Shown here: in pieces, positions 1 to 64,000 of the stretch
Layout of the letters: each line of letters starts with the position of its first letter
How positions within the stretch are numbered: the first letter of the stretch is position 1
Origin: Deltaproteobacteria bacterium
Lineage (GTDB): Bacteria; UBA10199; JADGCS01
Assembly (NCBI GenBank): GCA_015228875.1
Contig: JADGCS010000003.1
Location: forward strand, 20,473 to 84,472
Length of the DNA stretch: 64,000 nucleotides
Direction of reading: 5' to 3'
Made by a program: the position numbers and the translations under genes
Notes under the pieces: generated by a model
Seen by the model: the letters and a program-made list of their open reading frames with translations, nothing else
Databases searched by the model: none
Told to the model about the DNA's origin: nothing

Positions 1-519
1 CACATGTCTGTTTTTAATAAAGTCATCAATTATAGGGACAAGGCCATCTCTTTTATTGCCACACAGAAATTCGTAAAAAGATAAGGGACCAAGGGTAAGG
101 GATTGCACACGACCAACCGGGGCCCTGTCCTGAAAGAGATTTTTCATGCTCGAACCTGTCAAGATGCATTTTGTTTTCTCCCATTTTTCTTTGATAAACC
201 TGACATAAGACCCCAGCTTTTTACTCTCTTGTGCCTCATCAATAAATAATATTTGATTAAGGAGAGGATTAAATCCCAAGGTGGTTTTGATAAGATATTC
301 AAATTCATCAAACGACGATGTTTGGTCTATTTTTTTAGCAAGGATAACATCCTCTTCAAGATTGACTTGACAGACGTTTTTGTAGTCATCCAATACGTCC
401 TTTATTAAGGTAGACTTTCCAACTTGCCTCGCACCGCCAAGCAATATCACATCATGCGGAGGTGAATTTTTATTTATTAGTGATTTTAAATAGTTATGAG
501 TTTTTCTGTGTATTTTCAT
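1..519 (-). CDS. AAA-family ATPase (DUF4143-like ATP-binding protein), 3' portion truncated by window edge
   Basis: Not in ORF track (runs off edge). Reverse-strand translation from ATG (cat at 517-519): MKIHRKTHNYLKSLINKNSPPHDVILLGGARQVGKSTLIKDVLDDYKNV... contains Walker A GGARQVGKST; low-GC AT-rich promoter region follows at 520-700. Confidence 0.5.
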   Translation of the reverse strand, partial: MKIHRKTHNYLKSLINKNSPPHDVILLGGARQVGKSTLIKDVLDDYKNVCQVNLEEDVILAKKIDQTSSFDEFEYLIKTTLGFNPLLNQILFIDEAQESKKLGSYVRFIKEKWEKTKCILTGSSMKNLFQDRAPVGRVQSLTLGPLSFYEFLCGNKRDGLVPIIDDFIKNRHV

Positions 520-989
520 ACTAATTTTATAAAATTGTTTTTGTTTTTCGTACGAATTTATTAAATTTTATAGTAAAAAAAGGATGTTTTCAATGTATTT
601 TAGCCCTGTCCTGCTTTTTAGAGATCGATTCTAGATGAGGAAAATATTTTTGACTGATGAATGCCACCAAAATTTTTTTGATATGCTTAAAGAATACATC
701 CAAGGCTAACCTTCATTCCAAATTTTTTTTAAAAAATATTTAAAAACGTTGGGCGTCATTGCGAGGAATAAAATGACGAAGCAATCCAGTCATTGCACAG
801 GCTGGATCGCCACGCCCTGACGGGCTCGCGATGACGCATCAAGTGTTTTCGGTTGGGGAATTTTGGGTTAAAAAAGCACGCAACTTTTAAATTAAAGCCA
901 GGATAATACCAGCGATAAGTCCAGAGTAGTACGCTTCTGGATGATTGTGTTACTTTTTTTAAAAACACAAACACCGTCGGGAGAAAAAT

Positions 990-2411
990 ATGCTTCTTTC
1001 ACCTGGAACACTACTTCGACTACCACCGGCCGCTCAGGCTGCGCGTGCCCTTCCCCCTGCCTTGGATTCGGTCGCACCGCATGAATTGTTGGGGGCTGTA
1101 GCGTGGCACGCAACAGATAACGATCCCCGTGTTGTAAGAGAGATTCTCTCTCAAGGGCAATACCCTGCATTACCGCAAGGTGATGAGACCACGCGGGCTG
1201 GTTTGCGGGCCTATGTTGCCGAGCATCCACCAAGATCTTTCATGCAACGGGTCACACAATCACTGAGGCAATGGCCCGCGGCGATCAGACAGCTTCCATT
1301 TTTGGAATCACGCTGGCCCCTTGTATCCATGGGGGCCGGAGGCATTATGGGGACAGCGGTGCAATTAATGGAGGGAACGAATTCCGGAGCAGGTGGTGGC
1401 CTCGGTCAGACCGCCCTGTGCGCCTCTGCCGGTCTACTTGCCGGTGCCGTGTTTGGCGCTGCCTCAAGCATGGGCACGCAAATCTTTGACAGGGTGTGTT
1501 ACCTGCTCTTTTGTAGTCGTAAGTTTGAAAGTTTCAATCAGTACAGGGAGTCTGTCTCTACACTTGACTTATCAGATAATTACAGTGCCGCCAGGACTAC
1601 ATTGGGCGCTGCTGGTTTTGGCCTGGGGGGAGGCATGGCTCTCTATGCCCTCCATGGCATGACGGGACTTTTAGGCTCACCACCCACCGCAGGTGCTGTG
1701 ATGACTTCACTTGCCATTGCGACAGGCGCCATGGCCTTACGATACATTAATATTCCGGCCCTGCCCTTTATAGACCTGATGAGGCTTAGCGCCGAGAACA
1801 CAAAAGATAAGGCCATTGCGGCCCTTCTGGCAGAGGCCAACACAATCACCGATAATGAGATTCTCACAAGAGATCTCAGCATCCCTCTGCAGGCCTTGGA
1901 ACACCTGCTTGAGGGAAGAATAAAAGAAGAGATTGATACCGTTTTGGCAGAGATCGGCAGAGTGGATCAAACCATAGATAGCCTTGAGTCTTTGTATGAT
2001 GGACTGACACAACAAGCCCCGGAGGATGATGCTGCGTTAAAAAAGGATATAGCAGACCTAAGGCACGAAGAGCTGTCTTCTTACCAAGCGCAAAGGCAAC
2101 GCCTAAACGACGAGGTCCTCAAAAAGCTTCTGGATGCCCGACGCCTTGCGAAGGCACTGGTTGAGCACTTAAACATTGAATTAGGCCGAAAGATAGCCCC
2201 TGTTGCGGCGGAGGCAGGTGAGGAACAGGTTTTAGGTGTGATGGAACAACTTGCCCTGCGCAAACTTGCCATGAAGCGATCTGAAGGGGTCGTCAATAGA
2301 ATGGCGGCGCGTGCCCAGGTTTTTGTAGATTCCCTTAAACAGGTTTTAGACAACATCAGCAAAGCAGAGAGGGTACATACAGAGATGAGATTGCTTGAGC
2401 GGGGTCAATAA
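990..2411 (+). CDS. hypothetical protein; Gly/Ala-rich hydrophobic segments followed by long C-terminal coiled-coil
   Basis: ATG at 990 with GGGAGAAAAAT upstream; 473 aa ORF; GAGGIMGTAVQ..GAGGGLGQTALCASAGLLAGAVFGAASSMG and GAAGFGLGGGMALYAL glycine-zipper-like stretches; C-terminal heptad-rich region (EILTRDLSIPLQALEHLLEGRIKEEIDTVLAEIGRVDQTIDSLESLYD...). No recognisable catalytic motif. Confidence 0.6.
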   Translation: MLLSPGTLLRLPPAAQAARALPPALDSVAPHELLGAVAWHATDNDPRVVREILSQGQYPALPQGDETTRAGLRAYVAEHPPRSFMQRVTQSLRQWPAAIRQLPFLESRWPLVSMGAGGIMGTAVQLMEGTNSGAGGGLGQTALCASAGLLAGAVFGAASSMGTQIFDRVCYLLFCSRKFESFNQYRESVSTLDLSDNYSAARTTLGAAGFGLGGGMALYALHGMTGLLGSPPTAGAVMTSLAIATGAMALRYINIPALPFIDLMRLSAENTKDKAIAALLAEANTITDNEILTRDLSIPLQALEHLLEGRIKEEIDTVLAEIGRVDQTIDSLESLYDGLTQQAPEDDAALKKDIADLRHEELSSYQAQRQRLNDEVLKKLLDARRLAKALVEHLNIELGRKIAPVAAEAGEEQVLGVMEQLALRKLAMKRSEGVVNRMAARAQVFVDSLKQVLDNISKAERVHTEMRLLERGQ

Positions 2412-2414
2412 ACC

Positions 2415-4403
2415 ATGACAGGCCCCATCCCAAAAACACCCCCCCCCATTGGACCATCATCAGGGGCGGGAATCACTCCGACACCAACGCCCCCTCCGCC
2501 GCCCCCACACACAGGGAGGGGTGCCGCAATACTTGGCCCCGTAACCAACGCGTATCACGCCTTAATACAGGCCACGGCAAAAACCGCGCCGGCACGCGCT
2601 GTCTCTCGTCTTGCAGCCCGCATACACGAAAGAAAGGCGCCTGACGCTCCAAAAAAAAATAAAACAGAGATTGTCCGCCGACCCACAAAAAAAGACGACA
2701 AATCTTTGGGGCCGATTATTGCCCCTGCAAGTACCTACATCGGCAGTGCGTTTAATCACTTTAAACAACCCTTTAATTTAAAGGAAACGCTTACCAAATA
2801 CGGCCTGATCGGCGCGTGTTTGTTTGGACTCCATCATCTTGGTTTTGATGCCATCACAGCAAACCCCGCCATGCTGGGTGCTGTCACACTTGCCGGAAAC
2901 GCCCTCATGATGAAGGCCTACCGCGAAAAAACAGAGCCGGATGCGAACGGAAAAAAGGATCCGATCAGTTGGACAAGGGCAGCCTTTTTTCAGTCGATCT
3001 TTTTTCTCTCCACAGTGGTCTATCAGGCATTAAGCGATAATGCGGGACTTTTTCAGTACGCCGATTTTACCGGCGCCAATGCCCTTTTTTGGGACCACTG
3101 GCTTAACTGGGATTGGCAGGCACCCAACATGGCCCGCATCGCGGCCTACTGGGGCACGTACGGCATCATGTCACAGGTTTGGGGAGATGTGACCTCCTTC
3201 TCACTCGCAGCTTCGAATGTCTTCCACACAAAGATATGCAACGCGGTCCATTCTGTTTCCAAAAAACTCGGCCCCCTCATGCCCTATGTCAACTTGTCGC
3301 TCGGGGCCGTAGCCACCGTGTTTGGGGCCTATGGACTCTGCGACCTCTGGAGGGGAACAGACACAAGTCCGATTCATGTGGGCGAGACCTCCGTGAATAT
3401 TATTACAACAGCCTACGCCCTTTTTATAGGCTACATCTCCCTCGGGGCTGTAAAGACCCCGCAGAACCTGCTCAAGTTTTTTCCACAGATTCCCGCAAAG
3501 AAGGTCATCGACGAAAAAACAGGCCAGGAGGTCAAGATCCCCGACTATGTCCAGGTGCCACAAGAGGTTAAAGAATTTGGCCCCGATGAAACCGCCGCCA
3601 TCAGCCGCGGCGAACACAACCCGCGTTTTTCAAGGACTGGCCGTATGCTCGCCAACACAGCAGCGGGGGCGCTTGCGGGTTCGGTCCTCGGTCTCGGGGC
3701 CATTGGTGCCTACGAACTTGCCACTCAAAGCTCTGCCATGCCATTTGTAACGGATAATCCTGTCCTCGACGGGACAGCGGCAACAGCCGCCTTGGGCCTC
3801 GGGGCGGTGCTGCTGGCGGGTCTCAAGCCTAAAGGGGATGTCAGGCGCTGGATTGGTGCCACACGCACAGCGCTCGTGACCATGTTTGCCCCCGCGCGTT
3901 TTGCCTACTGGTTTGGGGCCTTCACCCTGATCGGCACAACCGTAAACTTTGGGATCAGCCTGATCAGCCAGGCCCTGCAGGGTTACGAGATGACGTCCAA
4001 CCTCGTAGCTATCCTCGCGATCAACGCCTTGTTTGGCGCTGCGTGGGTCAACCGCTTTGTTTACGGGACGTATGTTGCCATCACGCGCAAGCCGGGCTCG
4101 AAGTACGCCATGTTTATCGCGGGCTACCTCACCCTTGTCGGCGCCTTTTCGGCCCACATGAAAACGCCACAGACTGTGAGCCAGTATTACAACGCGGCCG
4201 CTGCGCGGTTTGACGTGACAGATGACGAGGTGGAAAAAATCACACTCAGAAAAGAAATGAGCGGCTTAAAGACCCTGCTTAAGGGCGCCATAGACAGGCC
4301 GGCCACAGACCCCGAAACAAAAGAGAAGGCACAGGCAGAACTGGGGCGCATTGCCATCACTGACCAAAGATTCTCTTTCGCCCACTCAGCAGGGACACCC
4401 TGA
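2415..4403 (+). CDS. hypothetical membrane protein with Pro-rich N-terminus
   Basis: ATG 4 bp after stop of upstream gene (translationally coupled); 662 aa; N-term PIPKTPPPIGPSSGAGITPTPTPPPPPPHTG; multiple hydrophobic G/A-rich helices (AGALAGSVLGLGAIGAY, AALGLGAVLLAGL, FIAGYLTLVGAF). Confidence 0.6.
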   Translation: MTGPIPKTPPPIGPSSGAGITPTPTPPPPPPHTGRGAAILGPVTNAYHALIQATAKTAPARAVSRLAARIHERKAPDAPKKNKTEIVRRPTKKDDKSLGPIIAPASTYIGSAFNHFKQPFNLKETLTKYGLIGACLFGLHHLGFDAITANPAMLGAVTLAGNALMMKAYREKTEPDANGKKDPISWTRAAFFQSIFFLSTVVYQALSDNAGLFQYADFTGANALFWDHWLNWDWQAPNMARIAAYWGTYGIMSQVWGDVTSFSLAASNVFHTKICNAVHSVSKKLGPLMPYVNLSLGAVATVFGAYGLCDLWRGTDTSPIHVGETSVNIITTAYALFIGYISLGAVKTPQNLLKFFPQIPAKKVIDEKTGQEVKIPDYVQVPQEVKEFGPDETAAISRGEHNPRFSRTGRMLANTAAGALAGSVLGLGAIGAYELATQSSAMPFVTDNPVLDGTAATAALGLGAVLLAGLKPKGDVRRWIGATRTALVTMFAPARFAYWFGAFTLIGTTVNFGISLISQALQGYEMTSNLVAILAINALFGAAWVNRFVYGTYVAITRKPGSKYAMFIAGYLTLVGAFSAHMKTPQTVSQYYNAAAARFDVTDDEVEKITLRKEMSGLKTLLKGAIDRPATDPETKEKAQAELGRIAITDQRFSFAHSAGTP

Positions 4404-4420
4404 TCATAGCCCCTCCTGCT

Positions 4421-5149
4421 TTAGTCAAATTCCTTCATGTAACTTTTATAATCTGAAGAGTCTATCTTTCCCAGACGACTCAGGAGTTTTCTGGTCCGCT
4501 TATAGGCCTCTCCCATTTCATCGTCTTGCACAAAGCAGTAGGGATTATCTGATATGTTTTTTTCCCAGATTTTATAGGCAAGGTAAAAAGACTCTTCAGC
4601 CTTTTTTGTCTTTTCACTATCATCCTTGTAGGTTTTTAAGAGAAGGTCTGCGAGGTTGTAATAGGCATAGGCAAATTCCGGATCATAAAACACGGCGTTT
4701 TCAAACGAGCTGATCGCTTCAAGCACGCGGTTAAGTTCCGCCAAAACCCTGCCCTTGTAAAAATGCGCGTTGGCATGGGTCTTGTCCAGTTTTAAGACAT
4801 CGTTAAAACTCTTGAGCGCGTCGTTAAGTTCTTTAATGTAATACTGCACAAGCCCTTTATCGTACATGGCTGTGATGTTTTTGGGGTCATGCTCAATGAC
4901 AAAATTATATTCCTTGATCGAGTTTAAATAATCCCCCTTGATAAAATATTTTTTTGCAGCCTTCATGCTTTTTTGGGTTTGATCTTCTAGAGACTGTTGT
5001 TTCTGTGTTTGCGGGTCTTGCTGCTTTTGACTGGTCAGCCCCCTGTTCTTGAGTTCTTTCATGTTAAAGCGCACACCTTCGCAGGCACTTAAAATAAAGC
5101 ACAGCCATAACCCGCATAAAGCGGAAAACACTACGCGGGCGGACACCAT
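4421..5149 (-). CDS. TPR-repeat protein (possibly lipoprotein); start ambiguous (ATG at 5149 inside R1 repeat, or ATG at 5062)
   Basis: ORF track 4421..5239; TPR-like repeats (AHFYKGRVLAELNRVLEAISSFENAVFYDPEFAYAYYNLADLLLKTYK...). Start from 5149 gives MVSARVVFSALCGLWLCFILSAC with lipobox-like LSAC; 5' ORF extension 5150-5239 is read through the R1 repeat and is probably not coding. Confidence 0.55.
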   Translation of the reverse strand: MVSARVVFSALCGLWLCFILSACEGVRFNMKELKNRGLTSQKQQDPQTQKQQSLEDQTQKSMKAAKKYFIKGDYLNSIKEYNFVIEHDPKNITAMYDKGLVQYYIKELNDALKSFNDVLKLDKTHANAHFYKGRVLAELNRVLEAISSFENAVFYDPEFAYAYYNLADLLLKTYKDDSEKTKKAEESFYLAYKIWEKNISDNPYCFVQDDEMGEAYKRTRKLLSRLGKIDSSDYKSYMKEFD

Positions 5150-5194
5150 GCAAAAATTGATGCCGAAACGCGTAGAAAAAACCTTCCAAGGTTC
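5106..5194 (+). repeat. R1 dispersed ~89-bp repeat, copy 1 (orientation A)
   Basis: CATAACCCGCATAAAGCGGAAAACACTACGCGGGCGGACACCATGCAAAAATTGATGCCGAAACGCGTAGAAAAAACCTTCCAAGGTTC; internal inverted repeat CTACGCG...CGCGTAG and near-palindromic end AACCTTCCAAGGTT; 5 further copies in window. Confidence 0.85.
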
Positions 5195-5499
5195 TAAGAC
5201 AACAAGGAGGGGCAATAATGGACAACCCTTAACAGACATTAAAAAAACCTTGATTTTGATAATTAATAAACGAATGCCACCAAAGTACCAAAGTCCATTT
5301 TATGCTATTACAATGAATATGTGAACCTTTTTTTGCCCTTCAAAAAACAAAAGGAGGATAAACCTCTTTATTTTCACATCTTTTACTGGACAGGAAACTT
5401 TACATCGCGAAGTGACGATAATAAAGACAGCACAAAAATCAGATTTTTATGTAACAACAATCAGGATTATGATCTGAGACCCCAGACATAAAACACCGC

Positions 5500-8400
5500 A
5501 TGTGCGCAGAAGTTTACATCGCCAAAGACGGCCTGATCATAGAGCACGAGGATGATCTAAGCGACATAAAAGGGACGCCACCTCCTCAACTGGACTACAC
5601 GGGGAGCCGTGTGGCCCTGTGCGACCAATCACCGTCCGTGCTTGATGTAGGCGCCATCCAGCAAAGGGCCGCCGCTCTCACACGAAAAACAAATGCGCCC
5701 ACTGCCCGCACCATTCATGGTCTTGTCGATCAATACGCATCCCTGCTCACAAAAAAAAATGTCGACGAAAGGCAAAGGTATCAAGCAACCGATGAACTAT
5801 TTTTTGCAATGGACCAAACCCTGATTGAGACAACACTGGGCAACTCCGAAAATGCGTGGGCCACATGCACAGAAGAAACCGCCCAGGCCCTGTGCCATCT
5901 TGTTTACGAGACCCTGAGCAGACTTAAAGGTGCCGCTTCCTCTGCATGGTCAGAGCAGGCATCAGAACTACTTGGCAGCCTCAACTTTGCTCAACTGCTC
6001 TCCCATAAAGTACTGGCCCGATGGGCCGCATTTTCTTTAAGAACAGACTGCAATACCTCAAGGAAAGAACCGCTCCTTGATGTCCTTTTCAGGGACCTGC
6101 TCGCCATCATCGAAATACAGGAAGAACACGCCGTCATTGATCACGAACAAGAGACAAATATTAAAAACGCCTTCATTACCTGTTCGGTCACTTACAAATC
6201 GTGTCTCACAGAAACATGCCTCACACAGGTTGTTAAAACTGCGGAGAAAGAAAAAATCCCCGAACAAAAATTGTCAGAGCATCTTTTTGGCTCACCGCCC
6301 GGAGACATCATTCAATATTACCTCGAAACAGCACCGCAGAATGACGCCTATCGTTTCTGCCAGTTAAATCTGTGGGCCCTCGTTAAAAACGGACACCCCT
6401 ACGCGCGCAGCATGATCAGGGATCTCCTTGACACACAGCCGACAACCCCCCGCCCAAAAAGAGACTGGCGGGCCATCTACTCTGAAAAATATATCCCTAT
6501 TTTTTTCAGGGATGTCTTAAAAAAACTCCTCCTCCCCGATACTGATCCCGAAAATCAAGGCAACAACCCTGCCCGTTGTCCTGACCATGAATCTTTTGTC
6601 AGCGAGATTCGCCATCAACTTGCAGAAGTCATGCATGATCACTCCGAATATTCCGGTGCCCTTGTCCACACACTGCTTAACCTGGACAACAACAGCGGAG
6701 ACGAAAGTGTGGCCATAGCACTCGTACAGGGCCTTCATGAAGAGTGGGTTTTAAAAGACAAAAGAAAAAGGAGTTACTGCGAGCCCCGATTTGTGAATCT
6801 GGCACATTACTATCAATCCTATCAATTCAAGATTGAATGCACCGGAGAATACCCAGACGAATCAAGCTACGGCGTTTACCAGCAAAGACTGATTCAAGGG
6901 GTTAGTCTCCTTGCTGCACTCGTCAAAAACGGATTTCCAGGCACTCTGGAAACGCTGAAAGAGCAGATTAATTCCGACAGCGCACTCACAATGCCCGCCT
7001 TTTCTGCGATCGTGCTCATGTTTACAGAGGCAGAGGATGTCATCAATCCATCAGCACCACCGGATACAAACACCGATACAGAAGGCCAAAAACCCGATTA
7101 TCGGGAAACACTTAATAAAAAATCAGAGCAGGAAACCGCCCAGACCCTCCATGACAGCATCATCACTTTTTTCAACAAAGAGCTGGATATCAATCTTTTG
7201 TGCCGTTACAGGGGCCACTCTGCAGACGACACAAATTTATCGGCGAGCCACACCACCTTACTCCAGACTCTGTGCAGTTTTTTCGAAGACTGGGGCAACA
7301 AAAATGAGCTCTGGAGGACCTATCTGGCCATAGAAAGATTCTGCTCCCTCAACCGCAACAGTCGGGATTTTCCCATCGCCATAGAGGTCATTGGCGTTGC
7401 AGACAGACGCGATCAATATCACGGCAGGCCCCTCTCGTTACTGACCGACGTCGTTCTGTTCCCGCCCTTGCAAAACACCTGCTCCGACATCGCATTTGAA
7501 TACATTGGCACAAACCTTAAAGCCGCAGGCGAGAATAATCCGGCAGCCTTTCAATCGCACCTTAATGCCCTTGTACGGATTGCAGAAGACCGAAGTCCCA
7601 CAAACCGCCACCGCATGGCCGCTGTCGCTGTTCTGACCGAAGCAGCAGAAAAAAATCCGCGTATCGCACAGAGATTAAAGGGCCTTAACATTGACGGGCT
7701 TTTGTCCGAGATCGACACCGACGAGACATATGTCGTACATGCTTTGTGTGGGCTTGCCGAATACGGCAACCATCAGGCGTTCAATTATCTTGAACGTGCC
7801 TTTATAAACGGTGATGCAAGCCTTTTCTATAATTTTGTAAATATTCTCCATGCACACGTGCCGTCCTTTCACGAGAGGATTCTCCGTAATTGCAAACAAA
7901 TACTTTCAAACAGTGAGAGATATTCCATCGACATGACAGATACCACCCTCCAGATCCTCGGGACGGCATCAGGGTTGAACATCAAGGGAAGCTGGGCGGT
8001 TCTGTATGATCTGGTGACAACCAGCCCGGAACACGAATGGTACGTGTCGTACTGCATCCTTCTTGATCACAATGAAAAGGGACAGAACTACTCGGAAAGA
8101 GAACACATCCGCTGGCTTTACGATCAACGGCTTGCCGCAAAAATAAATCAGGGCACAGATGATGTGGCCCCGTATATAAACAATGCCGGGGAACTTGCCG
8201 GTCTGGGTTACACCGGCTCTCTTCGTGCCTTAACAAAGAAAATCAAGACCGCGCAGGGACAGAAGGGGCAAACACCCCCTGCAACCACTACAAAAGATCG
8301 CGAGACAGCAGAAAATGTTAATGACGCCAGATCAGATAACGAACCAGCCCCCATGCCCCCCGGTGAAGCCCCTGCGGCATCCACCGTGACAACTTACAAT

Positions 8401-8934
8401 GTGTTGCCTTTTTCCGAGCAGGTCATTCTCACCCAACTGGATCACTACTTTCAGACAGTCCTCACCAATGACCCGCAGGTTTCTCAAGTCCACAGGGAAT
8501 GGGCCATCGACCGCATCAAGGCTCTCGCCCTGGTTCTGCCAGAACCAGCACTGGACGCCCTTGCGGCCATTGCCGAGACCAGTGGGGATGCCGTGATCAT
8601 CAACAAGGCCGTCGATGCCATGATAGAACGCGCGCAAAGGGAAGGCTCCACAGGTCTTTTGATAGAAATGCAGGAGCTTGCCCTGACAGACCCGACCCTG
8701 AGAGGGATCGCCATGCAGAATCTTCATGCATACAGGTCACTGTTTCGCGAAACCCTTGTGTATTACGTTGAGCAATGGTCCATCAATGCGGAGCAGTACA
8801 ACGATCAAAGAAGTTTTAATATTTTAAAAATGATTGCGGCGAGCAACCTTGATGAGGCCATCAAATCAAGAGCCGATGAGGCTGTCTGGTTGATCGACGC
8901 AAACAAGGGGCACCCGCTGCACAGCGAGGACTGA
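5500..8934 (+). CDS. large hypothetical protein (1144 aa), predominantly alpha-helical/HEAT-like, no recognisable domain
   Basis: ATG at 5500; long uninterrupted ORF with coding-like composition; no TM or signal peptide; no catalytic motifs recognised. Confidence 0.6.
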   Translation: MCAEVYIAKDGLIIEHEDDLSDIKGTPPPQLDYTGSRVALCDQSPSVLDVGAIQQRAAALTRKTNAPTARTIHGLVDQYASLLTKKNVDERQRYQATDELFFAMDQTLIETTLGNSENAWATCTEETAQALCHLVYETLSRLKGAASSAWSEQASELLGSLNFAQLLSHKVLARWAAFSLRTDCNTSRKEPLLDVLFRDLLAIIEIQEEHAVIDHEQETNIKNAFITCSVTYKSCLTETCLTQVVKTAEKEKIPEQKLSEHLFGSPPGDIIQYYLETAPQNDAYRFCQLNLWALVKNGHPYARSMIRDLLDTQPTTPRPKRDWRAIYSEKYIPIFFRDVLKKLLLPDTDPENQGNNPARCPDHESFVSEIRHQLAEVMHDHSEYSGALVHTLLNLDNNSGDESVAIALVQGLHEEWVLKDKRKRSYCEPRFVNLAHYYQSYQFKIECTGEYPDESSYGVYQQRLIQGVSLLAALVKNGFPGTLETLKEQINSDSALTMPAFSAIVLMFTEAEDVINPSAPPDTNTDTEGQKPDYRETLNKKSEQETAQTLHDSIITFFNKELDINLLCRYRGHSADDTNLSASHTTLLQTLCSFFEDWGNKNELWRTYLAIERFCSLNRNSRDFPIAIEVIGVADRRDQYHGRPLSLLTDVVLFPPLQNTCSDIAFEYIGTNLKAAGENNPAAFQSHLNALVRIAEDRSPTNRHRMAAVAVLTEAAEKNPRIAQRLKGLNIDGLLSEIDTDETYVVHALCGLAEYGNHQAFNYLERAFINGDASLFYNFVNILHAHVPSFHERILRNCKQILSNSERYSIDMTDTTLQILGTASGLNIKGSWAVLYDLVTTSPEHEWYVSYCILLDHNEKGQNYSEREHIRWLYDQRLAAKINQGTDDVAPYINNAGELAGLGYTGSLRALTKKIKTAQGQKGQTPPATTTKDRETAENVNDARSDNEPAPMPPGEAPAASTVTTYNVLPFSEQVILTQLDHYFQTVLTNDPQVSQVHREWAIDRIKALALVLPEPALDALAAIAETSGDAVIINKAVDAMIERAQREGSTGLLIEMQELALTDPTLRGIAMQNLHAYRSLFRETLVYYVEQWSINAEQYNDQRSFNILKMIAASNLDEAIKSRADEAVWLIDANKGHPLHSED

Positions 8935-9148
8935 GCCAGAACAGTGAACCTGTCTGCCTGAGAGGCATAGATGTTTACAGCATGGCGTCACGCGCAATAA
9001 TTTTAATATACAATTTACGACGTCTGTATACAATGCTTTCAATCTCAAACGGTGTTCTCTCCGCTCATACCAAAAAAAAAACAGAAAACCCTTAAAAAGA
9101 ACTCATCCCTCCCGCCAAAACTGTGATATGCTGATAAGATCGACAAAA

Positions 9149-9236
9149 GAACCTTGGAAGGTTTTTTCTACGCGTTTCGGCATCAATTTTTGCATGGTGT
9201 CCGCCCGCGTAGTGTTTTCCGCTTTATGCGAGTTAG
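9149..9236 (-). repeat. R1 repeat, copy 2 (inverted orientation)
   Basis: GAACCTTGGAAGGTTTTTTCTACGCGTTTCGGCATCAATTTTTGCATGGTGTCCGCCCGCGTAGTGTTTTCCGCTTTATGCG = reverse complement of copy 1 (~95% by eye); sits immediately upstream of the HD-GYP regulator start. Confidence 0.85.
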
Positions 9237-9243
9237 GGATCCT

Positions 9244-10191
9244 ATGCAAAAAATTCTACTTATTGAAGACAACGTACTGGTCAGGGCCTTTCTAAAAGAA
9301 CTCCTGCTCAACGAGGGCTATCAGGTATCCATCGCAACTGACATGGCCCTGGGGGTGCAAAAAGCCCAACTCATCGAACCGGATCTTATCCTGGTGGATA
9401 TTTCTCACCCAAAGATAGAAGACAGGGAAATATCACCGGTGCTCCGTCAACACGAAAAAACACACTCCATCCCCATGATCATGATCACAGACCCGGATGA
9501 GGACAATCAACAAATGAGAGAACTCAAATCAAAGGCAGACGAGATTATCATCAGACCCTTTGATGAAAAAGAACTCCTTGCAAAAGTAGCCACCTTCATC
9601 AAAAAGGAAAATGATGATGATGAGATGGAAAACATGACCGATGTACTTTCTGTGCTGATCTCCATTATTGATGCCAGAGACTCCTACACACGAAGACACA
9701 GCAGGAGGGTCAAAAATATCTCCCTGCGCATCGGTGAAAAACTCTCTTTGTCAACACACCAATTGTCCATCTTAAAAAAGGCATCAGAACTGCACGACAT
9801 CGGCAAAATAGGCATCTGCGACTTTGTCCTCAACAAAAAAGGCAGACTGACCAAAGAAGAATTCGAGTCCATCAAAGAACATTCCACGATTGGCGAAAGA
9901 CTCTGCACCCCTTTAAAATCGTTAAGCCCTATCCTGAAAATCATAAGACACCACCATGAACGCTATGATGGGCAGGGATATCCCGATGGGCTTAAAAAAG
10001 AGACCATCCCGCTTGAGGCGAGGATCATTGCTGTTGCCGACAGTTACGATGCCATGTCGTCAGACAGGCCCTATCGGTCAAAATTGTCCACGCAAAAAAT
10101 CAAAAGTGAGTTCCTTGCGGGAAGGGGCTCGCAATGGGATGATAAAATTGTTGATTGTTTCCTCGACATCCTCAACTCTGAGAACCTGTAA
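9244..10191 (+). CDS. response regulator with HD-GYP domain (putative c-di-GMP phosphodiesterase)
   Basis: ATG 9244 preceded by AGGGA; receiver domain (ILLIEDNVLV...LILVDISHP..) then HD-GYP (HDIGKIGI...HHERYDGQGYPDGL). ORF-track start at 9154 is an artefact of the open frame through repeat R1. Confidence 0.8.
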   Translation: MQKILLIEDNVLVRAFLKELLLNEGYQVSIATDMALGVQKAQLIEPDLILVDISHPKIEDREISPVLRQHEKTHSIPMIMITDPDEDNQQMRELKSKADEIIIRPFDEKELLAKVATFIKKENDDDEMENMTDVLSVLISIIDARDSYTRRHSRRVKNISLRIGEKLSLSTHQLSILKKASELHDIGKIGICDFVLNKKGRLTKEEFESIKEHSTIGERLCTPLKSLSPILKIIRHHHERYDGQGYPDGLKKETIPLEARIIAVADSYDAMSSDRPYRSKLSTQKIKSEFLAGRGSQWDDKIVDCFLDILNSENL

Positions 10192-10279
10192 AGAGCAGGT
10201 TGAGTCCTTTTTTTTCTGGACCATTTTCTTAAATTTCCCGTTTGCCTGATAGACCCTTTTTGTGGCATTACCTGTCGCC

Positions 10280-11113
10280 ATGAACCAAATCACCCTTAAA
10301 AAACAGCTTTCAACCGATGTCTTTTTAATGAAGGTGCGCGCCCCCCTCATTGCCGAAGAGCGCAAGGCCGGCCAGTTTATCATGCTGCAGGTCGATGACG
10401 ACTTTGGCGAACGCATCCCCCTCACCATTGCCGACGCATCCGAAAAAGACGGCACCATCACGCTGATCTTTCAGGTTGTTGGAAAAACAACCAGCGACCT
10501 CGCCGCCCTGAGCGAGGGAGAGGCCATCCCCAGCGTTGTCGGGCCGCTGGGCAAACCCACTCACATCGAAAAATTCGGCACCGTTGTCTGTGTGGGTGGA
10601 GGCATTGGCGTTGCCCCCCTGCACCCGATCGCTCAGGCCTTAAAAAAGGCAGGCAACCATGTCATCACCATCATCGGGGCACGAACAAAAAACCTGCTCA
10701 TCCTCGAGGACGAGATGAGGGCCATTGCCGATGAGTTTATCGTCTGTACGGACGATGGTTCCTACGGCAGAAAAGCGCTTGTTACTGTTCCTCTCAAAGA
10801 GGTCTGCGAAAAAAACCCCAAGCCGGCAATGGCCATCGCCATTGGTCCTCCTGTCATGATGAAATTCTGTGCCGAGACCACCCGCCCCTACAAGGTTTTC
10901 ACACAGGTCTCACTTAACACAATCATGGTCGATGGCACGGGGATGTGCGGCGGGTGCCGCGTCAATGTCGGAGACAAAGTCAAGTTTGTCTGTGTCGACG
11001 GACCTGAGTTTGACGGACACCTTGTTGATTTCGACAACATGATCTCGCGGCTGTCATCGTACAAAGATATCGAGACCAAAAAACACCGGTGCAAATTGGA
11101 GGGCTGCAAATGA
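10280..11113 (+). CDS. NfnA/SudB-like FAD/[2Fe-2S] oxidoreductase subunit (sulfide dehydrogenase / ferredoxin-NADP+ reductase small subunit, PyrK-like)
   Basis: ATG 10280 (ORF track begins at upstream GTG); PyrK-like fold motifs, C-terminal cluster CGGCRV...C; ATGA overlap with downstream gene. Confidence 0.7.
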   Translation: MNQITLKKQLSTDVFLMKVRAPLIAEERKAGQFIMLQVDDDFGERIPLTIADASEKDGTITLIFQVVGKTTSDLAALSEGEAIPSVVGPLGKPTHIEKFGTVVCVGGGIGVAPLHPIAQALKKAGNHVITIIGARTKNLLILEDEMRAIADEFIVCTDDGSYGRKALVTVPLKEVCEKNPKPAMAIAIGPPVMMKFCAETTRPYKVFTQVSLNTIMVDGTGMCGGCRVNVGDKVKFVCVDGPEFDGHLVDFDNMISRLSSYKDIETKKHRCKLEGCK

Positions 11114-12609
11114 ATCACAAAACAGAAACAGAGCTGCACAATCAGGCAGTAAAAGACCTGGCAGAGGTCCTGCCCAAAATCGCGCAATACAAGGCCAAAG
11201 ACCGCCTCAAAATCCCCGCACAAGACATGCCCTGTCAGGACCCCGTGGTGCGCCGATCCAATCTTAACGAAGTCGCCCTTGGCTACACACTCGAACAGGC
11301 AAGACTAGAGGCCATGCGGTGCATTCAGTGCAAAAACAAGCCCTGCATCGCCGGCTGTCCCGTCGAGATCGACATCCCTCGTTTTGTTCAACACGTTGCC
11401 GAGGGTGATATACAAAAGGCCATCGACGCCATAAAAGAGTTCAGCCTCTTACCCGCGATCTGCGGCCGTGTCTGCCCACAGGAAACACAGTGCCAACTCA
11501 CCTGCACAACAGGCAAGTCTCTCAAAGATATAGATAAGGCCGTGGCCATCGGCCGGCTCGAAAGGTTTGTTGCGGACTGGGAAAGGACCCAGGGGACCAT
11601 CAAGGCCCCATTGGTCAAGACCGAGACCGGCAGAAAAGTCGCTGTGGTCGGCAGCGGCCCGGCGGGGCTCGTCGTTGCGGCCGATGTCAGACGCGAGGGC
11701 CACAAGGTGGTCCTGTTCGAGGCCTTTCACAAGACCGGCGGCGTGATGCGCTACGGGATCCCGGAGTTCAGGCTCCCCAACGAGATCGTCGACCAGGAAA
11801 TCGACACCCTTAAAAAAATGGGGGTCGAGATCAAAACAAACTTTGTGGTGGGCCGCACACGCAAACTCACCGATCTTTTAGATAAAGACGGATTCGACGC
11901 CGTCTTTGTCGGCACCGGTGCGGGTCTCCCGATGTTTATGGGTATTGAGGGCGAAAACCTCATCGGTGTTTTTTCGGCAAACGAGTACCTCACACGCGCC
12001 AATCTCATGCGCGCCTTTGACCGCGACAATGCAGACACACCCATGTATTATTCAAAATATGTGGCCGTGCTTGGTGGCGGCAATGTCGCTATGGATGCGG
12101 CCCGCATGGCAAAGCGCCTTGGCGCAAAAGAGGTGTACGTCGTTTACCGCCGCACCGAGGTCGAGATGCCGGCCCGAAAAGAAGAGGTCGCCCACGCCAA
12201 AGAAGAAGGCATCCATTTTTATTTTTTGCAAAATGCCAAGCGCATTTTAGGTGACGACAAAGGGCGCGTCAGGGCCATGGAGTGCCTGCGCTACGAACTT
12301 GGTGAGCCCGACAGCTCGGGGCGCCGCCGCCCGGTTGTGATCGAGGGCAGCGAGTTTACCCTCGATGTCGACACCGTCATTGTGGCCATCGGCAATGGCA
12401 GCAACCCGCTGATCGGCCAGACCACGCCCAATCTCAATGTCAATAAATGGGGCAACATCATTGTCGACAAAGAGACCCAAAAGACAAATATCAACCGCAT
12501 CTATGCGGGCGGTGATATCGTGCTGGGTGCGGCCACAGTTATTCTCGCCATGGGCGAAGGCCGCCGCGCCGCGGCCGCCATCAACAAACTGCTGGCAGGT
12601 GCGGGGTAA
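11110..12609 (+). CDS. NfnB/SudA/GltD-like NADPH-dependent glutamate-synthase-small-subunit family oxidoreductase
   Basis: ATG at 11110 overlapping upstream TGA (ATGA); N-terminal [4Fe-4S] motifs CIQCKNKPCIAGCPV and CGRVCPQETQC; dinucleotide folds VAVVGSGPAGL and VAVLGGGNVAMDAA. Confidence 0.75.
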   Translation: MNHKTETELHNQAVKDLAEVLPKIAQYKAKDRLKIPAQDMPCQDPVVRRSNLNEVALGYTLEQARLEAMRCIQCKNKPCIAGCPVEIDIPRFVQHVAEGDIQKAIDAIKEFSLLPAICGRVCPQETQCQLTCTTGKSLKDIDKAVAIGRLERFVADWERTQGTIKAPLVKTETGRKVAVVGSGPAGLVVAADVRREGHKVVLFEAFHKTGGVMRYGIPEFRLPNEIVDQEIDTLKKMGVEIKTNFVVGRTRKLTDLLDKDGFDAVFVGTGAGLPMFMGIEGENLIGVFSANEYLTRANLMRAFDRDNADTPMYYSKYVAVLGGGNVAMDAARMAKRLGAKEVYVVYRRTEVEMPARKEEVAHAKEEGIHFYFLQNAKRILGDDKGRVRAMECLRYELGEPDSSGRRRPVVIEGSEFTLDVDTVIVAIGNGSNPLIGQTTPNLNVNKWGNIIVDKETQKTNINRIYAGGDIVLGAATVILAMGEGRRAAAAINKLLAGAG

Positions 12610-12635
12610 AGGCATCAACCCACAAAACGCATTTT

Positions 12636-12650
12636 CAAGTTAGTAACTTG
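12636..12650. repeat. 15-bp palindrome CAAGTTAGTAACTTG (R2 core) between convergent nfnB and mfd, overlapping mfd stop codon; flanked by GGCATCAA/TTGATGCC arms
   Basis: Perfect palindrome; same 15-mer (C/G centre) recurs at 36244, 46236, 46359. Confidence 0.7.
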
Positions 12651-15600
12651 ATGCCGCTGCGGCCTCAAATTTTTCAAGAAGCTCTATCACATATTCCAAT
12701 AATCGCTTGTCCGTATCAAGCCCGTGCTTGATCACCAATCGTCCATCGCGGGTGATAGAGAATTTTTTGGGATTCTTTTTGACAGCGCTTATAAAAATAC
12801 CCGTATCAATGGTGTGATTTTGATGAAACCCAAAAATCAGATTCTCGGAAACAGCCTTGATCTCGGAGACCAGAATCTTTTTGCAGTGGATTTTTACCTT
12901 GATGAGTTCGATGAGGTTCACCACCTCGTCCGGAAGAACACCAAAGCGGTCCTCCCACTCGCTGCGCAGCGCGGCCACATCGTCCAAGGCCTCACAGGAG
13001 CTCACCTGCTTGTAGAGAACAAGCCTGAGCTGCTGATCCATGATAAAATCGTCGGGGATTCTTGCTGCAATATTAAGGACAATCTCCGGCTCAAAGTCCT
13101 CGGGCAGCGCCGTGTTCTGCAGCTCATTAACCGCCTGCTGCAGAAGATGAACATAGAGATCGTAGCCGATCGCCGCAATATGTCCCGATTGTTCCTCGCC
13201 AAGGATATTGCCCGCCCCCCTGATTTCAAGATCCCGCGAGGCCACCTTAAACCCGCTCCCAAGTTCGGTAAAACGCTGAATGGCAGCCAGGCGTTTTTTT
13301 GCCTTCTCTGTGATCAGGCTCTCCTGAGGGATCACGAGATAACAGTAAGCCTGCCGCGAACTGCGCCCCACACGGCCCCGCAGTTGATACAGCTGAGCAA
13401 GCCCCAGACCATCGGCGCGGTTAATAATCATCGTGTTGGCATTGGGGATATCAAGCCCCGACTCGATGATGGTGGTGCAGACCAGAACATCAAACTTGTG
13501 ATTCATAAAATCGATCATGATTTCTTCGAGGTCCCCCTCGGCCATCTGCCCGTGCGCATGACGGCAGCGCGCCTCGGGGACAAGTTTGGCGATCTGCGCA
13601 GTCATTTTTTCGATTGAACGTACCCTGTTATGCACAAAATACACCTGTCCCCCGCGCCGCACCTCCTTTAATAGGGCATCGCGGATCGTGATCTCGTCAA
13701 AATAACAGGTGTAGGTCCTCACAGCAAGCCTGTCCACCGGCGGGGTGTTGATGATCGAGAGATCACGAATACCATTAAGGGCAAAATTTAAAGTGCGCGG
13801 TATCGGCGTTGCGGTCAGTGTGATCACATCGACAAGGCTTTTGATTTTTTTTATCTGCTCCTTGTGCGTCACACCAAAGCGATGTTCCTCATCGATGACC
13901 AGAAGTCCCAGATTGGTAAACTGCACATCCTTTGACAGGAGCCTGTGTGTCCCCACAAGAATATCGATACCGCCGGACTTTGTGAGACGAATCACATCCT
14001 GCTGTTCCTTTAATGAACGGAATCGCGAGAGAAGCCCCACCCTGACGGGATAATTTTTGAGACGTTCGGAAAAAGTGGCATGATGCTGAAAGGCAAGCAC
14101 TGTTGTCGGCACAAGAATCGCCACCTGTTTGTGATCACACACAGCCTTGTAGGCCGCACGCAGGGCGACTTCGGTCTTGCCATAGCCCACATCGCCGCAG
14201 ACAAGGCGATCCATCGGACGGTCTTTTTCCATGTCCTTGAGGACATCTTCGATCGTCGAGAGTTGGTCTGGTGTCTCTTCGAATTCAAATCCCGAGGCAA
14301 ACTCCTCTACCATCTCGGTGTTGGGATTAAAGGCATGACCTTTGAGCGACTCCCGCTTTGCCTGCAGGACAAGCAGTTCTTTGGCGAGTTTGCGGGCTGC
14401 CCGTTTTGCCTTTATCTTGGTCTTGATCCAGGTTTTGCCGCCCAGCTTGTCAATCTGCGGTGTGACGCCTTCTTCTGCAAAAAATCTCTGTACACGGTTA
14501 AGTTTGTCAACAGGCACATAGAGCCGGTCTCCGCCCAGATACTCAAGCAGCATGAAATCGTTTTTGTGAATATCAAAGTCAAGTTTGACAAGGCCGTTGT
14601 ATATCCCCACACCGTGATCCATGTGAATGATATAATCACCCTCGGCAAGATCGGAAAATGAGCTAAAAACCACCGTCCTGTTTTTTTGGCTTACCGCCCT
14701 TTTTGTTTTTTTGCCAAAGACCTCTTCGTCGGTGAGCCACCACTCCCTGTCCCCATGAGAAATAAACCCCTCGTGAATCTCTCCCACCATCAGCGTGATC
14801 AGCCGCTCATGACCCGCAAATGCGCCAAAATCAACACTGGGGGCTGGGGGATCAGTGCTCATGGCTGAGAACTCAGGACCGGGGGCTCTTAAAGGCAGGT
14901 CAAATCTCTTTAACAGGTCCCGCATCCTCTCCCTCTGTACTTCATTTCTGCAGACAATAAAACACGAGTACCCCTCAAGCCTTTTTTGGTTGAGTTCTCC
15001 GGCCAGAGGGGCAAGATTATGAACCTGTGTAATCTTGGCCAGTATTTTTGTTTTTATGAACAGGTTGGATTCTGTCTGGCCATCAATCTCATGAGAACCT
15101 GGGTAGGTTTTTGTTACGCGTTCCGGCATCAATTTCTGCACGGTGTCCGCTCGCGTAGTGTTTGCCGCTTTATGCGGGGTCTGAAGGGAGGTCTGCCCCC
15201 CCACAAAATCCCGATAAAGGCAGGTAAACGCCGCAAGATGTTTCTCGGCCTCGATGGGTGTTAAAAAAATCTCCTGCGGGGCGAAGATGCTTTCGATGTG
15301 TTCGGATTCTTCATGATGGCCGGCAAGGTCTTCGAGGATCTGCAGGCAAGTGCTGCCAAAACGGTTGTCAAGATCAAGTGCTATGACTGTGTCACGCGAA
15401 AGATAATCAAAAAAACTCCCTGTCTCATTGTAAAAAAGTGGTAAAAAAAATTCGATCCCGCGAAAATATATTTTGTTCTGCACAAACTCTTCGATCTGAT
15501 CCCTCTTATCCTTTGTAATTTGCCTTTCGTCTGCCCGTTTTTTTAAACAGGTCTTCCATCCCTCGTTGATGAGAGGGCTGGCGATACCTATTTCTGCTAC

Positions 15601-16302
15601 GTCTGCTGGTGATGGCTCGAGGCTTGTTGTCTTTTGTTTCAGGTAATTGAGAAAGATCTCGCGGGCCGGAATGAGCTTGACCTCAGACACTGCCTCCTTT
15701 GTGCGCTGCGTGGATGGCTCAAAGAACCGGATATTTTCCACCTCGATATCAAAAAGGTTGATGCGCACAGGGTCCGCATACTGCGGGCTGAAGACATCGA
15801 TGATATCCCCTCTCACCGCAAACTGTCCGGGATCTTCCACAAGGGCATTTCTCTCATAACCCATCACCACAAGTTTGTTAATCAGCTCCGTGCGATCGAC
15901 GAGATCCTTTTTGGCAATAACCATCACAAGGCTCTCAAACACAGCTTTTGGCAAAACCCTTCGCAGCAGGGCCTTTGCAGGTGCAATAACAAAATCGGCC
16001 TTGCCCTTTGACAGGAGATAAAGCACTTCGAGATTTTTAAGCATCACCCTGTGGTGAGGCGACAAACCGTAGTAGGGCATGACGTCGTAGGCAGGCAGGC
16101 AGTGTGTGGTTGTGCTACCAGAGAAAAAACAAATCTCGTCCCGTATTTGTTCGGCCTTTTTCTGGTCATCAACGATCAGAAGAATGGGTCTCTTGGTCTG
16201 CCGGTGAGCCGCAGCAAGGGCCTGCGCAAACCCCGCCCCATAGAATCCCTTAAGCAGGACCTCTTTGTTTTGAGACAAGACATGGCGAAGGTCTGATTTC
16301 AT
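12640..16302 (-). CDS. mfd: transcription-repair coupling factor Mfd, carrying an in-frame ~30-aa insertion from repeat R1
   Basis: 1220 aa; N-term UvrB-homology region, RNAP-interaction domain (GDYIIHMDHGVGIY), superfamily-2 helicase motifs (LVCGDVGYGKTEVA Walker A; LVIDEEHRFGV), C-terminal D7. R1 copy 3 lies inside the ORF with frame preserved (…SLQTPHKAANTTRADTVQKLMPERVTKTYPGSHEIDGQ…). Confidence 0.85.
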   Translation of the reverse strand: MKSDLRHVLSQNKEVLLKGFYGAGFAQALAAAHRQTKRPILLIVDDQKKAEQIRDEICFFSGSTTTHCLPAYDVMPYYGLSPHHRVMLKNLEVLYLLSKGKADFVIAPAKALLRRVLPKAVFESLVMVIAKKDLVDRTELINKLVVMGYERNALVEDPGQFAVRGDIIDVFSPQYADPVRINLFDIEVENIRFFEPSTQRTKEAVSEVKLIPAREIFLNYLKQKTTSLEPSPADVAEIGIASPLINEGWKTCLKKRADERQITKDKRDQIEEFVQNKIYFRGIEFFLPLFYNETGSFFDYLSRDTVIALDLDNRFGSTCLQILEDLAGHHEESEHIESIFAPQEIFLTPIEAEKHLAAFTCLYRDFVGGQTSLQTPHKAANTTRADTVQKLMPERVTKTYPGSHEIDGQTESNLFIKTKILAKITQVHNLAPLAGELNQKRLEGYSCFIVCRNEVQRERMRDLLKRFDLPLRAPGPEFSAMSTDPPAPSVDFGAFAGHERLITLMVGEIHEGFISHGDREWWLTDEEVFGKKTKRAVSQKNRTVVFSSFSDLAEGDYIIHMDHGVGIYNGLVKLDFDIHKNDFMLLEYLGGDRLYVPVDKLNRVQRFFAEEGVTPQIDKLGGKTWIKTKIKAKRAARKLAKELLVLQAKRESLKGHAFNPNTEMVEEFASGFEFEETPDQLSTIEDVLKDMEKDRPMDRLVCGDVGYGKTEVALRAAYKAVCDHKQVAILVPTTVLAFQHHATFSERLKNYPVRVGLLSRFRSLKEQQDVIRLTKSGGIDILVGTHRLLSKDVQFTNLGLLVIDEEHRFGVTHKEQIKKIKSLVDVITLTATPIPRTLNFALNGIRDLSIINTPPVDRLAVRTYTCYFDEITIRDALLKEVRRGGQVYFVHNRVRSIEKMTAQIAKLVPEARCRHAHGQMAEGDLEEIMIDFMNHKFDVLVCTTIIESGLDIPNANTMIINRADGLGLAQLYQLRGRVGRSSRQAYCYLVIPQESLITEKAKKRLAAIQRFTELGSGFKVASRDLEIRGAGNILGEEQSGHIAAIGYDLYVHLLQQAVNELQNTALPEDFEPEIVLNIAARIPDDFIMDQQLRLVLYKQVSSCEALDDVAALRSEWEDRFGVLPDEVVNLIELIKVKIHCKKILVSEIKAVSENLIFGFHQNHTIDTGIFISAVKKNPKKFSITRDGRLVIKHGLDTDKRLLEYVIELLEKFEAAAASSY
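15095..15180 (-). repeat. R1 repeat, copy 3, inserted in-frame within mfd
   Basis: GAACCTGGGTAGGTTTTTGTTACGCGTTCCGGCATCAATTTCTGCACGGTGTCCGCTCGCGTAGTGTTTGCCGCTTTATGCGGGGT; no stop codons in the mfd frame. Confidence 0.8.
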
Positions 16303-16413
16303 TTCGTGACACGGGTAGAAAGCACATTTTTACACGGTTTTCAACTGGCACAAAAAACAAAAAAATTGATGTATCAACCCTGCCCGACTATATTGTGACC
16401 CGACAGTTTCCTG

Positions 16414-18735
16414 ATGATACAAACCAAAATGCGTGCAAAACTTAAACCGCAAAACGTCCTTGCCCCTGCAGGCCTTCTGGTCATTTTGTCCCTTGTGGCC
16501 CTGCTTTATTCTCAATCTCTTTCCAACCCCCTCTCCTTTGACTCAGAAAAAATCCTCGATCTCAAATTTGGACAGGATTTCTTTAAAAACCTCTCCTTTC
16601 TTAACCTGCGCTGGGTCTCTTATTTAAGTTTTTCGCTCATCAACAAACTCACAGTCAGCAGTCTCTCTTGCCAGCACGCCTTTAATATTATTATTCACGC
16701 GGCGAATATCCTTCTCATCTTTGTCCTGCTTAAATCCTTTTTGACACATGTTATCCATAACCCGCATAAAGCGGAGTGCATTGCGATCAAACATGAAGGG
16801 TTTCATGTTTGGCGCTATGCGCCAGATACTACGCGGGCGGACACCATGCAAAAATTGATCCCGAAACGCGTAGAAAAAACCTTCCAAGGTTCCAAAGAAA
16901 CACGTAACAATCCAATGCCCGTTTTATATGCATTGGCGGGCTGCCTTTTTTTTGGGATCAACCCGGCCGCAGTATACGGCGTCGCCTACCTCGTCCAGCG
17001 TTCCATTCTGCTCGCCACCTTCTTTTCGCTCTTGACACTCATGGCCTACCTTAAGGGTTTGTCGGGCAGCAGAAAAATATACCTCTGTCTCTCTGTGGTC
17101 TTTTATTTTCTTGCCATCCACTCCAAGGAACACGCGATCATGATCCCCTGCGTGCTGCTTGTCCTGACTGCTTTATTTTACAAAATCGACAGCGCATTTC
17201 TTAAAAAATCGGGGTGGGTCTATGTATTTTACGCGGCCGTTGCCATCGATATAATCCTACGGACAAAAGGCATTATAGGAACTACCTACGAACCCCACAT
17301 CAGATTTGTCTTTGAAACAGGGACCACGGAGTCCGCAGGGGTCTTGTCGGGCGTTGATCAAAACCATCTGTATCCGCTCAGCATTATCAATCAGGGGGCC
17401 CTTTTCTTCCGTTATTTGTTTTTGTTTTTTGTTCCCTATACCCGCGGGATGTCCATTGATATTCATCTTTCATTCCCAAAACACTTTATCGCGTGGCCAG
17501 AGACATGCGGTTTTTTGCTGTTTGTTCTTGTGCCTGTTTTTTGTGTTTTTGTGGCCCGAAAAAACACGGCGTGGAAAATGCTCGCCCTCTCACTTCTTTA
17601 TCCGTGGACCCTCTTCTTGACAGAGTTGGCTGTCGTACGAATCACGGAGCCCTTTGTCCTTTACAGGGCCTATATCTGGATGAGCGGGGTCGTCTTTCTC
17701 TTTGCGGCCCTTGCGTTGACAAGACATGCAAAAAAAATCCTGTGTTTGTTATTTTTATATACTGTGCCGCTTTTTTTCTTTGCCCACGAAAGGCTCTCCA
17801 CCTTCACAACACTTTCCAGGTTGTGGCAGGATGCCGTAATCAAGCTGCCATCAGACGATGTCCCCGGAAGTTACAGGCCCTACAACAGCCTGGGCTACGC
17901 ACTGTTGCTGGAGGGAAGGCCGGAAGAGGCCCTGATACCGATAAAAAAATCCATCACCATTGCCCCCGACTACCCGATGGCTCACTACAATCTCGCTTGG
18001 GGACTCGAAAAAATGGGAGACCTCAAGGGGTCTATCCTTCACTATAAAGAAGCCATCACCTATCAGCCCAATTATCTCGACGCCCGCGTAAATCTTGGCG
18101 CCCTGCTCATCCAGACGCAAGAATATCAAGAGGCCTTTACCCATTTGGCCATAGCAGAACAAATCAATCCCGAGTCACAAATGGTCCTTAATAACCTTGG
18201 CGGCCTGTATTACAAACTTAATCAATGGGAAAAAGCGATGGCCTATTTTAAAAAGGTACTGTCGATCGATCCCAATCATGCCATTGCTTACAACAACACA
18301 GGCCTGGCCCTGACCAACCTTGACAAAAAGACAGAGGCCCTTGATTACTATCTCAAGGCAGTCGCGCTCGACCCCGGCTTTATTGATGCCTACGCCAATC
18401 TCGGAAAGTATTATTTCGATAGTGGCGATCTTGACACAGCCACGACCCACTATAAAAAAACAATCGAACTCAACCCAAAATACGTGCATGGGTACTTTAT
18501 GCTGGGATACATTGCCTTTACAAGAGGCAAAACCAGTGAGGCACTCGCCCTGTTTGAGCGTGTCACGACCCTTAAGCCCGATCACCACGACGCTTATTAC
18601 AACATGGGGTTGATCCTGATGGGGCTTAAAAAGGACAAAGAGGCCCTGTTTTATCTGGACAGGGCGCTCACGCTTGACCCTGAAGATCAAGACGCAAAAG
18701 AGGCCATTATAGAATTAAAAACACGGGCACAATAA
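16414..18735 (+). CDS. multi-pass membrane protein with C-terminal TPR repeats (TMTC/O-mannosyltransferase-like architecture), carrying in-frame R1 insertion
   Basis: 773 aa; N-terminal TM helices, C-terminal TPR array (AHYNLAWGLEKMGDLKGSILHYKEAITYQPNYLDARVNLGALL...). R1 copy 4 is translated in-frame (NPHKAECIAIKHEGFHVWRYAPDTTRADTMQKLIPKRVEKTFQGSKE). Confidence 0.65.
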   Translation: MIQTKMRAKLKPQNVLAPAGLLVILSLVALLYSQSLSNPLSFDSEKILDLKFGQDFFKNLSFLNLRWVSYLSFSLINKLTVSSLSCQHAFNIIIHAANILLIFVLLKSFLTHVIHNPHKAECIAIKHEGFHVWRYAPDTTRADTMQKLIPKRVEKTFQGSKETRNNPMPVLYALAGCLFFGINPAAVYGVAYLVQRSILLATFFSLLTLMAYLKGLSGSRKIYLCLSVVFYFLAIHSKEHAIMIPCVLLVLTALFYKIDSAFLKKSGWVYVFYAAVAIDIILRTKGIIGTTYEPHIRFVFETGTTESAGVLSGVDQNHLYPLSIINQGALFFRYLFLFFVPYTRGMSIDIHLSFPKHFIAWPETCGFLLFVLVPVFCVFVARKNTAWKMLALSLLYPWTLFLTELAVVRITEPFVLYRAYIWMSGVVFLFAALALTRHAKKILCLLFLYTVPLFFFAHERLSTFTTLSRLWQDAVIKLPSDDVPGSYRPYNSLGYALLLEGRPEEALIPIKKSITIAPDYPMAHYNLAWGLEKMGDLKGSILHYKEAITYQPNYLDARVNLGALLIQTQEYQEAFTHLAIAEQINPESQMVLNNLGGLYYKLNQWEKAMAYFKKVLSIDPNHAIAYNNTGLALTNLDKKTEALDYYLKAVALDPGFIDAYANLGKYYFDSGDLDTATTHYKKTIELNPKYVHGYFMLGYIAFTRGKTSEALALFERVTTLKPDHHDAYYNMGLILMGLKKDKEALFYLDRALTLDPEDQDAKEAIIELKTRAQ
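16756..16892 (+). repeat. R1 repeat, copy 4 (orientation A) with nested 48-bp insertion, located in-frame inside the TPR membrane-protein gene
   Basis: CATAACCCGCATAAAGCGGA[GTGCATTGCGATCAAACATGAAGGGTTTCATGTTTGGCGCTATGCGCCAG]ATACTACGCGGGCGGACACCATGCAAAAATTGATCCCGAAACGCGTAGAAAAAACCTTCCAAGGTTCC; insert contains perfect hairpin AAACATGAA-GGGT-TTCATGTTT. Confidence 0.8.
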
Positions 18736-18806
18736 GAGAAACTCTTTCAAAACCGGCGTTGTTTTTAAGAGAGACGTCTCCCATCACACCGGTTGCAAAA
18801 GGCACC

Positions 18807-19148
18807 ATGACCACACCCATTATCAGTATCAGCCTGCTCCTCATCTCCAATATATTTATGACCCTCGCATGGTACGGCCACCTTAAATATAAAAACACCT
18901 CTCTGGTTTGGGTCATCCTGATCAGTTGGGGGATCGCTTTTTTTGAGTACTGCCTGCAGGTCCCTGCAAACCGCATCGGCCACGGGTATTTTTCTGCGGT
19001 GCAGTTAAAGACAATACAGGAGATCATCACACTGGTTGTCTTTGCGGTGTTTTCTGTGATTTATTTAAATGAAGCCATCAAATGGAATCACTTGATCGGT
19101 TTTCTGTTTCTCGTAGCGGCCGGTTTTTTTATTTTTAAAAAATGGTAG
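18807..19148 (+). CDS. small DMT-superfamily membrane protein (DUF486-like)
   Basis: 113 aa from ATG 18807; four predicted TM helices; GIAFFEYCLQVPANRIGHGYFSAVQLKTIQE matches DMT/DUF486 family. Confidence 0.55.
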   Translation: MTTPIISISLLLISNIFMTLAWYGHLKYKNTSLVWVILISWGIAFFEYCLQVPANRIGHGYFSAVQLKTIQEIITLVVFAVFSVIYLNEAIKWNHLIGFLFLVAAGFFIFKKW

Positions 19149-19213
19149 TGGAATACCCATGAATTTCAATCTTCTGTTTGATCATGGACGCAAAACACAT
19201 TAGTAAAAAAAAC

Positions 19214-19819
19214 ATGAAAACAAAAACATTCCTCAACATCTTTCTCTGTTCGATGCTTTGCCTCGCCACATCTGTTGTCCTCTCAGAGGATGTGAGTCTT
19301 TCTGACACCTACGAAACCTATCACGGCATCAAGATCGAAAAAAACACAGCCACCCTGAGAATGGCCGGTAAATTGAGGGCTGCAAACCTTTATGAAGACA
19401 CAGAGATCGCCGGCATTAACTGCGCAAAAAACACAATGGTTTTTTTTGACAATAAAGAAGGCCTTGAAGGCTGCACACTCTCTCAAAAAACTGGTTTTCA
19501 TGGTTACGACTTTGCCCCGTTGACAGAGGTCCGATTCTCGGCATCCGGCAAACTCAAATCAGCCCTGCTGGCCGAGGCAATGTTTGTGCAGAGAATCAAA
19601 TTCCCCAAAGAATCACTTCTGTCCTTTGATGACTTTGGTGATCTTACAAGCGTAACACCCGTAACAGATATCACCATTGGCGGCCAGTCATGCCCCGCAC
19701 ATGTCATGATAAAATTTGATGACAGCGGCGGTGTGCAGTGCAAAACGGCCGCACCAAAAAAAGAAACCACGGGCGAGGACAACAGCAACAAAGAAAACAA
19801 AAAAGGAGAAACAGAATGA
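19214..19819 (+). CDS. secreted protein with MORN-variant-like repeat (paralogous to 44725..45654)
   Basis: Signal peptide MKTKTFLNIFLCSMLCLATSVVLS; repeat units of the type GINCAKNTMVFFDNKEGLEGC / FSASGKLKSALLAEA; stop overlaps next gene start (ATGA). Confidence 0.5.
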   Translation: MKTKTFLNIFLCSMLCLATSVVLSEDVSLSDTYETYHGIKIEKNTATLRMAGKLRAANLYEDTEIAGINCAKNTMVFFDNKEGLEGCTLSQKTGFHGYDFAPLTEVRFSASGKLKSALLAEAMFVQRIKFPKESLLSFDDFGDLTSVTPVTDITIGGQSCPAHVMIKFDDSGGVQCKTAAPKKETTGEDNSNKENKKGETE

Positions 19820-20394
19820 AAGTCATCGCATTTAACGGAAGCCCCAGAAAAGAGGGCAACACTTTTTTACTCATCAACCGCGTGTTTGAAGAGCTTGAAA
19901 AGCAAAATATAAAAACAGAACTCGTCCAGCTGGGCGGCAATCAAATAAGGGGCTGCAAGGCGTGTTACATCTGCTCAAAAAACAAAGACAACCGCTGTGC
20001 CCAAAATGACGACATGATCAACGACTGCATTGCAAAAATGGCCCAGTCTGACGGCATCATCATCGGTTCGCCCACTTATGTCACCGATGTCTCTCCTGAG
20101 GTCAAGGCACTGATTGACCGGGGCTGCCTGGTCTCGCGTGCCAACAATCACCTTCTCAAATACAAGGCGGGCGCTGCCGTCCTTGCCGTCCGCCGTGCCG
20201 GATCCTTGCACGCCTTTGACACCATCAATCATTTTTTTACCATCAATCAGATGATGGTCGTTGGCTCCATCTACTGGAATCTCGGAATAGGCAGGGATAT
20301 CGGCGAGGTTAAAAAAGACGAAGAGGGCATGAAAACCATGGAGGTCCTCGGGCAAAACATGGCGTGGTTGATTAAAAAAATCTGTGCCCAGTGA
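19816..20394 (+). CDS. iron-sulfur flavoprotein (Isf) / NADPH-dependent FMN reductase, flavodoxin-like fold
   Basis: ATG 19816 with AAAAGGAGAA RBS; MKVIAFNGSPRKEGNT flavodoxin-like N-term; CKACYICSKNKDNRC = CxxCxxCx7C cluster motif of Isf family. Confidence 0.7.
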   Translation: MKVIAFNGSPRKEGNTFLLINRVFEELEKQNIKTELVQLGGNQIRGCKACYICSKNKDNRCAQNDDMINDCIAKMAQSDGIIIGSPTYVTDVSPEVKALIDRGCLVSRANNHLLKYKAGAAVLAVRRAGSLHAFDTINHFFTINQMMVVGSIYWNLGIGRDIGEVKKDEEGMKTMEVLGQNMAWLIKKICAQ

Positions 20395-21650
20395 CAAAAC
20401 ACCCCCACTTAAATATCCGTCCCGCAGAAGTGGAAAACAAGGGGCAGCTCCAGCATGATTGGCTGGATACTGCCAATCCTGATGAAGCAGCCTACGTGTA
20501 TGCGGCGCAGGGACACAGGCTCGCCACATATGAAGCAGATGAGTATCGGTATTACTGTATTTCACAGGCAGCCTTTGCAGAAATAAAAAAAGCCACCGAC
20601 ACACTCCACGAGATGTTTCTAAACGCAACCGACTTTGTGCTGCATGACACAAAAACACTCGAAAGGTTCAATCTGCCAAGGTCTGTCTGGCCGCGACTGC
20701 GCGCCTCATGGCATCACAGAAAAAACCAGATGATTACCGGCCGTCTTGATTTTGCGGTCTCCGAGCAGGGCATCAAGATCTATGAGTATAACGCGGATTC
20801 CGCCGCCTGCTACATGGAGTGTGGAAAAATTCAGGACAAATGGGCAAGGCACTTTGGCTGCACCGAGGGCGTGAGTGCTGGCAAAGGTTTACAGGCAGCC
20901 CTGATAGCAGCCTGGCAGAAAAGCAAAATCAAGGGCATCGTGCATGTCATGCACGATCACGACGTGGATGAAACCTATCACGCCCTGTATATGAAATCAC
21001 TCATGGAAAGGGCGGGCTTAAAATGCAAGGCCATCAAGGGGACCATGGGACTCTCGCGCCGCGATGACGGGGTCGTTGTTGATCCCGATGGCGAACCTAT
21101 TCGCTGGGTCTGGAAAACATGGGCGTGGGAGACAGCGCTGGACCAGATCCGCGGCAAACATGCGGGTCACAAAGGGCAGGACATTGCATCAACAAATAAA
21201 GACTCATCCCCAAACCTCGCCGATGTCCTTCTTAACGAGGGTGCTGTGGTCTACGAACCTTTCTGGACGCTGATCACCAGCAACAAGGCTCTCCTGCCTG
21301 TCTTGTGGCACATGTATCCGCAACATCCCTACCTGCTTGAGACGCAGTTCGCGTTGACTCAAACCCTTAAACAAACAGGTTACATCATCAAACCCATCGT
21401 GGGCCGGTGCGGGGCGAACATACAGGTCATTCACAACAATCACCTTGTCTTAAAAACCAATGGTCAATTTGAAAACCAGCATAACATCTATCAACAATAT
21501 TTTCCCCTGCCTGTCATCAATGGCAACAACGTGCAGATAAGCACCTTCACTGTATCAGGGAGCTTTGCAGGCGCCGTCGCGCGGATGAATCCCACACAAA
21601 TCATCGAGGCGGACAGTAATCTTTTGTCTTTAAGGGTCGTGGAAGATTAA
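20391..21650 (+). CDS. glutathionylspermidine synthase family protein (pre-ATP-grasp amide ligase, YgiC/YjfC-like)
   Basis: 419 aa; GRLDFAVSEQGIKIYEYNADSAACYMECG core typical of GspS-family ligases; ATG overlaps stop of isf-like gene. Confidence 0.65.
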   Translation: MTKHPHLNIRPAEVENKGQLQHDWLDTANPDEAAYVYAAQGHRLATYEADEYRYYCISQAAFAEIKKATDTLHEMFLNATDFVLHDTKTLERFNLPRSVWPRLRASWHHRKNQMITGRLDFAVSEQGIKIYEYNADSAACYMECGKIQDKWARHFGCTEGVSAGKGLQAALIAAWQKSKIKGIVHVMHDHDVDETYHALYMKSLMERAGLKCKAIKGTMGLSRRDDGVVVDPDGEPIRWVWKTWAWETALDQIRGKHAGHKGQDIASTNKDSSPNLADVLLNEGAVVYEPFWTLITSNKALLPVLWHMYPQHPYLLETQFALTQTLKQTGYIIKPIVGRCGANIQVIHNNHLVLKTNGQFENQHNIYQQYFPLPVINGNNVQISTFTVSGSFAGAVARMNPTQIIEADSNLLSLRVVED

Positions 21651-21699
21651 GCGGTTAAATGCCTCATATTCCATCGTGGCGGCAGCGTGGCCACGTCTT

Positions 21700-21872
21700 T
21701 AAAAACATCGGGCAATCCAATCGGGGATTGTGTTCATGCCCGTGGCTCTTTGGGTATATGCGCGTGTCAGGTTCAGATCGAAATTATCGAGCGCAATGGC
21801 CTCTTTACATTCGCGCGGGCAATCAGCGGTTTTTTGTCTTGTTGCAAACACAGTCAAAATCCCCAACCATCC
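21700..21872 (-). pseudogene. ~170-bp remnant homologous to an internal segment of the STAND Ser/Thr kinase gene (cf. 29170-29340)
   Basis: ~85% nucleotide identity by eye over ~140 nt (GGGATTGYGTT...CAGATCGAAATTATCGAG...CCTCTTTACATTCG...TTTTGTCTTGTTGCAAACACAGTCA) to the NTPase-domain coding region of 27406..30516; lies in the intergenic gap between 21650 and 21980 with no complete ORF. Confidence 0.45.
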
Positions 21873-21979
21873 CCTTAACTTGCTAATATGTATTGTGATT
21901 TACTATTATCAAAGTTATGACAAAAAAACTTTTGTCGCAGGCAACATTTGTTTGAGTTTTGCGATAAGCCCATAAACCT

Positions 21980-24913
21980 ATGAAGCAAGCCATCATTGCC
22001 ATTATTGTCTGTGTGTTTTTAAGTTTTGGTATTGCCTTTGACTCCCACGCCAAACCCACAAAACCCCTGATCACCTTTCCACCGCGTGGCAGGGTTGCGC
22101 CCGTGCGAGTCCCTTTTAAAAAACCTTGCATGAGCAAGAGTGACTACATGAGGAGGTTCGGCGGTCTCAATAATCTCTTTGGCCGTAATACACTTCGCTA
22201 CAACGACTGCGATGAGGATGGCTTTGATTCTACAAGAGACGGCGGTGGTGATTGCAGTGATTACAATGCCAACGTGCATCCGGGGGCGGTAGAAATTTGC
22301 GACGGGCTTGATAACGATTGCAACGGCACTGCGGACGATGGTCTGCCAACCCACACTTGGTATGCTGATGCAGATAATGACGGCTACGGCGATCCCACCG
22401 CGAGCACGAGCACATGCACGATTGCGGCGCCAGCGGGCTTAGTTGCCAACGCTAACGATTGCGATGATACTAACAATGCAATACATCCGGGTGCAGTTGA
22501 GGTCTGCGACAACGCTGATAACGACTGCACGGGCGGCATTGATAATGGGATTGCGCCTATCCCAGCGGATAACACGCAGGGGCTTTGTGCCTCTAACATA
22601 AAAGTTTGTCATGATGGTGATTTTGTAAATGCAACTGGCAATTATGTTCCTATGTCTGAAATTTGTGATGGGTTGGATAATGACTGTGCTGGCGGCACCG
22701 ATGATGGTTTAACCAATCGCCCTGCAAGCAATACACAGGGCCTGTGCGCGGGTAATACCGAAACCTGTAATGGCATTGATGGCTGGCAGGCCACCGCTAC
22801 CAATTACACACCAACAGCAGAAATCTGTGACGGCCTCGATAACGACTGTGCAGGTGGCATTGACAATGGCCTTGCCGACCGCCTCACCTCTAATCAAGAT
22901 GGTGAGTGCGAGGGTAATCTTGAACATTGCGAGGCTGTAGAGGGTTATCAACCCTTGGCAACCAATTATATTCCAACAGATGAAATCTGCGACAACAAAG
23001 ACAACAACTGCAACGACGCTGTTGATGAAGGTATTTCCAATATTCCCGCCCTTAACACGCAAGGGCTTTGTTCGGCCAATATCAGGGTTTGCAGTAGTGG
23101 TACGTTTGTTGATTTGGCTGCAAATTATATTCCAACCACCGAGATTTGCGATGGGCTAGATAACGACTGCGCCGGCGGCATTGATGACGGGCTTACCGAT
23201 CTCCCTGCAACCAATACAAACGGCGAGTGTGTGGGCAACAAGCTACAATGCAATGGTGTTGCTGGCTGGCAGGCAAAGGCAACAAACTACATACCGACCG
23301 ATGAGACCTGCGACACACTCGATAACAACTGCAACGGTACAGTAGACGAGGGTTTGACAATCTACACATGGTACACCGATGCAGATGGCGATGGGCACGG
23401 CAATCCCGAAATCTCTGAAACCAATTGCCATGCAACTTTTGCGTCCCATGTTTCTAATGCAGACGACTGCAACGATGCTGACTCCACTATTAACCCTAGC
23501 GTTGCCGAAGACACCACCCGCATTGGTGATGAAAATTGTGATGGCAAAGGCATAGGCAATCTAAGTGCCGCTGATGCTGTGTTTGAGGGGGATACGGCGA
23601 GTGATTATACGGGTTTCTCAATGGCCAATGTGGGGGATATGGATGGTGATAACGTGCCGGATATTTTGGTGGGGGCGCCGAGTTGGGATGCTAGTCTAGA
23701 ACCTTTGGGCACTGGTGAAGCAGTATTGCTTAGAGGTAATACAGAAAATTTTTTAAGTTTGGGAACCGAACTGTATCATGCGGGCGTGCACACTGGCGAT
23801 TCTGCTGGCTCCAGTGTTGCTAGTGCTGGTGATATGAATGACGATGGGGTGCCTGATATTATTATTGGAGCCACCACTGTTGATGGTGAAGGATTAGACA
23901 CTGGTGCTGCCTATTTAATCTATGGGCCTTATAATGAATCGGTTTCTTTGTCAGAAGCAGATTTTGTTTTAACTGGCATCGCTCAATATGACACTATTGG
24001 ATTTACGTTGGGATCTGCTGGTGATTATAATTGTGATGGATATGATGATCTCTTTATTGGTGGGGCATACAATAATAACGGTGGCACCAATGCCGGTGAA
24101 GCCTATGTGATCTATGGTCCTTTAGATACGGGGACAATGAGTATGACCTCTGCTGATGTCACCATAAGAGCAACAGAAGCTTGGAGTCTATTTGGCGACT
24201 CGGGTATGGCTACCGACCTTGATCGCGATGGTTGCTCTGATCTCATTATCAGCGCTCCTATGGCAGGTTCGACCGATAGAGGTAAGGTCTATATTTTTAA
24301 AGGGAGTGAAACCCCTGCAAGTCTGATAACAACTGCAACCGCTGATGTTATATTTACGGGCGGCACGGATGGCGAAGAAGCTGGTGGTGCAATTGCGATT
24401 AAAAAAAATGGCGACTTGACCGGTGACGGAAACATCGATCTTGTCATTGGTGCAAGATATAACGCCTGCGGTGGCACAGACAGCGGCGCCGTTTATATTG
24501 TATCCGACCCTTTGACCAGCAAGACACTCTCCACATTAGAGTCAGCCTTTATCTGCGGGGATGGCACGGGTGATCAACTTGGTGACTACAGCAGTTCCCT
24601 CGACATCGGAGACCTTGACGGCGACAGGGTTTATGATCTGCTGATTGGGGATGAGAGTAATGGCACATACTACGGCGCGGCTACTTTTTTATTTATGGGA
24701 CCCGTAAATGGAATCCACGACGCCTCTGATGCCAACTTCATTTTTGAAGGGCAATCCGACGTGGGCTATGCCTCAGGTAGGTCTGCAATCTTTATCGACG
24801 ATCTAAACAGTGACGGTTTTTTAGAAATTGGAATTGGTGATCCAAACTATAGCAATCCAGAAGTCAAAGCTGGCGCCGCTTATATTATTAATGGTAGTCG
24901 GCTCTTTAATTAA
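21980..24913 (+). CDS. large secreted protein with ~9 tandem Cys-rich 'putative metal-binding motif' (MopE-like, CDGxDNDCxG) repeats and C-terminal FG-GAP/integrin-alpha repeats
   Basis: Signal peptide MKQAIIAIIVCVFLSFGIAFDSHA; repeats EICDGLDNDCAGGIDDGL…; FG-GAP units DMDGDNVPDILVGAP, DMNDDGVPDIIIGA, DYNCDGYDDLFIGG, DLDRDGCSDLIISAP. Confidence 0.75.
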   Translation: MKQAIIAIIVCVFLSFGIAFDSHAKPTKPLITFPPRGRVAPVRVPFKKPCMSKSDYMRRFGGLNNLFGRNTLRYNDCDEDGFDSTRDGGGDCSDYNANVHPGAVEICDGLDNDCNGTADDGLPTHTWYADADNDGYGDPTASTSTCTIAAPAGLVANANDCDDTNNAIHPGAVEVCDNADNDCTGGIDNGIAPIPADNTQGLCASNIKVCHDGDFVNATGNYVPMSEICDGLDNDCAGGTDDGLTNRPASNTQGLCAGNTETCNGIDGWQATATNYTPTAEICDGLDNDCAGGIDNGLADRLTSNQDGECEGNLEHCEAVEGYQPLATNYIPTDEICDNKDNNCNDAVDEGISNIPALNTQGLCSANIRVCSSGTFVDLAANYIPTTEICDGLDNDCAGGIDDGLTDLPATNTNGECVGNKLQCNGVAGWQAKATNYIPTDETCDTLDNNCNGTVDEGLTIYTWYTDADGDGHGNPEISETNCHATFASHVSNADDCNDADSTINPSVAEDTTRIGDENCDGKGIGNLSAADAVFEGDTASDYTGFSMANVGDMDGDNVPDILVGAPSWDASLEPLGTGEAVLLRGNTENFLSLGTELYHAGVHTGDSAGSSVASAGDMNDDGVPDIIIGATTVDGEGLDTGAAYLIYGPYNESVSLSEADFVLTGIAQYDTIGFTLGSAGDYNCDGYDDLFIGGAYNNNGGTNAGEAYVIYGPLDTGTMSMTSADVTIRATEAWSLFGDSGMATDLDRDGCSDLIISAPMAGSTDRGKVYIFKGSETPASLITTATADVIFTGGTDGEEAGGAIAIKKNGDLTGDGNIDLVIGARYNACGGTDSGAVYIVSDPLTSKTLSTLESAFICGDGTGDQLGDYSSSLDIGDLDGDRVYDLLIGDESNGTYYGAATFLFMGPVNGIHDASDANFIFEGQSDVGYASGRSAIFIDDLNSDGFLEIGIGDPNYSNPEVKAGAAYIINGSRLFN

Positions 24914-24916
24914 TAT

Positions 24917-25165
24917 TCAACGGTAAATATCTTTTCTATGCCCGATTTTTTCGATGCATATCTCTCTATTTCTGCAAATATAAACCACCCGATACTGTCC
25001 TGTTTTCAATCGATAGGTGTTTATTAAACCCCTAAGTTTTGACGAATTTTTTGGGAATGGATTTGTCGACAGAACATCAATATGCCTGCATATCATTTCA
25101 CGATCTCTGACTGGCAATTTTTGGAGTCCTTTTTTTGCTCTTTTTGTCACTACCACGTTTTGCAT
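24917..25165 (-). CDS. RelE/ParE-family type II toxin
   Basis: MQNVVVTKRAKKGLQKLPVRDREMICRHIDVLSTNPFP...GQYRVVYICRNREICIEKIGHRKDIY matches RelE/ParE consensus (…RviY…HRkd.Y). ORF-track start at 25177 is a TTG; ATG at 25165 is used here. Confidence 0.65.
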   Translation of the reverse strand: MQNVVVTKRAKKGLQKLPVRDREMICRHIDVLSTNPFPKNSSKLRGLINTYRLKTGQYRVVYICRNREICIEKIGHRKDIYR

Positions 25166-25259
25166 GCTGCTTAACAAGTTGCTTTTTAAAATCTTCCCAA
25201 GGAATGTATTCCTCGTGGCGACTGTTAATGATGCTGATCATATCGTCATGGTCGTTCAT
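25098..25259 (-). CDS. putative cognate antitoxin (small, Lys-rich C-terminus); overlaps toxin start by ~68 bp
   Basis: Only upstream ORF on same strand (MNDHDDMISIINSRHEEYIPWEDFKKQLVKQHAKRGSDKKSKKRTPKIASQRS); no recognisable RHH/Phd motif; assignment by position only. Confidence 0.3.
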   Translation of the reverse strand: MNDHDDMISIINSRHEEYIPWEDFKKQLVKQHAKRGSDKKSKKRTPKIASQRS

Positions 25260-25398
25260 AAAGTTGATAAATTTATTTATGGGGATTTGAACATGCGTCA
25301 CCTTGCCAAGATTACTGCAAATAAACGTGGCCTTGAGTTCTTTATTTACCAATGGACAGGTGAGAATCCTTTTGCCCAACTTTATTTTCAGTTTTGAT

Positions 25399-27177
25399 TT
25401 ACTCATACTCACCCACATCTATTAGTAATAGTGATTTGTTAGTTACGTCAGTCACAATCAGTTGCTTGTCTTTTAACAACAAGCTGTTTGCCGAAAAACT
25501 GACGGTTTTGTTTGGCACTGAATCGGCAAGCTTGATTACAGTGCCTACGACGGGTTTTGCAATCGGGAGACCGTTTTCTTCCATAAGCGAAATAACGGAC
25601 ACGGTTTGATCATCATGATTTAACACATAAAGTTTACCACTTGTTCTGCTAAAAGTCATTGCCTGCGGGTCTTTGCCAACCATGACCACATTAGCTTCAT
25701 CTATTGTTTTTATGCCTGTTTCTAAATTAAAATTGCCAAGCCAGACTTTGTTATTTTTATCTAAAAGGGCAAAATCTACAATTTTGCTGTCGTCATCATA
25801 ATATGCAATCATATCTATTAACTGCACTTGATTATTATCTTTCCATATTTCACCACCAAGACGGTCCTCATCAGTTCTTCCAAATTCTTTGATGGCCTTT
25901 ATCCTTATGTTATTCTCATCATTAAAGACAACCAGGGTCCATTTCCAACCGCCAACATCTGCGTCCCCAAACCCCAACGTCCTCGTATGCCTGATCTCAT
26001 TGCCTTGGGTGTCGGTGTCGCCTGCGCGGGTGATCCAGATTATTTGGTGTTTCTCCCTTTTCCACTTCTCCTCAGTCACCGCGAAATTCAAATACCCCTC
26101 CGCCGCACTCTCCTGCTCAATCCCATAATACAAAATCCCATTCATCGCCCGCAAAAACGTGTACGCCTTGGCGTTGGGGTCGGTTACTTTTTCGCCGCTG
26201 TCTAGCACAATGCCGGCCTCGTAGTTGAGCAGTTGCACGCCTTCGGTGCCCATTACACCCAGGAGGGCGTCGGAGTCTGCATACGCAAGCTCGGTGCCTT
26301 CTGCATCAAATGTTTTGTAGCCAAGGTTGTAGTCGCCGGCAACCCGCATACCACTGCCATCATCGCGAGCTACAACACCATTGCCGTTTGCAAGTGAGTA
26401 CAATTCATCACCCGCCGAGTTTACATCAGTCGGCGTATTGCCAACATAGAGGAGGTTTTTTTTCGGGGTATCTTCTACAACCTGATCCGTCGCAGGTGCG
26501 CAGTCTTTATCCACGATGGTGTAGTAAAGTTTTTCGGTAGAGACCCCCTGATTGACAAAACACTTAAAGGAACCGTCTGTGTCGATGGGGCAGTAGGTAA
26601 ATTCATCGGAGCAGGTGGTTGCAACCTCTTGAGCATGGGCTTCTTTGATGAGCCAGCCGGACCAAGGGGATTGCCGCGTCGCTTTGCTCCTCGCAATGAC
26701 GGACGGCCGCTCTTTGCAGGCAACATCTGGAATAATCTCCTCAACACTCACCGCAATTTGATCGCCTGCTTCAAAATCGGTCACCGCACCCGCTGTGGCC
26801 GTGATCGGTACGTTACCTTGAGCATCCGGCGCAAATGTCAAAAAATTGCCTGAATCTAGCGACGGGTTAATAATACTCCCCGTGGGCAAGCTGCCCGGAT
26901 CCTCGAAATAATTGTTGTCGGGAGGGGTTATTCCTTCACCTTGGGCATCGGTGGCTTTTGACGACTGCGTTGTCCCAATCTCATCTACACTCGTGTCGGA
27001 CGTATCCATTGATGATGACGATGTTGACGGAGAATTTGATCCACCATTAGTATCATTCAAGAAAACAGAGCTGCCCACACCTTTTGAACAGGACGTTGCT
27101 ATAAATAGGGCAAAAAGATTTAACAAAATTTGGCGAACAATGGCATTCATCTCAAATAAACTGTACGCAAATCTCAT
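25399..27177 (-). CDS. secreted lipoprotein, unknown function (possible start at internal ATG 27150)
   Basis: MNAIVRQILLNLFALFIATSC signal/lipobox-like; Ser/Thr-rich linker then large domain; 592 aa. Confidence 0.55.
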   Translation of the reverse strand: MRFAYSLFEMNAIVRQILLNLFALFIATSCSKGVGSSVFLNDTNGGSNSPSTSSSSMDTSDTSVDEIGTTQSSKATDAQGEGITPPDNNYFEDPGSLPTGSIINPSLDSGNFLTFAPDAQGNVPITATAGAVTDFEAGDQIAVSVEEIIPDVACKERPSVIARSKATRQSPWSGWLIKEAHAQEVATTCSDEFTYCPIDTDGSFKCFVNQGVSTEKLYYTIVDKDCAPATDQVVEDTPKKNLLYVGNTPTDVNSAGDELYSLANGNGVVARDDGSGMRVAGDYNLGYKTFDAEGTELAYADSDALLGVMGTEGVQLLNYEAGIVLDSGEKVTDPNAKAYTFLRAMNGILYYGIEQESAAEGYLNFAVTEEKWKREKHQIIWITRAGDTDTQGNEIRHTRTLGFGDADVGGWKWTLVVFNDENNIRIKAIKEFGRTDEDRLGGEIWKDNNQVQLIDMIAYYDDDSKIVDFALLDKNNKVWLGNFNLETGIKTIDEANVVMVGKDPQAMTFSRTSGKLYVLNHDDQTVSVISLMEENGLPIAKPVVGTVIKLADSVPNKTVSFSANSLLLKDKQLIVTDVTNKSLLLIDVGEYE

Positions 27178-27333
27178 GCCTTGTTTGGCGTTATTCTAAT
27201 AGCAGGCAACTACTTGAAATGTTAAATTAATATTTGTTCTTGATTGGATTTTTGTAGAGTGGCGTTAACAAAAAAATGACAGTCTTATCAATTTGAGGGA
27301 CCTGAAATTATCAATGTGAAAAAAAACATTAAT

Positions 27334-27431
27334 GGGCACCTCTAAAAACTCAATTGGAGTCTCCAGATGTCATTCCCGCCCGCGCAAGCGGGGGCAGGGG
27401 TGACACTACGGAAGATTTTTTAGAGGTGCCC
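27334..27431 (-). terminator. candidate rho-independent terminator: perfect 15-bp inverted repeat GGGCACCTCTAAAAA / TTTTTAGAGGTGCCC enclosing the kinase stop codon, followed on the minus strand by U8
   Basis: Arms at 27334-27348 and 27417-27431; 68-nt spacer contains an inner GC hairpin (CCCGC…GCGGG); minus-strand downstream sequence AUUAAUGUUUUUUUUCAC. Confidence 0.4.
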
Positions 27432-30400
27432 TATAATTTGACTCATCAAAGTCTGGATCTAATTTTAACCTTTCAATTTCCTTCTCAACCTCGTGCGCTT
27501 TGTCCATCTGTTTTTTTATTTTATAGCTCTCTGCCTTTTGAGTCAGCAAACGGAGACGGTATTGTTTTAAGCTATCATGGGCGGATAAAATTTCTGCTGC
27601 CTGCCCCAGGTGCCAATCCCCCTCAATATGCTCACCTTTATGCAGGCAAGCCATGGCCATTGTAAGATGCGCACTGAAGAGGCAATACACCTTCTGATTG
27701 ACGTTAATAAAATCATTTTTTTTTATACAATCCAAAACAAATCCGGCATGCTTTTGAGCTCCATCAAAATCACCTTTTTTGAAACACAGTGTTGCCATGT
27801 TACCTGCAATAATGAACAGATTAACGCCCGCGTGAGATTTTTTGGCAAGATCAAGCGCATGTTTGTAGTACTTAACAGCTTCATCGTAATGATCTTCTGC
27901 ATCTTCTATATTGCCAAGTTCGTTATACACCGCATAAAGCCACTTGGGCGTTCTGTTTTGTTTTATCAGGTCAAGCGTTTGCAAAAGCAGTCTTTTGCCT
28001 TTAACAGGCTCACCGCTCCTCAAATACGCAACTCCCAACTTCATGATCGTGCGAGGGTAATAATCCAAGTGGGGGGTTTTTGAAACAACCGCCAATTGTT
28101 CTTCGAGATACGCTATAGCCTCTTTGTGTTTTCCACCGTAGTGAAATATCATATCGCTGTCGTTTCTCTTGATGGCCTCGATTTTTTCGTCATCATCAAG
28201 TTCATTGTGCCAGATCTTCCAGGTGGATTGCGCAATATCTTGAGCCCGATTAATATTGCCTGATTCGAGTTCTCGCATCGCCTCCCAGTTTTTTATACTG
28301 ACCCAAAGCGCCTTGTGGCTCCGCAAACCATGACACAGTTTTTTTGCCTGTTCAAAACATTCAGTTGATTTGTGGGCTGTGCCCTTGCGGTTAAAGCAGA
28401 GGCCAAGCAGATACAGTGCCCTAGTTTTAAACACAATATCAGTTGTCTGAGCTTCAAGCTTTGCAAACCACTCGACAGCGGAATCATAGTCGGCATCATC
28501 AAGAAATAATTCACCCAACATCAATAGCGCCTCGTCTCTCACAGAGGCCTTAATGCCATCCCTGCATAAAATATCAGCGAGGTTCTCCTTTGCTTGATCA
28601 AACTCAAGTTCTTCGTAGTTCTTTTTTGCAAGTTCCAACAGAAATAGAAATGCCTGCGGTCCCGTCCCCCTGCCTCTAAAGAACAAAATCTGATCCTTAC
28701 TTGCGCCTTTTTTTTCAAAGTACTCAGCCAGCCTTTCGCAGTATGCAGACTTTTCATCACATGCAATCCTGCTCATAATGATTTTTGCGAAGTTTGAATT
28801 TAAAAAGGTGATTCTATTACCTGATAATGGTTTGAATATTTTATGTTCTGTAAAATAGACCAGGTCTTCATTCAAGCGAAGGTTGCCTGTAATCTTTATC
28901 AGATCATCAATAGACAACATGTTTTCGGACAGCGCCATGTAATTTAAAGTATCTCTTTGCACATCGCTGAGATGAAGGGATTCGATGACCGCCAAAAAAC
29001 GATTCTGTATAAAACCACTCACCCCGTATTTTTTTATTTCTACTCCCAGATCATCCAATATTTTTTCTGACCACCTCCCCTGCGCGTCCCTGAAAAAACC
29101 TGCATCAAAGAGTGTCTTGATATATTCCGCCAGGAACAACGGATTCCCCTGTGTCTGTTCGAAGACGGTGTTCACAATCCAATCAGGGATTGCGTTAATT
29201 CCCGTAGCCTTTTGGATATATGTGCGCGTCAGGTCCAGATCGAAATTATCGAGTGCAATAACCTCTTTACATTCGTGCGGGTAATCATCCGGCTTTTGTC
29301 TTGTTGCAAACACAGTCAGGACAGGCTCCCGTTTGTAACAAAATGTGGCGTAAATGAGTTCATCACGGTCAATGGTGTTATTGTCGGCAAGTATCAAACA
29401 GGGGCTGGGCGCTTGGCCCTCGGGGTATTTGTCAAACTCTTCGAGTGTCAGTACAGACACAAAAAATTTCTGTGCCTCATGTTTGCATTCCTGCAAAAAA
29501 CGGGTTTTTCCGGTCCCTTCATTCCCGCTTATGATGAGATACGGTTCTTTGCTGTAAGTTTTGTTTCTGATTCGATCTTCAAAATAAAGTTTAAATTTTT
29601 CAAACTCGTCTTCTCGTCCAATCATCTCGCCCTGTTCCGGTAGATAACTCATGATAGTTTGCTTGGTCTCAACAGGATAATTCTTGAACGTCAGAATGTT
29701 GATCTCTTCGATGACATCTGATGCTTTTGAATAACGGTCTTTCGGGTCCTTGCTTAATAACTTAAGTATAATTTTATCGAGATATTCCGGCACAGCATGG
29801 TTAAGTGATGAAGGTGCCAAGGGTGACTGCAAAAGATGTTTTTGATGTATTTCCTCAGGATAATGCCCCCTAAAAGGCTGCGTGCCAGCAAGAACCTTGA
29901 AGAAAGAGCAGGCCAGCGAATAAAGATCGGCCCTGCCATCAAAAGACTCACCCTTGATGATTTCGGGGGCAGTAAAGGGCGCAGTTCCGATGATCGCCGC
30001 TAGTCCCTCATTGCTCTGAGCCCTTGTCGCCGTTGCCCTGGAATGGGCAAAACCAAAATCAATGATTTTAACAAGGGGACCGCCCCCATCATCTGTGGTC
30101 ACAAGAATATTTTGCGGTTTAATGTCAAGATGGCAAATACCGTGCTGATGAAGGTAATTAAGGGCCCGCAACGATTGTATAAGCAGTTCTTCGACAAACT
30201 CAACTGGCTTATCCACGGCCGCATAAAACAAGTCTTTGCCGTCCACATATTCTGTCACAATGTAGAGTCTGTCCGTTTCGTCATCAAAGCCTGTATCATA
30301 AACACGAGCAATGTAGGGATGATTGAGATTTTTGAGAACATCAAACTCTTCCTTGAAAGCATGGCGAGTAGCAGCCTTGCCACTCGTGCGTGATTTTCTT

Positions 30401-30516
30401 AAAAACTTGACGGCACAGTTTTGTCCGGTTTTACTGTCTTTGGCAAGCACGACCTCACCAGTCACCCCCCTTCCAAGGTACCTGATTTGCTGGTAGCGTT
30501 CTGAAAATCGGGGCAT
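27406..30516 (-). CDS. STAND-type signalling protein: N-terminal Ser/Thr protein kinase + AAA/NTPase domain + C-terminal TPR repeats
   Basis: Kinase subdomains (GRGVTGEVVLAKD…AVKFL; HRD-like ICHLDIKPQNIL; DFGFA; APE-like TAPFTAPE); P-loop ISGNEGTGKTRFL and Walker-B-like CLILAD; extensive TPR region; start ATG with GAGGGA RBS 8 nt after stop of upstream XRE gene. Confidence 0.8.
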   Translation of the reverse strand: MPRFSERYQQIRYLGRGVTGEVVLAKDSKTGQNCAVKFLRKSRTSGKAATRHAFKEEFDVLKNLNHPYIARVYDTGFDDETDRLYIVTEYVDGKDLFYAAVDKPVEFVEELLIQSLRALNYLHQHGICHLDIKPQNILVTTDDGGGPLVKIIDFGFAHSRATATRAQSNEGLAAIIGTAPFTAPEIIKGESFDGRADLYSLACSFFKVLAGTQPFRGHYPEEIHQKHLLQSPLAPSSLNHAVPEYLDKIILKLLSKDPKDRYSKASDVIEEINILTFKNYPVETKQTIMSYLPEQGEMIGREDEFEKFKLYFEDRIRNKTYSKEPYLIISGNEGTGKTRFLQECKHEAQKFFVSVLTLEEFDKYPEGQAPSPCLILADNNTIDRDELIYATFCYKREPVLTVFATRQKPDDYPHECKEVIALDNFDLDLTRTYIQKATGINAIPDWIVNTVFEQTQGNPLFLAEYIKTLFDAGFFRDAQGRWSEKILDDLGVEIKKYGVSGFIQNRFLAVIESLHLSDVQRDTLNYMALSENMLSIDDLIKITGNLRLNEDLVYFTEHKIFKPLSGNRITFLNSNFAKIIMSRIACDEKSAYCERLAEYFEKKGASKDQILFFRGRGTGPQAFLFLLELAKKNYEELEFDQAKENLADILCRDGIKASVRDEALLMLGELFLDDADYDSAVEWFAKLEAQTTDIVFKTRALYLLGLCFNRKGTAHKSTECFEQAKKLCHGLRSHKALWVSIKNWEAMRELESGNINRAQDIAQSTWKIWHNELDDDEKIEAIKRNDSDMIFHYGGKHKEAIAYLEEQLAVVSKTPHLDYYPRTIMKLGVAYLRSGEPVKGKRLLLQTLDLIKQNRTPKWLYAVYNELGNIEDAEDHYDEAVKYYKHALDLAKKSHAGVNLFIIAGNMATLCFKKGDFDGAQKHAGFVLDCIKKNDFINVNQKVYCLFSAHLTMAMACLHKGEHIEGDWHLGQAAEILSAHDSLKQYRLRLLTQKAESYKIKKQMDKAHEVEKEIERLKLDPDFDESNYRAPLKNLP

Positions 30517-30524
30517 GTGATCCC

Positions 30525-32225
30525 TCAGAAAAGTTGTTTAAGACGCTTTGTAACCTCGTCTGCCGAAAGGTCAAATTTATCAGCCAAAGAATCAAGATTG
30601 TTGTCCGAGATTCTCTGATAGGCCACCTGTATGTTGCCCATTCTTTTTTCGTAATCGTCCAAAGACTCCTTGCGGCGTTTCATGAGCATCTCGGTGATAA
30701 ATGATACAAACATCTGGTAGCATTCATTGATCAACGCATGCTGATACTCGGGGTCGAACCTGAATTCACTGCGTTTGGGCTGTTTGACGAGCATAACGGA
30801 ACCGAGTCCGTGAATTCTGTGATTGTCCCTGAAAGTTTTAATGCGTCTTGAGGTAATGGTCGAAACCTGTTGGCTTCGCTTCTCGATCATGTTTGAACTG
30901 ATCTCGACAAGATGCTCTCTGAGACGATTGAGTTCATTTACCACTTTAAATAATGATTCGGGCCTCATCGGGATCTGTGGGTATTGTTGCAGCATCTCCT
31001 CGATCGCGTCAATTTTCATGACAGGAAAATCACAGTCCACAAAATAATTAACAAGTTTAAGCGTGGCATTGAGTGGCGTGATCTCTTTGCGACGGGGTTG
31101 GTATTTCTCATCAAGGAGAGGTTCGTGATGATCAATAAGACATCTGACGACTGCATCGGGACAGTTCCAGTTGGCCGCAATCATCCCGCTAACAACCGGA
31201 TGCAGGTGATAGTGCATCATGTCATTGATTGAGAGCAAGAGATCAGAAAAAGACTCATCTTTGAAGTCAACATTTTCTTCGAGAAGTGAGGGACTCAGCA
31301 TCGAACAAAAGGCCTGTACACTGGCCGATTGCGCTAAAACACAGGTGTACAGATGATCAAAGTTAACGGTATCTGGCAGATAGGGCTTAAGCCTTTGAGT
31401 CATTAAACCTGCCAAACTAGAAAACTCATTAAACTGCTGTAAAAAGACAAGATCTTCACTGTAGTTGTAAATGCCGCATGGGTGCGATGCCACAAGCAAC
31501 AGTGTTTTAAACTGTTCAATGGTAAGCCGGTTAAAACAATCCAAAATATTCAACGATGGGGCGTCATAAAAAAAGATGGTGTTGGCAGCGTACGTGATAA
31601 AGGGTCCAAAATAAGGATCCCTAGCCACATAGCCGGCAAAACTTTCGCCGTCGACTACATAATCCTGTATTTCGTAAAGATAACCATCCTTGCCCTTGTA
31701 TTCAGCAAGCGTGCTTAAGATCATAAACAACGGCATGGGCATAATAGGCAGCCTGTAAAGACGAGAAACAGACTTGTGCATGTTGGCAAGTGCGGTTACA
31801 ATTTTGGGATCAAGTTTTGTTGTAAACCTTTCGTCATACGCCTTTTTAAGCTTTTCCACAGCCAGTTCCCAGTCCGCGGCGTATTTTAAGGCGCCGTCTT
31901 CTGCGGGTTTGTCCTCGAATTTTTTACCGGCCTGATGCATGGCATAGGCCCGCCACTGCAAGAGTTTCTCAAGCGGGATTTCAAGTATTTTTGCAAGACT
32001 GATCATGGCAACTTTTTCTGGTATGAGTTCGCCGCATTCGTACCTCATGTAATCGCGGCGAGACATGCCCAGAGCCTCGGCCAGATCACCGCTGCGAATC
32101 CCCTTTTTTTCACGAACACGCATGAGCCGTGATCCAAAGTGCAGGTATTTAAGTGTGGTGCGCAGGGCCATTTTATCAATATTGCCCTCTCCGCTGATGT
32201 AAGAGGTGGTCTGATTGTCTGCCAT
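30525..32225 (-). CDS. XRE-family HTH protein with large uncharacterised C-terminal domain (566 aa)
   Basis: N-terminal HTH_XRE (LMRVREKKGIRSGDLAEALGMSRRDYMRYECGELIPEKVAMISLAKILEIPLEKL); remaining ~450 aa no recognised motif; translationally coupled to kinase. Confidence 0.65.
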   Translation of the reverse strand: MADNQTTSYISGEGNIDKMALRTTLKYLHFGSRLMRVREKKGIRSGDLAEALGMSRRDYMRYECGELIPEKVAMISLAKILEIPLEKLLQWRAYAMHQAGKKFEDKPAEDGALKYAADWELAVEKLKKAYDERFTTKLDPKIVTALANMHKSVSRLYRLPIMPMPLFMILSTLAEYKGKDGYLYEIQDYVVDGESFAGYVARDPYFGPFITYAANTIFFYDAPSLNILDCFNRLTIEQFKTLLLVASHPCGIYNYSEDLVFLQQFNEFSSLAGLMTQRLKPYLPDTVNFDHLYTCVLAQSASVQAFCSMLSPSLLEENVDFKDESFSDLLLSINDMMHYHLHPVVSGMIAANWNCPDAVVRCLIDHHEPLLDEKYQPRRKEITPLNATLKLVNYFVDCDFPVMKIDAIEEMLQQYPQIPMRPESLFKVVNELNRLREHLVEISSNMIEKRSQQVSTITSRRIKTFRDNHRIHGLGSVMLVKQPKRSEFRFDPEYQHALINECYQMFVSFITEMLMKRRKESLDDYEKRMGNIQVAYQRISDNNLDSLADKFDLSADEVTKRLKQLF

Positions 32226-32239
32226 AAATGATCCTTTCG

Positions 32240-32866
32240 TTATGGTGCCATTAACGACCACACCTTGTGTAAAAAAAACAGCGATTTTTTATTAAAGACC
32301 TGAGCCCCAAATGCCGTGTTAAGCGCTGTAAGCACAATGATGTTGTTGTCAAACTGCACACGCCTGAAGATAAGTGTTTTGCCCGTGTCAGCAACCACAA
32401 GATCATGATTATCAACAGGTGTAGAAGGGGTTACAACAAGTCGCCAGCCTTCACCGATGGGGTCCATGGCCCTGTCTTTGACAACGACCGCATAACAACA
32501 GGGATCATCCGGCCGTGACGTGTTACTGAGATAATCCAGAGGTTTTCCCTTAAAAAGACCCGCCTTGTCAAACTTGAGGGGACCATGCAGTCGCTTGGTG
32601 TTGACAAGACCTATCACGGGGACACCGGTGACAGCACCCGGTTTTTCACCTTCCTGTGCTGCCATGGCAAAGAGAAAGGAAAGATCAGTCCCCAGTGCCT
32701 CTGCGACCCGCTCCATCGTGGCCATGCCGACATTGTCTGCGATGTCGTTGTCCTGCTCGATGCAATTCATATAACTTAAACTGATAGCGGCATTACGTGC
32801 TAAATCCCCCTGCGAAAGTCCCTTACGACGCCTGATTTCTCTTATAATTTTTCCCAGTTTAATCAT
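32240..32866 (-). CDS. CI/LexA-like repressor: XRE HTH + S24-peptidase-like C-terminal domain with Ser->Ala at the nucleophile position
   Basis: MIKLGKIIREIRRRKGLSQGDLARNAAISLSYMNCIEQ HTH; C-terminal VVKDRAMDPIGEGWRLVV…VVADTGKTLIFRRV resembles LexA/CI S24 fold but GDSM motif is DRAM. Confidence 0.6.
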   Translation of the reverse strand: MIKLGKIIREIRRRKGLSQGDLARNAAISLSYMNCIEQDNDIADNVGMATMERVAEALGTDLSFLFAMAAQEGEKPGAVTGVPVIGLVNTKRLHGPLKFDKAGLFKGKPLDYLSNTSRPDDPCCYAVVVKDRAMDPIGEGWRLVVTPSTPVDNHDLVVADTGKTLIFRRVQFDNNIIVLTALNTAFGAQVFNKKSLFFLHKVWSLMAP

Positions 32867-33061
32867 TTGATTGGCCTTTGTGCCTGTAAACCATATCACA
32901 ATCAAAACAACCATCAACAATAAAATTGTAATATATTATAAAAAAACTTAGCAACTTTTATTTTAATATAGTCGAAAATAATTGCAAGAGTAATGTTAAT
33001 CATTATGATATAGTTAATATGTGTCCCACGAATAATGCGAAGGACCAAAGGAGTATTCATC

Positions 33062-33775
33062 ATGACAACAAACAACACATGCGACAATCCACTGAAAATC
33101 ATGAATATTGTAAGACAGGCGGCCCATGACATCAGGAGTCCCCTTGAAGCATTAACCATCATCATAAAGTGTTGCGAAAAAAAATTAAACAGGGATGAGA
33201 TGGCCATCATCGTCAGCGCGATGGACAGGATTAAGATAATTGCCAATGACATCCTTGAAGATCACCGTCATAAAAAAAACAACCTCAACTTGAAACACGT
33301 ATCGATTACCGATGTTGCAAAAACTGTTGAAGATATTGTTGCCGAAAAAAAGATGCAATACATGGAAACACCTCAGATACACATCCTTGCGGATACGTAT
33401 GCCGCCCAGTGTAAAAGTATGCGGCATAGAGGAATCAAGGTCGACTTGGATACCTTTGCCAGAACACTCTCCAACATCATTAACAACGCCATTGAGGCTG
33501 TCGAGGGCGATGGACGTGTGTTGATCACGTTCCATACACAAGGAAACCACGCCCTCCTTTGTGTTGCGGATAATGGCAAAGGTATTGACCCCAGTATCTT
33601 GCCCCTGCTGATGCAAGAAGGTGCTACATTTAAAAAAGACCACGGAAATGGGCTTGGGCTGTATCATGCCCGCCAGGCCGTCACATCGTGGGGAGGACTC
33701 ATAAAAATCGAGTCAAACGCGGGCAGGGGCACCGTTGTGCACATGCAAATTCCCACAATCGCAAGGTGTTGGTGA
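33062..33775 (+). CDS. cytoplasmic sensor histidine kinase (HisKA + HATPase_c), no cognate response regulator adjacent
   Basis: ATG 33062 with AAAGGAG RBS; H-box AAHDIRSPLEAL; N/G boxes IINNAIEAV, DNGKGID, GNGLGL; divergent from CI-like gene across ~195-bp AT-rich region with palindromes (ATCATTATGAT; TTGTAATATATTATAA). Confidence 0.75.
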   Translation: MTTNNTCDNPLKIMNIVRQAAHDIRSPLEALTIIIKCCEKKLNRDEMAIIVSAMDRIKIIANDILEDHRHKKNNLNLKHVSITDVAKTVEDIVAEKKMQYMETPQIHILADTYAAQCKSMRHRGIKVDLDTFARTLSNIINNAIEAVEGDGRVLITFHTQGNHALLCVADNGKGIDPSILPLLMQEGATFKKDHGNGLGLYHARQAVTSWGGLIKIESNAGRGTVVHMQIPTIARCW

Positions 33776-34117
33776 CAAGCATGATCCTGTTTGCTTGCAA
33801 CAGTCGCCGTGTTAAACATCGCAGGCAAATTTTTCCGGCTTTTCTCTATCCTGTATATTCCCTTGAGAAAAAATGGTCGCCCTTGACCCGCCGCTTATTG
33901 TCGCGCCGATCGGGTGCCTTGCAACAAGTTGTTTTGTGGCTTGTTTATCAGCAATGCGCCCCATGATTATTTTTTTTAAATTCTGGAATATTCTTTGCTG
34001 CTTCAATGGTGTAATATAGTGGATCGGGGGGCAGATCGAGGGGGATGCAGTATTTGACACCGCTTAACATCGTATGACTGCTTACAACATGGGGTGATAT
34101 TTAAAAAAGGGGGGCGC

Positions 34118-36166
34118 ATGAACTTTCATATCATCACACAATCGCGCATCATCGTCTGTCTCTGTGTTTTATTTTTACTGCCCTGCCTTACGCACTGCGG
34201 CTCAAATTCTGCGATATCCACCTCCACATCAACCACATCTACATTCAGTCTGACGGGACAGGTCACCATGCCTTCGTCAGTATCCACAAGTGTGAGTTAT
34301 CTCACAAAAGCCATACCCTCTTTGATCACAGAGGCCGCTGCGCCAGCTGCCCTCTGTTACATCTACAACAACACCAATCCACCCGCTGACGGCAGTTACA
34401 TTGCAGAGGTTATGACCGGCAGTGACGGCACGTATTCTGCCGCCGTTGATATCAGCGATGTCAATGCCGGCGACACACTGTGCGTTGTCTGCGACGACGT
34501 AGGGATAAGCGGCTGTTTCGAACTGCCAACCGACCTGGGAACAGGTACAGCATCTCTTGGCACCGCCAACTTTACAACCACGCTTGTTGTGGAACAACTC
34601 AGAGACAGGCTCGGCTCAATCAACTGGGGGAGCCTTGATTTGGACGGGGCAGAGGCCGACTTTAACGTGGTGTGCTTTTTGAGACTGGCGGCCGAGCAGT
34701 GGGAAAATGCGGCCACACAGGGAGACTCCTATATCGAGGCCAATATGGGTTTGCTCGAGGAGCAGATGGCAGAGGCCCTGGTCAATTATCACAATGGAGA
34801 GGCCGGCACATATGCATCACCGGCCGACATGTATCAGGACATGTTCGATAATGACAGCACTTATAATATTGTGACCGGTGTTTTAGAGGATTACTATGCC
34901 GGCACACCGGGGACTGATGCTCCCGCCAGCCTTATTAAGACCGTAGAAACAACGGCCGCTGATGGCAGTTTCTGCGGCGAGATTCTTGCTGACGAGACCT
35001 ACCTCGACACCGCCATGGATGTGTTGATGCAGGCAGGCAGCATTGAGGAATTCACACAAACATACGCCAACGCCTCTGCTGTTGAATTTTTGGTAGAAAC
35101 GTTCGCGCAATATGAGGGTGATGATGGTTATGTCGATTTTGACAACGCCGGCTATGGATGGCACACTGATGCCTTTGCAGGCATGATGCAGGGGCTGGGC
35201 GGTTCCTATTCCGGTGCCTCGCCACAGATCATTATTACCCTCATGGGAAGCCTGCCCGCTGCGGATAATGCCAACTTTGACTGGGACAACTACGGCAGGG
35301 GCTATATCGCCACCTTTATGGATTACAGGGAGGAAGGCGGCGCCCCAAGCGCCGAAGAACTGGAGCAGATTGCTGGATACATTGCCTATCAGACCGAGGC
35401 CGGTATTATTTTTGACCCCACAACAGATGCGTACGCTAATTATGCGTGGCGTGATGAGTTTGAAAATGCCTACGATAATGGCACCAACGACTTTAACACC
35501 TGTGTCGATGATCCGGCATTATGTTATCAGACCTACTCAAACACCTATGTCACCGACACTTTTACTCAGTCAACAGCCACAACATGTGTTGTGGACGGCA
35601 CTTGCGCGGCAACCGAAGACGTTTACATCTGTCCCGCTGACTGCGCCCCAACCAACACAGTGGTTACAGCTGTGTGCGGGGACAATTATTGCGATATCAC
35701 CACGGGGGAACGGTATACCTGTCCCGCAGACTGCATAACCAGCACTTGCGGCAATGCGGTTTGCGATACCAGCGAGACAACGGCCAGTTGTCCTGTGGAC
35801 TGCCCGCTGATAAACACACCGGGAACAATAAGCAAACCAGATCTTTCCGGTCTTTATTATTGGGGGTCATCGGTTCTCGCACCCTGCAGAGATAAACTTG
35901 GCGGCGGGGTTTCTGTCTCGCTGATGTCCCGAAATACGGAGAATTCGGCATACAATGTGTTGAATGCGGGAACTGCATTGGGTTACATCACAATTAATTC
36001 TGTCGATAACAGTTCCGTAGACACAATTTACTGGTGCGCCTTTACCGGCATAGGTTCTGTGAACAACGGCTATTACTGCGAGATGCGCGGCTCAGGTACC
36101 TATAATCTGTACCCCACCGTTGTCATAGGGATAGATGAGTGTCTTAACACCGCAATCAAGTATTGA
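34118..36166 (+). CDS. secreted Cys-rich protein, unknown function
   Basis: Signal peptide MNFHIITQSRIIVCLCVLFLLPCLTHCGS; C-terminal repeated CPADC…CGDNYCD / CPADC…CGNAVCD…CPVDC motifs. Confidence 0.55.
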   Translation: MNFHIITQSRIIVCLCVLFLLPCLTHCGSNSAISTSTSTTSTFSLTGQVTMPSSVSTSVSYLTKAIPSLITEAAAPAALCYIYNNTNPPADGSYIAEVMTGSDGTYSAAVDISDVNAGDTLCVVCDDVGISGCFELPTDLGTGTASLGTANFTTTLVVEQLRDRLGSINWGSLDLDGAEADFNVVCFLRLAAEQWENAATQGDSYIEANMGLLEEQMAEALVNYHNGEAGTYASPADMYQDMFDNDSTYNIVTGVLEDYYAGTPGTDAPASLIKTVETTAADGSFCGEILADETYLDTAMDVLMQAGSIEEFTQTYANASAVEFLVETFAQYEGDDGYVDFDNAGYGWHTDAFAGMMQGLGGSYSGASPQIIITLMGSLPAADNANFDWDNYGRGYIATFMDYREEGGAPSAEELEQIAGYIAYQTEAGIIFDPTTDAYANYAWRDEFENAYDNGTNDFNTCVDDPALCYQTYSNTYVTDTFTQSTATTCVVDGTCAATEDVYICPADCAPTNTVVTAVCGDNYCDITTGERYTCPADCITSTCGNAVCDTSETTASCPVDCPLINTPGTISKPDLSGLYYWGSSVLAPCRDKLGGGVSVSLMSRNTENSAYNVLNAGTALGYITINSVDNSSVDTIYWCAFTGIGSVNNGYYCEMRGSGTYNLYPTVVIGIDECLNTAIKY

Positions 36167-36243
36167 TTGTTTTGTGACCTGACGCCACACACCCTCCATC
36201 CCCCAACGAGATTTTACTCCGGCAGAAAAAAGTACTCCGGTTC

Positions 36244-36362
36244 CAAGTTACTAACTTGACTTTGATGCCCGAAGGAAATCCCCTTGGGGGACGCGGTTGA
36301 ATTCTTCCATCTTGCGAGGGATGCACCCGCGCTCTGTCTACCTTGAAATTCCTAGACATTCA
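36244..36362. repeat. R2 repeat copy a (contains 15-bp palindrome CAAGTTACTAACTTG + ~90-bp conserved tail)
   Basis: CAAGTTACTAACTTGACTTTGA[TGCCCGAAGGAAATCCCCTTGGGGGAC]GCGGTTGAATTCTTCCATCTTGCGAGGGATGCACCCGCGCTCTGTCTACCTTGAAATTCCTAGACATTC; homologous to 46359-46449. Confidence 0.75.
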
Positions 36363-36445
36363 AAAACAATCTCGTCTTGACCTGTCAAACATCGTCCCAT
36401 TATAGCCTTGGAACATACAAACATACATATCACGTGGGAGGAATT

Positions 36446-37624
36446 ATGAGAGCAATGTTTACGGGTCCGCAGCCAAAAATTTTGATGCTGGGTGTGGGTG
36501 AGCAGGGTGGGTGTATTCTGGACATGTTACTTAAAGACGGGTTTCATGACATCCACATCGTGGATAAAAACACGGCCAGGGTCACAGCGCTCACACAACA
36601 ATACGGCAACGCAGTGAGAGCCTGTACCGACGCCCCTGATTGCCTATCGGGGGATCATACAGACCGCTTTGTTAAAAGTTATGACGCTGTCATCGATTCC
36701 CTGCCTGCGAGATTTTCATGGCCATACATGCAGGCTGCGGCACGCACCGGCACAAACATGGTCAGTGTTTCATTTCTCGAAGAAGATTTTATGTCACTCG
36801 ATGGCACAGCGGCTAAAAACGGCTCACTTATTATCCCCGATGCCGGCGCAGCCCCGGGACTTGTGGGTCTGATGGCGGCCCACGGCAGCGCACTTCTTGA
36901 CGGGGCCGATGTCATCATCGAAAAACTCGGCGCCCTGTCGGCAAGGCCCACTCCCCCTTATTTTCATGCCAACATGTGGTGTACAACAGACCTTATGGAA
37001 GAATATATCAGACAGGCCCTTGTGCGCGTTGATGGCGAGCTTAAACGAGTCGATCCTCTGCAAACAATCGAACGCGAAATCATCAGGGGCATGGGCGAAG
37101 AAATGGAATCCTTTATCACCGATGGCGTGCGGTCACAGGCGCAAAACCTCCCCGCAGTCAAAACATTTATCGAAAGAACCCTGCGCATCAAGGGTCATCT
37201 GGCGTTCATGAAAAACCTGTTTCATGCGGGTGCCTTAAGTTACAACGACATCACGCTGCCAGACGGCAGCACGATAAAGGCTTACGAGCTGCTGGCCAAA
37301 ATACTGGACAAACAGTTCGGCAACCTGCCTGCGGAGGACAGGTTTGTCATGGACATCACGGCCTCAAAGGGCAGCGCAGCAAGCCAAAGGCGCGTCAATA
37401 TTTTTTACCTGATGGCATACGACCACAAAAATAAAATCGGCGCCCTCACCAAGGCCGTAGCGTTGACTGCGTACATCAGCCTCAGACTCATGCTCGATGG
37501 CACCATTACTGAAAAGGGCGTGTACCCCTTGGAGCGACTGGGCCACAGGCCTCATATATATCAGGCCTATATCAACGCCCACCGCGAGGCAGGGGCAAGG
37601 ATCGATGAAGAAAGTGCTGTATAG
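36446..37624 (+). CDS. saccharopine dehydrogenase-family NAD(P)-binding protein (carboxynorspermidine/homospermidine-synthase-like fold)
   Basis: ATG 36446 with GGGAGGAAT RBS; N-terminal Rossmann ILMLGVGEQGGCILDMLLKDG; ~390 aa. Confidence 0.55.
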   Translation: MRAMFTGPQPKILMLGVGEQGGCILDMLLKDGFHDIHIVDKNTARVTALTQQYGNAVRACTDAPDCLSGDHTDRFVKSYDAVIDSLPARFSWPYMQAAARTGTNMVSVSFLEEDFMSLDGTAAKNGSLIIPDAGAAPGLVGLMAAHGSALLDGADVIIEKLGALSARPTPPYFHANMWCTTDLMEEYIRQALVRVDGELKRVDPLQTIEREIIRGMGEEMESFITDGVRSQAQNLPAVKTFIERTLRIKGHLAFMKNLFHAGALSYNDITLPDGSTIKAYELLAKILDKQFGNLPAEDRFVMDITASKGSAASQRRVNIFYLMAYDHKNKIGALTKAVALTAYISLRLMLDGTITEKGVYPLERLGHRPHIYQAYINAHREAGARIDEESAV

Positions 37625-38015
37625 TGTGCCCGCCTCGAGACTGTCGATTTATGCAATAAATCGACAGTCTCTATCCCTGTGGGAGATAAATATTGTGGTT
37701 TTTGATTAAAAAAACATATCAATTATCCATAATTCTGGAAATAATCTTCCAAAATTATTGCCTTTATGGTCCTGTTTTTAAACCACACCAAGGAATCAAA
37801 AGGCTCTCGTCTATAACGGACCCATGACAACACTGAAGCACAAAAATAAAACAATACAGGCGATCCCTCCTTTTATGATTACGGAGTTGGAAGGGTTGGT
37901 GTATGATCATTGACAAGCCCAATTTCTTTAAGCCCCTCTTGCCAAAAGGATTTTTCTTTAAAAAATTCCCTGAGAAAGTAAACCAATAAACTAATATGAC
38001 GGAGGTCGAAATTTT

Positions 38016-38090
38016 AAACGGAATAAAAATAAAAAAAGTTAAACTTTTTTCACTTTTTGGCCGGTTAACACGCAACCTGATAGGGTTTAT
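38016..38090. promoter_or_regulatory. R3 shared upstream element, copy 1 (50 bp upstream of 38136 gene)
   Basis: AAACGGAATAAAAATAAAAAAAGTTAAACTTTTTTCACTTTTTGGCCGGTTAACACGCAACCT…GATAGGGTTTAT; near-identical copy at 42266-42357; contains palindrome AAAAAAGTTAAACTTTTTT. Confidence 0.6.
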
Positions 38091-38135
38091 TCCGATAACT
38101 CTTTCAAATAAACTACAATTAAAAGGGATAATATT

Positions 38136-39893
38136 ATGGCTGAATTACCTCCTGTGGGTTGTTACTACACAACCAATGCACCTGGCTTTGAAGGCAAGAA
38201 AAAACTGGTGTGTGACCAAAGTGGTGAGGGAACACTTAAGACCGACGGGCCCACACAAGAACCAGATGGCGCGCAACATGCCGCAAACACCGATATGACC
38301 CAGCGATCAGATGACCCCTTCAGGTTTTCGCCGGGTGTGGATATTGACTACAATACCTTTTGCGAGGGGGTTGCGTTTATCAGAGACATGAGACTCTTTA
38401 ACGGCGTTGCACAGGGGATGGGTATGGGCATGGAGGCCGTTGCCCAGATTGACGACTTTATTATGGAAGACATGGCCCACACCCTGTTTTTTGATCCCGC
38501 GATGGAGGCCATGGGGGTTGAGCCTTTAGAAGAGGGGAGCGTTGAAAAAATGACCTTTGATTGGGGGGTGAGGACTGCCAATGCCGTAGGGATTTTTGCA
38601 ATGTACCACCGTTTTATAGGCCCCGGTAAGGCGTTTCCAACATGGGCGCAATTTAAAAGTGCGGCGGCCAAATACATGCCCTTTATTGGGATGATGTATC
38701 TCATGGAAACCAAACTTGTCAGTTCGCCCGATGCCGTGCTCAACGCGGTAGGACTGGACGGGCTTGAGGGGTGGCAACATGATGCGGCCTACTGGGGGAT
38801 TTTAGGCACAGGCACAGCGGGGGCCCTGGCCTATATCAATCACGAATATGTTAAACCAGTTTCTGAGGGTGGTAAAACCCTCTCCGCAAAATCTGGTGTG
38901 GCCTGGATTTCGTTTTGGCTCGCCTACTCCCTCTATTGGAGAATCATGACAGATCAGGGTAGGGCGTTGCAGTCTGTTGATGGGCAGGATGTATCGGGGC
39001 TTAATCCCCTGGATTGGGAGTGGGACTATGTTAATCCAGATACGGCGGCATCGGGCTATTGGTCATGGGCTGTTGCAGCACCTGCGTGGGGGGTTTTGGG
39101 AGCAGTGTCGAGATTTTTAACAGACTTTGAATCAAGGGTACTAAATCTGATAACAAGGGGCAAGGTTGGTGGAGGAGACTTTAACAGTCTCATGCAACTT
39201 TCGGGGGCAGAAACGGTAGCCATTGACGCCGCCGCCCCGGAGATTCTTGGTAGAAAACTCAAGTTTGCCTCGGGCGCCTTTGCCAAGGCGGCCGCAAAAC
39301 CCAGCCGTGTGGCCTACTCGCTTACGATGTTTGCAAATGGTCTTATTGCCGGCATGTTTGCAGGCAATGCCATGCAACAGGTTCGTGATTACAAAGACCC
39401 TTCAACGCTACATGGTTCGTCGGTAAGAACCGTGTTTACGGGCGGCGCAAATGTTCCGCTCACACATTCTCTTAAAATTCTGGGTTCGGATGTCAGTCAT
39501 TATCAGTATTATCTGGCAGGGATGCTCTTTTTATACCCCTATGAGTCCTGTAACGAAATTAAAGAGAGTCTCAGTACCATTGCGAGATATCAGGCCCACA
39601 AATTCAAGGCGAGTGTTGATCCTGTCGAAAAAAGGGAGATCGCGGGTTTGATTTATAAGCTGGGTCTGGCATCACTGCCAGGCACCTGGGACGGCAAAGA
39701 GTACAAGCACGGTGAACGTGACGAGATTATCAAATCTGTCAGTCAAGATCCAAAACTCTGGACTGAGGTTAATGATATTGCCGATTCTGTCGAAGAGGCC
39801 CTGATGGCCAGGGGGGTTGTAGTAGAGGAGATTGATCTTGATGAGTTTAGGGCCGTGATTGAAGATGCTATCAAATTGGAGAGTGGTTCATAA
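38136..39893 (+). CDS. hypothetical protein (585 aa), Trp/Gly/Ala-rich amphipathic segments, no signal peptide
   Basis: ATG 38136; coding-like ORF; no recognised domain. Confidence 0.55.
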   Translation: MAELPPVGCYYTTNAPGFEGKKKLVCDQSGEGTLKTDGPTQEPDGAQHAANTDMTQRSDDPFRFSPGVDIDYNTFCEGVAFIRDMRLFNGVAQGMGMGMEAVAQIDDFIMEDMAHTLFFDPAMEAMGVEPLEEGSVEKMTFDWGVRTANAVGIFAMYHRFIGPGKAFPTWAQFKSAAAKYMPFIGMMYLMETKLVSSPDAVLNAVGLDGLEGWQHDAAYWGILGTGTAGALAYINHEYVKPVSEGGKTLSAKSGVAWISFWLAYSLYWRIMTDQGRALQSVDGQDVSGLNPLDWEWDYVNPDTAASGYWSWAVAAPAWGVLGAVSRFLTDFESRVLNLITRGKVGGGDFNSLMQLSGAETVAIDAAAPEILGRKLKFASGAFAKAAAKPSRVAYSLTMFANGLIAGMFAGNAMQQVRDYKDPSTLHGSSVRTVFTGGANVPLTHSLKILGSDVSHYQYYLAGMLFLYPYESCNEIKESLSTIARYQAHKFKASVDPVEKREIAGLIYKLGLASLPGTWDGKEYKHGERDEIIKSVSQDPKLWTEVNDIADSVEEALMARGVVVEEIDLDEFRAVIEDAIKLESGS

Positions 39894-39975
39894 GATGGGG
39901 CAATGTGTTAGTGAAGGTGGGTAGGGGGGCAAGGCAACGTATTAATTTTTTTAGGAGGGGGTCAGAAAGGAATTT

Positions 39976-41670
39976 GTGCCACCCAAAGTAAGTGAGCAAA
40001 GAGTCGTAAAACTTGAGCTTGGTGATTTTGTAGTCAGGCTCAAAGAATGCATCGCAGACAGGATCGTCTCGGCCGAAGAGGCCCTGGATCTCTATGCCCT
40101 TGCCGATACCTCAAACAACCCTTCGGTCAGATTTTTTTTCACTCAATTTTTAACAGGGGGTGCCTCTGTAACTCGCTACACTAATGCCACGATTGGGCCA
40201 GGGCACGGTTATTTTGATTCAAAGCCAGCCCACATGTACACGGCAAGGGATCCTTATTTTAAAGATCAAAATCTTTGTTTAAATTTTAGTGGTGACTCCC
40301 TCAAACTCCCCTGTATAGAACCCGATCTTGTCGACGGGATTTTTGGTTATAATGCACTCGCATCTGTTGACGTTCCCTCTATGGGCGCACTCGTTTTTAC
40401 AGACCCGGCGGTTAAGGCCCGTCTGCAACGCGATGCCCTGCAAAATTGGGATGTTAATTCCAAAGATATTTCCATCACAAATGCCTTTAACATCATCAGA
40501 GACTATACGGGTGACGTGATCATGGTGAGGTCCATTTTGGAGAGGGTTTTTAAACAAATTTACACGCCCGCGGCCGCATCAGCCGTGATGGCCCTTACGC
40601 TTTCGATATTTTCGACATCGCCAAATATTATTACCACAGAAAGAGGCGCCTATGCGCGCATGGCCTATGCCAGCGCATGCAATTGGCGCGAACGTTATTC
40701 GAGGATGACCATTGCCTACAATCTCACACAGGAACCGCAAGTTAATCAGGCTGATGTGATGAGTGATGAAGGTTTTGTTGTTGAGGCAAAAAGAGAGTGG
40801 GTGGATGTTCCCATCAAACCGTCCATTGCTTATCCTGATATTCCCTCGGACTCTCAAGCTTTGTTGAGGGCTTTAGAAAACGAAAAAAACGAAATCCTTG
40901 ACGCGTGGCAAAGTCATATCGAGGCAACACGTGCGCACCCCGACACAGAGCGGGAGATTCCACGACTGCAGCTTGAGTACCAGGCCCTGATCAGGGCTTA
41001 CGAAAAATACCAGACACCCCAAAACGACAAGATGGTTTTTTCGTGGACCTATTTAAAACGCACTTTTTCGCAAAAGGAATACACCGTCGAGGCCTTGACG
41101 GGGACCTTGCAGTGGATGCTGACCGCCTTTACGAAGGATGATTCGGAGCTTGCCGCCATTTTGGATAAGGACCTTAATTTTGTGCGCGCCCTGGCCAGTG
41201 GTGATCCAGACGCTGTCTCCGTGGCCCTTTACATGGGCGGGGGATTTTTTGGTCCCTGGGTTGTCGAACAGGGGCTCCCGACAGTACTCAGAGTGGCGCA
41301 CTGGCTGGCCTCGACCTTTATCCCTTTTTTATCGGCCCCCGTACCCGCAACGGCAACCAGCATCACCGGTTTAAGGGCAAGCATTCTGGCTGCAGAGGCC
41401 GAAATAGCTTTACTTGAAGGCGGTACGGCTGTTGCCGCAGGCAGGTTTGCCGGTTTATTAAATTTTGCATCCAAATTTGCAAGGTTTAATCTTTACGCCG
41501 CTGTTGTGATGACCACGTATTCTACCCATGATTTTTATGATTCGGCAACAGACCGCTTTGGGGTGTCTTTGTCCTTACCCGCGTGGACAGCGGCCCCCGC
41601 AGCCTTTATGGAAAAAAGATATCAGTTGACGGAGGACCTCCCTTCGGCAGAAGAATTTAAAGACAGATAA
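39976..41670 (+). CDS. hypothetical protein (564 aa)
   Basis: GTG 39976 with GGAGGGGG upstream; follows 38136 gene by 82 bp, likely co-transcribed; no recognised domain. Confidence 0.55.
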   Translation: MPPKVSEQRVVKLELGDFVVRLKECIADRIVSAEEALDLYALADTSNNPSVRFFFTQFLTGGASVTRYTNATIGPGHGYFDSKPAHMYTARDPYFKDQNLCLNFSGDSLKLPCIEPDLVDGIFGYNALASVDVPSMGALVFTDPAVKARLQRDALQNWDVNSKDISITNAFNIIRDYTGDVIMVRSILERVFKQIYTPAAASAVMALTLSIFSTSPNIITTERGAYARMAYASACNWRERYSRMTIAYNLTQEPQVNQADVMSDEGFVVEAKREWVDVPIKPSIAYPDIPSDSQALLRALENEKNEILDAWQSHIEATRAHPDTEREIPRLQLEYQALIRAYEKYQTPQNDKMVFSWTYLKRTFSQKEYTVEALTGTLQWMLTAFTKDDSELAAILDKDLNFVRALASGDPDAVSVALYMGGGFFGPWVVEQGLPTVLRVAHWLASTFIPFLSAPVPATATSITGLRASILAAEAEIALLEGGTAVAAGRFAGLLNFASKFARFNLYAAVVMTTYSTHDFYDSATDRFGVSLSLPAWTAAPAAFMEKRYQLTEDLPSAEEFKDR

Positions 41671-41838
41671 TTTTAATCAAGGGTTGATATGGATCCCTTT
41701 TTAAAAACCACCAAACAGATTGTAAAAAATTATCTTTCAATCACCGGCAAAAGTTAAAAGTCATGGATAGTCACACCCTGTCGCGTCCCATCAATATTGA
41801 GAATCATGTTCCAGCTCAAATGAGACTCACGGACTCAT

Positions 41839-42177
41839 TTAAGGTTCAAGTCCGTCCAGTGGAATTATTTGAATTTTAAATTGTGCCCGGAGCCGGGACC
41901 CAGAAGACGATTGGGATCTTTGTTGTTGATGTTTAACGGGTAGAGTTCCTTGATTGTATGAATCAACTGAAGACATTCCTCCGAAAGAGGGACGGGCATC
42001 TTCTTGTTTAAAATAGCCAGGATTGTCTTGCCGCCACCTTTTCAGATACTCTTTTTTCCTCTTATTCTGGCATTCAGGCCTTCCACAGGTCTCTTGTTTT
42101 CCCTTGGTTCTGGGATCTGGTTTATAAAAGCGACCACAGCTCTTGCACTTTGGGGTGATGCGTTTTTTTATGCACAT
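41839..42177 (-). CDS. possible small basic zinc-ribbon protein
   Basis: MCIKKRITPKCKSCGRFYKPDPRTKGKQETCGRPECQNKRKKEYLKRWRQ – CxxC…CxxxxC; weak coding evidence. Confidence 0.3.
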   Translation of the reverse strand: MCIKKRITPKCKSCGRFYKPDPRTKGKQETCGRPECQNKRKKEYLKRWRQDNPGYFKQEDARPSFGGMSSVDSYNQGTLPVKHQQQRSQSSSGSRLRAQFKIQIIPLDGLEP

Positions 42178-42265
42178 CAAACTATTATCATTGAAGAAAT
42201 CAAAAATAAGAAGAATCAAATTGAGTTAAATTGAATAAAATACAATGTGATTTTTGGCTGGAATC

Positions 42266-42357
42266 AAACGGAATAAAAATAAAAAAAGTTAAACTTTTTT
42301 CACTTTTTGGCCGGTTAACGCGCAACCTTTGTATCAAATATAGCGATAGGGCGTATC
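42266..42357. promoter_or_regulatory. R3 shared upstream element, copy 2 (upstream of 42398 gene)
   Basis: AAACGGAATAAAAATAAAAAAAGTTAAACTTTTTTCACTTTTTGGCCGGTTAACGCGCAACCT + 16-bp insertion + GATAGGGCGTAT. Confidence 0.6.
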
Positions 42358-42397
42358 AGAAGAAGAGCTGAACTCAAAAGAAAAAAATCCCAACTTT

Positions 42398-44587
42398 ATG
42401 AACTTTATGAAAAATACAACCCTCATACTCTGCATCCTGTCCCTTCTCGTTTTACACACAGCCTGTAGGTCAAAAGCAACGACAGAAGAATTTAACTCTG
42501 ATTATTCAGAAAGTGACGAGAACGACAACAGCACCAGCGATGAAAAGATAGACCTTGGTCAATCCGATATCCCGCAAACCTATATGCTTGTTGATTTTGG
42601 CGGCTCTGCCCAAGACAATATTTATGGGATCGAAGAATGGAACACCGTGATCACTGGATCCGGCGTCGCATATGTCACCCAAAAAGAAATTACCGGAGTC
42701 ACGCTCACCACAGAAACGGAAAAGTTTGCAAGTCATGTGGGGATGACCGGCCCTGCCCTTAAACTGGACGCCGGCGACATGGTCGTTGCCTACTGGCACA
42801 ACGCAACCAATGGTATGGTCACCCTCTGGCGACCCCTCATCAGTTTTGTGGATATCGATCAGCCCGAAGACAAAGAGGGGGCTCCTCAGTGGTATGCCAT
42901 GAAAACTTTCGACGGCCCGACACGATTTGACTACATTCACGATGGCAGGCCCATGAAAAGTGTTTATGTCATTACATCAACAGAGACGGCGCCGGGTAAT
43001 TCTCCCCCAACGGAGGGGTGGCGCAGTGTGATCAACTTCAATCAGAACAGCACTTTCGCGGGGATTATCCTGGACAAGGTAGAAATCATCAAGGCCGCGC
43101 AATGCAAGCCGTCCGCCCCTTCAAATCTCAACCTCACTCTCAACGCAGCAAACCCGACATCCAGTGTCAAACTCGCGTGGACAGCATCTGTCGGTGATCC
43201 CCCTGTCAAGTATTACAAAATCATACGCAATGGACTCTGGATCGACAAAACCCTGGAGACACAATATACAGACTGGCACCTCAATCACTCCACACAATAT
43301 ACGTACACGATCACTGCCATTAATACTGTGGGGATCAGCAGCGAAAAATCCGGGGAGGCCGCCATCACCACTGCTGTTTTTTCATCCGCAAAACTCATCA
43401 ACCCTCAGCATGATCTGGAATACCTCGGCGCCTTCAGGTTTCCCACACAGACAATGGGCGCGTCCGGCTGGGCCTACAGACTCGGCGATCTCACTTACTA
43501 TCCCGATGGAGAAGGGGGGGCTTTTGGTCCCGGTGCTGCAGACGGTTATCCCGGAACTCTCTTCGCGTACGGGCACATCCATCAAAGAATGATCGCCGAG
43601 ATCAGCATCCCCGAGCCCATCATTGCAGACAGCTACGAAGAGCTCCCCGCAGCCGTTCACATTCAACCTTTCGCAGATGTCATCCCCGATAATAACCCCG
43701 GTTCATCCGACAAGGCATCACCAGGCTTGGAATATCTTGAATCCAACGATTTGTTCTTCACCATCTTTGGCGACAACTACAATGTGAGTTACAATAAAAA
43801 ACTGTCACATGGCGCTTTTAAGATGAACCCGAATCTTGCGAACGCATTTGTCTACGGACTCTGGTGGATTGGCAACAAGGAAGATTCCGACAATCCCAAC
43901 TATTATGCCTACGCGCATTTTCTTTTTGAAATCCCTCAAGCATGGTCCGACACCCACACACCCGGCAAACAGATTGCCTCGGGTGCCAGCAGGGCAGGTG
44001 GTGGGCCGCAGGGACCAGGGCTGGTTGCCGTACAAACCAATGAGCAGCCCGCACCAGACGCGGAACTGGGGTTTACAACACTTCTGCAATACGACCTTAA
44101 CGGCAAGGGCCCTGTCACCATGAACGGCTGGATCGAAAACGATGCGTGGACGGGCGGCGCCTGGCTCGAGGCCGGTTCACGATCTGCTGTGGTCTTTGTG
44201 GGTTCGAAGGCCCGTGGTGAGTACTTTTATGGTTATGCCGATGGGACTGTCTACACAGATGTGATCGACAATATCCCGCCCAATACCTCAAGTAGTGATG
44301 TTGGCAGCAAAGGTGGGGGTGCCCGCAGCTACGAATCAATGATGATTTTTTACAACCCCGATGACCTTGCAAGTGTCGCAAATGGTTCATTAACGTCAAC
44401 CGCGCCGCAACCCTACGCTGCGATTGTTCTCGATGATTACCTTCTCAAAAAAAACACCTACAGTCCAGATACCAAGGCACTGCTTGGTGAGACGGCCTAT
44501 GACAGAGAGGGAAATCTTCTTTTTGTCATCGAAAACAATGTTGCTGTCCCCAAGGTTGATATTATTCATGTCTGGAAAATAAAATAG
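42398..44587 (+). CDS. secreted lipoprotein with fibronectin type III domain
   Basis: MKNTTLILCILSLLVLHTAC signal/lipobox; FN3-like segment PSAPSNLNLTLNAANPTSSVKLAWTASVGDPPVKYYKIIRNGLWIDKTLETQYTDWHLNHSTQYTYTITAINTVGIS. Confidence 0.6.
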   Translation: MNFMKNTTLILCILSLLVLHTACRSKATTEEFNSDYSESDENDNSTSDEKIDLGQSDIPQTYMLVDFGGSAQDNIYGIEEWNTVITGSGVAYVTQKEITGVTLTTETEKFASHVGMTGPALKLDAGDMVVAYWHNATNGMVTLWRPLISFVDIDQPEDKEGAPQWYAMKTFDGPTRFDYIHDGRPMKSVYVITSTETAPGNSPPTEGWRSVINFNQNSTFAGIILDKVEIIKAAQCKPSAPSNLNLTLNAANPTSSVKLAWTASVGDPPVKYYKIIRNGLWIDKTLETQYTDWHLNHSTQYTYTITAINTVGISSEKSGEAAITTAVFSSAKLINPQHDLEYLGAFRFPTQTMGASGWAYRLGDLTYYPDGEGGAFGPGAADGYPGTLFAYGHIHQRMIAEISIPEPIIADSYEELPAAVHIQPFADVIPDNNPGSSDKASPGLEYLESNDLFFTIFGDNYNVSYNKKLSHGAFKMNPNLANAFVYGLWWIGNKEDSDNPNYYAYAHFLFEIPQAWSDTHTPGKQIASGASRAGGGPQGPGLVAVQTNEQPAPDAELGFTTLLQYDLNGKGPVTMNGWIENDAWTGGAWLEAGSRSAVVFVGSKARGEYFYGYADGTVYTDVIDNIPPNTSSSDVGSKGGGARSYESMMIFYNPDDLASVANGSLTSTAPQPYAAIVLDDYLLKKNTYSPDTKALLGETAYDREGNLLFVIENNVAVPKVDIIHVWKIK

Positions 44588-44724
44588 ACTGTGACCATCC
44601 CTACCTACCATACCTTAAATTCCCTTTTACAAACCCACAGGTTTCTCTGAGGAGCCTGTGTACAACCCCAAAAGTTGGTTGAGTTTTTTCTTAATCCACA
44701 GTATGCTTCGCGCCGCTGTCACAA

Positions 44725-45654
44725 ATGAATTCCACAACTGTTAAAAACAAGACCGTCCTTGCCCTTGCTGTTTTTATTTTTGCTGCATCTGCAGTGTTAT
44801 CGCCCGCCCTCTCAACAAAACCGGCGCTCGCCAGCGAATCCCTCTCGGTCAAGGTCATCAAGGATCTCAAGGTCGTCGAGGATTCCGCAAGGGTTGACGA
44901 AAAGGGAGATGTCACCTCTGCCTTCATCAAAGAAAATAAAACCATTGCGGGCATCAAATATTCAAAGGACAGTTTTATCGAATTCCACGATAATAAAAAA
45001 CTTAAAAAAGCCACACTCGTACTCGACACAATCATTCAGGGGATCAACTGCCTCGAAAAAACAGAGGTCCAGTTCTACGAAAGCGGCAAACTGTTATCGG
45101 CAATTCTTGCGGCGCCTACAACTTTTACAGGCAATCACTTTGCCAAAGGGACCAAAATCTGGCTCTACGAAAAAGGCGGGCTTGAATCCGCAGAGCTTGT
45201 TGCCAAAACCCCCATTCAGGGCGTTGAGTTTCCCGAGTTTACAAAACTCTTGTTTGACAGCGTGGGAAAACTAAGACAAGCGCGAGTCCCCGAAACCCTC
45301 TCCATACAGGGGATCAACATCGCAAGGACTGGCAACGTCGAGTTTTACAACAACGGCAAACTCAAATCGGCCTTTCTTGCGCAGAACACCAACATTCAGG
45401 GCATCAATTGTGCACGCGATAAAAAAGTCATGTTCTATCCCGATGGCAGGCTCAACGCCGCCTACCTTGCCGACAACACAAACCTGCAGGGGATCAATCT
45501 TTTTAAGGGAACCATCGTGGCTTTAAGTGAGACAAAAAAACTACAGGGCGTGATGTACGGCGAAAACCTGACCATTCAGGGGGTCGAGTGCCCCAGGTTC
45601 ACCGCAATCAAATTTAACGAAGACGGCTCTCTCGTTCCAGAATCATGCCGGTAA
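44725..45654 (+). CDS. secreted protein composed of ~9 tandem MORN-variant-like repeats
   Basis: Signal peptide MNSTTVKNKTVLALAVFIFAASAVLSPALS; repeats TxIQGINCxxxxxVxFYxxGKLKSAxLAxNT. Confidence 0.6.
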   Translation: MNSTTVKNKTVLALAVFIFAASAVLSPALSTKPALASESLSVKVIKDLKVVEDSARVDEKGDVTSAFIKENKTIAGIKYSKDSFIEFHDNKKLKKATLVLDTIIQGINCLEKTEVQFYESGKLLSAILAAPTTFTGNHFAKGTKIWLYEKGGLESAELVAKTPIQGVEFPEFTKLLFDSVGKLRQARVPETLSIQGINIARTGNVEFYNNGKLKSAFLAQNTNIQGINCARDKKVMFYPDGRLNAAYLADNTNLQGINLFKGTIVALSETKKLQGVMYGENLTIQGVECPRFTAIKFNEDGSLVPESCR

Positions 45655-46235
45655 AACCAAAAAATCCAATCCATGTTTTAGAACGCATACACAGGGACAA
45701 AGCGCGCAACCTGAAAAGCCCTGAATGAGGGATGAACCCCCATCAAATACCGATGCACAGACGCAAACAGGGCATCAACTGCAGTCCTAAAATTCATATG
45801 ACCACTACCACCAGATTCCCCACCGCCTGTGGGCCATGGAGAATTTAAGGGCGGTCCTCCGGGAACATGAGGCATGACAACACCGCCGCTACCGCCGGTC
45901 TGTCCGGGAGGTGAGATATGTTCACCACCGGGGACGTGGGGATGCGGGCCTGATGGCCTGTGGGGTTGCGGGGAAGCCTCCGGTGGCCTGCCATGCACGC
46001 TCATCATGACATAAGAGTCCAGGGCCTGTGGTCTCGCCGATGTTGTCCTTGCGGGCGCAAACGCACTCCACGCTGCTGTTGACGAAGCCATCACTGATGG
46101 CCATACTGCTCTCATTCCAAACATATATTCCCCTTTCTGCTCTTTGTTTTTTTACGGTTCATGCATGGGAATTTCAAAGTCAATCGAGCGCGGGTACATC
46201 CCATGCAAAACAGAAGAACTCAGCCGCGTCATAGA

Positions 46236-46250
46236 CAAGTTAGTAACTTG
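46236..46250. repeat. R2 core palindrome CAAGTTAGTAACTTG (isolated copy)
   Basis: Exact 15-mer identical to 12636-12650. Confidence 0.7.
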
Positions 46251-46358
46251 TGTTTTTGTTATCGGGTTCTGCTGCGTGATGTTGCGTAAAATCACAAAAA
46301 AATTTGCCACCAAGAACCACCGATCCGTTATCCTAAAAACATCTATAGGGCGTGTTGA

Positions 46359-46449
46359 CAAGTTACTAACTTGACTTTGACGCGGTTGTATTCTTCCATT
46401 TTGCGAGGAATGCACCCGCGCTCTGTCGACTTTGAAATTCCTATACATC
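46359..46449. repeat. R2 repeat copy b
   Basis: CAAGTTACTAACTTGACTTTGACGCGGTTGTATTCTTCCATTTTGCGAGGAATGCACCCGCGCTCTGTCGACTTTGAAATTCCTATACAT. Confidence 0.75.
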
Positions 46450-46495
46450 GAGGTATTAAGGCATCAAGAAATGATTGTCATGCAATTGTTTTGAT

Positions 46496-46876
46496 CTACG
46501 CAAACGTATCGCGGGGGCGTGTGCCCCTGATCTGGGCGAGACAGCTGTCTTTTTTGGAGTCGGTGTAAGGGTTGTTGTATTCTGCGGCGTCGGCAATAAA
46601 CATGGCCCGCTGGTTGTAAGAGGTGATCTCCTGATACTTTGAATAAGCGGTCTGGTTTGCCATGATAAAACTCGATGAGGTGTCTGTATGAACTGTTGAC
46701 GTCGCTCCATCGTTGATTTCTTCATACTCGGCATCAATGTATTCAACACCCGATGGCCTGCTGATGGGAGCGATCTGCGTGTCTTGATGATGAACCCTTG
46801 CAAGGGAGCTCGACGGCACATTGTTCGATCCCTGAACAGGCGGCGTTAAGGCAAAAAGTCTGGTATTCACACGCAT
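46496..46876 (-). CDS. possible small hypothetical protein (126 aa)
   Basis: ORF only; acidic Ser/Thr-rich; overlapped by other-frame ORFs; weak. Confidence 0.25.
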   Translation of the reverse strand: MRVNTRLFALTPPVQGSNNVPSSSLARVHHQDTQIAPISRPSGVEYIDAEYEEINDGATSTVHTDTSSSFIMANQTAYSKYQEITSYNQRAMFIADAAEYNNPYTDSKKDSCLAQIRGTRPRDTFA

Positions 46877-47060
46877 ACTTTATCAATATGCAACAAACAT
46901 ACCAAACACAGGGCACAGGTGACCATTTTTTTGTTTGTGATTTTAAATGGTTAGGCAAGTACAAATTAATGTAAGTTTATCAAAATAATAAACTGTGGTG
47001 TGGATTATCACTTTGATCGATTAACAAGGGGGCGGAGTCGCCAGAAAATAACGCCTCTGA

Positions 47061-48338
47061 TTATAAAGATGACGACACGCCGATCATCTGGCACCCCATG
47101 TACCCCTGCAAGGCATCTGGCACAGTGATCGAACCATCGGCATTCTGGTAATTTTCTATAACTGCAATCAGCGTACGGCCCACAGCCAGAGCAGAACCGT
47201 TGAGGGTGTGAATAAACTGGGGCTTGCCATCATCGCCCTTAAACCGTGTATTCATGCGCCTTGCCTGAAAGGCCTCGCAGTTGGAACACGACGAGATCTC
47301 ACGGTACCTGTCTTGACCCGGAAGCCAGACCTCGATGTCGAAGGTCTTTGCCGCACCAAAGCCCATATCGCCCGTGCAGAGCACAACGGTCCTGTAGGGC
47401 AGTATTAACAGCTCCAGGACGTGCTCGGCATCTTTTGTGAGCGCTGCGAGTTCATCGTAAGAGTGCTCTGGCATGCAAAGCTTGACCAACTCAACCTTAT
47501 GAAACTGGTGTTGGCGCACAAGACCCTTGACATCCTTGCCGTACGAACCTGCCTCGGAGCGAAAGCAGGGTGTGAAGGTGCAAAATTTTTTGGGCAGATC
47601 TGTTTTTAAAAGCGTCTCGCCCCTGAAGATGTTGGTCACGGGGACCTCTGCAGTGGGGATGAGGTAGAGACCCACGTTTGTTTTAAAAAGCTCCTCTTCA
47701 AATTTGGGGAGCTGTCCCGTTCCCACCAGCGCATCCGCATTCACCATATAAGGGACAATGATCTCCTCGTAGCCGTGCTCCCGTGTGTGCAGATCAAGCA
47801 TGAACTGGATGAGCGCCCGCTCCAACCTCGCCAGCGCCCCGCGATAAATGGCAAATCGGGCACCTGTCATCCTGGCCGCCCTCTCAAAATCAAGCATTCC
47901 CGATTTTTCTCCAAGCTCCCAGTGTTCCTTTGGTTTAAAATCGAAGGTTCTTTTTTCCCCCCATTCGCGCACCGTTTGATTATCGGCCTCTGATTTTCCC
48001 AAAGGAACCGATGCGTGCGGCAGATTTGGAATCACGAGCATCGTGTCTTTAATTTTAAGCTCGATCTCCGATTGTCTTTGCCCCGTCTCTTTAACCCGTG
48101 CAGCAACCGCCTGCATCTCGGAGAGGATTTGTGAAGCATCTTTTTTTTCTTTTTTTAAGAGGGCAATCTCTTTTGATTTTGTATTTTGAAGGGCCCGAAG
48201 GCTGTCAAACTCACGCTGCACCTGTTTTCGCGATTCTTCGAGTGCGAGAAGCTCATCAAGGCACAGATCGGAGTTTCTATTTTTAAGGGCGTCTTTGACA
48301 AGATCAAGATTGCCGAGCACCCATTTGATATCAAGCAT
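47061..48338 (-). CDS. serS: seryl-tRNA synthetase
   Basis: [22 protein letters not shown]… N-terminal coiled-coil arm, class II aaRS core ([25 protein letters not shown] motif 2; [19 protein letters not shown]-term). Confidence 0.9.
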
Positions 48339-48348
48339 GGAGATTCCT

Positions 48349-49884
48349 TTACTCTTCGAGAAGTTTAACCCTGTCCTCAAGGCTCATCTGCATCACCGCA
48401 TTGGCATCGCTGTGATTAATTTTAACCAGGGATTTTTCGAGATCAAAATCTGGAGAAAACTTTGGAGTGTGGCAGGACACGCAGGATTTTTTGGTGGCCT
48501 CTTTTTGTGCCGTCTTGTCTTTTTTGGACACATGGGGGCCTCCCCTATCGTGACAGTTTTCGCAGGTCACATTTTGAAACCAGGGAGGCACACGCACAAT
48601 TTCCTCTCCTGTTTTTGGATTTTTGATCGACTTAAAACCGCCCTCTGTATTGAAACCCACCGTGTGACAGCCGACACAGGCGGGATTGACGTCTTCACCC
48701 CTGATTTCAAGGGTTCGCCAGGCCCGGGCATGCCTTGTTACCGCCCATGAGGTATATTCTTTTTGATGACAGATGGCGCACGCATCAACCCCGCTGTATT
48801 TTTTTTCGTCGAGCTGGGGTTGATTCTGGATCCCCAGAATGTCCCTTAACAGCGTCAGGTAATTATTGTCCATGTTCTCCGAGTAACCTGTCCCATGCAG
48901 ACGAATAAGGCCTTGCCTGTCGATCACAAAATTTTCTGGAACAGCCCCTTCGTCGGAAAATAATTTTCTGATCTCTCTTTTGGGATCAGCAATGATCGGC
49001 CATGTGTACTTAAAAGAGTCATAGAGCTTTTTTTCCTCGCCCTCAAGTGCCACGGCGGAGACGGCAATCACTTCTAAACCCTTAAGTTTAAACTCGGGGT
49101 AAATTTTTTCGTTTAAAAATTTCATCTCGTGCTGGCAATGAGGACAGCGCGGCGAAAAAAACAACACAATGACAGCCTTTCCCCTGTAGGAACTCAGTTT
49201 AATCTCCTTGCCGTCTACTGTTTTTGCGGTAAATTCGGGGGCCGCAGGGCGGGTGCCCAGTTCTGGATGCCTCGCATCGTATGCCTTGATGCTTAAATTT
49301 TCCCTGAGATAATCGAGAAATATTTTTTCACCACCGGCCATACCGGAAAAGGCGTAGCGCTTGATTCCAAATGAAGGTTTGTGATCCTTTGCAGAGAGAC
49401 CCACAAGGCACACCTCGTGTTCCACATTAAATCTCTCGGCAATTTTAAGCGCGGCATCTTCAAGGATCACGGGAAAATCGATCTGTTGAATCTTTAAAAA
49501 ATCACCGATTTTGTCCCTGTCGTTGTAATCGATATTAACAAGAAATATTTTGAAATTGTATTTTTGCTCAAAGGGCTTGAGTTTTTTTAGCGCGATCAGC
49601 ATATCCATCGCGTCTTTGTGCTTGATGCTAAAGAAACCCAGGATCAGCCTTTGATCCTGATACCGGGCAGAATCAAACAGCGCGCCATCAAGCATCTGCG
49701 CGCCAAAAGGCTGGTCGGCCTCCGCCTGCGGTCCATCGGGCTGCATTTTACCCTTGTCTGCAGTCATGGCGGGTTTGTGCGACGTGTCGTTTTTTGCGCC
49801 GTCTGTCGCCTTTCCCTTTGAACAGGCCCAAAGACACAGGGTCATCATGATCAACCAGATAGTAAGGTAAGTGTTTCGTTTCAT
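48349..49884 (-). CDS. lipoprotein fusing two thioredoxin-like (TlpA/ResA-type) domains to a C-terminal tetrahaem cytochrome c domain
   Basis: Signal [21 protein letters not shown]; redox Cxx[14 protein letters not shown]; four CxxCH: CAICH, CVGCH, CENCH, CVSCH. Confidence 0.7.
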
Positions 49885-50103
49885 CCCGTCTGTCTATAAA
49901 ACTTTGCCCAACAAATCAACTACACTCAAACTACACTTGGTTTACCATTATGTGACTTGAAGTCTTAATAAATGAGTCAGGGTTCCGCAGAGAACCCTGC
50001 AAATAAAACGACAGGTTTGACCCCTCGTTTTTTTTTTGATACTCGCGCACATGCTCTGCCTGTGTCTTACACATGCAGATCTTATTTTAAAAAGGACGTG
50101 ATC

Positions 50104-51546
50104 ATGAAAAAGTTGTTCGCAACCGAGGACTGGTGGGCGGTGTGGCTGGGGTTGGTTATTGTGGTCCTTGCCTTGCCCGTTGCCTTTGGCACTGACCTGC
50201 TCGGCTGGGTTGTCAAGACAAACGTGTGGCTCGATCCTGCAAAGGCCTTTACAGCCGCGTCAAAGACGTACGCGGAAATACCCGGGCTTGTCAGTTTGTT
50301 TCTCACCTATCTGGTCATGACGGCACTGCTCGGCATGGGCTCCTTCGTCATGCGGTTTTCTCTCAAACGCTTTCTGGCAGGGTTTGGCGTGATCTTCTGG
50401 ATCAGTGCCGTCTGCTGGTTTGTGGGTCACTATGCCTACATCGCACAGACACCGGACAAACTCGAAGCCACAGGCATTGGCTGGTCCCTGGGGCTTACCG
50501 GCGAGGCCGGTTTTATTGTGGCCCTGCTTGCGGGTCTCGCGATCGGAAATCTTTCACCAAGACTCACCCTGTGGCTCAAAGAGGCGTGCCGCCCCGAATG
50601 GTACATCAAAACAGCCATCGTCATCCTTGGCGCCTCCCTCGGCATCAAGGCTGCGGGGGCTACCGGGCTGATGACAACCATCATGCTGCGAGGGCTTGCT
50701 GCCATCATCGAGGCCTATCTTGTGTATTGGGCCGTTGTGTATTTTGTCGCCAGAAAATATTTTAAATTCAGCCGTGAATGGGCCGTGCCACTTGCCTCAG
50801 GGATCTCTATCTGCGGTGTTTCTGCCGCGATAGCAACCGGGGCAGCCATACGTGCCAGGCCAGTCGTGCCCATCATGGTTTCTTCTCTGGTTGTTGTCTT
50901 TGCGGTGGTTGAGCTGATTATCCTGCCCTTTGCAGCGCAGACCTTTCTCTCACACGAACCCATGGTCGCCGCGGCATGGATGGGGCTGGCCGTCAAAACC
51001 GATGGTGCTGCTGTTGCGAGCGGGGCCATTACCGATGCACTCATCCGCGCCAAGGCCGCCGGGTACGGTGTCAACTGGGAACCCGGCTGGATGCTGACCA
51101 CCACAACCACCATCAAAATTTTTATTGATGTCTTCATCGGCTTCTGGGCCTTGATTCTGGCCATTGTCTGGGTGTACGCCATCGACAAAAAGCCCGGCGA
51201 AAAGGTGCAGCTTAAAGACATTGGCCAGCGTTTTCCCAAATTTGTCTTCGGTTATTTTCTGCTTTTTCTGCTCACATTTGCGGTGGCTTTGGCGTGGCCC
51301 CAGGCAATCAGTGGTCTTAAAGACGCCACGGGAGAGGCCGATGTCTTTCGCGGTCTGTTTTTTGTTGTGACTTTCTTTACCATCGGGCTCAGCGCCAATT
51401 TTAAAAAGCTATGGGCCGAAGGGATCGGCCGCCTGGCACTTGTCTACGTTATTTGTCTGTTTGGTTTTATTATCTGGGTCGGGCTGGGGATATCATGGTT
51501 GTTCTTTCACGGTGTGTTTCCACCCCTTGTCAACGGAGGATCATAA
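50104..51546 (+). CDS. polytopic integral membrane protein (putative transporter, family unassigned)
   Basis: ATG 50104 with AAGGA RBS; ~12 predicted TM helices; 480 aa. Confidence 0.55.
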   Translation: MKKLFATEDWWAVWLGLVIVVLALPVAFGTDLLGWVVKTNVWLDPAKAFTAASKTYAEIPGLVSLFLTYLVMTALLGMGSFVMRFSLKRFLAGFGVIFWISAVCWFVGHYAYIAQTPDKLEATGIGWSLGLTGEAGFIVALLAGLAIGNLSPRLTLWLKEACRPEWYIKTAIVILGASLGIKAAGATGLMTTIMLRGLAAIIEAYLVYWAVVYFVARKYFKFSREWAVPLASGISICGVSAAIATGAAIRARPVVPIMVSSLVVVFAVVELIILPFAAQTFLSHEPMVAAAWMGLAVKTDGAAVASGAITDALIRAKAAGYGVNWEPGWMLTTTTTIKIFIDVFIGFWALILAIVWVYAIDKKPGEKVQLKDIGQRFPKFVFGYFLLFLLTFAVALAWPQAISGLKDATGEADVFRGLFFVVTFFTIGLSANFKKLWAEGIGRLALVYVICLFGFIIWVGLGISWLFFHGVFPPLVNGGS

Positions 51547-51547
51547 C

Positions 51548-51709
51548 ATGTCTCATGCACAACACACGGATCAAGAAATCGAAAAAAAACTGGCCCAGGA
51601 AATGGCGGCCATCCCCTACGAGCCGCTCCTCCCCATCGAAAAAAAACTGATCGCATGGAGTCTTGTCATTGGGGTGAGTCTGCTGCTCGTGCTCATGTGG
51701 GTGGTTTAA
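51548..51709 (+). CDS. small single-TM protein (53 aa) immediately downstream of membrane protein
   Basis: MSHAQHTDQEIEKKLAQEMAAIPYEPLLPIEKKLIAWSLVIGVSLLLVLMWVV; ATG 2 nt after upstream stop. Confidence 0.4.
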   Translation: MSHAQHTDQEIEKKLAQEMAAIPYEPLLPIEKKLIAWSLVIGVSLLLVLMWVV

Positions 51710-51711
51710 AA

Positions 51712-52419
51712 TTATTCCCTTTTCGTTCCCCAAAAAAACATCGTGTGCGACTCGTTTGCCGCCACGATTTTATTTGTCTGCGGCAAAAAACCACCGGACC
51801 TTTTGATGCTGATGTGATTCTCCCCAAGGATCCCCTCAATCTCGTTAAAATCAAACCACGAGTGATGGGGATCGGGATCAAGACGTCCTGACGTAAACTC
51901 ACACCACCCGATATTTTTTGTGGTGAGAAAGATCTGGCCAGGGGCCTTGAGCCTCAGGCACAGGGCCCCTATAAAATCCGCCGGTCGGTGGCCGCATTGT
52001 TGCAGCGTCCCGATAGAGGTCACAAGGTCAAACCTCTGCCCGTCATCGGCAAGGGAAACAAGGTCGTCAGCAAAAAATTTTACATGGCCTGCAAGATTTT
52101 TTGACCGCGCCTCTTTGATAAGATCATTCACCGCGTCCACGCCAAACCTGTAAGGGACAGCGATCCCCGCCTTGTCCACATACTCAAATAACGCTCCTGT
52201 GGAACAGCCTGCATCGAGCCAGGTGTTGACACGCTGCCAGTCAACCAGCAAGTGACAGAGTTTAAAGCGGTTGAGCATGCTCTGATGACTTGACCACTTT
52301 GCCTTTTCGTAATCATTTTTTTTAAGACTGGCCTCGCGGTACTCCGCAATCACACCCTTGATGCTGATGTCCCTGTACTGTGACTTTGCGGGCGTCTGTT
52401 TTTTTTCTTTTACGGCCAT
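51712..52419 (-). CDS. class I SAM-dependent methyltransferase
   Basis: Motif I LDAGCSTGALFEYV; 235 aa. Confidence 0.65.
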   Translation of the reverse strand: MAVKEKKQTPAKSQYRDISIKGVIAEYREASLKKNDYEKAKWSSHQSMLNRFKLCHLLVDWQRVNTWLDAGCSTGALFEYVDKAGIAVPYRFGVDAVNDLIKEARSKNLAGHVKFFADDLVSLADDGQRFDLVTSIGTLQQCGHRPADFIGALCLRLKAPGQIFLTTKNIGWCEFTSGRLDPDPHHSWFDFNEIEGILGENHISIKRSGGFLPQTNKIVAANESHTMFFWGTKRE

Positions 52420-53381
52420 AAATGCAGGGTCACAAGTGACGATACAAACTTAAGCCCCATCTTTCTGTAAAAATTAAGTGCGGGGTAGTTGTTGGTCTGC
52501 GTCCCCACCTCGAGGATGTTAAAGTCATCGGCATAGTGTTTAAAAAAAACTTTAAAAAGCGAGTGCGCCACCTTTTTGTCCTGATACTTCGGGTGAACGG
52601 CGATGATGTTGAGATAGCCAAACTTGAGCCCCGGCCCCTGGGACAGTGCCCTGTCCCGTTCGCAACAGATCACACCCACAGGAACCCCCTTGTGTTTTGC
52701 AATCACCTTGCAGGTCTGCGGGTTATTTAAATGACTCTCTACAAGCCGTTTGTAAAAACGCGTCTTAAGCCTCTCCGTCATGCGGGTGTCGTTGTAAATA
52801 CGCCCCGTGACAAAGGCGTCCCTGGCAAACGCTGCTGTCTTTGATACATCACCGCTGCTTAATCTTTGCGCCGCTGTAAAGACAATCCCTCGGACAGATT
52901 GGGTACCCTTTAAGGCAGGCATATTTGGTGTGGCAATAAGGATATTGAGCGTGTCCACCACCTTAAAGCCGTGGCCCTGCAAGAGACTGAGCAGATCCTT
53001 ATTGTTGTCCGAGATCCGGACGGTCAGGAGTTTGATCCCCTGTTTTTTTGCCATGCGAACAATGTGGGCAAGGAGCGCCGCAATGGTAGCAGTTTCTGTG
53101 CCACAGATGTCAGCTACGGAGGCCACACGAAAACCAAATGTCCGGCGGTCCCACGCATTCTGCCGGAGGGTCAGAATGGACTTGAGCCCTCCCCCTGTTT
53201 CCAGACCAACAAGGCCGCGTGTGTTGTTAATGATCGTGCCTGCCTTGCGGTCCTTAAAATCGGGAGTGATGCTGCCAAGGTAATTCTGGTAATCGTGTTT
53301 GAAATACATACCCGCAAAGGCCTTAAGGTCGTGTCGTTTGGCGAGTGCAGCGTCTTTAATCATGCGGGTCTGTTGTACCAT
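52410..53381 (-). CDS. two-domain GNAT-family N-acetyltransferase (WecD-like)
   Basis: C-terminal GNAT core LNIIAVHPKYQDKKVAHSLFKVFFKHY…LNFYRKMGLKF; 323 aa. Confidence 0.5.
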   Translation of the reverse strand: MVQQTRMIKDAALAKRHDLKAFAGMYFKHDYQNYLGSITPDFKDRKAGTIINNTRGLVGLETGGGLKSILTLRQNAWDRRTFGFRVASVADICGTETATIAALLAHIVRMAKKQGIKLLTVRISDNNKDLLSLLQGHGFKVVDTLNILIATPNMPALKGTQSVRGIVFTAAQRLSSGDVSKTAAFARDAFVTGRIYNDTRMTERLKTRFYKRLVESHLNNPQTCKVIAKHKGVPVGVICCERDRALSQGPGLKFGYLNIIAVHPKYQDKKVAHSLFKVFFKHYADDFNILEVGTQTNNYPALNFYRKMGLKFVSSLVTLHLWP

Positions 53382-54487
53382 TAAACGAGTCCCTTCATTT
53401 TTATAAGCAGCGCATCGAGGTATTGATTTTTACCAATCTCCACGTCGCGTGCTTCCTTTGTATCAATGTGGCTGGACTCGATCAAGGCGGCAATCTGTTG
53501 CCTTCTCCTTGCAATGTCCTGAACCCACTTGGCATCGCACACCGAACAGAGCTTGCCCGTGTCTTCGATCGGCGTGTAGACCTTATCGATCAAGGCCCTG
53601 CGAAAAGCCTGTGCCCTTTCGTTGTTCCAAAGGACATGGTAAGGCGCTTCACTCACGTTGCCAAGGACATGAATAGACTCCCAGTCAATCGCGCACAGAG
53701 ACACATTGCCGTTTGGTCTGATGAGCAGACGGTCAAAGCCATTGATGCAGATCGGAAGTTCATCGGGACTCGTAAGCTCGTGGTATCTTCTTTTAATAAA
53801 CTTGGTTTCGTTTTTTATATCAAGCCCGCCCTGAAAGTTGAGCATGTCGCTCGTGTAAATGACATGAACCGGCAGATCACTGAAATATTCAAAGACCGTC
53901 GTCCTGCTCCCCAAGGCCATCTCGGTATTGACCGTTGAAATATTCACATAAACAGGGAGACCGCGTTCGTAATTCAGTCTCAGAAATTTAAGGATGTTGC
54001 CAAGCGTTTTTTTGAGCCTGGCGCCCTTTCTGAGTTTTGGGTAGACAGCGGGATCAACCGTATCAACAGAAAGCGCAAGCCGGTCCACCCTGTGCTTGAT
54101 GAGGCAGTCCATCACCTGATCGGTGAGGAGTGTGGCGTTGGTGATGATGTTGAGAAAAAAACCGGCGTCCTTTACCCTCTCGATCATCTTGAGGACTTCC
54201 TTATGAAGCAGCGCCTCACCATGATTGCCAAAGGTGATCGTCGAGGCGCGGCCTTCGGCCTGGGAGAGGATCTCGTTAAATGTTGCCATCGTCATGTCGG
54301 GGAACGGCTTAAATTTTTTGATGCTGTGAAAACACGAGGCGCACTTTATGTTGCACCTGTTGGCGATATCGACATCAAGGGCATCAGGCAGATAAGGCAC
54401 CACAGGGCATGGGTGCTTAAGAAATTCAAGCTGATTCTTAAAAAAATCAACCTGCATCTTTTTTTGTTTGGCGTTACCCCAGTGCAT
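53381..54487 (-). CDS. radical SAM protein with C-terminal SPASM-like Cys motifs
   Basis: CNIKCASCF (CxxxCxxC); C-terminal CSVCDAKW; start taken at internal ATG to limit overlap with WbqC-like gene. Confidence 0.65.
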   Translation of the reverse strand: MHWGNAKQKKMQVDFFKNQLEFLKHPCPVVPYLPDALDVDIANRCNIKCASCFHSIKKFKPFPDMTMATFNEILSQAEGRASTITFGNHGEALLHKEVLKMIERVKDAGFFLNIITNATLLTDQVMDCLIKHRVDRLALSVDTVDPAVYPKLRKGARLKKTLGNILKFLRLNYERGLPVYVNISTVNTEMALGSRTTVFEYFSDLPVHVIYTSDMLNFQGGLDIKNETKFIKRRYHELTSPDELPICINGFDRLLIRPNGNVSLCAIDWESIHVLGNVSEAPYHVLWNNERAQAFRRALIDKVYTPIEDTGKLCSVCDAKWVQDIARRRQQIAALIESSHIDTKEARDVEIGKNQYLDALLIKMKGLV

Positions 54488-55235
54488 GGACCTCCCTTGC
54501 AAGTTTAAGGACGTCCTTTTTTGTCGCGTTGCCCTGCACGATGATCTCGCCAGAGTCTGGCCCGTGATTAAACAAAAGATCAACAATCGAGAGGTGTGAG
54601 ACAAAACCACCGAGGTTTTGGGTGTATGCCGGGTGCTGGTAGCTCTGGTAATAGACCTTGATGTGATTATTTTTAAACGGGGTCTCGTCTATGTAATCCC
54701 TCCCCTGACAACCCGTGACGCAAAGGTCTGCCTTAAAACGAAGGCAGTGCTCCAAAACCCTCCCTGATTTTTTTTTGGCAAACCCAAGCTGCGATTCTTT
54801 TTCTACCCTTACCTTGATGCCAAGGGCCTCTATAAAAAATCCAAGCTGGTGAAAATTAAGGTCCGAAAGAAGCCCCCACTCCCTGTTAAAATACATGTCA
54901 TAAAAAAAATCGGCGTATCTTTTAAAGTAGGGGGTTTGTGTGTAGTGGCACCTTAAGGTCTCCCAATGGATGCGTGGCCAGTCAAATTTTGTGCCCGCCT
55001 TTGAGCGGTCGATGTGGATATCCTTGATGAGCCTGGACGCGCTGTGTTTGAGGTCAACGGGGACCGTCATCCAGAACGCGCCATTGGCCGTCTTGATACG
55101 GTTTCTGTTGTTAAAATCCCGCGTGAGGTACTGCACATCATCCATGTAGATAAAAATATCGGCAAGGCCAATCTTGTGAAAGAGTCCAATCCACGGGAGA
55201 TAGGCCGGTTGATGTCCGGTGATGATGGTTGTCAT
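54474..55235 (-). CDS. WbqC-family protein
   Basis: MTTIITGHQPAYLPWIGLFHKI… matches WbqC-like N-terminus (HQPxYLPWxGxF). Confidence 0.7.
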   Translation of the reverse strand: MTTIITGHQPAYLPWIGLFHKIGLADIFIYMDDVQYLTRDFNNRNRIKTANGAFWMTVPVDLKHSASRLIKDIHIDRSKAGTKFDWPRIHWETLRCHYTQTPYFKRYADFFYDMYFNREWGLLSDLNFHQLGFFIEALGIKVRVEKESQLGFAKKKSGRVLEHCLRFKADLCVTGCQGRDYIDETPFKNNHIKVYYQSYQHPAYTQNLGGFVSHLSIVDLLFNHGPDSGEIIVQGNATKKDVLKLAREVHALG

Positions 55236-56293
55236 GTCACATCCTTAAGCAGGATCATCTGGTCTTTTTTAATGTCACGATTAAGGCATTTTCCGATAAT
55301 CCTGTCGCGCTCGCAGGGTTTAAGCCCGTGCCCCGGCCTCTTGTACACTATGTGCGCCTGCGTGAGCTTAAGGCCCTTTTTAAGATCCAGGGCGGCCACA
55401 ACACTGCGGCGGTGTTTAAGCCTCATCTCGCACTCGGACGGCGCAGGGGCGATTTTGGGATCGCCCAGTATTGCCTCGGTCTCCCTGATGGCCTCAATAT
55501 ATTTTTTGAGTGCGTTTGGAGGAAGCGAAAACCGATGGTCGGGCCCCTTTAAGGTGCGTGACAGAGTGATGTGTTTCTCGATCACGCGCGCCCCCAGCGA
55601 GACCGCAACAACAGCCGCGTGCGTCCCCTCTGTGTGATCTGAGTAACCTGTCAAGACCCCGTACCGATCATGCAGGGACACAAGCCTTAAAAGATTGGCC
55701 TCGTGATGCGGTGTGGGGTAAAGCGACGTGCAGTGAAGAAGGATCACATCTTTGTGGTTGCGCCTTGTAAATATTTGGAGCGCCGTGTCGATCTCATCTT
55801 GATCTGCCATCCCCGTGGAAAGAATCACCGGTTTGCCGATCTTTGCAACACATTCTAAAAAATCGATGTTGATGAGGTCCTCGGAGGAAATTTTAAAAGC
55901 ATTTACCCCCAGCTTGTCCAGAAACAGCGCGGATTCACTGTCGCAGGGTGTGGACAGGAAACCAACCCGTCTTTTTTTGCAATGCCGAATGGTCAACTCG
56001 TACCAGTCAAGCGGGAGCTCCAGCCTTTTAAACATGGCGTAGGTTGTCTCGGTGATCCTCTTTTTGCCGTGCCTGTAAGAATATCGCGCGGTACGGTCCG
56101 CGATAAACTCGTCCGTGCGAAAGGTCTGAAACTTGACGAATGCAGCCCCTGCGTCGGCCGCCACATCAATGAGTCTGAGGACGTATGGAAAACGGGCATT
56201 GTGATTAATGCCGGCCTCTGCAATCACGCAAACAGGGGCATTTTGCGCAATGCTCACTTGGCCGATCTGAACCTGATGATTAAAACAGTCCAT
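55232..56293 (-). CDS. N-acetylneuraminate/pseudaminate/legionaminate synthase family (NeuB/PseI/LegI-like) with C-terminal SAF domain
   Basis: PVCVIAEAGINHN…FVKFQTF TIM-barrel signature; C-terminal antifreeze-like domain. Confidence 0.8.
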   Translation of the reverse strand: MDCFNHQVQIGQVSIAQNAPVCVIAEAGINHNARFPYVLRLIDVAADAGAAFVKFQTFRTDEFIADRTARYSYRHGKKRITETTYAMFKRLELPLDWYELTIRHCKKRRVGFLSTPCDSESALFLDKLGVNAFKISSEDLINIDFLECVAKIGKPVILSTGMADQDEIDTALQIFTRRNHKDVILLHCTSLYPTPHHEANLLRLVSLHDRYGVLTGYSDHTEGTHAAVVAVSLGARVIEKHITLSRTLKGPDHRFSLPPNALKKYIEAIRETEAILGDPKIAPAPSECEMRLKHRRSVVAALDLKKGLKLTQAHIVYKRPGHGLKPCERDRIIGKCLNRDIKKDQMILLKDVT

Positions 56294-56301
56294 CGTTATA
56301 A

Positions 56302-56390
56302 CATAACCCGCACAAAGCTGAAAACACTACGCGGTCTGGCACATCGTAAAATATTGTTGCCGAAACGCGTAGAAAAAACCTACCTAGTCC
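56302..56390 (+). repeat. R1 repeat, copy 5 (diverged centre)
   Basis: CATAACCCGCACAAAGCTGAAAACACTACGCGGTCTGGCACATCGTAAAATATTGTTGCCGAAACGCGTAGAAAAAACCTACCTAGTCC. Confidence 0.75.
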
Positions 56391-56486
56391 TTCGACAACT
56401 TAATTTTTATCTTTCTAGATTGCTCAGGACTAGTGCTGAGCGTTTAATAATTTTCTAATAAAGAAAATTATTAAATTGTCGAAGCA

Positions 56487-57326
56487 CTAGGTTCCGATAA
56501 AGGATTTAAAATTACCGGCATAAATTTTTTTATTCAGCCCCTTGTCAAGTTTGAGTGCCTCGAATTTTTTGATCACTGCCCCCTGACTGTGGTCGGGCTG
56601 AAACGGAAAGTCCGTGCCAAAAACAAGGTGATGCGGCTCCAACACTTGGGAGGCAAGTCCTACAAGTCGCATGGACTCTGGAACAGATGTAATAAAACGC
56701 ACATTGTTAAAATACTTTTTAACCGGTCCATAGGTGTAATGAAAACAGAGGAGCCCACCAAGGTGCGGGGCCAGGACCTTGAGTTCGGGATGCCTTTTAA
56801 TCAACGCAAAGAGGTCTGCAGGGCCATCGCCCTGTGGTGCGCCAAGCACATAACTCACATGGGGAAGCAGCAGCATCTTGTTTTTAACAAGACACTCGGC
56901 AAAGGAAAAAAAAACCTTGCTGCTTAAAGACACACCCTGCCACGCAGGAATAACCTTGACACCAAGAAAGCCGTAATCGTTTTTAAATCTTTGAACCGCA
57001 TCGCGCGATTTTTTTTTATTGACCAGATTGACAATGCCAAGCCCATACAGCCTGTCGGGGTAACGCCGGCACGACTCATATATATAGCGGTTGTTCTGCT
57101 GGTTGAGTGCGTCATCGCAAAAGGGGAGTCCCATGATGAGAGAACTGCCAATGCGGTTTTGATCCATTGACCGGATGAGCGCCCCTGTGGTTGCAAGTTT
57201 CAGGGCCTTTTTGCCGTCGGGGTGTGTGAGGATGGCTCGTCTTAAAAAGGGTTCTCGACCGGGACGCATCCCCATCTCTTTGGTGATTTCGGGTGAAATC
57301 AGATGAACCTCGGCATCGATAATCAT
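56487..57326 (-). CDS. amidohydrolase-2 family (TIM-barrel metal-dependent hydrolase)
   Basis: MIIDAEVHL… N-terminus and GTDFPF C-terminal motif typical of PF04909. Confidence 0.6.
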   Translation of the reverse strand: MIIDAEVHLISPEITKEMGMRPGREPFLRRAILTHPDGKKALKLATTGALIRSMDQNRIGSSLIMGLPFCDDALNQQNNRYIYESCRRYPDRLYGLGIVNLVNKKKSRDAVQRFKNDYGFLGVKVIPAWQGVSLSSKVFFSFAECLVKNKMLLLPHVSYVLGAPQGDGPADLFALIKRHPELKVLAPHLGGLLCFHYTYGPVKKYFNNVRFITSVPESMRLVGLASQVLEPHHLVFGTDFPFQPDHSQGAVIKKFEALKLDKGLNKKIYAGNFKSFIGT

Positions 57327-57402
57327 ATTAAAAATCCCCGTTCGTCCCAATCATAGACCCTCATAACGTGCAATGACAAGAATAATATCGATTGCCCCCT
57401 CT

Positions 57403-57491
57403 CATAACCCGCATGAAGCGAAAGATACTACGCGGGCCGGCTCCTCATAAAATATTGATGCCGAAACGCGTAGAAAAAACCTACTTAGGTT
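57403..57491 (+). repeat. R1 repeat, copy 6
   Basis: CATAACCCGCATGAAGCGAAAGATACTACGCGGGCCGGCTCCTCATAAAATATTGATGCCGAAACGCGTAGAAAAAACCTACTTAGGTTC. Confidence 0.8.
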
Positions 57492-57534
57492 CTAAAATTG
57501 ATCTTTCAACGGCATTTGTCTATGACTTAAAAAA

Positions 57535-59046
57535 GTGAAAGTAACCTTTATCAATCCCTGCCTTAAAAAGGGGCCTCAAAAAAACCAGATAGATGGCGGT
57601 GATTTTTCCTTTGGGATCGCCATACTGTCCGCGCATCTCAGACAATCAGGCATTGCCACCTCGCTCATTCAGATCACAAGGGACTTTACAGACAATGAGA
57701 TCCAATCAATCATCACAGCACACCCATCACCACTTTACTGTTTTTACATCCTGACCCACTTTCTCGCTCCTTTAAAACAATGGATCAGGGTGATCAAAGA
57801 GACAACAAGTTCGTTTGTGGTGTGTGGGGGGACAGCGGTGTCTGTAAATCCCGATGAAATCATGGAAGATCTGGGCGTTGATGCCGTTTGCATTGGTGAG
57901 GGTGATGAAGCCCTGATCGAACTCGCTCGCTCTTTTGACAGCGGTAAGATTGATCACACGATTCGCAATCTGTGGTTTCGCAACAAGGACACCATCATCA
58001 AAAACCCATTAAGACCGCTTTGGCGCAATCTCGATACGCTCCCCCATTATGACATGACCCTGTTTGATCTCCACAACCTCAGAACCATGAGATACAGGCT
58101 CCCCTACCTGCCCGTGATGGTGTCAAGGGGCTGCGCCTTTGCCTGCAGCTACTGCTCAAACAACCGTCTGCACGGCATCTACAAAGGGCTTGGCCGCTTT
58201 GTCAGGTTTATGTCCCCCAAGAGGGCCGTTGATGAAATCCAGCACATGCTTCAGTCATTAAACAAACCAACGACGCTCAACTTCTCCGATAATACCTTCG
58301 ACACATCCCGAAAATGGATCTTTGATTTCTGCCGCCTGTACCAAAAACAAATTGGTCTCCCCTTTCGGGCCATGGGTAGAGTCGAGCGGTTGGACGATGA
58401 GATATGCCGCATCCTTAAAGATGCTGGCTGTTTCAGATTCACCGTTGGAATCGAAAGCGGTTCCGAAAATATCAGATACAATTACCTCAACCGCAGGATA
58501 CCCGATCATAAAATACTCAAGGGCATTTTGGCCCTGCGCACAAACGGCATACAGACGGCAACCTACAACATGTGCGGCCTTCCCAGCGAAACACGCGAGG
58601 ACATGTTAAAAACAATCAAGTTAAACGCCGCAGCCAAAGTGGACTTTGCCAGTTGTTCGATCTTCTGGCCTTACAGGGGAACAGCCCTTTATGACAAGGC
58701 CGATGAACAAAATCTGATATGCGCAAACAGCAATCACCGCCAGCTCAGCAGTGTTTATGAAGATTCCATCCTCAACATTGACGACAAATTAAAGGCCCAT
58801 ATACGTTTTACATCCCAGTGCTTTTTTAAACTGGTCTACCTGTATCGGATGTGCCATGAAGGGGTGTGTCTCGCGAGCGACACGACAGAGGCCACGCTTG
58901 ACAACCTCTACCTTGGCGATGACAAGGGAGAGTTCATCAAACTGTTTTCTGTTCTTGGGCTCAATGATCTGGAAAACAACCTTTACGAAAAATTTGAAAC
59001 ACCGATCTTACACGATGTGTCCCGTATAACCGGTCACCCACAATAA
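57535..59046 (+). CDS. B12-binding-domain radical SAM protein
   Basis: GTG start; N-terminal B12-binding-like region; radical SAM CAFACSYCSNN. Confidence 0.65.
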   Translation: MKVTFINPCLKKGPQKNQIDGGDFSFGIAILSAHLRQSGIATSLIQITRDFTDNEIQSIITAHPSPLYCFYILTHFLAPLKQWIRVIKETTSSFVVCGGTAVSVNPDEIMEDLGVDAVCIGEGDEALIELARSFDSGKIDHTIRNLWFRNKDTIIKNPLRPLWRNLDTLPHYDMTLFDLHNLRTMRYRLPYLPVMVSRGCAFACSYCSNNRLHGIYKGLGRFVRFMSPKRAVDEIQHMLQSLNKPTTLNFSDNTFDTSRKWIFDFCRLYQKQIGLPFRAMGRVERLDDEICRILKDAGCFRFTVGIESGSENIRYNYLNRRIPDHKILKGILALRTNGIQTATYNMCGLPSETREDMLKTIKLNAAAKVDFASCSIFWPYRGTALYDKADEQNLICANSNHRQLSSVYEDSILNIDDKLKAHIRFTSQCFFKLVYLYRMCHEGVCLASDTTEATLDNLYLGDDKGEFIKLFSVLGLNDLENNLYEKFETPILHDVSRITGHPQ

Positions 59047-59053
59047 TCAAACC

Positions 59054-61018
59054 ATGTGCGGCATTTTTTTGCATTTGACCACCACACCTGATCCCGAAGT
59101 CCTTCATAAAACCTACAGAAATCTTTCCGCAAATCTCTCCCACCGCGGGCCGGATGCCATGGGCGTTTCTGCAATCCCTGCCAATCCTCACAGGCCTTTA
59201 AATCCTGTGATCAAAGAAAAAAACGGAGCAAACTTAAGTCTGTTCTGTCCACTCGATGACAGTTATTTTAAGAACTGCATGGGCTTTATGGGACAGCACC
59301 GCCTCTCGATTATCGATCCCGACCCAAGGGCCGGCCAGCCCATGACCGACGCCTCGTCCATGGTCGCTGTTGTTTTTAACGGCGAGATTTATAATTACAT
59401 CAAACTCAAGGCCCAGCTGCAAAAACAGGGGCACTGTTTTACAACCACATCGGACACAGAGGTCCTGCTCCACGCGTACCTCGAATGGGGGGACACCTGC
59501 TTTAACAGGTTTAATGGCGATTTTGCGATCATCATCTACGACCACAGAACCCGCCAACTCATCGGAGCACGAGACCGTTTCGGGATCAAGCCTCTCTTTT
59601 ATTATTGCGGCAACAACACAATCACCCTGGCGTCCGAACTCAAGGGATTTATTAATCTGCCGGGATTTGTACCCCAACTGAACACGCAGACGGCCTATCA
59701 TTACCTGGTGGCAAACTTTCCAAACCAAACCACCCTCCAAAATACCTTTCTCAAAAATATTCACCCCGTCCCAGGTGCCCACGTTTTTAAAATCAGCGCC
59801 AGCACCCATGCCATCACCTTTTCGCGCTACTGGGACCTTGACAACACGCCCCCAAGTCACAACAGCACTGACCAACGCAGCATTGTAGAAGGCTTTGAGT
59901 CTCTCTTTAACGACGCCGTAAAAATACGTTTACGGTCAGACGTCCCACGCGGACTCATGCTTTCCGGCGGTATTGACTCCCCCTCCATCGCGTCTTGCGC
60001 CGTCAAGACGGCACAAGACATCCCAAGCTTCAGCTGCGTCTTTAAGGGTTTTATAGAGGACGAATCCGTTTTGATTGACGAAATCGCAGAACACCTCGGC
60101 TTGATAAATATTAAACACGAGCAGGGGTTTTCTGATTTTTTTATGGAACTGCGCGACCTCGTCTGGCTGCAAGATGAACCCTTCACAACCCTTAATGTCT
60201 ATTCACAGTATAAGCTTCTCAAAATCGCAAGAACGCACGGGGTCAAGGTTATCCTGGACGGAACAGGTGCTGATGAGTTTCTTGCCGGATACACAGACTA
60301 CAGAATCCCTGCAGCCCTCGACACACACGACACATCTTTTCTGTCAGGCGAAGAAAAAATTCTGATTGATCACATCACGTCTCTGTCCAAAAATGAATTT
60401 TACAAATGGTGCGAGGCACATCAAAAAGACGAAAGAAGCGTCCCCTACATCAACAAGGACTGGAAACAAAAAAATGTCGTGCCTCTGACAGACATCGAAC
60501 GCCCCCTCGACCCGCTTTATATCGGACTGCATCAGGGTTCGTATCTTAAACATGCCTTAAAACACTCTCTGCAACAATCATGGATGAACAAATCCGTGGC
60601 ATGGGATAATCGGTATCTTGACAGAAACGGCATGTCGCTGGGCATTGAGGGAAGGGTTCCTTTTCAGGATCACAGACTGGTTGCGTACGCTTTTGGTTTG
60701 CCCGTGGCCCTGCTTCACCACAAGGGGCTTTCCAAGGTGATTTTAAGGGAAACACTCAACAACAGTCTCCCTGATCACATCACGTCAAATCCCTGTAAAA
60801 AGGGATTCACATTTCCTTTTGTATCACTGATTGCCAAAGATAATCATTACCACAATTTTTTTATGTCTCTGGCAAAAAATTTAAACCCGCTCATGACGGA
60901 GCTTGTTGAACCTCAAAAAGTCATCGCTGAACTTGACAGGATGAAAAACCAAATATCGTCCCAGTACAATCTGTGGAGGGTTTTTAATCTGTCGCTCTGG
61001 TGTGATTTATTTTTATAA
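59054..61018 (+). CDS. asparagine synthetase (glutamine-hydrolysing) family amidotransferase (AsnB/PseA/WbpS-like)
   Basis: N-terminal MCGI (Cys2 nucleophile); PP-loop LSGGIDSPSI; 654 aa. Confidence 0.8.
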   Translation: MCGIFLHLTTTPDPEVLHKTYRNLSANLSHRGPDAMGVSAIPANPHRPLNPVIKEKNGANLSLFCPLDDSYFKNCMGFMGQHRLSIIDPDPRAGQPMTDASSMVAVVFNGEIYNYIKLKAQLQKQGHCFTTTSDTEVLLHAYLEWGDTCFNRFNGDFAIIIYDHRTRQLIGARDRFGIKPLFYYCGNNTITLASELKGFINLPGFVPQLNTQTAYHYLVANFPNQTTLQNTFLKNIHPVPGAHVFKISASTHAITFSRYWDLDNTPPSHNSTDQRSIVEGFESLFNDAVKIRLRSDVPRGLMLSGGIDSPSIASCAVKTAQDIPSFSCVFKGFIEDESVLIDEIAEHLGLINIKHEQGFSDFFMELRDLVWLQDEPFTTLNVYSQYKLLKIARTHGVKVILDGTGADEFLAGYTDYRIPAALDTHDTSFLSGEEKILIDHITSLSKNEFYKWCEAHQKDERSVPYINKDWKQKNVVPLTDIERPLDPLYIGLHQGSYLKHALKHSLQQSWMNKSVAWDNRYLDRNGMSLGIEGRVPFQDHRLVAYAFGLPVALLHHKGLSKVILRETLNNSLPDHITSNPCKKGFTFPFVSLIAKDNHYHNFFMSLAKNLNPLMTELVEPQKVIAELDRMKNQISSQYNLWRVFNLSLWCDLFL

Positions 61019-61043
61019 TTCTGCCTGGAGTTGCAGCTCGCCC

Positions 61044-61736
61044 CTATTTTATGTTTCTCGCTGCAACGGTGTAGTACGAGACAGGTATTTCTTCGTCAAA
61101 ATTGACGTTTCTAAGTACAAAACCAATTTTCTCTGTTTCGAAGTTGTATTTCGTCAAAAATGCAACCGACTCCTCACGATTCCAGAACCGTGTGTGATAG
61201 CTGCTGTCTTTGTAGTTTATTTGATACACATTGTCCTCCACAAGCACAGCCCCCTTAAACTTTTTGTCCTCTGGGGCCATAAACGAAATCAGAAGACGGC
61301 CGTCTTTTCTCAGAACGCGTTTTAATTCCTGCATGGTTTTTTCGAGTTCCCCGTTTTCCACAACATTGTTGATGACACCCCAACAGAGCAGCAAATCAAA
61401 GGCATCGTCTGCAAAATCAATTTGGCTGCAGGAACCAGGTTTAAGATCCGCATCCAGCCCCTCGGTCTCAAGAAATTTTTGTGCATACACAAGGGCCGAC
61501 GGTGATGTCTCAATTCCCGATGCTGCAAAACCCTCCCGCGCAAAGAGAACAACATGCCGCCCCGACCCACAACCAACATCCAGGATTTTTTTTATGGAGG
61601 GATCTTTTTTGACGGTGGTGTAAAGATAAGAAACGAGGATCTCATCCGGGTACTTGAGGAGTTCCTGTCCCTGCCTGTAAATGGTTTCGTAGATTTGTTG
61701 ATTGATACGATCCCTTGTTGGAACTTCTTTATTCAC
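61044..61736 (-). CDS. class I SAM-dependent methyltransferase
   Basis: Motif I LDVGCGSGRHVVLFA; 230 aa. Confidence 0.65.
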   Translation of the reverse strand: MNKEVPTRDRINQQIYETIYRQGQELLKYPDEILVSYLYTTVKKDPSIKKILDVGCGSGRHVVLFAREGFAASGIETSPSALVYAQKFLETEGLDADLKPGSCSQIDFADDAFDLLLCWGVINNVVENGELEKTMQELKRVLRKDGRLLISFMAPEDKKFKGAVLVEDNVYQINYKDSSYHTRFWNREESVAFLTKYNFETEKIGFVLRNVNFDEEIPVSYYTVAARNIK

Positions 61737-61748
61737 TTTGTTTGGTGC

Positions 61749-62786
61749 TCAAGTTAAAATACATTCGACGATCTTTTGATTGCGCTCTTTACAACCATCG
61801 AAGTAATTTTCGAAAGCAAGCCCCCCCTCCCATGCCGTACACTTATGACACATGATATTGTGAGAGACAAGAAGCCCCTTGTTCTTTTTTATGATGGCCT
61901 CCCGGACCTGCTTGAATTTTTCTCCAAACCAGACATCCTTGACACCACTGTCAAAGGCATTCCCCGCACAGTAATCACCGCTCGTCGACCCGCAGACTGG
62001 TATGTCTCCATTGGACAGGATGACCAGTATTTTAAAAGGGAGCAGGCAGGAGGCAGAGAGTTCCCCGTCATCACTCATCCTGTCCTTTTCAAATCCTTTG
62101 CCTGCGCGGGTGTAAGCATGGGGCAAATAGATATTATCAACTCCCTTGCCGCTCCAGAATTTTGTAAAGGCCTCCGATTCGTTTTTGTTGATATCCATCT
62201 GTACAGAGCTGATACTGACAAATGTGCCTTGGCCAAGTGATTTATTTATGTCGATAAAATGCAGAATATTTTTAAGCGTCTCCTCGTAATAACTCTTTTT
62301 TTGAACACCAACAGGGATGCGTATCCGGTCATAAGTCTCTTTTTCAATCGAATCGAAAGAGAATTGAATCCTGTCAAGACCTGATTTAAAAAGGGCCTGG
62401 CTGGTTTTTTCATCAAGTAAAGTGGCGTTGGTGATGACCGAGACATGAAAGTTAAACTTTTTCGCATATGAAATCTTCTCAACGAGGGACGGGTCGATGA
62501 GGGGTTCTCCTATTCCTGTAATGGTGATTCTTGGAAAAAAACCCAAGGCATAAAACTCGTCAATAATTCTGACAAAGTTTTCATGAGTCATGGTCTTTAC
62601 ATCCCTTTTCATGTCCCCGCGAGAGCACATGGGGCACTGCAGATTACAGGCATTTGTTGACTCTATATAGACATGCTGGGGGAAAATACAAAATTCACCT
62701 CCGGTCAAAACAAACCTGGTAAAATCGATTTCGGACTCAAGAAAATGAGAAACTGTTTTTATTTGTGCCTGTGAATGGCGACTCAT
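61749..62786 (-). CDS. radical SAM/SPASM-domain protein
   Basis: CNLQCPMCSRGD (CxxxCxxC); C-terminal extra Cys pairs (CGSTSGDYCAGNAF…CHKCTAWEGG). Confidence 0.7.
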   Translation of the reverse strand: MSRHSQAQIKTVSHFLESEIDFTRFVLTGGEFCIFPQHVYIESTNACNLQCPMCSRGDMKRDVKTMTHENFVRIIDEFYALGFFPRITITGIGEPLIDPSLVEKISYAKKFNFHVSVITNATLLDEKTSQALFKSGLDRIQFSFDSIEKETYDRIRIPVGVQKKSYYEETLKNILHFIDINKSLGQGTFVSISSVQMDINKNESEAFTKFWSGKGVDNIYLPHAYTRAGKGFEKDRMSDDGELSASCLLPFKILVILSNGDIPVCGSTSGDYCAGNAFDSGVKDVWFGEKFKQVREAIIKKNKGLLVSHNIMCHKCTAWEGGLAFENYFDGCKERNQKIVECILT

Positions 62787-62938
62787 ACGGTTATGGACAT
62801 AAAAAACAGAGACGGGCTTTTTTTACAAAAAATTTTGTCGGGATGACTTAGGTTTCTTTTTGTTCGCTTTTTAAGCCACTGGCTGCGGTCGCTCCGGTTC
62901 AAATCCAGTTCAAAATACGCCACTGTTTTTTTAAAGTG

Positions 62939-63013
62939 TCGGGGTGACTGGATTTGAACCAGCGACATCTTGCTCCCAAAGCAAGCACTCTAGCCGGGCT
63001 GAGCTACACCCCG
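62939..63013 (-). tRNA. tRNA-Pro (anticodon UGG)
   Basis: Minus-strand CGGGGUGUAGCUCAGCCCGGCUAGAGUGCUUGCUUUGGGAGCAAGAUGUCGCUGGUUCAAAUCCAGUCACCCCGA folds as cloverleaf: 7-bp acceptor, anticodon stem CUUGC/GCAAG with loop UUUGGGA (UGG), T-arm GCUGG-UUCAAAU-CCAGU, discriminator A; CCA not encoded. Confidence 0.8.
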
Positions 63014-63223
63014 AAATCAATCGATGAATCCATCAACTTTAATAGACTACTATTGGGTCTTGGACATTAAGTCAATTTTTTCGATGGGGGTTACAAACTC
63101 TCCCAGACAATGCTGCGCGCTATCCATTTGTGATTGCCAAAAACACAATCCGGGTGTTAGGCGACACGTGATCACAAGACCCTGCAATACATAAATTTAT
63201 GTTCACCCTCCAAGGAGTCACCA

Positions 63224-64000
63224 ATGAATCACGAACTGCCTTTTGAGTCCTATCTGATATCCGTCGCCCGCCCCATTAAAATAACAGCACAAAAAGAACG
63301 TGAACAGATCATCCGCGAACAGTATTATAACCTCTTTAAAATACCCTCACCCAAGGTGATGATCGACATGCTCACAGATTCCGGCACAGGCGCGATCAGT
63401 AACGAGCAGCTCGCCGGCATCATTGTGGGAGACGAAAGTTACGCGGGCTCAGTCTCGTTTGAAAAAATGAAACGGGCCATCAACGATATCACGGGTTTTA
63501 ATTTTATCATCCCGACACATCAGGGCCGCGGGGCCGAGAACGTGCTCCACTCTGCCATCGTAAAAGACGGCGATGTCGTCCCGGGCAACACGCACTTTGA
63601 CACCACCAAGGCACACATAGAATTTAGAAGGGCCACAGCCGTAGACTGCACCATCGACGAATCAAAAGAAACCAGCAACGAACACCCCTTCAGGGGTAAC
63701 CTCGACCTTAAAAAACTTGAAGCGGTTTTTTTAAAGACACCAAAGGAAAAAATCCCCTTCACCCTTATCACCATCACCTGCAATTCGGGCGGCGGACAAC
63801 CTGTGTCCCTGTCCAATATTCTTGCCGTAAAAAAACTCTGCAAAAAATACAATATCAGACTTTTTTTCGATATGGCGCGTTTTGCCGAAAACGCCTACTT
63901 TATCAAGACGCGGGAAAAAGAATACCAGAGCTGGCCCATCCTCGATATCTGCCGCGAAATGTTTAAAGACGCAGATGGTGCAACCATGTCTGCAAAAAAA
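63224..64000 (+). CDS. tryptophanase/tyrosine phenol-lyase family (beta-eliminating lyase), 5' portion; continues beyond window
   Basis: ATG 63224 with AAGGAG RBS; MNHELPFESYLISVARPIK…DMLTDSGTGAISNEQLAGIIVGDESYAGSVSF…FIIPTHQGRGAENVL closely parallels TnaA/TPL N-terminal region; not in ORF track because open at window end. Confidence 0.75.
   Translation, partial: MNHELPFESYLISVARPIKITAQKEREQIIREQYYNLFKIPSPKVMIDMLTDSGTGAISNEQLAGIIVGDESYAGSVSFEKMKRAINDITGFNFIIPTHQGRGAENVLHSAIVKDGDVVPGNTHFDTTKAHIEFRRATAVDCTIDESKETSNEHPFRGNLDLKKLEAVFLKTPKEKIPFTLITITCNSGGGQPVSLSNILAVKKLCKKYNIRLFFDMARFAENAYFIKTREKEYQSWPILDICREMFKDADGATMSAKK

Follow-up and report, generated by a model that had tools for sequence, protein, structure and literature searches.

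A probable selfish repeat carried in frame by protein-coding genes of one deltaproteobacterium-like metagenome-assembled genome

R1, a dispersed repeat of an uncultured deltaproteobacterium-like genome, is probably a lineage-specific, recently amplified, non-autonomous selfish element that is kept within genes only where it is harmless. It was studied in a 64-kb stretch of DNA (hereafter "the window") and in the proteins of the metagenome-assembled genome (MAG) from which that stretch derives; all of the evidence on the repeat family comes from this one MAG.

Copies of the repeat in the window

A first-pass annotation of the window had placed six copies of a repeat of about 89 bp. All six were found at those places, and exactly six; their boundaries were refined and are precise to 1-2 nt. 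The A-type repeat occurs in two lengths, a short form of 90 nt and a long form of 138 nt, each divisible by three, and a B-type subfamily of 91 nt constitutes a third form.

Copy 1, 5106..5195, + strand: short A-type, 90 nt, antisense inside the open reading frame at 4421-5239 (- strand)
Copy 2, 9148..9237, - strand: short A-type, intergenic
Copy 3, 15094..15183, - strand: short A-type, in frame within mfd
Copy 4, 16756..16893, + strand: long A-type, 138 nt, in frame within the TPR membrane-protein gene
Copy 5, 56302..56392, + strand: B-type, 91 nt, intergenic
Copy 6, 57403..57493, + strand: B-type, 91 nt, in a divergent intergenic region

The 20-mer GAAACGCGTAGAAAAAACCT has six matches in the window at three or fewer mismatches, versus none in 100 shuffles, and an nhmmer profile built from the copies recovered the same six and nothing else at E < 0.01 in the 64-kb window. 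Identity among the copies, previously given as 80-95%, spans a slightly wider measured pairwise range (74-98%): copies 1 and 2 are 98% identical, while copy 3, the most diverged of the short A-type copies, shares 88% identity with copy 1. Among the intergenic copies, copy 2 has its left end 6 nt upstream of a response-regulator/HD-GYP gene that starts with the ATG at 9244, and copy 5 lies 8 nt upstream of the start of a NeuB-family gene (55232-56293, - strand), each being antisense to its neighbor. Copy 6 is flanked by genes at 56487-57350 (- strand) and 57535-59046 (+ strand).

Hairpin structure of the element

Hairpin 1 of copy 1, 5112..5124, + strand: CCGC-ATAAA-GCGG, from RNA and DNA folds and pair counts
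Hairpin 2 of copy 1, 5131..5175, + strand: outer stem CTACGCG/CGCGTAG, inner stem GGC/GCC, variable loop
Hairpin 3 (palindrome AACCTTCCAAGGTT) of copy 1, 5180..5193, + strand: from RNA and DNA folds and pair counts
Extra hairpin module of the long form, 16776..16825, + strand: single occurrence in the window

Both minimum-energy and centroid folds, computed for RNA and for DNA, resolve the element into three separate local hairpins with unpaired ends. An internal inverted repeat, CTACGCG...CGCGTAG, had been proposed as a property of the element; it holds for five of the six copies, the copy in mfd reading CGCGTAA. Similarly, copies 1, 2, and 4 have the proposed palindromic tail AACCTTCCAAGGTT, which is replaced by variants in the remaining copies, the B-type copy 5 having the 3' end variant ...CCTAGTCCTT. 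The extra hairpin module brings copy 4 to 138 nt, a net 48 nt above the short form, and the peptide encoded by this module, ECIAIKHEGFHVWRYAPD, was found again in seven further proteins of the MAG. No convincing terminal inverted repeats were detected, the best end-to-end match being ATAACC/GGTTCT (5 of 6 bases), and no direct repeat indicative of a target-site duplication flanks any of the six copies, a 1-nt duplication lying below the precision of the boundaries.

The folds are more stable than those of shuffled sequences (z -1.5 to -4.2), stem columns are less variable than other columns (10 of 40 versus 26 of 51; Fisher p = 0.017, from six sequences only), and hairpin 3 shows a compensatory change, T:A to A:T, at one pair between the subfamilies. 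Together with the placement of the two informative intergenic copies, 2 and 5, each of which precedes the start codon of a gene by 6-8 nt in antisense orientation, these features would suit a cis-acting signal that serves the host (e.g., a protein-binding site, an attenuator, a small RNA, or a structure for mRNA stabilization or processing) and that was multiplied because it is useful, the coding copies being incidental. We consider this reading improbable. Conserved stems are equally expected of the recognition structures of a mobile element, the evidence on orientation comes from just two intergenic copies, and no consistent promoter-like or terminator-like site was found inside the copies. 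Rfam 15 offers no family for the element, the sole gathering-level match in the window being a tRNA, and at least 18 copies lie in unrelated protein genes at arbitrary positions. The best Rfam match to copy 1, a snoRNA model (E = 3.4), was discarded as noise.

Insertions within genes of the window

mfd, 12640..16302, - strand: transcription-repair coupling factor, 1220 aa, MBF0103913.1
TPR membrane-protein gene, 16414..18735, + strand: multi-pass membrane protein with C-terminal TPR repeats, 773 aa, MBF0103914.1
Probable third host gene, 4421..5239, - strand: TPR protein, its signal peptide apparently interrupted by copy 1

Copies 3 and 4 are stop-free and share the same element frame and the same orientation relative to the host gene, as the first-pass annotation had claimed, and the peptides quoted there were confirmed. 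Copy 3 adds 29-30 residues to Mfd (encoded residues about 375-403), and copy 4 adds 46 residues to the TPR membrane protein (about 115-160). In alignments, the element-encoded residues are missing from 19 Mfd orthologs (39-62% identity) and from 15 homologs of the TPR membrane protein; the syntenic ortholog of the latter, which adjoins mfd in a related genome, is also without them. Both open reading frames are intact, mfd not being split in two, and NCBI annotates both proteins as full length. In three relatives, the roughly 66 kb surrounding mfd contains no copies of the repeat.

A probable third genic insertion, absent from the first-pass annotation, involves copy 1, which occupies an open antisense frame of the open reading frame at 4421-5239. 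Removal of exactly 5106-5195 (90 nt) yields MSVKGCPLLPLLVVLLCFILSAC, a canonical lipoprotein signal peptide, and copy 1 probably sits, in frame and antisense, in what was ancestrally such a signal peptide. The NCBI annotation of this gene begins only at 5062.

In an AlphaFold2 model of Mfd residues 1-520 (overall pLDDT 88, pTM 0.89), the blocks covering residues 371-400, which comprise most of the insert, have pLDDT values of 46-51 and lie between two well-modeled strands; the insertion site is thus predicted to be a tolerated position.

The source of these sequences is a MAG, and repeats can create chimeric joins; the inserts could in principle be artefacts of metagenome assembly or binning, or else native, ancestral residues. 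The probability of either is close to negligible. The residues are missing from all of the orthologs and homologs compared, the same 90 nt is present in intergenic DNA, and the flanks of every genic copy encode, in frame, the two parts of one host protein, a frame that a mis-join would have needed to restore every time.

Copies in other proteins of the MAG

Chimeric peptide queries that covered all open frames were searched against 5.8 billion proteins (including NCBI nr) and identified element peptides in 16 additional proteins. All 16 belong to this NCBI MAG (HQM16_* locus tags) and are spread over 13 of its other contigs. With Mfd and the TPR membrane protein, at least 18 protein genes carry an in-frame element, the searches being incomplete in that these two proteins were not themselves returned. 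The first-pass annotation had extrapolated to hundreds of copies in the genome; those observed number six in 64 kb and at least 16 more within proteins encoded on the other contigs. The additional hosts include IspE, a FabD-like acyltransferase, two ABC ATPases, and NrfH, and the peptide NPHKAE...KRVEKTFQG is common to Mfd, the TPR membrane protein, IspE, the FabD-like protein, the ABC ATPases, and others. About 46 extra residues lie between aligned blocks of IspE (P0280) and about 30 between those of an ABC ATPase (P0286). In the FabD-like protein (P0283), the element residues (query 46-75) fall between DisD residues 44 and 46, although one of them may be the counterpart of DisD residue 45. 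Neither the FabD-like insertion site nor the one in the signal peptide shows any duplication of host residues. In NrfH, the C-terminus is replaced by a 91-nt B-type instance. Another protein, P0279, terminates inside the element at a contig end, as would be expected where a high-copy repeat breaks an assembly.

In many of these proteins the element peptides are identical or one residue apart; given this and the 98% identity of copies 1 and 2, the spread was therefore probably recent. No match to the element was found in GTDB genomes, JGI metagenomes, or viral contigs (six matches to a looser pattern were attributed to chance), and across the collections searched the repeat appears restricted to one MAG, and hence lineage-specific.

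Reading frames and the encoded peptide

One sense frame of the element is open, encoding a hydrophilic, basic peptide (GRAVY -1.5) that is found in soluble enzymes, and two antisense frames are open; the hydrophobic antisense peptide (GRAVY +0.8) was limited to the signal peptide and one membrane-protein loop (P0121). Within genes, only the A-type lengths of 90 and 138 nt occur internally. The three 91-nt B-type instances lie only outside genes (two intergenic copies) or at a gene 3' end (the NrfH C-terminus). That the element is always in frame is partly an effect of ascertainment, because peptide searches detect only copies in open frames; the unbiased sample is the window, where three of three genic copies are open, an outcome with a chance probability of about 1/8.

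A peptide that recurs with little change in at least 15 functionally diverse proteins, and whose coding lengths are divisible by three, might itself be the selected product, a portable module of 30 or 46 residues acting as an interaction tag, degron, or regulatory loop. We regard this as very unlikely. The near-identity of the peptides is accounted for by recency, and the variable sites are spread evenly over the codon positions (13/10/12), with no excess at the third. The older copy, in mfd, is mostly non-synonymous, differing from copy 1 by 11 nucleotides over 10 codons, of which only two are synonymous. Further, the same DNA occurs between genes, its antisense frame encodes an unrelated hydrophobic peptide, no Pfam domain covers the element peptide in the host proteins scanned, and the insert is modeled with low confidence. 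Judged by these patterns, it is the hairpin stems that are conserved and not the codon positions, and the element peptide appears not to be under selection.

The element is strongly structured, as it might be if the mRNA lost the inserts or the ribosome skipped over them, as happens with the translational bypass elements of yeast mitochondria or T4 gene 60. This idea is hardly credible, as skipping would leave the stop-free frames and multiple-of-three lengths within genes without a reason, as well as the presence of the 91-nt subfamily outside genes; in addition, the insertions fall in loops, linkers, and termini, where translated extra residues would be expected. The inserts are presumably translated.

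Comparison with known repeats

The first-pass annotation had likened R1 to the Rickettsia palindromic elements (RPEs; Ogata et al. 2000, 2002, summarized in PMC2229807 and PMC10969869). The likeness in behavior stands, but tolerance of in-frame insertion is not peculiar to RPEs, having been described also for ERIC, the 107-bp Correia element, YPAL, and the Coxiella QMITEs (PMC2229807, PMC10969869, PMC5896051). Like the RPEs, R1 is small (about 100-150 bp), dispersed, and structured, lies between genes and, unusually often, in frame in conserved housekeeping genes, and encodes one conserved peptide in a constant frame at sites that the protein fold tolerates; an associated transposase is known for neither. 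Compared at the peptide level, however, the two are unrelated in sequence, R1 queries having returned HQM16_* proteins only, and no Rickettsia protein, from the 5.8 billion searched, and the host of R1 is not Rickettsia. The ends of an RPE pair into one long stem-loop (12-bp terminal inverted repeat), whereas R1 forms three or four local hairpins, with its ends unpaired, and its in-frame copies come in two lengths (90 and 138 nt).

In YPAL, a hydrophobic frame supplies part of the signal peptide of YPO1552 (Delihas 2007/2008, PMC2229807), a situation paralleled by the antisense frame of R1 in the lipoprotein signal peptide and the membrane-protein loop. Yet ERIC/IRU, YPAL/RU-2, and Correia elements have terminal inverted repeats, usually with TA termini, target duplications, and end-to-end folds, none of which were found in R1 (PMC2229807). 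QMITE1 and QMITE2 of Coxiella burnetii are small, lineage-specific repeats that in some cases lengthen or interrupt open reading frames in frame, or add C-terminal residues, to which the NrfH tail of R1 is comparable; they are classed as MITEs and lie mostly at gene 3' ends, whereas R1 is mostly internal and in housekeeping enzymes (PMC5896051). Strict MITEs are small, multicopy repeats that have no transposase of their own and are related to the ends of an autonomous IS; R1 is likewise small and multicopy, with no transposase domain in the window, but has neither convincing terminal inverted repeats nor a target duplication. The 5' and 3' parts of the Caulobacter CIR fold independently (PMC2229807), as do the parts of R1, although CIR is found strictly between genes and every one of its frames contains stops, while R1 is often intragenic.

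R1 further resembles the REP, BIME, and REPIN repeats, which are mobilized by RAYT (IS200/IS605-like Y1) transposases, in being based on hairpins rather than terminal inverted repeats, in its mosaic, modular build, and in the lack of a target duplication. REPs are imperfect palindromes of 20-40 nt, essentially extragenic, often arranged as inverted pairs, and typically flank a RAYT gene, and they carry a conserved GTAG/CTAC tetranucleotide. The central CTAC...GTAG stem of R1 is the only one of these defining traits that it shares, and we treat it only as a lead: R1 is 90-138 nt long with three or four hairpins, half of its copies in the window are intragenic, and no paired inverted dyads occur among them. 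Pfam scans revealed no transposase or RAYT-like gene in the 64-kb window.

A model for the spread of R1

The dispersal and similarity of the copies suggest that R1 is mobile. As a selfish repeat, R1 would be a modular unit of three local hairpins, with an optional fourth, that reaches new sites by means of an enzyme encoded elsewhere in the genome and inserts between genes and inside genes alike. Selection would then act as a filter on the genic copies, which would survive only if their length were divisible by three (90 or 138 nt), if they were read in a stop-free frame, and if they had landed in a loop, linker, terminus, or signal peptide able to accept the extra residues. Given such a filter on length, frame, and site, the encoded peptide would be a passenger and not a selected product, and the conserved hairpins presumably are the handles for the mobilizing enzyme. 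By analogy with REP/RAYT or IS200/IS605-derived elements, R1 might be mobilized as single-stranded DNA by a hairpin-recognizing HUH/Y1 transposase, a tentative idea that fits because R1 is without terminal inverted repeats and without a target duplication.

The kind of repeat to which R1 belongs is already known from RPE, ERIC, and YPAL; compared with the RPEs, R1 has an unrelated sequence and an unrelated host. It is conceivable, although we think it rather unlikely, that R1 constitutes a second, independent and full-scale instance of the RPE phenomenon in a non-Rickettsia host. It would then be a "protein-coding palindrome" that is actively spreading and is built for life inside genes, with lengths in multiples of three, a stop-free sense frame that is hydrophilic and loop-forming, and a stop-free antisense frame that is hydrophobic. 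If insertions in dozens to hundreds of genes, with both filled and empty sites, were confirmed, R1 would constitute a natural and recent insertion-scanning experiment across many housekeeping proteins, and would offer a tractable route to the mobilization mechanism of RPE-like elements.

Six copies of the dispersed repeat R1

The first-pass annotation had claimed six copies of a single repeat, R1, and reading all six places bore this out; the identity, put there at 80-95%, proved similar but wider, at 74-98% between pairs. The conserved 20-mer GAAACGCGTAGAAAAAACCT matched the window six times at ≤3 mismatches and not once in 100 shuffles, two further R1 segments tested against shuffles gave the same outcome, and an nhmmer search with a profile of the copies returned exactly six matches (E 1e-21 to 1e-27), with nothing more in the window below E=0.01 except the 5' part of copy 4.

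Copies of R1 in the window (refined boundaries, good to 1-2 nt)
5106-5195, + strand: copy 1
9148-9237, - strand: copy 2
15094-15183, - strand: copy 3, in mfd
16756-16893, + strand: copy 4, in a TPR membrane-protein gene
56302-56392, + strand: copy 5
57403-57493, + strand: copy 6

Copies 1-4 constitute subfamily A, with a short form of 90 nt; copy 4 reaches 138 nt through an extra self-complementary module between hairpins 1 and 2 (net +48 nt). Subfamily B (copies 5 and 6) is 91 nt, with one additional base and a differing central loop. The A-type (90 and 138 nt) was found inside genes, and three B-type instances (91 nt) were intergenic or at a gene 3' end. Folding of the element as RNA or single-stranded DNA, a check proposed earlier, yielded three local hairpins with unpaired ends for each copy (z-scores -1.5 to -4.2).

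Hairpins (fold prediction) and termini of R1
Hairpin 1: CCGC-ATAAA-GCGG
Hairpin 2: CTACGCG...CGCGTAG, with inner stem GGC/GCC
Hairpin 3: AACCT...AGGTT
Termini: ATAACCCGC... at one end, ...AAGGTTCT at the other

The two ends have only ATAACC/GGTTCT in common. Neither terminal inverted repeats nor end-to-end pairing was found in the six window copies, and no flanking direct repeat was visible at any of them; a TA target duplication was rejected, as TA occurs on the right side of only 2/6 copies. An intein was likewise rejected, R1 being much too short and devoid of intein motifs. Promoter and terminator scans gave nothing consistent within the copies, and no Rfam family matched R1. At least three versions of the 3' end exist (...TTCCAAGGTTC, ...TACTTAGGTTC and ...TACCTAGTCCTT), which makes the R1 family a mosaic of interchangeable modules.

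In-frame copies in mfd and the TPR membrane-protein gene

Genes hosting copies 3 and 4
12640-16302, - strand: mfd, 1220 aa (copy 3)
16414-18735: membrane protein with C-terminal TPR repeats, 773 aa (copy 4)

The window Mfd is 100% identical to NCBI MBF0103913.1, a Deltaproteobacteria bacterium MAG protein encoded on an 86,071-bp contig, and its neighbouring genes carry HQM16_* tags; the nearest Mfd proteins elsewhere share just 57-64% identity. Copy 3 encodes TPHKAANTTRADTVQKLMPERVTKTYPGS at about residues 375-403, a stretch that faces a gap in 19/19 aligned orthologues (39-62% identity), inside a variable linker, and that falls between the two alignable blocks when compared with E. coli Mfd. 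AlphaFold2, given 76 sequences, modelled residues 1-520 with overall confidence (mean pLDDT 88, pTM 0.89); residues 371-400, which contain most of the insert, fall to pLDDT 46-51 and loop out between two well-modelled strands.

An exhaustive HMMER search with the 773-aa membrane protein returned hundreds of homologues; of the 150 listed, almost every one aligns in two segments, the main one beginning only at about query residue 160-175. Alignment with 15 homologues placed the 46 element-coded residues in an otherwise short loop between two transmembrane helices. A related genome, in which this gene is likewise divergent from mfd, encodes an orthologue lacking exactly the element-coded stretch. 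The earlier reading of both copies as in-frame inserts was thus upheld, the residues being missing from the 19 Mfd orthologues and from the 15 TPR-protein homologues plus the syntenic orthologue. Orthologue alignment showed in neither protein that the insert is conserved native sequence, and mfd is not split by a frameshift: both ORFs are intact and annotated at full length by NCBI.

Copy 1 and a probable interrupted signal peptide

Copy 1 lies, with its antisense frame open, within a further ORF encoding a TPR protein (4421-5239, - strand), which its sequence marks as a probable third genic host. Deleting exactly 5106-5195 fuses MSVKGCPLLPLLVVL to LCFILSAC, and the product would have the form of a canonical lipoprotein signal peptide, its lipobox reading L-S-A-C. 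The ATG at 5239 is preceded by a weak AAGG ribosome-binding motif. With R1 in place, an internal ATG at 5149 would begin MVSARVVFSALCGLWLCFILSAC, which is likewise signal-peptide-like. NCBI starts this gene instead at 5062 (MBF0103907.1; 4424-5062, - strand) and calls an 87-aa 'hypothetical protein' over copy 1 on the opposite strand (5049-5324, + strand; HQM16_01160, our P0122). The annotation around copy 1 thus appears distorted by R1, the start at 5062 being downstream of the apparent interrupted signal peptide.

R1 peptides in other proteins of the MAG

The spread of R1 was gauged from proteins, by searching 5.8 billion of them with chimeric queries that concatenated R1 open frames. Eighteen proteins were returned, all tagged HQM16_*, among them P0122, merely the ORF called over copy 1.

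Proteins carrying R1-encoded residues
Short sense peptide HNPHKAENTTRADTMQKLMPKRVEKTFQG(S/F): P0123; P0282, PNP/UDP phosphorylase family; P0283, FabD-like acyltransferase; P0284; P0285; P0286, ABC ATPase
Long sense peptide, with ECIAIKHEGFHVWRYAPD: P0275, GT2; P0276, Asp/Glu racemase; P0277; P0278; P0279, AAA ATPase, which stops inside R1 at a contig end; P0280, IspE; P0281, ABC ATPase
Antisense peptide EPWKVFSTRFGINFCMVSARAVFSALCGL: P0121, paralogue of the window membrane protein
B-type copy: P0124, C-terminal tail of NrfH

The 3' variant ...TACCTAGTCCTT yields the peptide end EKTYLVL in copy 5 (end at 56392) and EKHCLVL in P0280 and P0281. Comparison with solved structures bears out clean insertion in three proteins: DisD residues 2-44 and 46-279 flank element-coded residues 46-75 of P0283, and the aligned blocks are separated by about 46 additional residues in P0280 and by about 30 in P0286. 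In P0121, encoded on another contig of the same MAG, R1 occupies the same short inter-helix loop as in the window gene 16414-18735, in the opposite orientation, which suggests that this loop is either a hot spot for insertion or especially tolerant.

Because these searches detect open frames only and are incomplete (Mfd and the window membrane protein were not among their matches), the counts are lower bounds biased to in-frame cases. The portion of the genome open to this indirect sampling contains at least 18 affected proteins; the window is the unbiased sample, and there 3/3 genic copies are open. The hundreds of copies genome-wide proposed in the first-pass annotation would be an extrapolation from the six in 64 kb.

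Hairpins, peptides and constraint

Among the six DNA copies, stem columns are less variable than others (10/40 vs 26/51, p=0.017), and the three codon positions have similar numbers of variable sites (13/10/12). One stem pair changes from T:A to A:T between subfamilies A and B. The mfd copy differs from copy 1 by 11 nucleotides in 10 codons, with only 2 synonymous codon changes. Given stem conservation, even codon-position variation and mostly non-synonymous changes, it is the hairpins rather than the peptide that look constrained, in this small sample of six copies. Hydropathy separates the two peptides, the sense one being hydrophilic and basic (GRAVY -1.5) and the antisense one hydrophobic (+0.8), in keeping with where each occurs.

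Distribution of R1 and other repeats

An exact R1 22-mer had no match in GTDB species genomes, nor had a degenerate R1 pattern in JGI metagenomes or IMG/VR viral contigs; six metagenome matches of a looser central-hairpin pattern were discounted as chance, showing no likeness beyond the pattern. Three relatives (58-60% Mfd identity) had neither R1 nor a similar dispersed repeat in the roughly 66 kb surrounding mfd, and a peptide-pattern search, which missed close relatives, found R1 absent from Mfd-related loci of distant phyla. No transposase or RAYT domain was found in the window. The related MAG GCA_024233595.1 has a perfect 71-nt direct repeat, 289 nt apart (L084 20839-20909, 21128-21198), near a GIY-YIG-like small ORF and unrelated in sequence to R1.

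The window holds several other repeats. Another dispersed repeat, about 70-95 nt long, has three copies (36290-36359, 46161-46251 and 46358-46448), all ending ...CAT and hence possibly the N-terminal parts of small ORFs that are paralogous; two of them, inverted, jointly form a 98-aa ORF (46152-46448, - strand). Two places share a 144-nt stretch at 86% identity, one intergenic, upstream of 21980 (21713-21856), the other (29175-29318) in a Ser/Thr-kinase/TPR gene (27406-30516, - strand); as the genic copy encodes native-looking ATPase-like sequence, the intergenic one probably represents part of a duplicated gene. Two long genes that lack Pfam domains, 38136-39893 and 42398-44587, each have upstream a copy of a 63-nt repeat (38016-38078 and 42266-42328, 98% identical) with the palindrome AAAAAAAGTTAAACTTTTTT, perhaps a regulatory region that paralogues have in common. 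A 977-aa MopE-type metal-binding/FG-GAP protein gene (21980-24913) contains five coding repeats in tandem, each about 160 nt long (22517-23208), and a tRNA gene (62939-63013, - strand) is the sole Rfam match in the window at the gathering threshold.

Relation to known elements and significance

These observations fit a selfish repeat that is non-autonomous and specific to its lineage and that was amplified of late, the near identity of its copies indicating that the spread was recent. Genic copies would survive where length, frame and position do no harm.

In-frame colonisation of housekeeping genes by small repeats is best known in Rickettsia, where it was termed 'unique but recurrent', with scattered cases elsewhere; for an RPE-bearing guanylate kinase, activity has reportedly been compared between the protein with its insert and the protein without it. 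The first-pass annotation had likened R1 to the Rickettsia palindromic elements (RPE), and the likeness holds for behaviour, in-frame copies in genes having been described for RPE; such tolerance is no hallmark of RPE alone, since the same is described, less intensively, in ERIC, YPAL, the 107-bp Correia element and Coxiella QMITEs, and a YPAL contributes to a signal peptide (PMC2229807, PMC10969869, PMC5896051). R1 belongs to none of these families: it resembles them in neither sequence nor peptide, and it shows no terminal inverted repeats, end-to-end pairing or target duplication. Compared with RPE, the behaviour is the same, but the sequence and host are unrelated and the hairpin architecture differs. 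In its hairpin-based mosaic build with a CTAC...GTAG stem, R1 may resemble REP/RAYT or IS200/IS605-derived elements.

R1 is a warning for annotation, with start codons miscalled and spurious ORFs called near its copies (HQM16_01160, and the TPR gene begun at 5062). It could also lead to the enzyme that mobilises repeats without terminal inverted repeats and target duplications, and it offers a new way to examine whether proteins put up with random peptide insertions or turn them to use.

Follow-up and report, generated by a model that had tools for sequence, protein, structure and literature searches.

In the 64-kb stretch of DNA analyzed here (the window), the gene of an XRE-HTH/HDOD regulator is directly followed by that of a STAND Ser/Thr kinase. 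The same arrangement recurs in about ten further uncultured bacteria, and the two genes thus form an undescribed signalling cassette. Neither a curated family nor a paper for the pair was found, so, as far as the tools used can show, the original prediction of an undescribed system stands. The conserved unit is this pair, and not the proposed trio with a divergent histidine kinase. The best reading is that a ligand-sensing STAND kinase controls a dedicated HTH-HDOD transcription factor, a proposal held tentatively and given somewhat less than an even chance.

The operon and its divergent neighbor

Three minus-strand open reading frames were re-found 14 and 8 nt apart with a ribosome-binding site in each gap, in agreement with the tight operon described originally. 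The first encodes an HTH-S24 repressor (32240-32866; 208 aa; MBF0103925.1, named “LexA family” by NCBI), the second the XRE-HTH/HDOD regulator (30525-32225; 566 aa from an ATG in the NCBI call MBF0103924.1, 578 aa from a GTG in the program's list of open reading frames) and the third a Ser/Thr kinase-STAND NTPase-TPR protein (27406-30516; 1036 aa). The 14-nt gap reads TAA cgaaaggatcattt ATG and contains the ribosome-binding site AAAGGA; the 8-nt gap reads TGA gggatcac ATG, with a ribosome-binding site (GAGGGA) that overlaps the stop codon. GC content is 0.43-0.45 here, versus 0.48 in the surroundings. The 208-aa protein matched Pfam HTH and Peptidase_S24 (3e-9) models and, along its full length, the phrog_4 repressor. 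Alignment to LexA and UmuD placed Ala at the catalytic Ser of the S24 domain (DRAMDP) and Arg at the catalytic Lys (IFRRV), and the dyad is thus lost. Besides the window, a homologue was found only in one related lineage, the closest relative (L006/L013/L014), other loci having unrelated small HTH genes or none in its place. The CI-like gene, originally counted as a core member, therefore heads the operon as a lineage-specific addition and falls outside the conserved unit.

Divergent from the operon, a plus-strand gene encodes a soluble, minimal histidine kinase (33062-33775; 237 aa; MBF0103926.1) with a DHp domain (H-box HDIRSPL) and a CA domain (Pfam HATPase_c, 6e-19; weak HisKA), without a sensor domain or an adjacent response regulator. 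Its start is most likely 33062, a correction of the earlier reading based on AAAGGAG 8 nt upstream and the match to MBF0103926.1, which leaves a divergent spacer of 195 bp with 28% GC (32867-33061, no strand). As tblastn returned no homologue in any of 27 related loci, the orphan histidine kinase is not supported as part of the module and is read here as an unrelated neighbor. The spacer had been described as AT-rich with palindromic operator-like sites; its base composition agrees, but the palindromes are weak and not above chance. It holds one imperfect 32-nt inverted repeat (32918-32949/32953-32984; 72% complementary) and one 9-nt near-palindrome, whereas perfect palindromes whose half-sites reach 6 nt are absent, and its promoter-like matches on both strands (18, against a shuffle expectation of 12.5 ± 4.7) were not above expectation. 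Presumably, it holds both the operon promoter and that of the histidine kinase.

Conservation of the regulator-kinase pair

The pair is present in 11 distinct loci in identical order and strand, 2-49 nt apart. Searching from the regulator side (a family of ∼39 representatives at 50% identity) identified six distinct loci in which the kinase is the next gene (the window, L001, L005, L006/L013, L007 and L019). From the kinase side, with a profile of the STAND-TPR part only, kinases at 29-36% identity were found, and in all five that were looked up (L021, L022, L023, L024 and L027) an XRE-HDOD gene directly precedes the kinase; two kinases of lower identity (24-26%) had none. Close relatives of the kinase were thus always paired, and kinases lacking an XRE partner were not the rule. 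The conserved neighborhood suggested for the trio therefore holds for the XRE/kinase pair and not for the S24 repressor and histidine kinase, and the tight, constant order across paired loci supports a functional link between regulator and kinase. In a neighbor-joining tree of 44 regulator family members, paired proteins were spread throughout and unpaired ones formed one nested subclade, which suggests that pairing is ancestral in the family. Members of this Nitrospirales-type subclade lie amid housekeeping genes without an adjacent kinase. Mirror-tree comparison of regulator and kinase distances gave no significant correlation (r = 0.22, Mantel P = 0.24). The distribution of the pair is patchy, and it was found only in metagenome-assembled genomes.

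Domain architecture and proposed mechanism

The kinase protein begins with a Hanks kinase domain of the non-RD type (residues 1-280; K37, HLD129-131, DFG153, APE183; Pfam Pkinase, E = 1.9e-50), continues with a NOD module (Walker A GNEGTGKT at 331, Walker B LILAD378) and ends in a TPR arm (∼586-1036); Pfam also registered TPR repeats and weak AAA_16 and TPR_MalT matches, and hydropathy indicated no transmembrane segment. An AF2 model of residues 285-1036 (pLDDT 86.4) had the STAND-TPR protein PH0952 as its top Foldseek match (6mfv_A; E = 6.7e-13) and also matched CED-4, which, with the Pkinase match, supports the kinase-STAND-TPR architecture first read from the translation. Alignment and a motif scan showed Lys37, the HLD loop, DFG, APE, Walker A and the Walker B Asp to be invariant among paired kinases, and from these motifs the kinase is predicted to be active. 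Identity falls along the protein from 51% (kinase) through 41% (NOD) to 31% (TPR), the sensor arm evolving fastest.

In the regulator, a helical linker joins an HTH (∼29-90) to a degenerate HDOD domain (∼150-400), which is followed by an all-helical C-terminal domain (∼400-566); hydropathy indicated no transmembrane segments. Pfam matches were to HTH_31/HTH_3 and, weakly, HDOD, the latter being matched by 21 of 35 family members (best E = 9.7e-15). The AF2 model (pLDDT 86.9) is confidently all-helical, with an HTH that resembles phage or controller-protein repressors; its best Foldseek match was the HDOD structure 3m1t, and the structures nearest to the HDOD domain were 3m1t, 3i7a (both HDOD proteins) and SadB 9qzk. 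The C-terminal domain is conserved and had no fold match when the model was searched with Foldseek. The part of the protein previously labelled as of unknown function thus contains an HDOD domain, which is a signalling domain and not a common metabolic sensor. With Q-G in place of the HD dyad, this domain appears to be catalytically degenerate; in SadB, HDOD is a non-enzymatic adaptor (PMC12075610). A Pfam HDOD middle domain is shared with other HDOD signalling proteins (REC-HDOD response regulators and SadB of Pseudomonas), and degenerate metal-binding residues with SadB. In contrast to both, the HDOD of our regulator carries an XRE HTH on its N-terminal side and an additional helical domain on its C-terminal side and, unlike in REC-HDOD proteins, its coupling is to a Ser/Thr kinase instead of a two-component receiver. 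A literature search found no paper describing such an HTH-HDOD fusion.

On the same strand, 228 nt downstream of the kinase, lies a p592-family lipoprotein gene (25399-27177; 592 aa), whose product has a signal and lipobox (...IATSC) and no Pfam match. A lipoprotein of this family adjoins the kinase in six loci; homologues were found at BLAST level in L001, L007 and L027, and hhalign matched relatives in L022 (probability 98.3%) and L025 (93%). Co-transcription of p592 with the kinase is uncertain because of the distance and a GC-rich hairpin between them. Convergent with p592 is the plus-strand gene of a secreted protein, p977 (21980-24913; 977 aa; Pfam MopE Cys-rich and FG-GAP repeats), which has a syntenic homologue in L001 (tblastn, 34% identity over 968 aa) and similar proteins among the called genes of L021. 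No operator motif shared between the operon promoter and the p592/p977 upstream regions was found. Envelope signalling fits this recurrent exported neighbor at least as well as defence does.

Under the preferred reading, the core would be a self-contained Ser/Thr-kinase cassette that spreads horizontally and encodes two co-translated cytoplasmic proteins. Of these, the STAND kinase would serve as receptor, its fast-evolving TPR arm binding a ligand (probably a protein or peptide), upon which nucleotide-dependent oligomerization of the NOD module would gather the non-RD kinase domains and switch the kinase on. Its client would be the transcription factor encoded immediately upstream, which would bind DNA through the N-terminal HTH, while its degenerate HDOD, together with the helical domain at the C terminus, would act as receiver or interaction surface. 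Phosphorylation or binding may then alter repression of the cassette's own promoter and probably also of its exported neighbors, the p592-family lipoprotein and adhesin-like genes; the putatively non-cleavable CI-like HTH-S24 repressor, added at the operon head here, would be a second control layer. Gene order, domains, intact catalytic motifs, conserved pairing and the association with the lipoprotein are observed; ligand, phosphotransfer to the regulator, regulon and biological role are what we infer.

In PknK, a soluble Hanks kinase, the large C-terminal regulatory region is MalT-like. The pair resembles PknK/VirS of Mycobacterium tuberculosis in combining a cytoplasmic Ser/Thr kinase and large AAA_16/MalT-type regulatory region with a DNA-binding regulator as the proposed client. 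As a precedent, PknK phosphorylates VirS (PMC9045387, citing Kumar et al. 2009). VirS is AraC-type, whereas our regulator joins an XRE HTH to HDOD; unlike PknK/VirS, the pair is translationally coupled and co-inherited in 11 loci; and unlike PknK, the kinase is non-RD. NCBIfam matched only the generic kinase domain, with no sequence-level orthology to PknK found. GlnH, GlnX and PknG are encoded together. According to the part of PMC11032199 that summarizes Lisa et al. 2021, the TPR kinase PknG receives its signal from extracellular GlnH via the membrane protein GlnX, and our locus is similar in the genetic linkage between an exported protein and a soluble Hanks kinase that bears TPRs. It differs in that no membrane transducer gene was seen and p592 is not a solute-binding protein; PknG, for its part, lacks a STAND module and a dedicated HTH partner.

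Alternative explanations and genomic surroundings

The foremost competitor, which we consider less likely, is a conflict or defence system in which the TPR arm of an Avs-like STAND kinase receptor would recognize a phage or mobile-element protein. The kinase would then, in the manner of Stk2 or PD-T4-6, arrest growth by phosphorylating many host proteins, with the XRE-HDOD protein as operon repressor and HipB-like kinase neutralizer. Avs and archaeal PH0952 share the order of N-terminal effector, NBD-HD-WHD and TPR sensor, a likeness reflected in the Foldseek matches, and the identity gradient is like that of immune STANDs. Where Avs have a nuclease, SIR2, TIR or protease as effector, our protein has a Hanks kinase, and it comes with an obligate upstream HTH-HDOD partner; no Avs system is known to have a conserved exported lipoprotein partner or a 560-aa HDOD regulator. 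HipBA, in which the gene of an XRE-HTH antitoxin/repressor precedes that of a Ser/Thr kinase toxin, mirrors the tightly coupled gene order, and the HTH protein is likely an autorepressor in our pair also; HipA, however, is not Hanks-type and lacks STAND and TPR regions, HipB is ∼90 aa against 566 aa with HDOD, and the homology seen was confined to the generic HTH. Protein kinases have been reported as the effector part of fusions with defence TPR sensors (PMC12803255), which counts for this explanation. Mobile-element or defence genes accompany the pair at ∼5 loci: AbiEi/AbiEii directly upstream (L005), a TraG/TrwB coupling protein and ArdA (L022), an integrase, PD-(D/E)XK exonuclease, RecT and cI/cro-like pair (L019), a type II methyltransferase (L024), and TrbC-like, DUF4258 and PIN genes (L001). 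Patchy distribution in metagenome-assembled genomes and lower GC content point the same way, as does a minus-strand relic of the kinase gene (21713-21856; 144 nt, 86% identical to 29175-29318, coding for residues 399-447), which is intergenic beside a glutathionylspermidine-synthase gene and shows that the 21.7-33 kb block was once rearranged. Against it, PADLOC returned only generic kinase-domain and HTH matches without a system-level match, no relative was found among 2.9 million viral contigs, the window's flanks are ordinary chromosomal genes without defence genes, and one regulator clade occupies a housekeeping neighborhood.

It is improbable that the pair is instead a switch for the life cycle of a mobile element or prophage (induction, transfer, or surface/entry exclusion via the lipoprotein), with chromosomal copies, including ours, as element remnants. 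The pair directly follows the integrase-exo-RecT-cI/cro block in L019, and in L022 it lies between the conjugation genes with ArdA and a p592-family lipoprotein; the phage-CI-like first gene of our operon, the relic and the lower GC would likewise suit a past insertion. However, integrase and transfer genes and att-like repeats are all absent from the window, no element hallmarks were seen in L021, L023 or L027, and viral contigs yielded no relatives. An S24 domain that, judged from its residues, cannot self-cleave also makes a classical SOS-type induction switch unlikely. Least probable by far is that the genes are merely syntenic, the XRE protein being independent and the kinase one of many pleiotropic TPR kinases (very common in such deltaproteobacteria-like genomes, in the part of PMC11032199 that cites Perez 2008): the kinase-free regulator clade and the mirror-tree result agree with this, but adjacency kept down to 24-30% identity amid completely different flanks in 11 loci, at such close spacing, is not explained by shared neighborhood ancestry.

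Organization of the operon and conservation of the regulator-kinase pair

Genes for an HTH-S24 protein (208 aa, positions 32240 to 32866), an XRE-type protein (566 aa, 30525 to 32225) and a large kinase protein (1036 aa, 27406 to 30516) run head to tail on the minus strand with gaps of 14 and 8 nt and with AAAGGA and GAGGGA ribosome-binding sites in or beside the gaps, bearing out the tight operon of the original prediction. All three gene calls agree with the NCBI annotation (MBF0103923-25, from a Deltaproteobacteria metagenome-assembled genome), and a hydropathy and motif scan found no transmembrane segment in any of the three proteins. The divergent small histidine kinase on the plus strand had been read from 33035; its open reading frame (33035 to 33775) holds two in-frame ATGs, and the second, at 33062, has AAAGGAG 8 nt upstream and is the likely start, giving the 237-aa protein called by NCBI (33062 to 33775; MBF0103926.1). 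The spacer between the HTH-S24 and histidine kinase genes had been described as bearing palindromic, operator-like sites. These are imperfect repeats in DNA of 28% GC and do not rise above chance: zero perfect palindromes were found in this spacer, and no operator motif shared among it, the kinase-p592 spacer (p592 being a 592-aa lipoprotein encoded downstream of the kinase), the histidine kinase-p690 spacer and the region upstream of the secreted protein p977 exceeded shuffle controls.

Relatives of the XRE-type protein (hereafter the regulator) at 33 to 50% identity are followed directly by a kinase-STAND-TPR gene at loci L001, L005, L006/L013, L007 and L019 of other genomes or contigs. A profile of the STAND-TPR part of the kinase alone recovered kinases at 29 to 36% identity (a single-sequence search with the same part, limited by its word index, returned only the query and two STANDs at 20 to 21% identity), and an XRE-HDOD gene lay directly upstream in five of the five such kinases examined (L021, L022, L023, L024 and L027); none was found upstream of two remoter kinases (24 to 26% identity). 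With the window included, the predicted neighbourhood of XRE protein and kinase is therefore kept in 11 distinct loci, all of them metagenome sequences from uncultured bacteria and many on short contigs, with constant order and strand, gaps of 2 to 49 nt and otherwise unrelated flanking genes. This establishes the regulator and the STAND kinase as a dedicated, co-inherited pair.

Regulator genes that lack the kinase (L008-L012, L017, L018 and L020) come from genomes of Nitrospirales and from a small number of other contigs, where they share a neighbourhood of Memo, a tRNA-U5-methyltransferase-like gene, a ∼215-aa TPR protein, XRE-HDOD, TatD, deformylase and PriA (by Pfam for L010, and by the position and size of the ORFs for the others). 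The unpaired regulators group tightly in a neighbour-joining tree, as a single subclade nested within the paired ones, so pairing looks ancestral. Mirror-tree comparison of regulator and kinase distances over nine loci, in which distances were saturated and star-like, gave r = 0.22 (Mantel p = 0.24). It is also worth noting that the ∼215-aa TPR protein, encoded just upstream of the kinase-less regulators, may stand in for the TPR arm of the kinase as a partner.

The larger unit first proposed, with the HTH-S24 gene and the histidine kinase as further members, did not hold up. An HTH-S24 homologue precedes the pair only in the window and its nearest relative (27 to 30% identity), and no histidine kinase homologue occurs in any related locus. 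Elsewhere the gene upstream of the pair is an unrelated small XRE gene (L005, L019 and L021), a 73-aa ORF (L024) or absent. The small HTH genes were rejected as an orthologous third component, showing only generic XRE similarity to the window's HTH-S24 protein, as was the 73-aa ORF, which had no HTH match whatever.

The 208-aa protein itself is CI/LexA-like, as had been read from the sequence: Pfam returned HTH_31/HTH_3 and Peptidase_S24 (E = 3e-9), the phrog_4 repressor aligned over residues 3 to 204 and the NCBI name is "LexA family"; a PDB sequence search with the S24 domain gave HTH matches only. In an alignment with Escherichia coli LexA and UmuD, Ala (DRAMDP) falls opposite the catalytic Ser and Arg (IFRRV) opposite the Lys; in the L006 relative the Ser is retained, with Arg again at the Lys position. 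Since the Ser/Lys dyad appears lost, the window protein is a CI-like repressor that is probably incapable of self-cleavage. The histidine kinase has an H-box (HDIRSPL), a HATPase_c match (E = 6e-19) and a weak HisKA match (Pfam), forming a bare DHp-CA core without sensor or transmembrane segment (NCBI name "HAMP domain-containing"). It is indeed an orphan, with no adjoining response regulator; the closest one is encoded 23 kb off, by an RR-HD-GYP gene (9154 to 10191). That gene combines REC with HD_5 (HD-GYP type) and is the sole receiver-domain gene among the window ORFs scanned.

Domain architecture of the regulator and the STAND kinase

Pfam detected an HTH and a weak HDOD domain in the regulator (E = 0.0024; 17.8 bits, under the cut-off of 22.9), and Pfam HDOD (PF08668) was matched by 21 of 35 family members with a best E of 9.7e-15. 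The AF2 model built from an alignment of the 35 members is all-helical (pLDDT 86.9, pTM 0.77). Its N terminus resembles HTH domains of the controller-protein, P22 c2 and SinR types, and its middle part matched the HDOD structure 3m1t best in Foldseek, with 3i7a and SadB also matched. The middle of this protein, first described as an HTH protein of unknown function, is thus an HDOD domain by both family matches and fold. The C-terminal ∼170 residues form a conserved helical domain (residues ∼400 to 566) that had no fold match when the whole-protein model was searched with Foldseek; in the family consensus of this domain, an ExSS motif is nearly invariant and an RFxPEYQ motif is conserved. A PDB sequence search with the family profile returned HTH matches only. 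The family is small: a set of 1.84 billion proteins contains ∼39 full-length representatives of it at 50% identity.

3HC1 is one of the HDOD proteins that keep the metal-binding His/Asp cluster of the HD superfamily, and in SadB the domain serves as a non-catalytic adaptor (PMC12075610). At the HD dyad site the regulator family reads LxQGxG, and H342 alone is nearly invariant across the 35 members; the regulator HDOD is therefore probably non-catalytic, as reported for SadB, by comparison with the published description of 3HC1 and SadB (PMC12075610).

The kinase protein matched Pkinase in Pfam (E = 1.9e-50) and contains TPR repeats, with weak AAA_16 and TPR_MalT matches that score under Pfam curated cut-offs. 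By motif scan it is a Hanks-type kinase, with GRGVTGEV15, AVK37, HLDIKPQN129, DFG153 and APE183, and the catalytic residues are invariant in the five partners aligned, from which kinase activity is predicted. Every partner has HLD or HFD in its catalytic loop, so these kinases, the window kinase included, are non-RD. A HipA-family kinase toxin, as in HipBA, was considered and rejected on the Hanks-type assignment (Pfam Pkinase) and on zero HipA matches in Pfam, NCBIfam and PADLOC. Downstream of the kinase domain, Walker A (GNEGTGKT) and Asp378 of Walker B are invariant among partners; this Asp is followed by Asn in the window kinase (LILADN), whereas relatives read GDD. In the AF2 model of residues 285 to 1036 (pLDDT 86.4), a P-loop core of five strands is followed by a helical domain, a winged helix with a beta-hairpin and, last, a long solenoid of TPRs. 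Searched against the PDB with Foldseek, the model matched the STAND-TPR protein PH0952 best (6mfv_A; E = 6.7e-13, 729 aligned columns), and CED-4 was also matched (E = 4.9e-6). Walker motifs, NBD-helical-winged-helix-TPR fold and structural matches together uphold the STAND architecture that had been proposed for this protein.

There are known examples both of kinase-STAND-TPR proteins and of pairs of kinase and regulator. Neither the regulator nor the STAND part has a family in NCBIfam or PHROGs, and a PDB sequence search with the STAND-TPR profile gave TPR matches and a weak PH0952 match only. Obligatory coupling of an HTH-HDOD regulator to a STAND kinase was absent from PADLOC, NCBIfam, PHROGs and Pfam architecture notes, and literature searches on HDOD, alone or with helix-turn-helix, and on anti-phage STAND, kinase and TPR proteins turned up no account of it.

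Genomic settings and possible functions

The minus-strand gene downstream of the kinase (25399 to 27177) encodes p592, a member of a family of ∼590-aa lipoproteins without a Pfam match that share an N-terminal half which is conserved and contains Cys and, close to the C terminus, a YVTN-like motif (YVLN..D..VSVI). The C terminus of p592 is suspected to be beta-propeller-like. Family genes beside the kinase were found at BLAST level in L001 (6830 to 8779), L007 (1 to 1194) and L027 (4971 to 6152), and by hhalign in L022 (10198 to 11973; probability 98.3%). A further match (7868 to 9730 in L025; probability 93%) adjoins a distant kinase without an XRE-HDOD regulator. Among the six paired loci with downstream sequence (the window, L001, L021, L022, L023 and L027), four carry a p592-family gene; the 424-aa gene of L023 tested negative.

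We tentatively favour, at a little under even confidence, dedicated signalling by the pair. Here the TPR arm would bind a ligand, NOD-driven oligomerization would switch on the non-RD kinase, and the kinase would phosphorylate or bind the regulator, changing transcription of the cassette and probably also that of the neighbouring exported proteins. The conserved S443/S444, T235, S270 and S346 would be candidate phosphosites. There is precedent for a kinase acting on a regulator in PknK, which phosphorylates VirS (PMC9045387), and for extracytoplasmic input in the TPR kinase PknG, which takes input from GlnH (PMC11032199). Most Hanks kinases of bacteria are pleiotropic, and it is hard to find the targets cognate to them; a kinase co-inherited with a specific factor across deep divergence would offer a clean, testable kinase-substrate pair. 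The cassette would also supply a defined partner for the poorly understood HDOD domain and exemplify a STAND/NLR-type receptor with possible gene-regulation output as opposed to cell death.

The main rival, which we hold to be unlikely yet worth serious weight, is an Avs- or HipBA-like conflict or defence system in which the HTH protein would restrain a kinase effector. Several paired loci sit in mobile or defence settings consistent with it: L005 has AbiEi/AbiEii, L022 a TraG/TrwB coupling protein together with an M23 peptidase and ArdA, L024 a type II methyltransferase, L001 TrbC-like, DUF4258 and PIN genes, and L019 an integrase-bearing block (described below). The fall in identity from kinase (51%) through NOD (41%) to TPR (31%), with the sensor arm diverging fastest, points the same way. 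Against it stand the lipoprotein link, the absence of any match to a defence-system model (PADLOC returned the kinase domain only, as PD-T4-6 and mad6, and generic HTH models) and the window's ordinary chromosomal flanks (Mfd, glutamate-synthase-like oxidoreductases, glutathionylspermidine synthase, saccharopine dehydrogenase, SerRS and NeuB); no defence or mobile-element neighbours were found in the window, L021, L023 or L027. Were a defence role true, the anti-phage repertoire would gain a kinase-effector STAND with an unusual regulator.

We give only slight credence to a mobile three-component system of regulator, STAND kinase and p592. An NLR-like cytoplasmic receptor kinase would detect a cue from an invader or a neighbouring cell, phosphorylate the HTH-HDOD factor and thereby turn on an exported surface protein acting in exclusion, adhesion or kin recognition; if true, bacteria would have a STAND of immune or recognition type with transcriptional output, not cell death. 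A switch in the life cycle of a mobile element also seems doubtful. In L019 the block upstream of the pair (2368 to 8177) is prophage- or integrative-element-like, with a tyrosine integrase, a PD-(D/E)XK exonuclease, RecT and a divergent cI/cro-like HTH pair; no integrase was found in the window, and the regulator profile found zero relatives among viral contigs. That the genes of the pair have no functional link is very improbable.

Other secreted proteins and a kinase-gene relic

A syntenic homologue of the secreted MopE/FG-GAP protein p977 (21980 to 24913, plus strand) is present in L001, and in L021 the kinase is followed by similar proteins. The window protein contains at least four Cys-rich MopE-type repeats with ∼160-nt spacing as well as FG-GAP repeats, and members of its DNA repeat family lie at 22494, 22815, 22977 and 23136. 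More lipoproteins or secreted proteins without Pfam matches are encoded at 34094 to 36166 and 42398 to 44587, and large ORFs (585, 564, 473, 662 and 1144 aa) without a Pfam match at E ≤ 1e-4 at 38136 to 39893, 39976 to 41670, 990 to 4403 and 5500 to 8934.

A relic of the kinase gene (21713 to 21856) aligns over 144 nt without gaps, at 86% identity, to positions 29175 to 29318 (residues 399 to 447). It is intergenic, flanked by the genes for glutathionylspermidine synthase and p977, and lies beyond p592 and p977 from the kinase. It is probably what remains of a second kinase copy or an earlier one, and probably marks rearrangement or insertion of the 21.7- to 33-kb block. The GC content of the module is also somewhat low (0.43 to 0.45 versus 0.48), and this, taken with the relic, points to past rearrangement in the window.

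Follow-up and report, generated by a model that had tools for sequence, protein, structure and literature searches.

The repeat R3, present twice in the 64-kb stretch of DNA analysed here (the window), is likely to be the outermost 63 bp of one end (LE) of a compact tyrosine-recombinase transposon, and its two copies would then mark two old insertions. The copies are direct repeats spaced 4250 bp apart, identical at 62 of 63 positions and in the same orientation, the sole mismatch being an A at 38070 against a G at 42320. Searches with sub-patterns of the repeat (n=3, up to three mismatches) retrieve just these two copies in the 64 kb, where shuffled sequences are expected to give none. Copy 1 ends 57 nt before the ATG at 38136 and copy 2 ends 69 nt before the ATG at 42398, which bears out the initial annotation in placing a near-identical element 50-70 bp upstream of two gene units. 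The A/T palindrome that it described, with 9+1+9 nucleotides (AAAAAAGTT-A-AACTTTTTT), is indeed found in both copies. The extent of the repeat, by contrast, had been overestimated at 70-90 bp, as the aligned homology covers 63 bp with sharp borders, and the GATAGGG that had been included in it is out of register, at +1 in copy 1 and at +17 in copy 2. In the alignment the copies part ways 2 nt outside the crossover block, and the motif that does stay in register in the flanks is CGATA, 16 or 17 nt past GCAAC (38093-38097 and 42344-42348).

The evidence for this origin comes from a scan of metagenomes with a 20-mer from R3, which led to a contig (L004) with an end that matches R3 over its full length, including 36 identical bases, and adjoins a zinc-ribbon ORF and two Phage_integrase genes. 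Family members were found on 14 contigs, which correspond to 10 distinct elements of roughly 3.3-3.6 kb, and the family was defined from L004, L009, L011, L014-L018, L021 and L022; comparison of these loci has shown their homology and common anatomy. The order is LE, the zinc-ribbon gene, a pair of Xer-like tyrosine recombinases (Int1 of about 345 aa and Int2 of about 380 aa) and the other end, RE. LE, defined as the end adjoining the zinc-ribbon gene, consists of GTTGCnnn followed by a 15-bp arm, TTAACYGGCCAAAAA, and RE of the inverted arm followed by TTGCnnnn; the arms are inverted between the ends and the outer (G)TTGC blocks lie in direct orientation. This arrangement holds in all ten distinct elements: arm and GTTGC block are shared at LE, and at RE the inverted arm overlaps the Int2 stop codon. 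In the alignment of LE ends (A2) GTTGC and TA.C.GG are invariant. The best models for the recombinases are XerC, XerD and XerA, at 170 bits against an Xer equivalog cut-off of 335 bits. One sub-group has an extra ORF of about 140 aa, and neither this ORF nor the zinc-ribbon protein is matched by any Pfam or NCBIfam model. The borders are visible in several members: L017 and L018 are 99.2% identical, with identity beginning 5 nt outside GTTGC, and contig L021 starts exactly at GTTGCGTG and stops at TTGCGTGGTTTTTT. In L022, a distant member, the arms are retained but both ends have another 7-bp direct repeat, TTAACAT, which would be expected if this is the crossover or target segment.

Within the window, both R3 copies match the arm and the GTTGC block exactly and give the two top PWM scores (24.0; next 16.3). 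Copy 1 is a solo terminus, with no element remnant beyond it in 37625-38015 and no zinc-ribbon gene, while at copy 2 a truncated zinc-ribbon gene reads inward (Table 1). This remnant of the element's first gene keeps about the first 55 residues, after which the ORF goes out of frame. It matches the L004 ORF in BLASTP (E 1e-8), reaches at best 48% identity, to L009, in tblastn with all element loci, and is recognised by hhalign against an 8-sequence profile, A3 (probability 98.1%, E 7e-14). Beside it, in a different frame, lies a 44-aa Int2 fragment covering profile columns 187-225 of 392; tblastn aligns it with the Int2 of every locus at 31-41% identity, and hhalign matches it to profile A4 (probability 93.8%, E 1.8e-7). 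This juxtaposition implies that about 2.5 kb has been lost internally, comprising the rest of the zinc-ribbon gene, Int1 and the first half of Int2. Apart from the Int2 fragment, tblastn finds no recombinase in the 64-kb window, and intact Int1 and Int2 genes are absent, so the window copies are remnants rather than functional members. An ungapped PWM scan of the window detects no inverted RE arm; one very degenerate candidate is listed in Table 1 but not claimed, as gapped local alignments to six RE sequences give shuffle p values of 0.02 to 0.6, which are not significant.

Table 1. Positions of the transposon remnants, target-like motifs and adjoining genes in the window
Feature	Position	Strand	Basis or remark
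R3 copy 1, solo LE terminus	38016..38078	-	Homology to LE of L004, L014, L021 and others
Crossover block GTTGCGTG, copy 1	38076-38069	-	Read inward
Arm TTAACCGGCCAAAAA, copy 1	38068-38054	-	Read inward
Palindrome, copy 1, in the subterminal region	38050-38032	-	Read inward
R3 copy 2, LE end of a decayed element with an internal deletion	42266..42328	-	LE homology
Crossover block GTTGCGCG, copy 2	42326-42319	-	
Arm, copy 2	42318-42304	-	
Palindrome, copy 2	42300-42282	-	
Zinc-ribbon remnant (CxxC...CGRPEC...W..NPGY)	42004..42177	-	BLASTP, tblastn, hhalign
Int2 fragment	41898..42029	-	tblastn, hhalign
Degenerate RE-arm candidate ACTTTTGCCGGTGATTG...TTTTTT	41720..41754	-	Weak, not claimed
Bipartite motif, copy 1: GCAAC (last R3 bases), N16, CGATA	38072..38097	+	
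Bipartite motif, copy 2: GCAAC, N17, CGATA	42322..42348	+	
Unoccupied target-like motif TATCGG-N15-GTTGCGTA	46260..46285	+	Intergenic, points at the 45678-46124 (-) gene
Unoccupied target-like motif	21941..21966	-	GCAAC-N16-CGATAA on the + strand
Gene pair, 585 aa and 564 aa	38136..41670	+	No Pfam domain; downstream of copy 1, outside the element
FN3-domain lipoprotein gene	42398..44587	+	Downstream of copy 2, outside the element

From the mechanistic point of view, the joined ends would read TTTTTGGCCRGTTAA-TTGCGTG-TTAACYGGCCAAAAA, in which a spacer of about 7 bp separates two inverted arms for recombinase binding. Inverted arms around a short spacer make up the standard core site of tyrosine recombinases, and the symmetry of the joined termini thus points to a dif- or lox-like core, in which the recombinases would bind the arms and swap strands within the TTGC block. 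Insertion would take place at (A-run)GTTGCGTG(T-run) sequences that have a TATCG(G) box 21 nt away and mostly belong to the 5' region of a gene, which LE then faces. In the window, one insertion would have taken place upstream of the 585/564-aa pair and another upstream of the FN3 lipoprotein gene, and both would have decayed by deletion, leaving the 63-bp tip at copy 1, and LE, the zinc-ribbon stub and the Int2 fragment at copy 2. The only mismatch between the copies falls within the crossover block, where target-derived sequence would be retained. Counting against this reading, the 64 kb contain no intact element and no clear RE, and two direct LE tips without an RE require at least three deletions, a plausible course of events. 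We infer recombinase binding, cleavage positions and circular intermediates from sequence symmetry only; the crossover position and present-day inactivity are presumed. R3 could have a regulatory role in addition.

The family shares features with several known systems. Tn554-related transposons (TnpA, TnpB, TnpC) likewise have two tyrosine recombinases and a small accessory protein, and in both, insertion is site-specific, the terminal inverted repeats are imperfect and the junction sequence is short, about 6-7 bp (PMC10214605, PMC3414803). The family is set apart in that both recombinases are short and Xer-like (334-461 aa), and in that its accessory gene is a zinc-ribbon gene, placed first and not last; its hosts are uncultured lineages from environmental metagenomes, in contrast to Staphylococcus or Enterococcus. 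By recombinase size the elements fall outside the Tn554 family, as they have no large TnpB-type recombinase of about 600 aa or more. SE, GInt and RIT elements resemble the family in their multi-tyrosine-recombinase operons, accessory proteins at one element end, terminal inverted repeats of 13-34 bp, joined core with a 6-bp spacer and target specificity (PMC10214605). SE, however, has IntA, Tfp, IntB and Srap plus cargo, and GInt and RIT have three recombinase-like genes, whereas here there are two recombinases and, in 3.3-3.6 kb, practically no cargo. XerC/XerD-dif and IMEX systems share the Xer-type recombinases and a core that appears to be built of inverted arms around a 7-8 bp centre, although in the family the recombinase pair is element-encoded, with 15-bp arms of its own, and the sites are not chromosomal dif. 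The window copies themselves are comparable to solo transposon ends or deleted IS remnants, as non-autonomous, intergenic leftovers near gene starts, although their parent uses tyrosine recombinases and not a DDE transposase.

Outside the element, every LE flank and three unoccupied sites have TATCG 21-22 nt from GTTGC (22 in one case), so that the flank, read towards the adjacent gene, has the form GCAAC-N16-CGATAA. This spacing is constant in unrelated genomes though the bases in between vary, even among 99%-identical elements. In L015 the occupied site has an unoccupied counterpart, AAAAAAAGTTGCGTGGTTTTTTT, at a distance of 95 nt. The distal box has the consensus GCCGATAA over 12 sites, which equals the -10 consensus of sigma-28 promoters, for which the -35 box is TAAA (TCTAAAG), 15 nt upstream (PMC12784957). 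The distal box of copy 1, TCCGATAA (38091-38098), agrees with this consensus at 7/8 positions and is followed by the ATG after 37 nt; that of copy 2, AGCGATAG, agrees at 5/8. The exact bipartite motif is found four times in the window against 0.33 expected, in all cases intergenic and pointing at a gene start; the 21941-21966 motif ends 13 nt before the ATG, at 21980, of a gene for a secreted MopE/FG-GAP protein. The conserved box, given its match to the sigma-28 -10 consensus, suggests that the family may target a promoter class.

Carried further, this leads to a reading in which the final R3 bases, ACGCAAC, and (G/T)CCGATAA, 16 nt on, would serve as the -35-like and -10-like boxes, respectively, of a sigma-28-like or ECF-like promoter, which the family would target and each insertion preserve, the two gene units and other genes with the motif being co-regulated by one sigma factor. 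Such a reading is compatible with a transposon origin of R3. We consider it tentative and rather unlikely. In its favour, besides the fixed spacing, the consensus and the excess of exact motifs, two of the four downstream genes in the window encode exported proteins (the FN3 lipoprotein and the MopE/FG-GAP protein), and a gene starts 53-69 nt outward of LE in 5 of about 9 contexts (often at 53-65 nt in relatives from other genomes). However, no sigma-28 -35 box is found, as that position reads GCAA(C) in all sites, and with one mismatch allowed the motif is not enriched (five found, four expected). L017 and L022 have no outward gene near LE, and TTATCGG resembles the element's own arm (TTAACCGG or TTATCTGG), so instead of a promoter box it could be a site for target selection or an accessory site for the recombinase. 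Compared with sigma-28 (FliA) promoters, TAAA-N15-GCCGATAA, the LE flank has the same -10 consensus and 15-nt spacing to GCAA, but the -35 box is mismatched and the downstream genes are not flagellar; the flank is a candidate promoter. As for the comparison with known sigma sites, a sigma-28 -10 box does exist, though outside R3 and without its -35 partner. Co-regulation through the promoter-like GCAAC/CGATAA motif is possible, as a weakened form of the idea first proposed. A bolder and unlikely extension is that an undescribed class of tyrosine-recombinase transposons recognises ACGCAAC-N14-GCCGATAA, inserts exactly at the -35 box and regenerates this box from its own end, the sigma-28-like or ECF-like promoter thereby surviving; R3 together with the sites at 21941 and 46260 would delineate a single regulon, made up largely of exported proteins, in this bacterium.

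It is improbable that the two R3 copies are instead attL/attR-like direct repeats of an integrated 4.25-kb module, comprising the 585-aa and 564-aa genes and the zinc-ribbon stub, which recombinases acting in trans could excise as a circle. The spacing and direct orientation of the copies, each with an arm and a crossover block, would suit such a module. So would the enclosed genes, which are almost without relatives (for the 585-aa protein a word-indexed search returns itself only, and 16 distant relatives exist among 1.84 billion representatives), and the GC skew of 38-40 kb, which departs from that of neighbouring sequence. Yet each copy is an LE half-site with a single good arm, and the inverted partner arm is absent from both. 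Tyrosine recombinases normally need identity in the crossover block, and the single mismatch lies inside it. Moreover, the Int2 fragment beside the zinc-ribbon stub assigns copy 2 to an ordinary decayed element.

The reading given in the initial annotation, a duplicated host promoter with a palindromic operator through which one transcription factor would co-regulate both units, is decidedly improbable. Its observational part stands, in that R3 is a duplicated element in fixed position and orientation upstream of two units and contains the A/T palindrome. A dedicated promoter and operator, however, is largely refuted by homology: in other organisms the same sequence ends a recombinase-encoding mobile element, whose gene remnants adjoin copy 2 in the window. 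L004, L014 and L021 lack the palindrome at the corresponding position, and R3 contains no sigma-70-like hexamer pair. That R3 acts as an RNA element (5' leader, riboswitch, small RNA or terminator) is barely credible. A long A-U hairpin could form in a transcript of the minus strand (z = -3.6), but this is all A/T and not kept in the homologous ends, and the plus-strand leaders have no folding advantage over shuffled sequences (z = -0.8 and -0.1); Rfam gives no match at gathering score in the whole window, nor any in 37600-42500 with E relaxed to 1. A MITE was rejected, since the PWM scan detects no second inverted arm in the window.

R3 is thus best seen as the trace of past transposon insertions beside genes for poorly conserved and exported proteins, and on its own should not be used to define a regulon. 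The parent family looks both compact and abundant, with 549 Int1 homologues at E < 1e-30, mostly on 2-4 kb contigs, about one element long. Its ends can be cleanly defined, its core is lox/dif-like and its bipartite target is strict; no description of such a zinc-ribbon/two-recombinase family was found in the literature searched. Should its target truly be a promoter class, the family would do what few transposons do, homing to promoters without destroying them.

The 63-bp repeat R3 occurs twice in the 64-kb window, in the same orientation and 4250 bp apart, with 62 of its 63 positions identical and a single difference between the copies (A at 38070, G at 42320). When three sub-patterns were scanned with as many as three mismatches allowed, only these two copies were recovered, where none are expected by chance, and pairwise alignment shows that the homology has sharp borders at both sides. 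The shared upstream element described in the initial annotation is real; R3 ends 57 nt (copy 1) and 69 nt (copy 2) upstream of the ATG codons at 38136 and 42398, respectively. The 'GATAGGG' that had been included in it has different offsets in the two copies; the flank motif that keeps its register is CGATA, which follows GCAAC at 16 or 17 nt. A sigma-70 scan found no sigma-70-like hexamer pair inside R3, and the spacing of GG and GC in TGGCCGGTTAACACGC, judged visually, is one base too long for a sigma-54 site. An RNA element can likewise be set aside, since R3 has no Rfam match even at E-values up to 1 and the folding of its plus-strand leaders is no stronger than that of shuffled sequence.

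R3 was searched for in genomes and metagenomes as a 20-mer, which was TCACTTTTTGGCCGGTTAAC in the genome collection. The three matches in species-representative genomes do not extend past the 20-mer and are ascribed to chance, as are four of the five metagenome matches. Viral contigs yielded nothing in three scans using different parts of R3, and blastn against plasmids and phages returned low-complexity noise only. The one matching metagenome contig, L004 (3643 nt, 58% G+C), has an end that aligns with R3 along its full length, with 36 identical bases (AAACTTTTTTCACTTTTTGGCCGGTTAACACGCAAC) and with GAATAAAA conserved further inward. The A/T palindrome noted initially, AAAAAAGTT-A-AACTTTTTT, is present in R3, but its left arm is not conserved in L004. 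The genes of L004, in order inward from this end, are a zinc-ribbon ORF that is homologous to the one in the window (30% identity, E 1e-8), one more ORF and a pair of Phage_integrase genes. A homologue search with the zinc-ribbon stub of the window gave no matches, and L010, which derives from a Deltaproteobacteria MAG, has no DNA in common with the window.

The two integrase genes encode Xer-like tyrosine recombinases, Int1 and Int2. A search with L004 Int1 gave 549 relatives at E-values below 1e-30, and the survey reached through it comprises 14 contigs with ten distinct elements, whose architecture is constant. At the end next to the zinc-ribbon gene (LE), the flank is followed by GTTGCnnn and the 15-bp arm TTAACYGGCCAAAAA; then come the zinc-ribbon gene, Int1 and Int2; and at the right end (RE), an inverted arm (...TTWTTGGCCRGTTAA) overlaps the Int2 stop codon and is followed by TTGCnnnn and the flank. 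An extra ORF of ~140 aa is carried by L004, L014 and L021; the contigs L021 and L014 derive from read sets SRR22387808 and SRR22388342. The best-scoring models for the recombinases are XerC, XerD and XerA, with scores far under the cut-offs of those models, and neither the zinc-ribbon protein nor the extra ORF has a Pfam or NCBIfam match. Among the 120 matches listed, most Int1 relatives lie on contigs of 2-4 kb, roughly the size of the element, suggesting a multi-copy or context-variable element at which assemblies break. In NCBI, one cluster of these listed relatives carries the label Nanoarchaeota; a second is from a cultured Corallococcus exiguus. A second, subterminal motif, (T)TTAAC(T), is found 25-37 nt inside the LE arm in L004, L014, L015, L016, L017/L018, L021 and window R3, and TGAAAAAAGTTT is conserved in the LE subterminal region of L004, L014, L021 and the window; both may be additional, putative protein-binding sites.

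The boundaries of the element are visible in several comparisons. L017 and L018 are 99.2% identical, with identity beginning 5 nt outside GTTGC; the divergence of the two window copies begins 2 nt outside the crossover block; and contig L021 starts exactly with GTTGCGTG and ends with TTGCGTGGTTTTTT. The distant member L022 has kept the arms and has TTAACAT at both ends in place of the TTGC block, and in L015 an empty AAAAAAAGTTGCGTGGTTTTTTT lies 95 nt away from the occupied one. Tyrosine-recombinase sites usually have a core of inverted arms around a spacer of ~7 bp, and joining LE to RE would produce two inverted arms with a spacer of this length (TTTTTGGCCRGTTAA-TTGCGTG-TTAACYGGCCAAAAA). The predicted circular junction is TTTTTGGCCGGTTAA-TTGCGTG-TTAACCGGCCAAAAA, and the empty target site is predicted to have the form A-run-GTTGCGTGG-T-run. 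Judging from these sequences, Int1 and Int2 would bind the arms, and strand exchange would take place in the TTGC block.

Both R3 copies are of the LE type and have the two highest arm scores in the window. Beside copy 2, the zinc-ribbon stub matches the profile of the family (hhalign probability 98.1%, E 7e-14), and it is directly followed, in another frame, by 44 residues from the middle of Int2 (hhalign probability 93.8%, E 1.8e-7), an arrangement that points to an internal deletion of ~2.5 kb and to the loss of the remaining Int2 and of RE. A gapped RE-like candidate is not significant, no element remnant was found to the left of copy 1, 37625-38015 and 41671-42265 show no similarity, and the window contains no other recombinase gene. 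The one position that differs between the copies lies within the crossover block, the place where sequence derived from the target would be expected. Two separate insertions account for this better than a segmental duplication does, and a difference there also speaks against efficient site-specific recombination of one copy with the other. We consider it quite likely that the R3 copies are a pair of leftover transposon ends, and not the dedicated promoter and operator that had been proposed to co-regulate the downstream genes; a weaker co-regulation hypothesis survives, tied to GCAAC-N16-CGATAA at the R3 edge.

This bipartite motif, read from the other strand, corresponds to a TATCG(G) located 21 nt outside GTTGC in every LE flank (22 nt in copy 2), and the bases in between vary even between L017 and L018 (99% identical). 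It is also found unoccupied (TATCG-N15/16-GTTGC), at one site in L015 and at two sites in the window. The exact motif occurs four times in the window against 0.33 expected, with all four sites intergenic and directed at a gene start; with one mismatch allowed it is not enriched. Exported proteins (the FN3 lipoprotein and a MopE/FG-GAP protein) are encoded by two of the four downstream genes. At both window copies and in L009, L016 and L014, the distance from LE to the start of the outward gene is 53-69 nt; such a gene is more distant or absent in L015, L011, L017 and L022. No homology was found among the outward genes across loci, and as unrelated genes they do not form a cargo family. Read gene-ward, the motif is (A)CGCAAC-N14-GCCGATAA and could represent a promoter class targeted by the element; its distal box equals the -10 consensus of sigma-28, and the TAAA expected at -35 is not matched (PMC12784957). 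It could also be an arm-like accessory site, given that TTATCGG resembles TTAACCGG. Older nested LE remnants do not explain the flanks, since the 8 nt before TTATCGG are unlike GTTGCGTG.

Copy 1 sits in a gap of 512 nt between a saccharopine-dehydrogenase-like gene and the genes of a 585-aa and a 564-aa protein, neither of which has a Pfam domain. The 585-aa protein matches only itself in a word-indexed database (NCBI MAG labelled Deltaproteobacteria bacterium, locus tag HQM16_01265, contig of 86 kb), and among 1.84 billion representatives its relatives number 16, all distant (24-35% identity); by these searches it appears to be a member of a very rare family. An inverted repeat directly after the saccharopine-dehydrogenase-like gene is probably its terminator, and GC skew is positive (+0.17) over 38-40 kb, unlike in neighbouring intervals. 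Copy 2 is flanked by a minus-strand ORF and the FN3 lipoprotein gene. Other repeats of the window include a ~90-nt family (core ...ACTACGCGGGCGGACACC...GCCGAAACGCGTAGAAAAAACCT...), whose six copies are 61-98% identical, occur in either orientation and lie mostly near the ends of large ORFs. The small-ORF family spans the first ~25 codons of small ORFs (M-x-x-NFKV(D/N)RARVH...QPR), after which comes the palindrome CAAGTTACTAACTTG, and has no Pfam match; two of its copies form an inverted pair around an unoccupied motif.

Coordinates of R3, the bipartite motif and other features (window positions unless L015 is indicated)
Feature	Position	Strand	Remarks
R3 copy 1	38016-38078		
R3 copy 2	42266-42328		
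Gene of 585-aa protein	38136-39893		
ORF beside R3 copy 2	41839-42177	-	CxxC...CGRPEC motif
RE-like candidate	41720-41754		
Unoccupied motif	21941-21966	-	intergenic, faces gene start
Unoccupied motif	46260-46285	+	intergenic, faces gene start
Unoccupied motif	L015 180-204		intergenic, faces gene start
Inverted repeat	37637-37671		36 nt, 94% complementary
~90-nt repeat	5105-5204, 9136-9238, 15094-15183, 16819-16902, 56302-56387, 57403-57505		
Small-ORF repeat	36290-36359, 46161-46251 (inverted), 46358-46448		pair 46161-46251/46358-46448 around motif 46260-46285
Direct repeat	21713-21856, 29175-29318		144 nt, 86% identity, 7.5 kb apart; one copy just upstream of motif site 21941
Gene of secreted protein	21980-24913		FG-GAP repeats and MopE-type motifs
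Coding repeats in that gene	22517-23208		five, 159-162 nt; MopE-type putative metal-binding motifs (DNDCxGGIDNG)
Inverted pair	754-787, 26668-26701		34 nt, with CGTCATTGCGAGGA, 26 kb apart

Among known systems, the closest kinds are multi-recombinase transposons, namely Tn554-related elements, SEs, GInts and RITs (PMC10214605; PMC3414803; PMC8138268), and the core site is similar to that of Xer/dif. Unlike all of these, the family has two short Xer-like recombinases with a zinc-ribbon protein ahead, almost no cargo, and its own ends and target. BIM modules, which combine one recombinase with an SMC-like protein, are a different kind of element. No description of the family was found in the literature searched, which does not in itself prove it new. 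As a feature of the window, R3 is ordinary; its parent element family and the target rule are moderately interesting.
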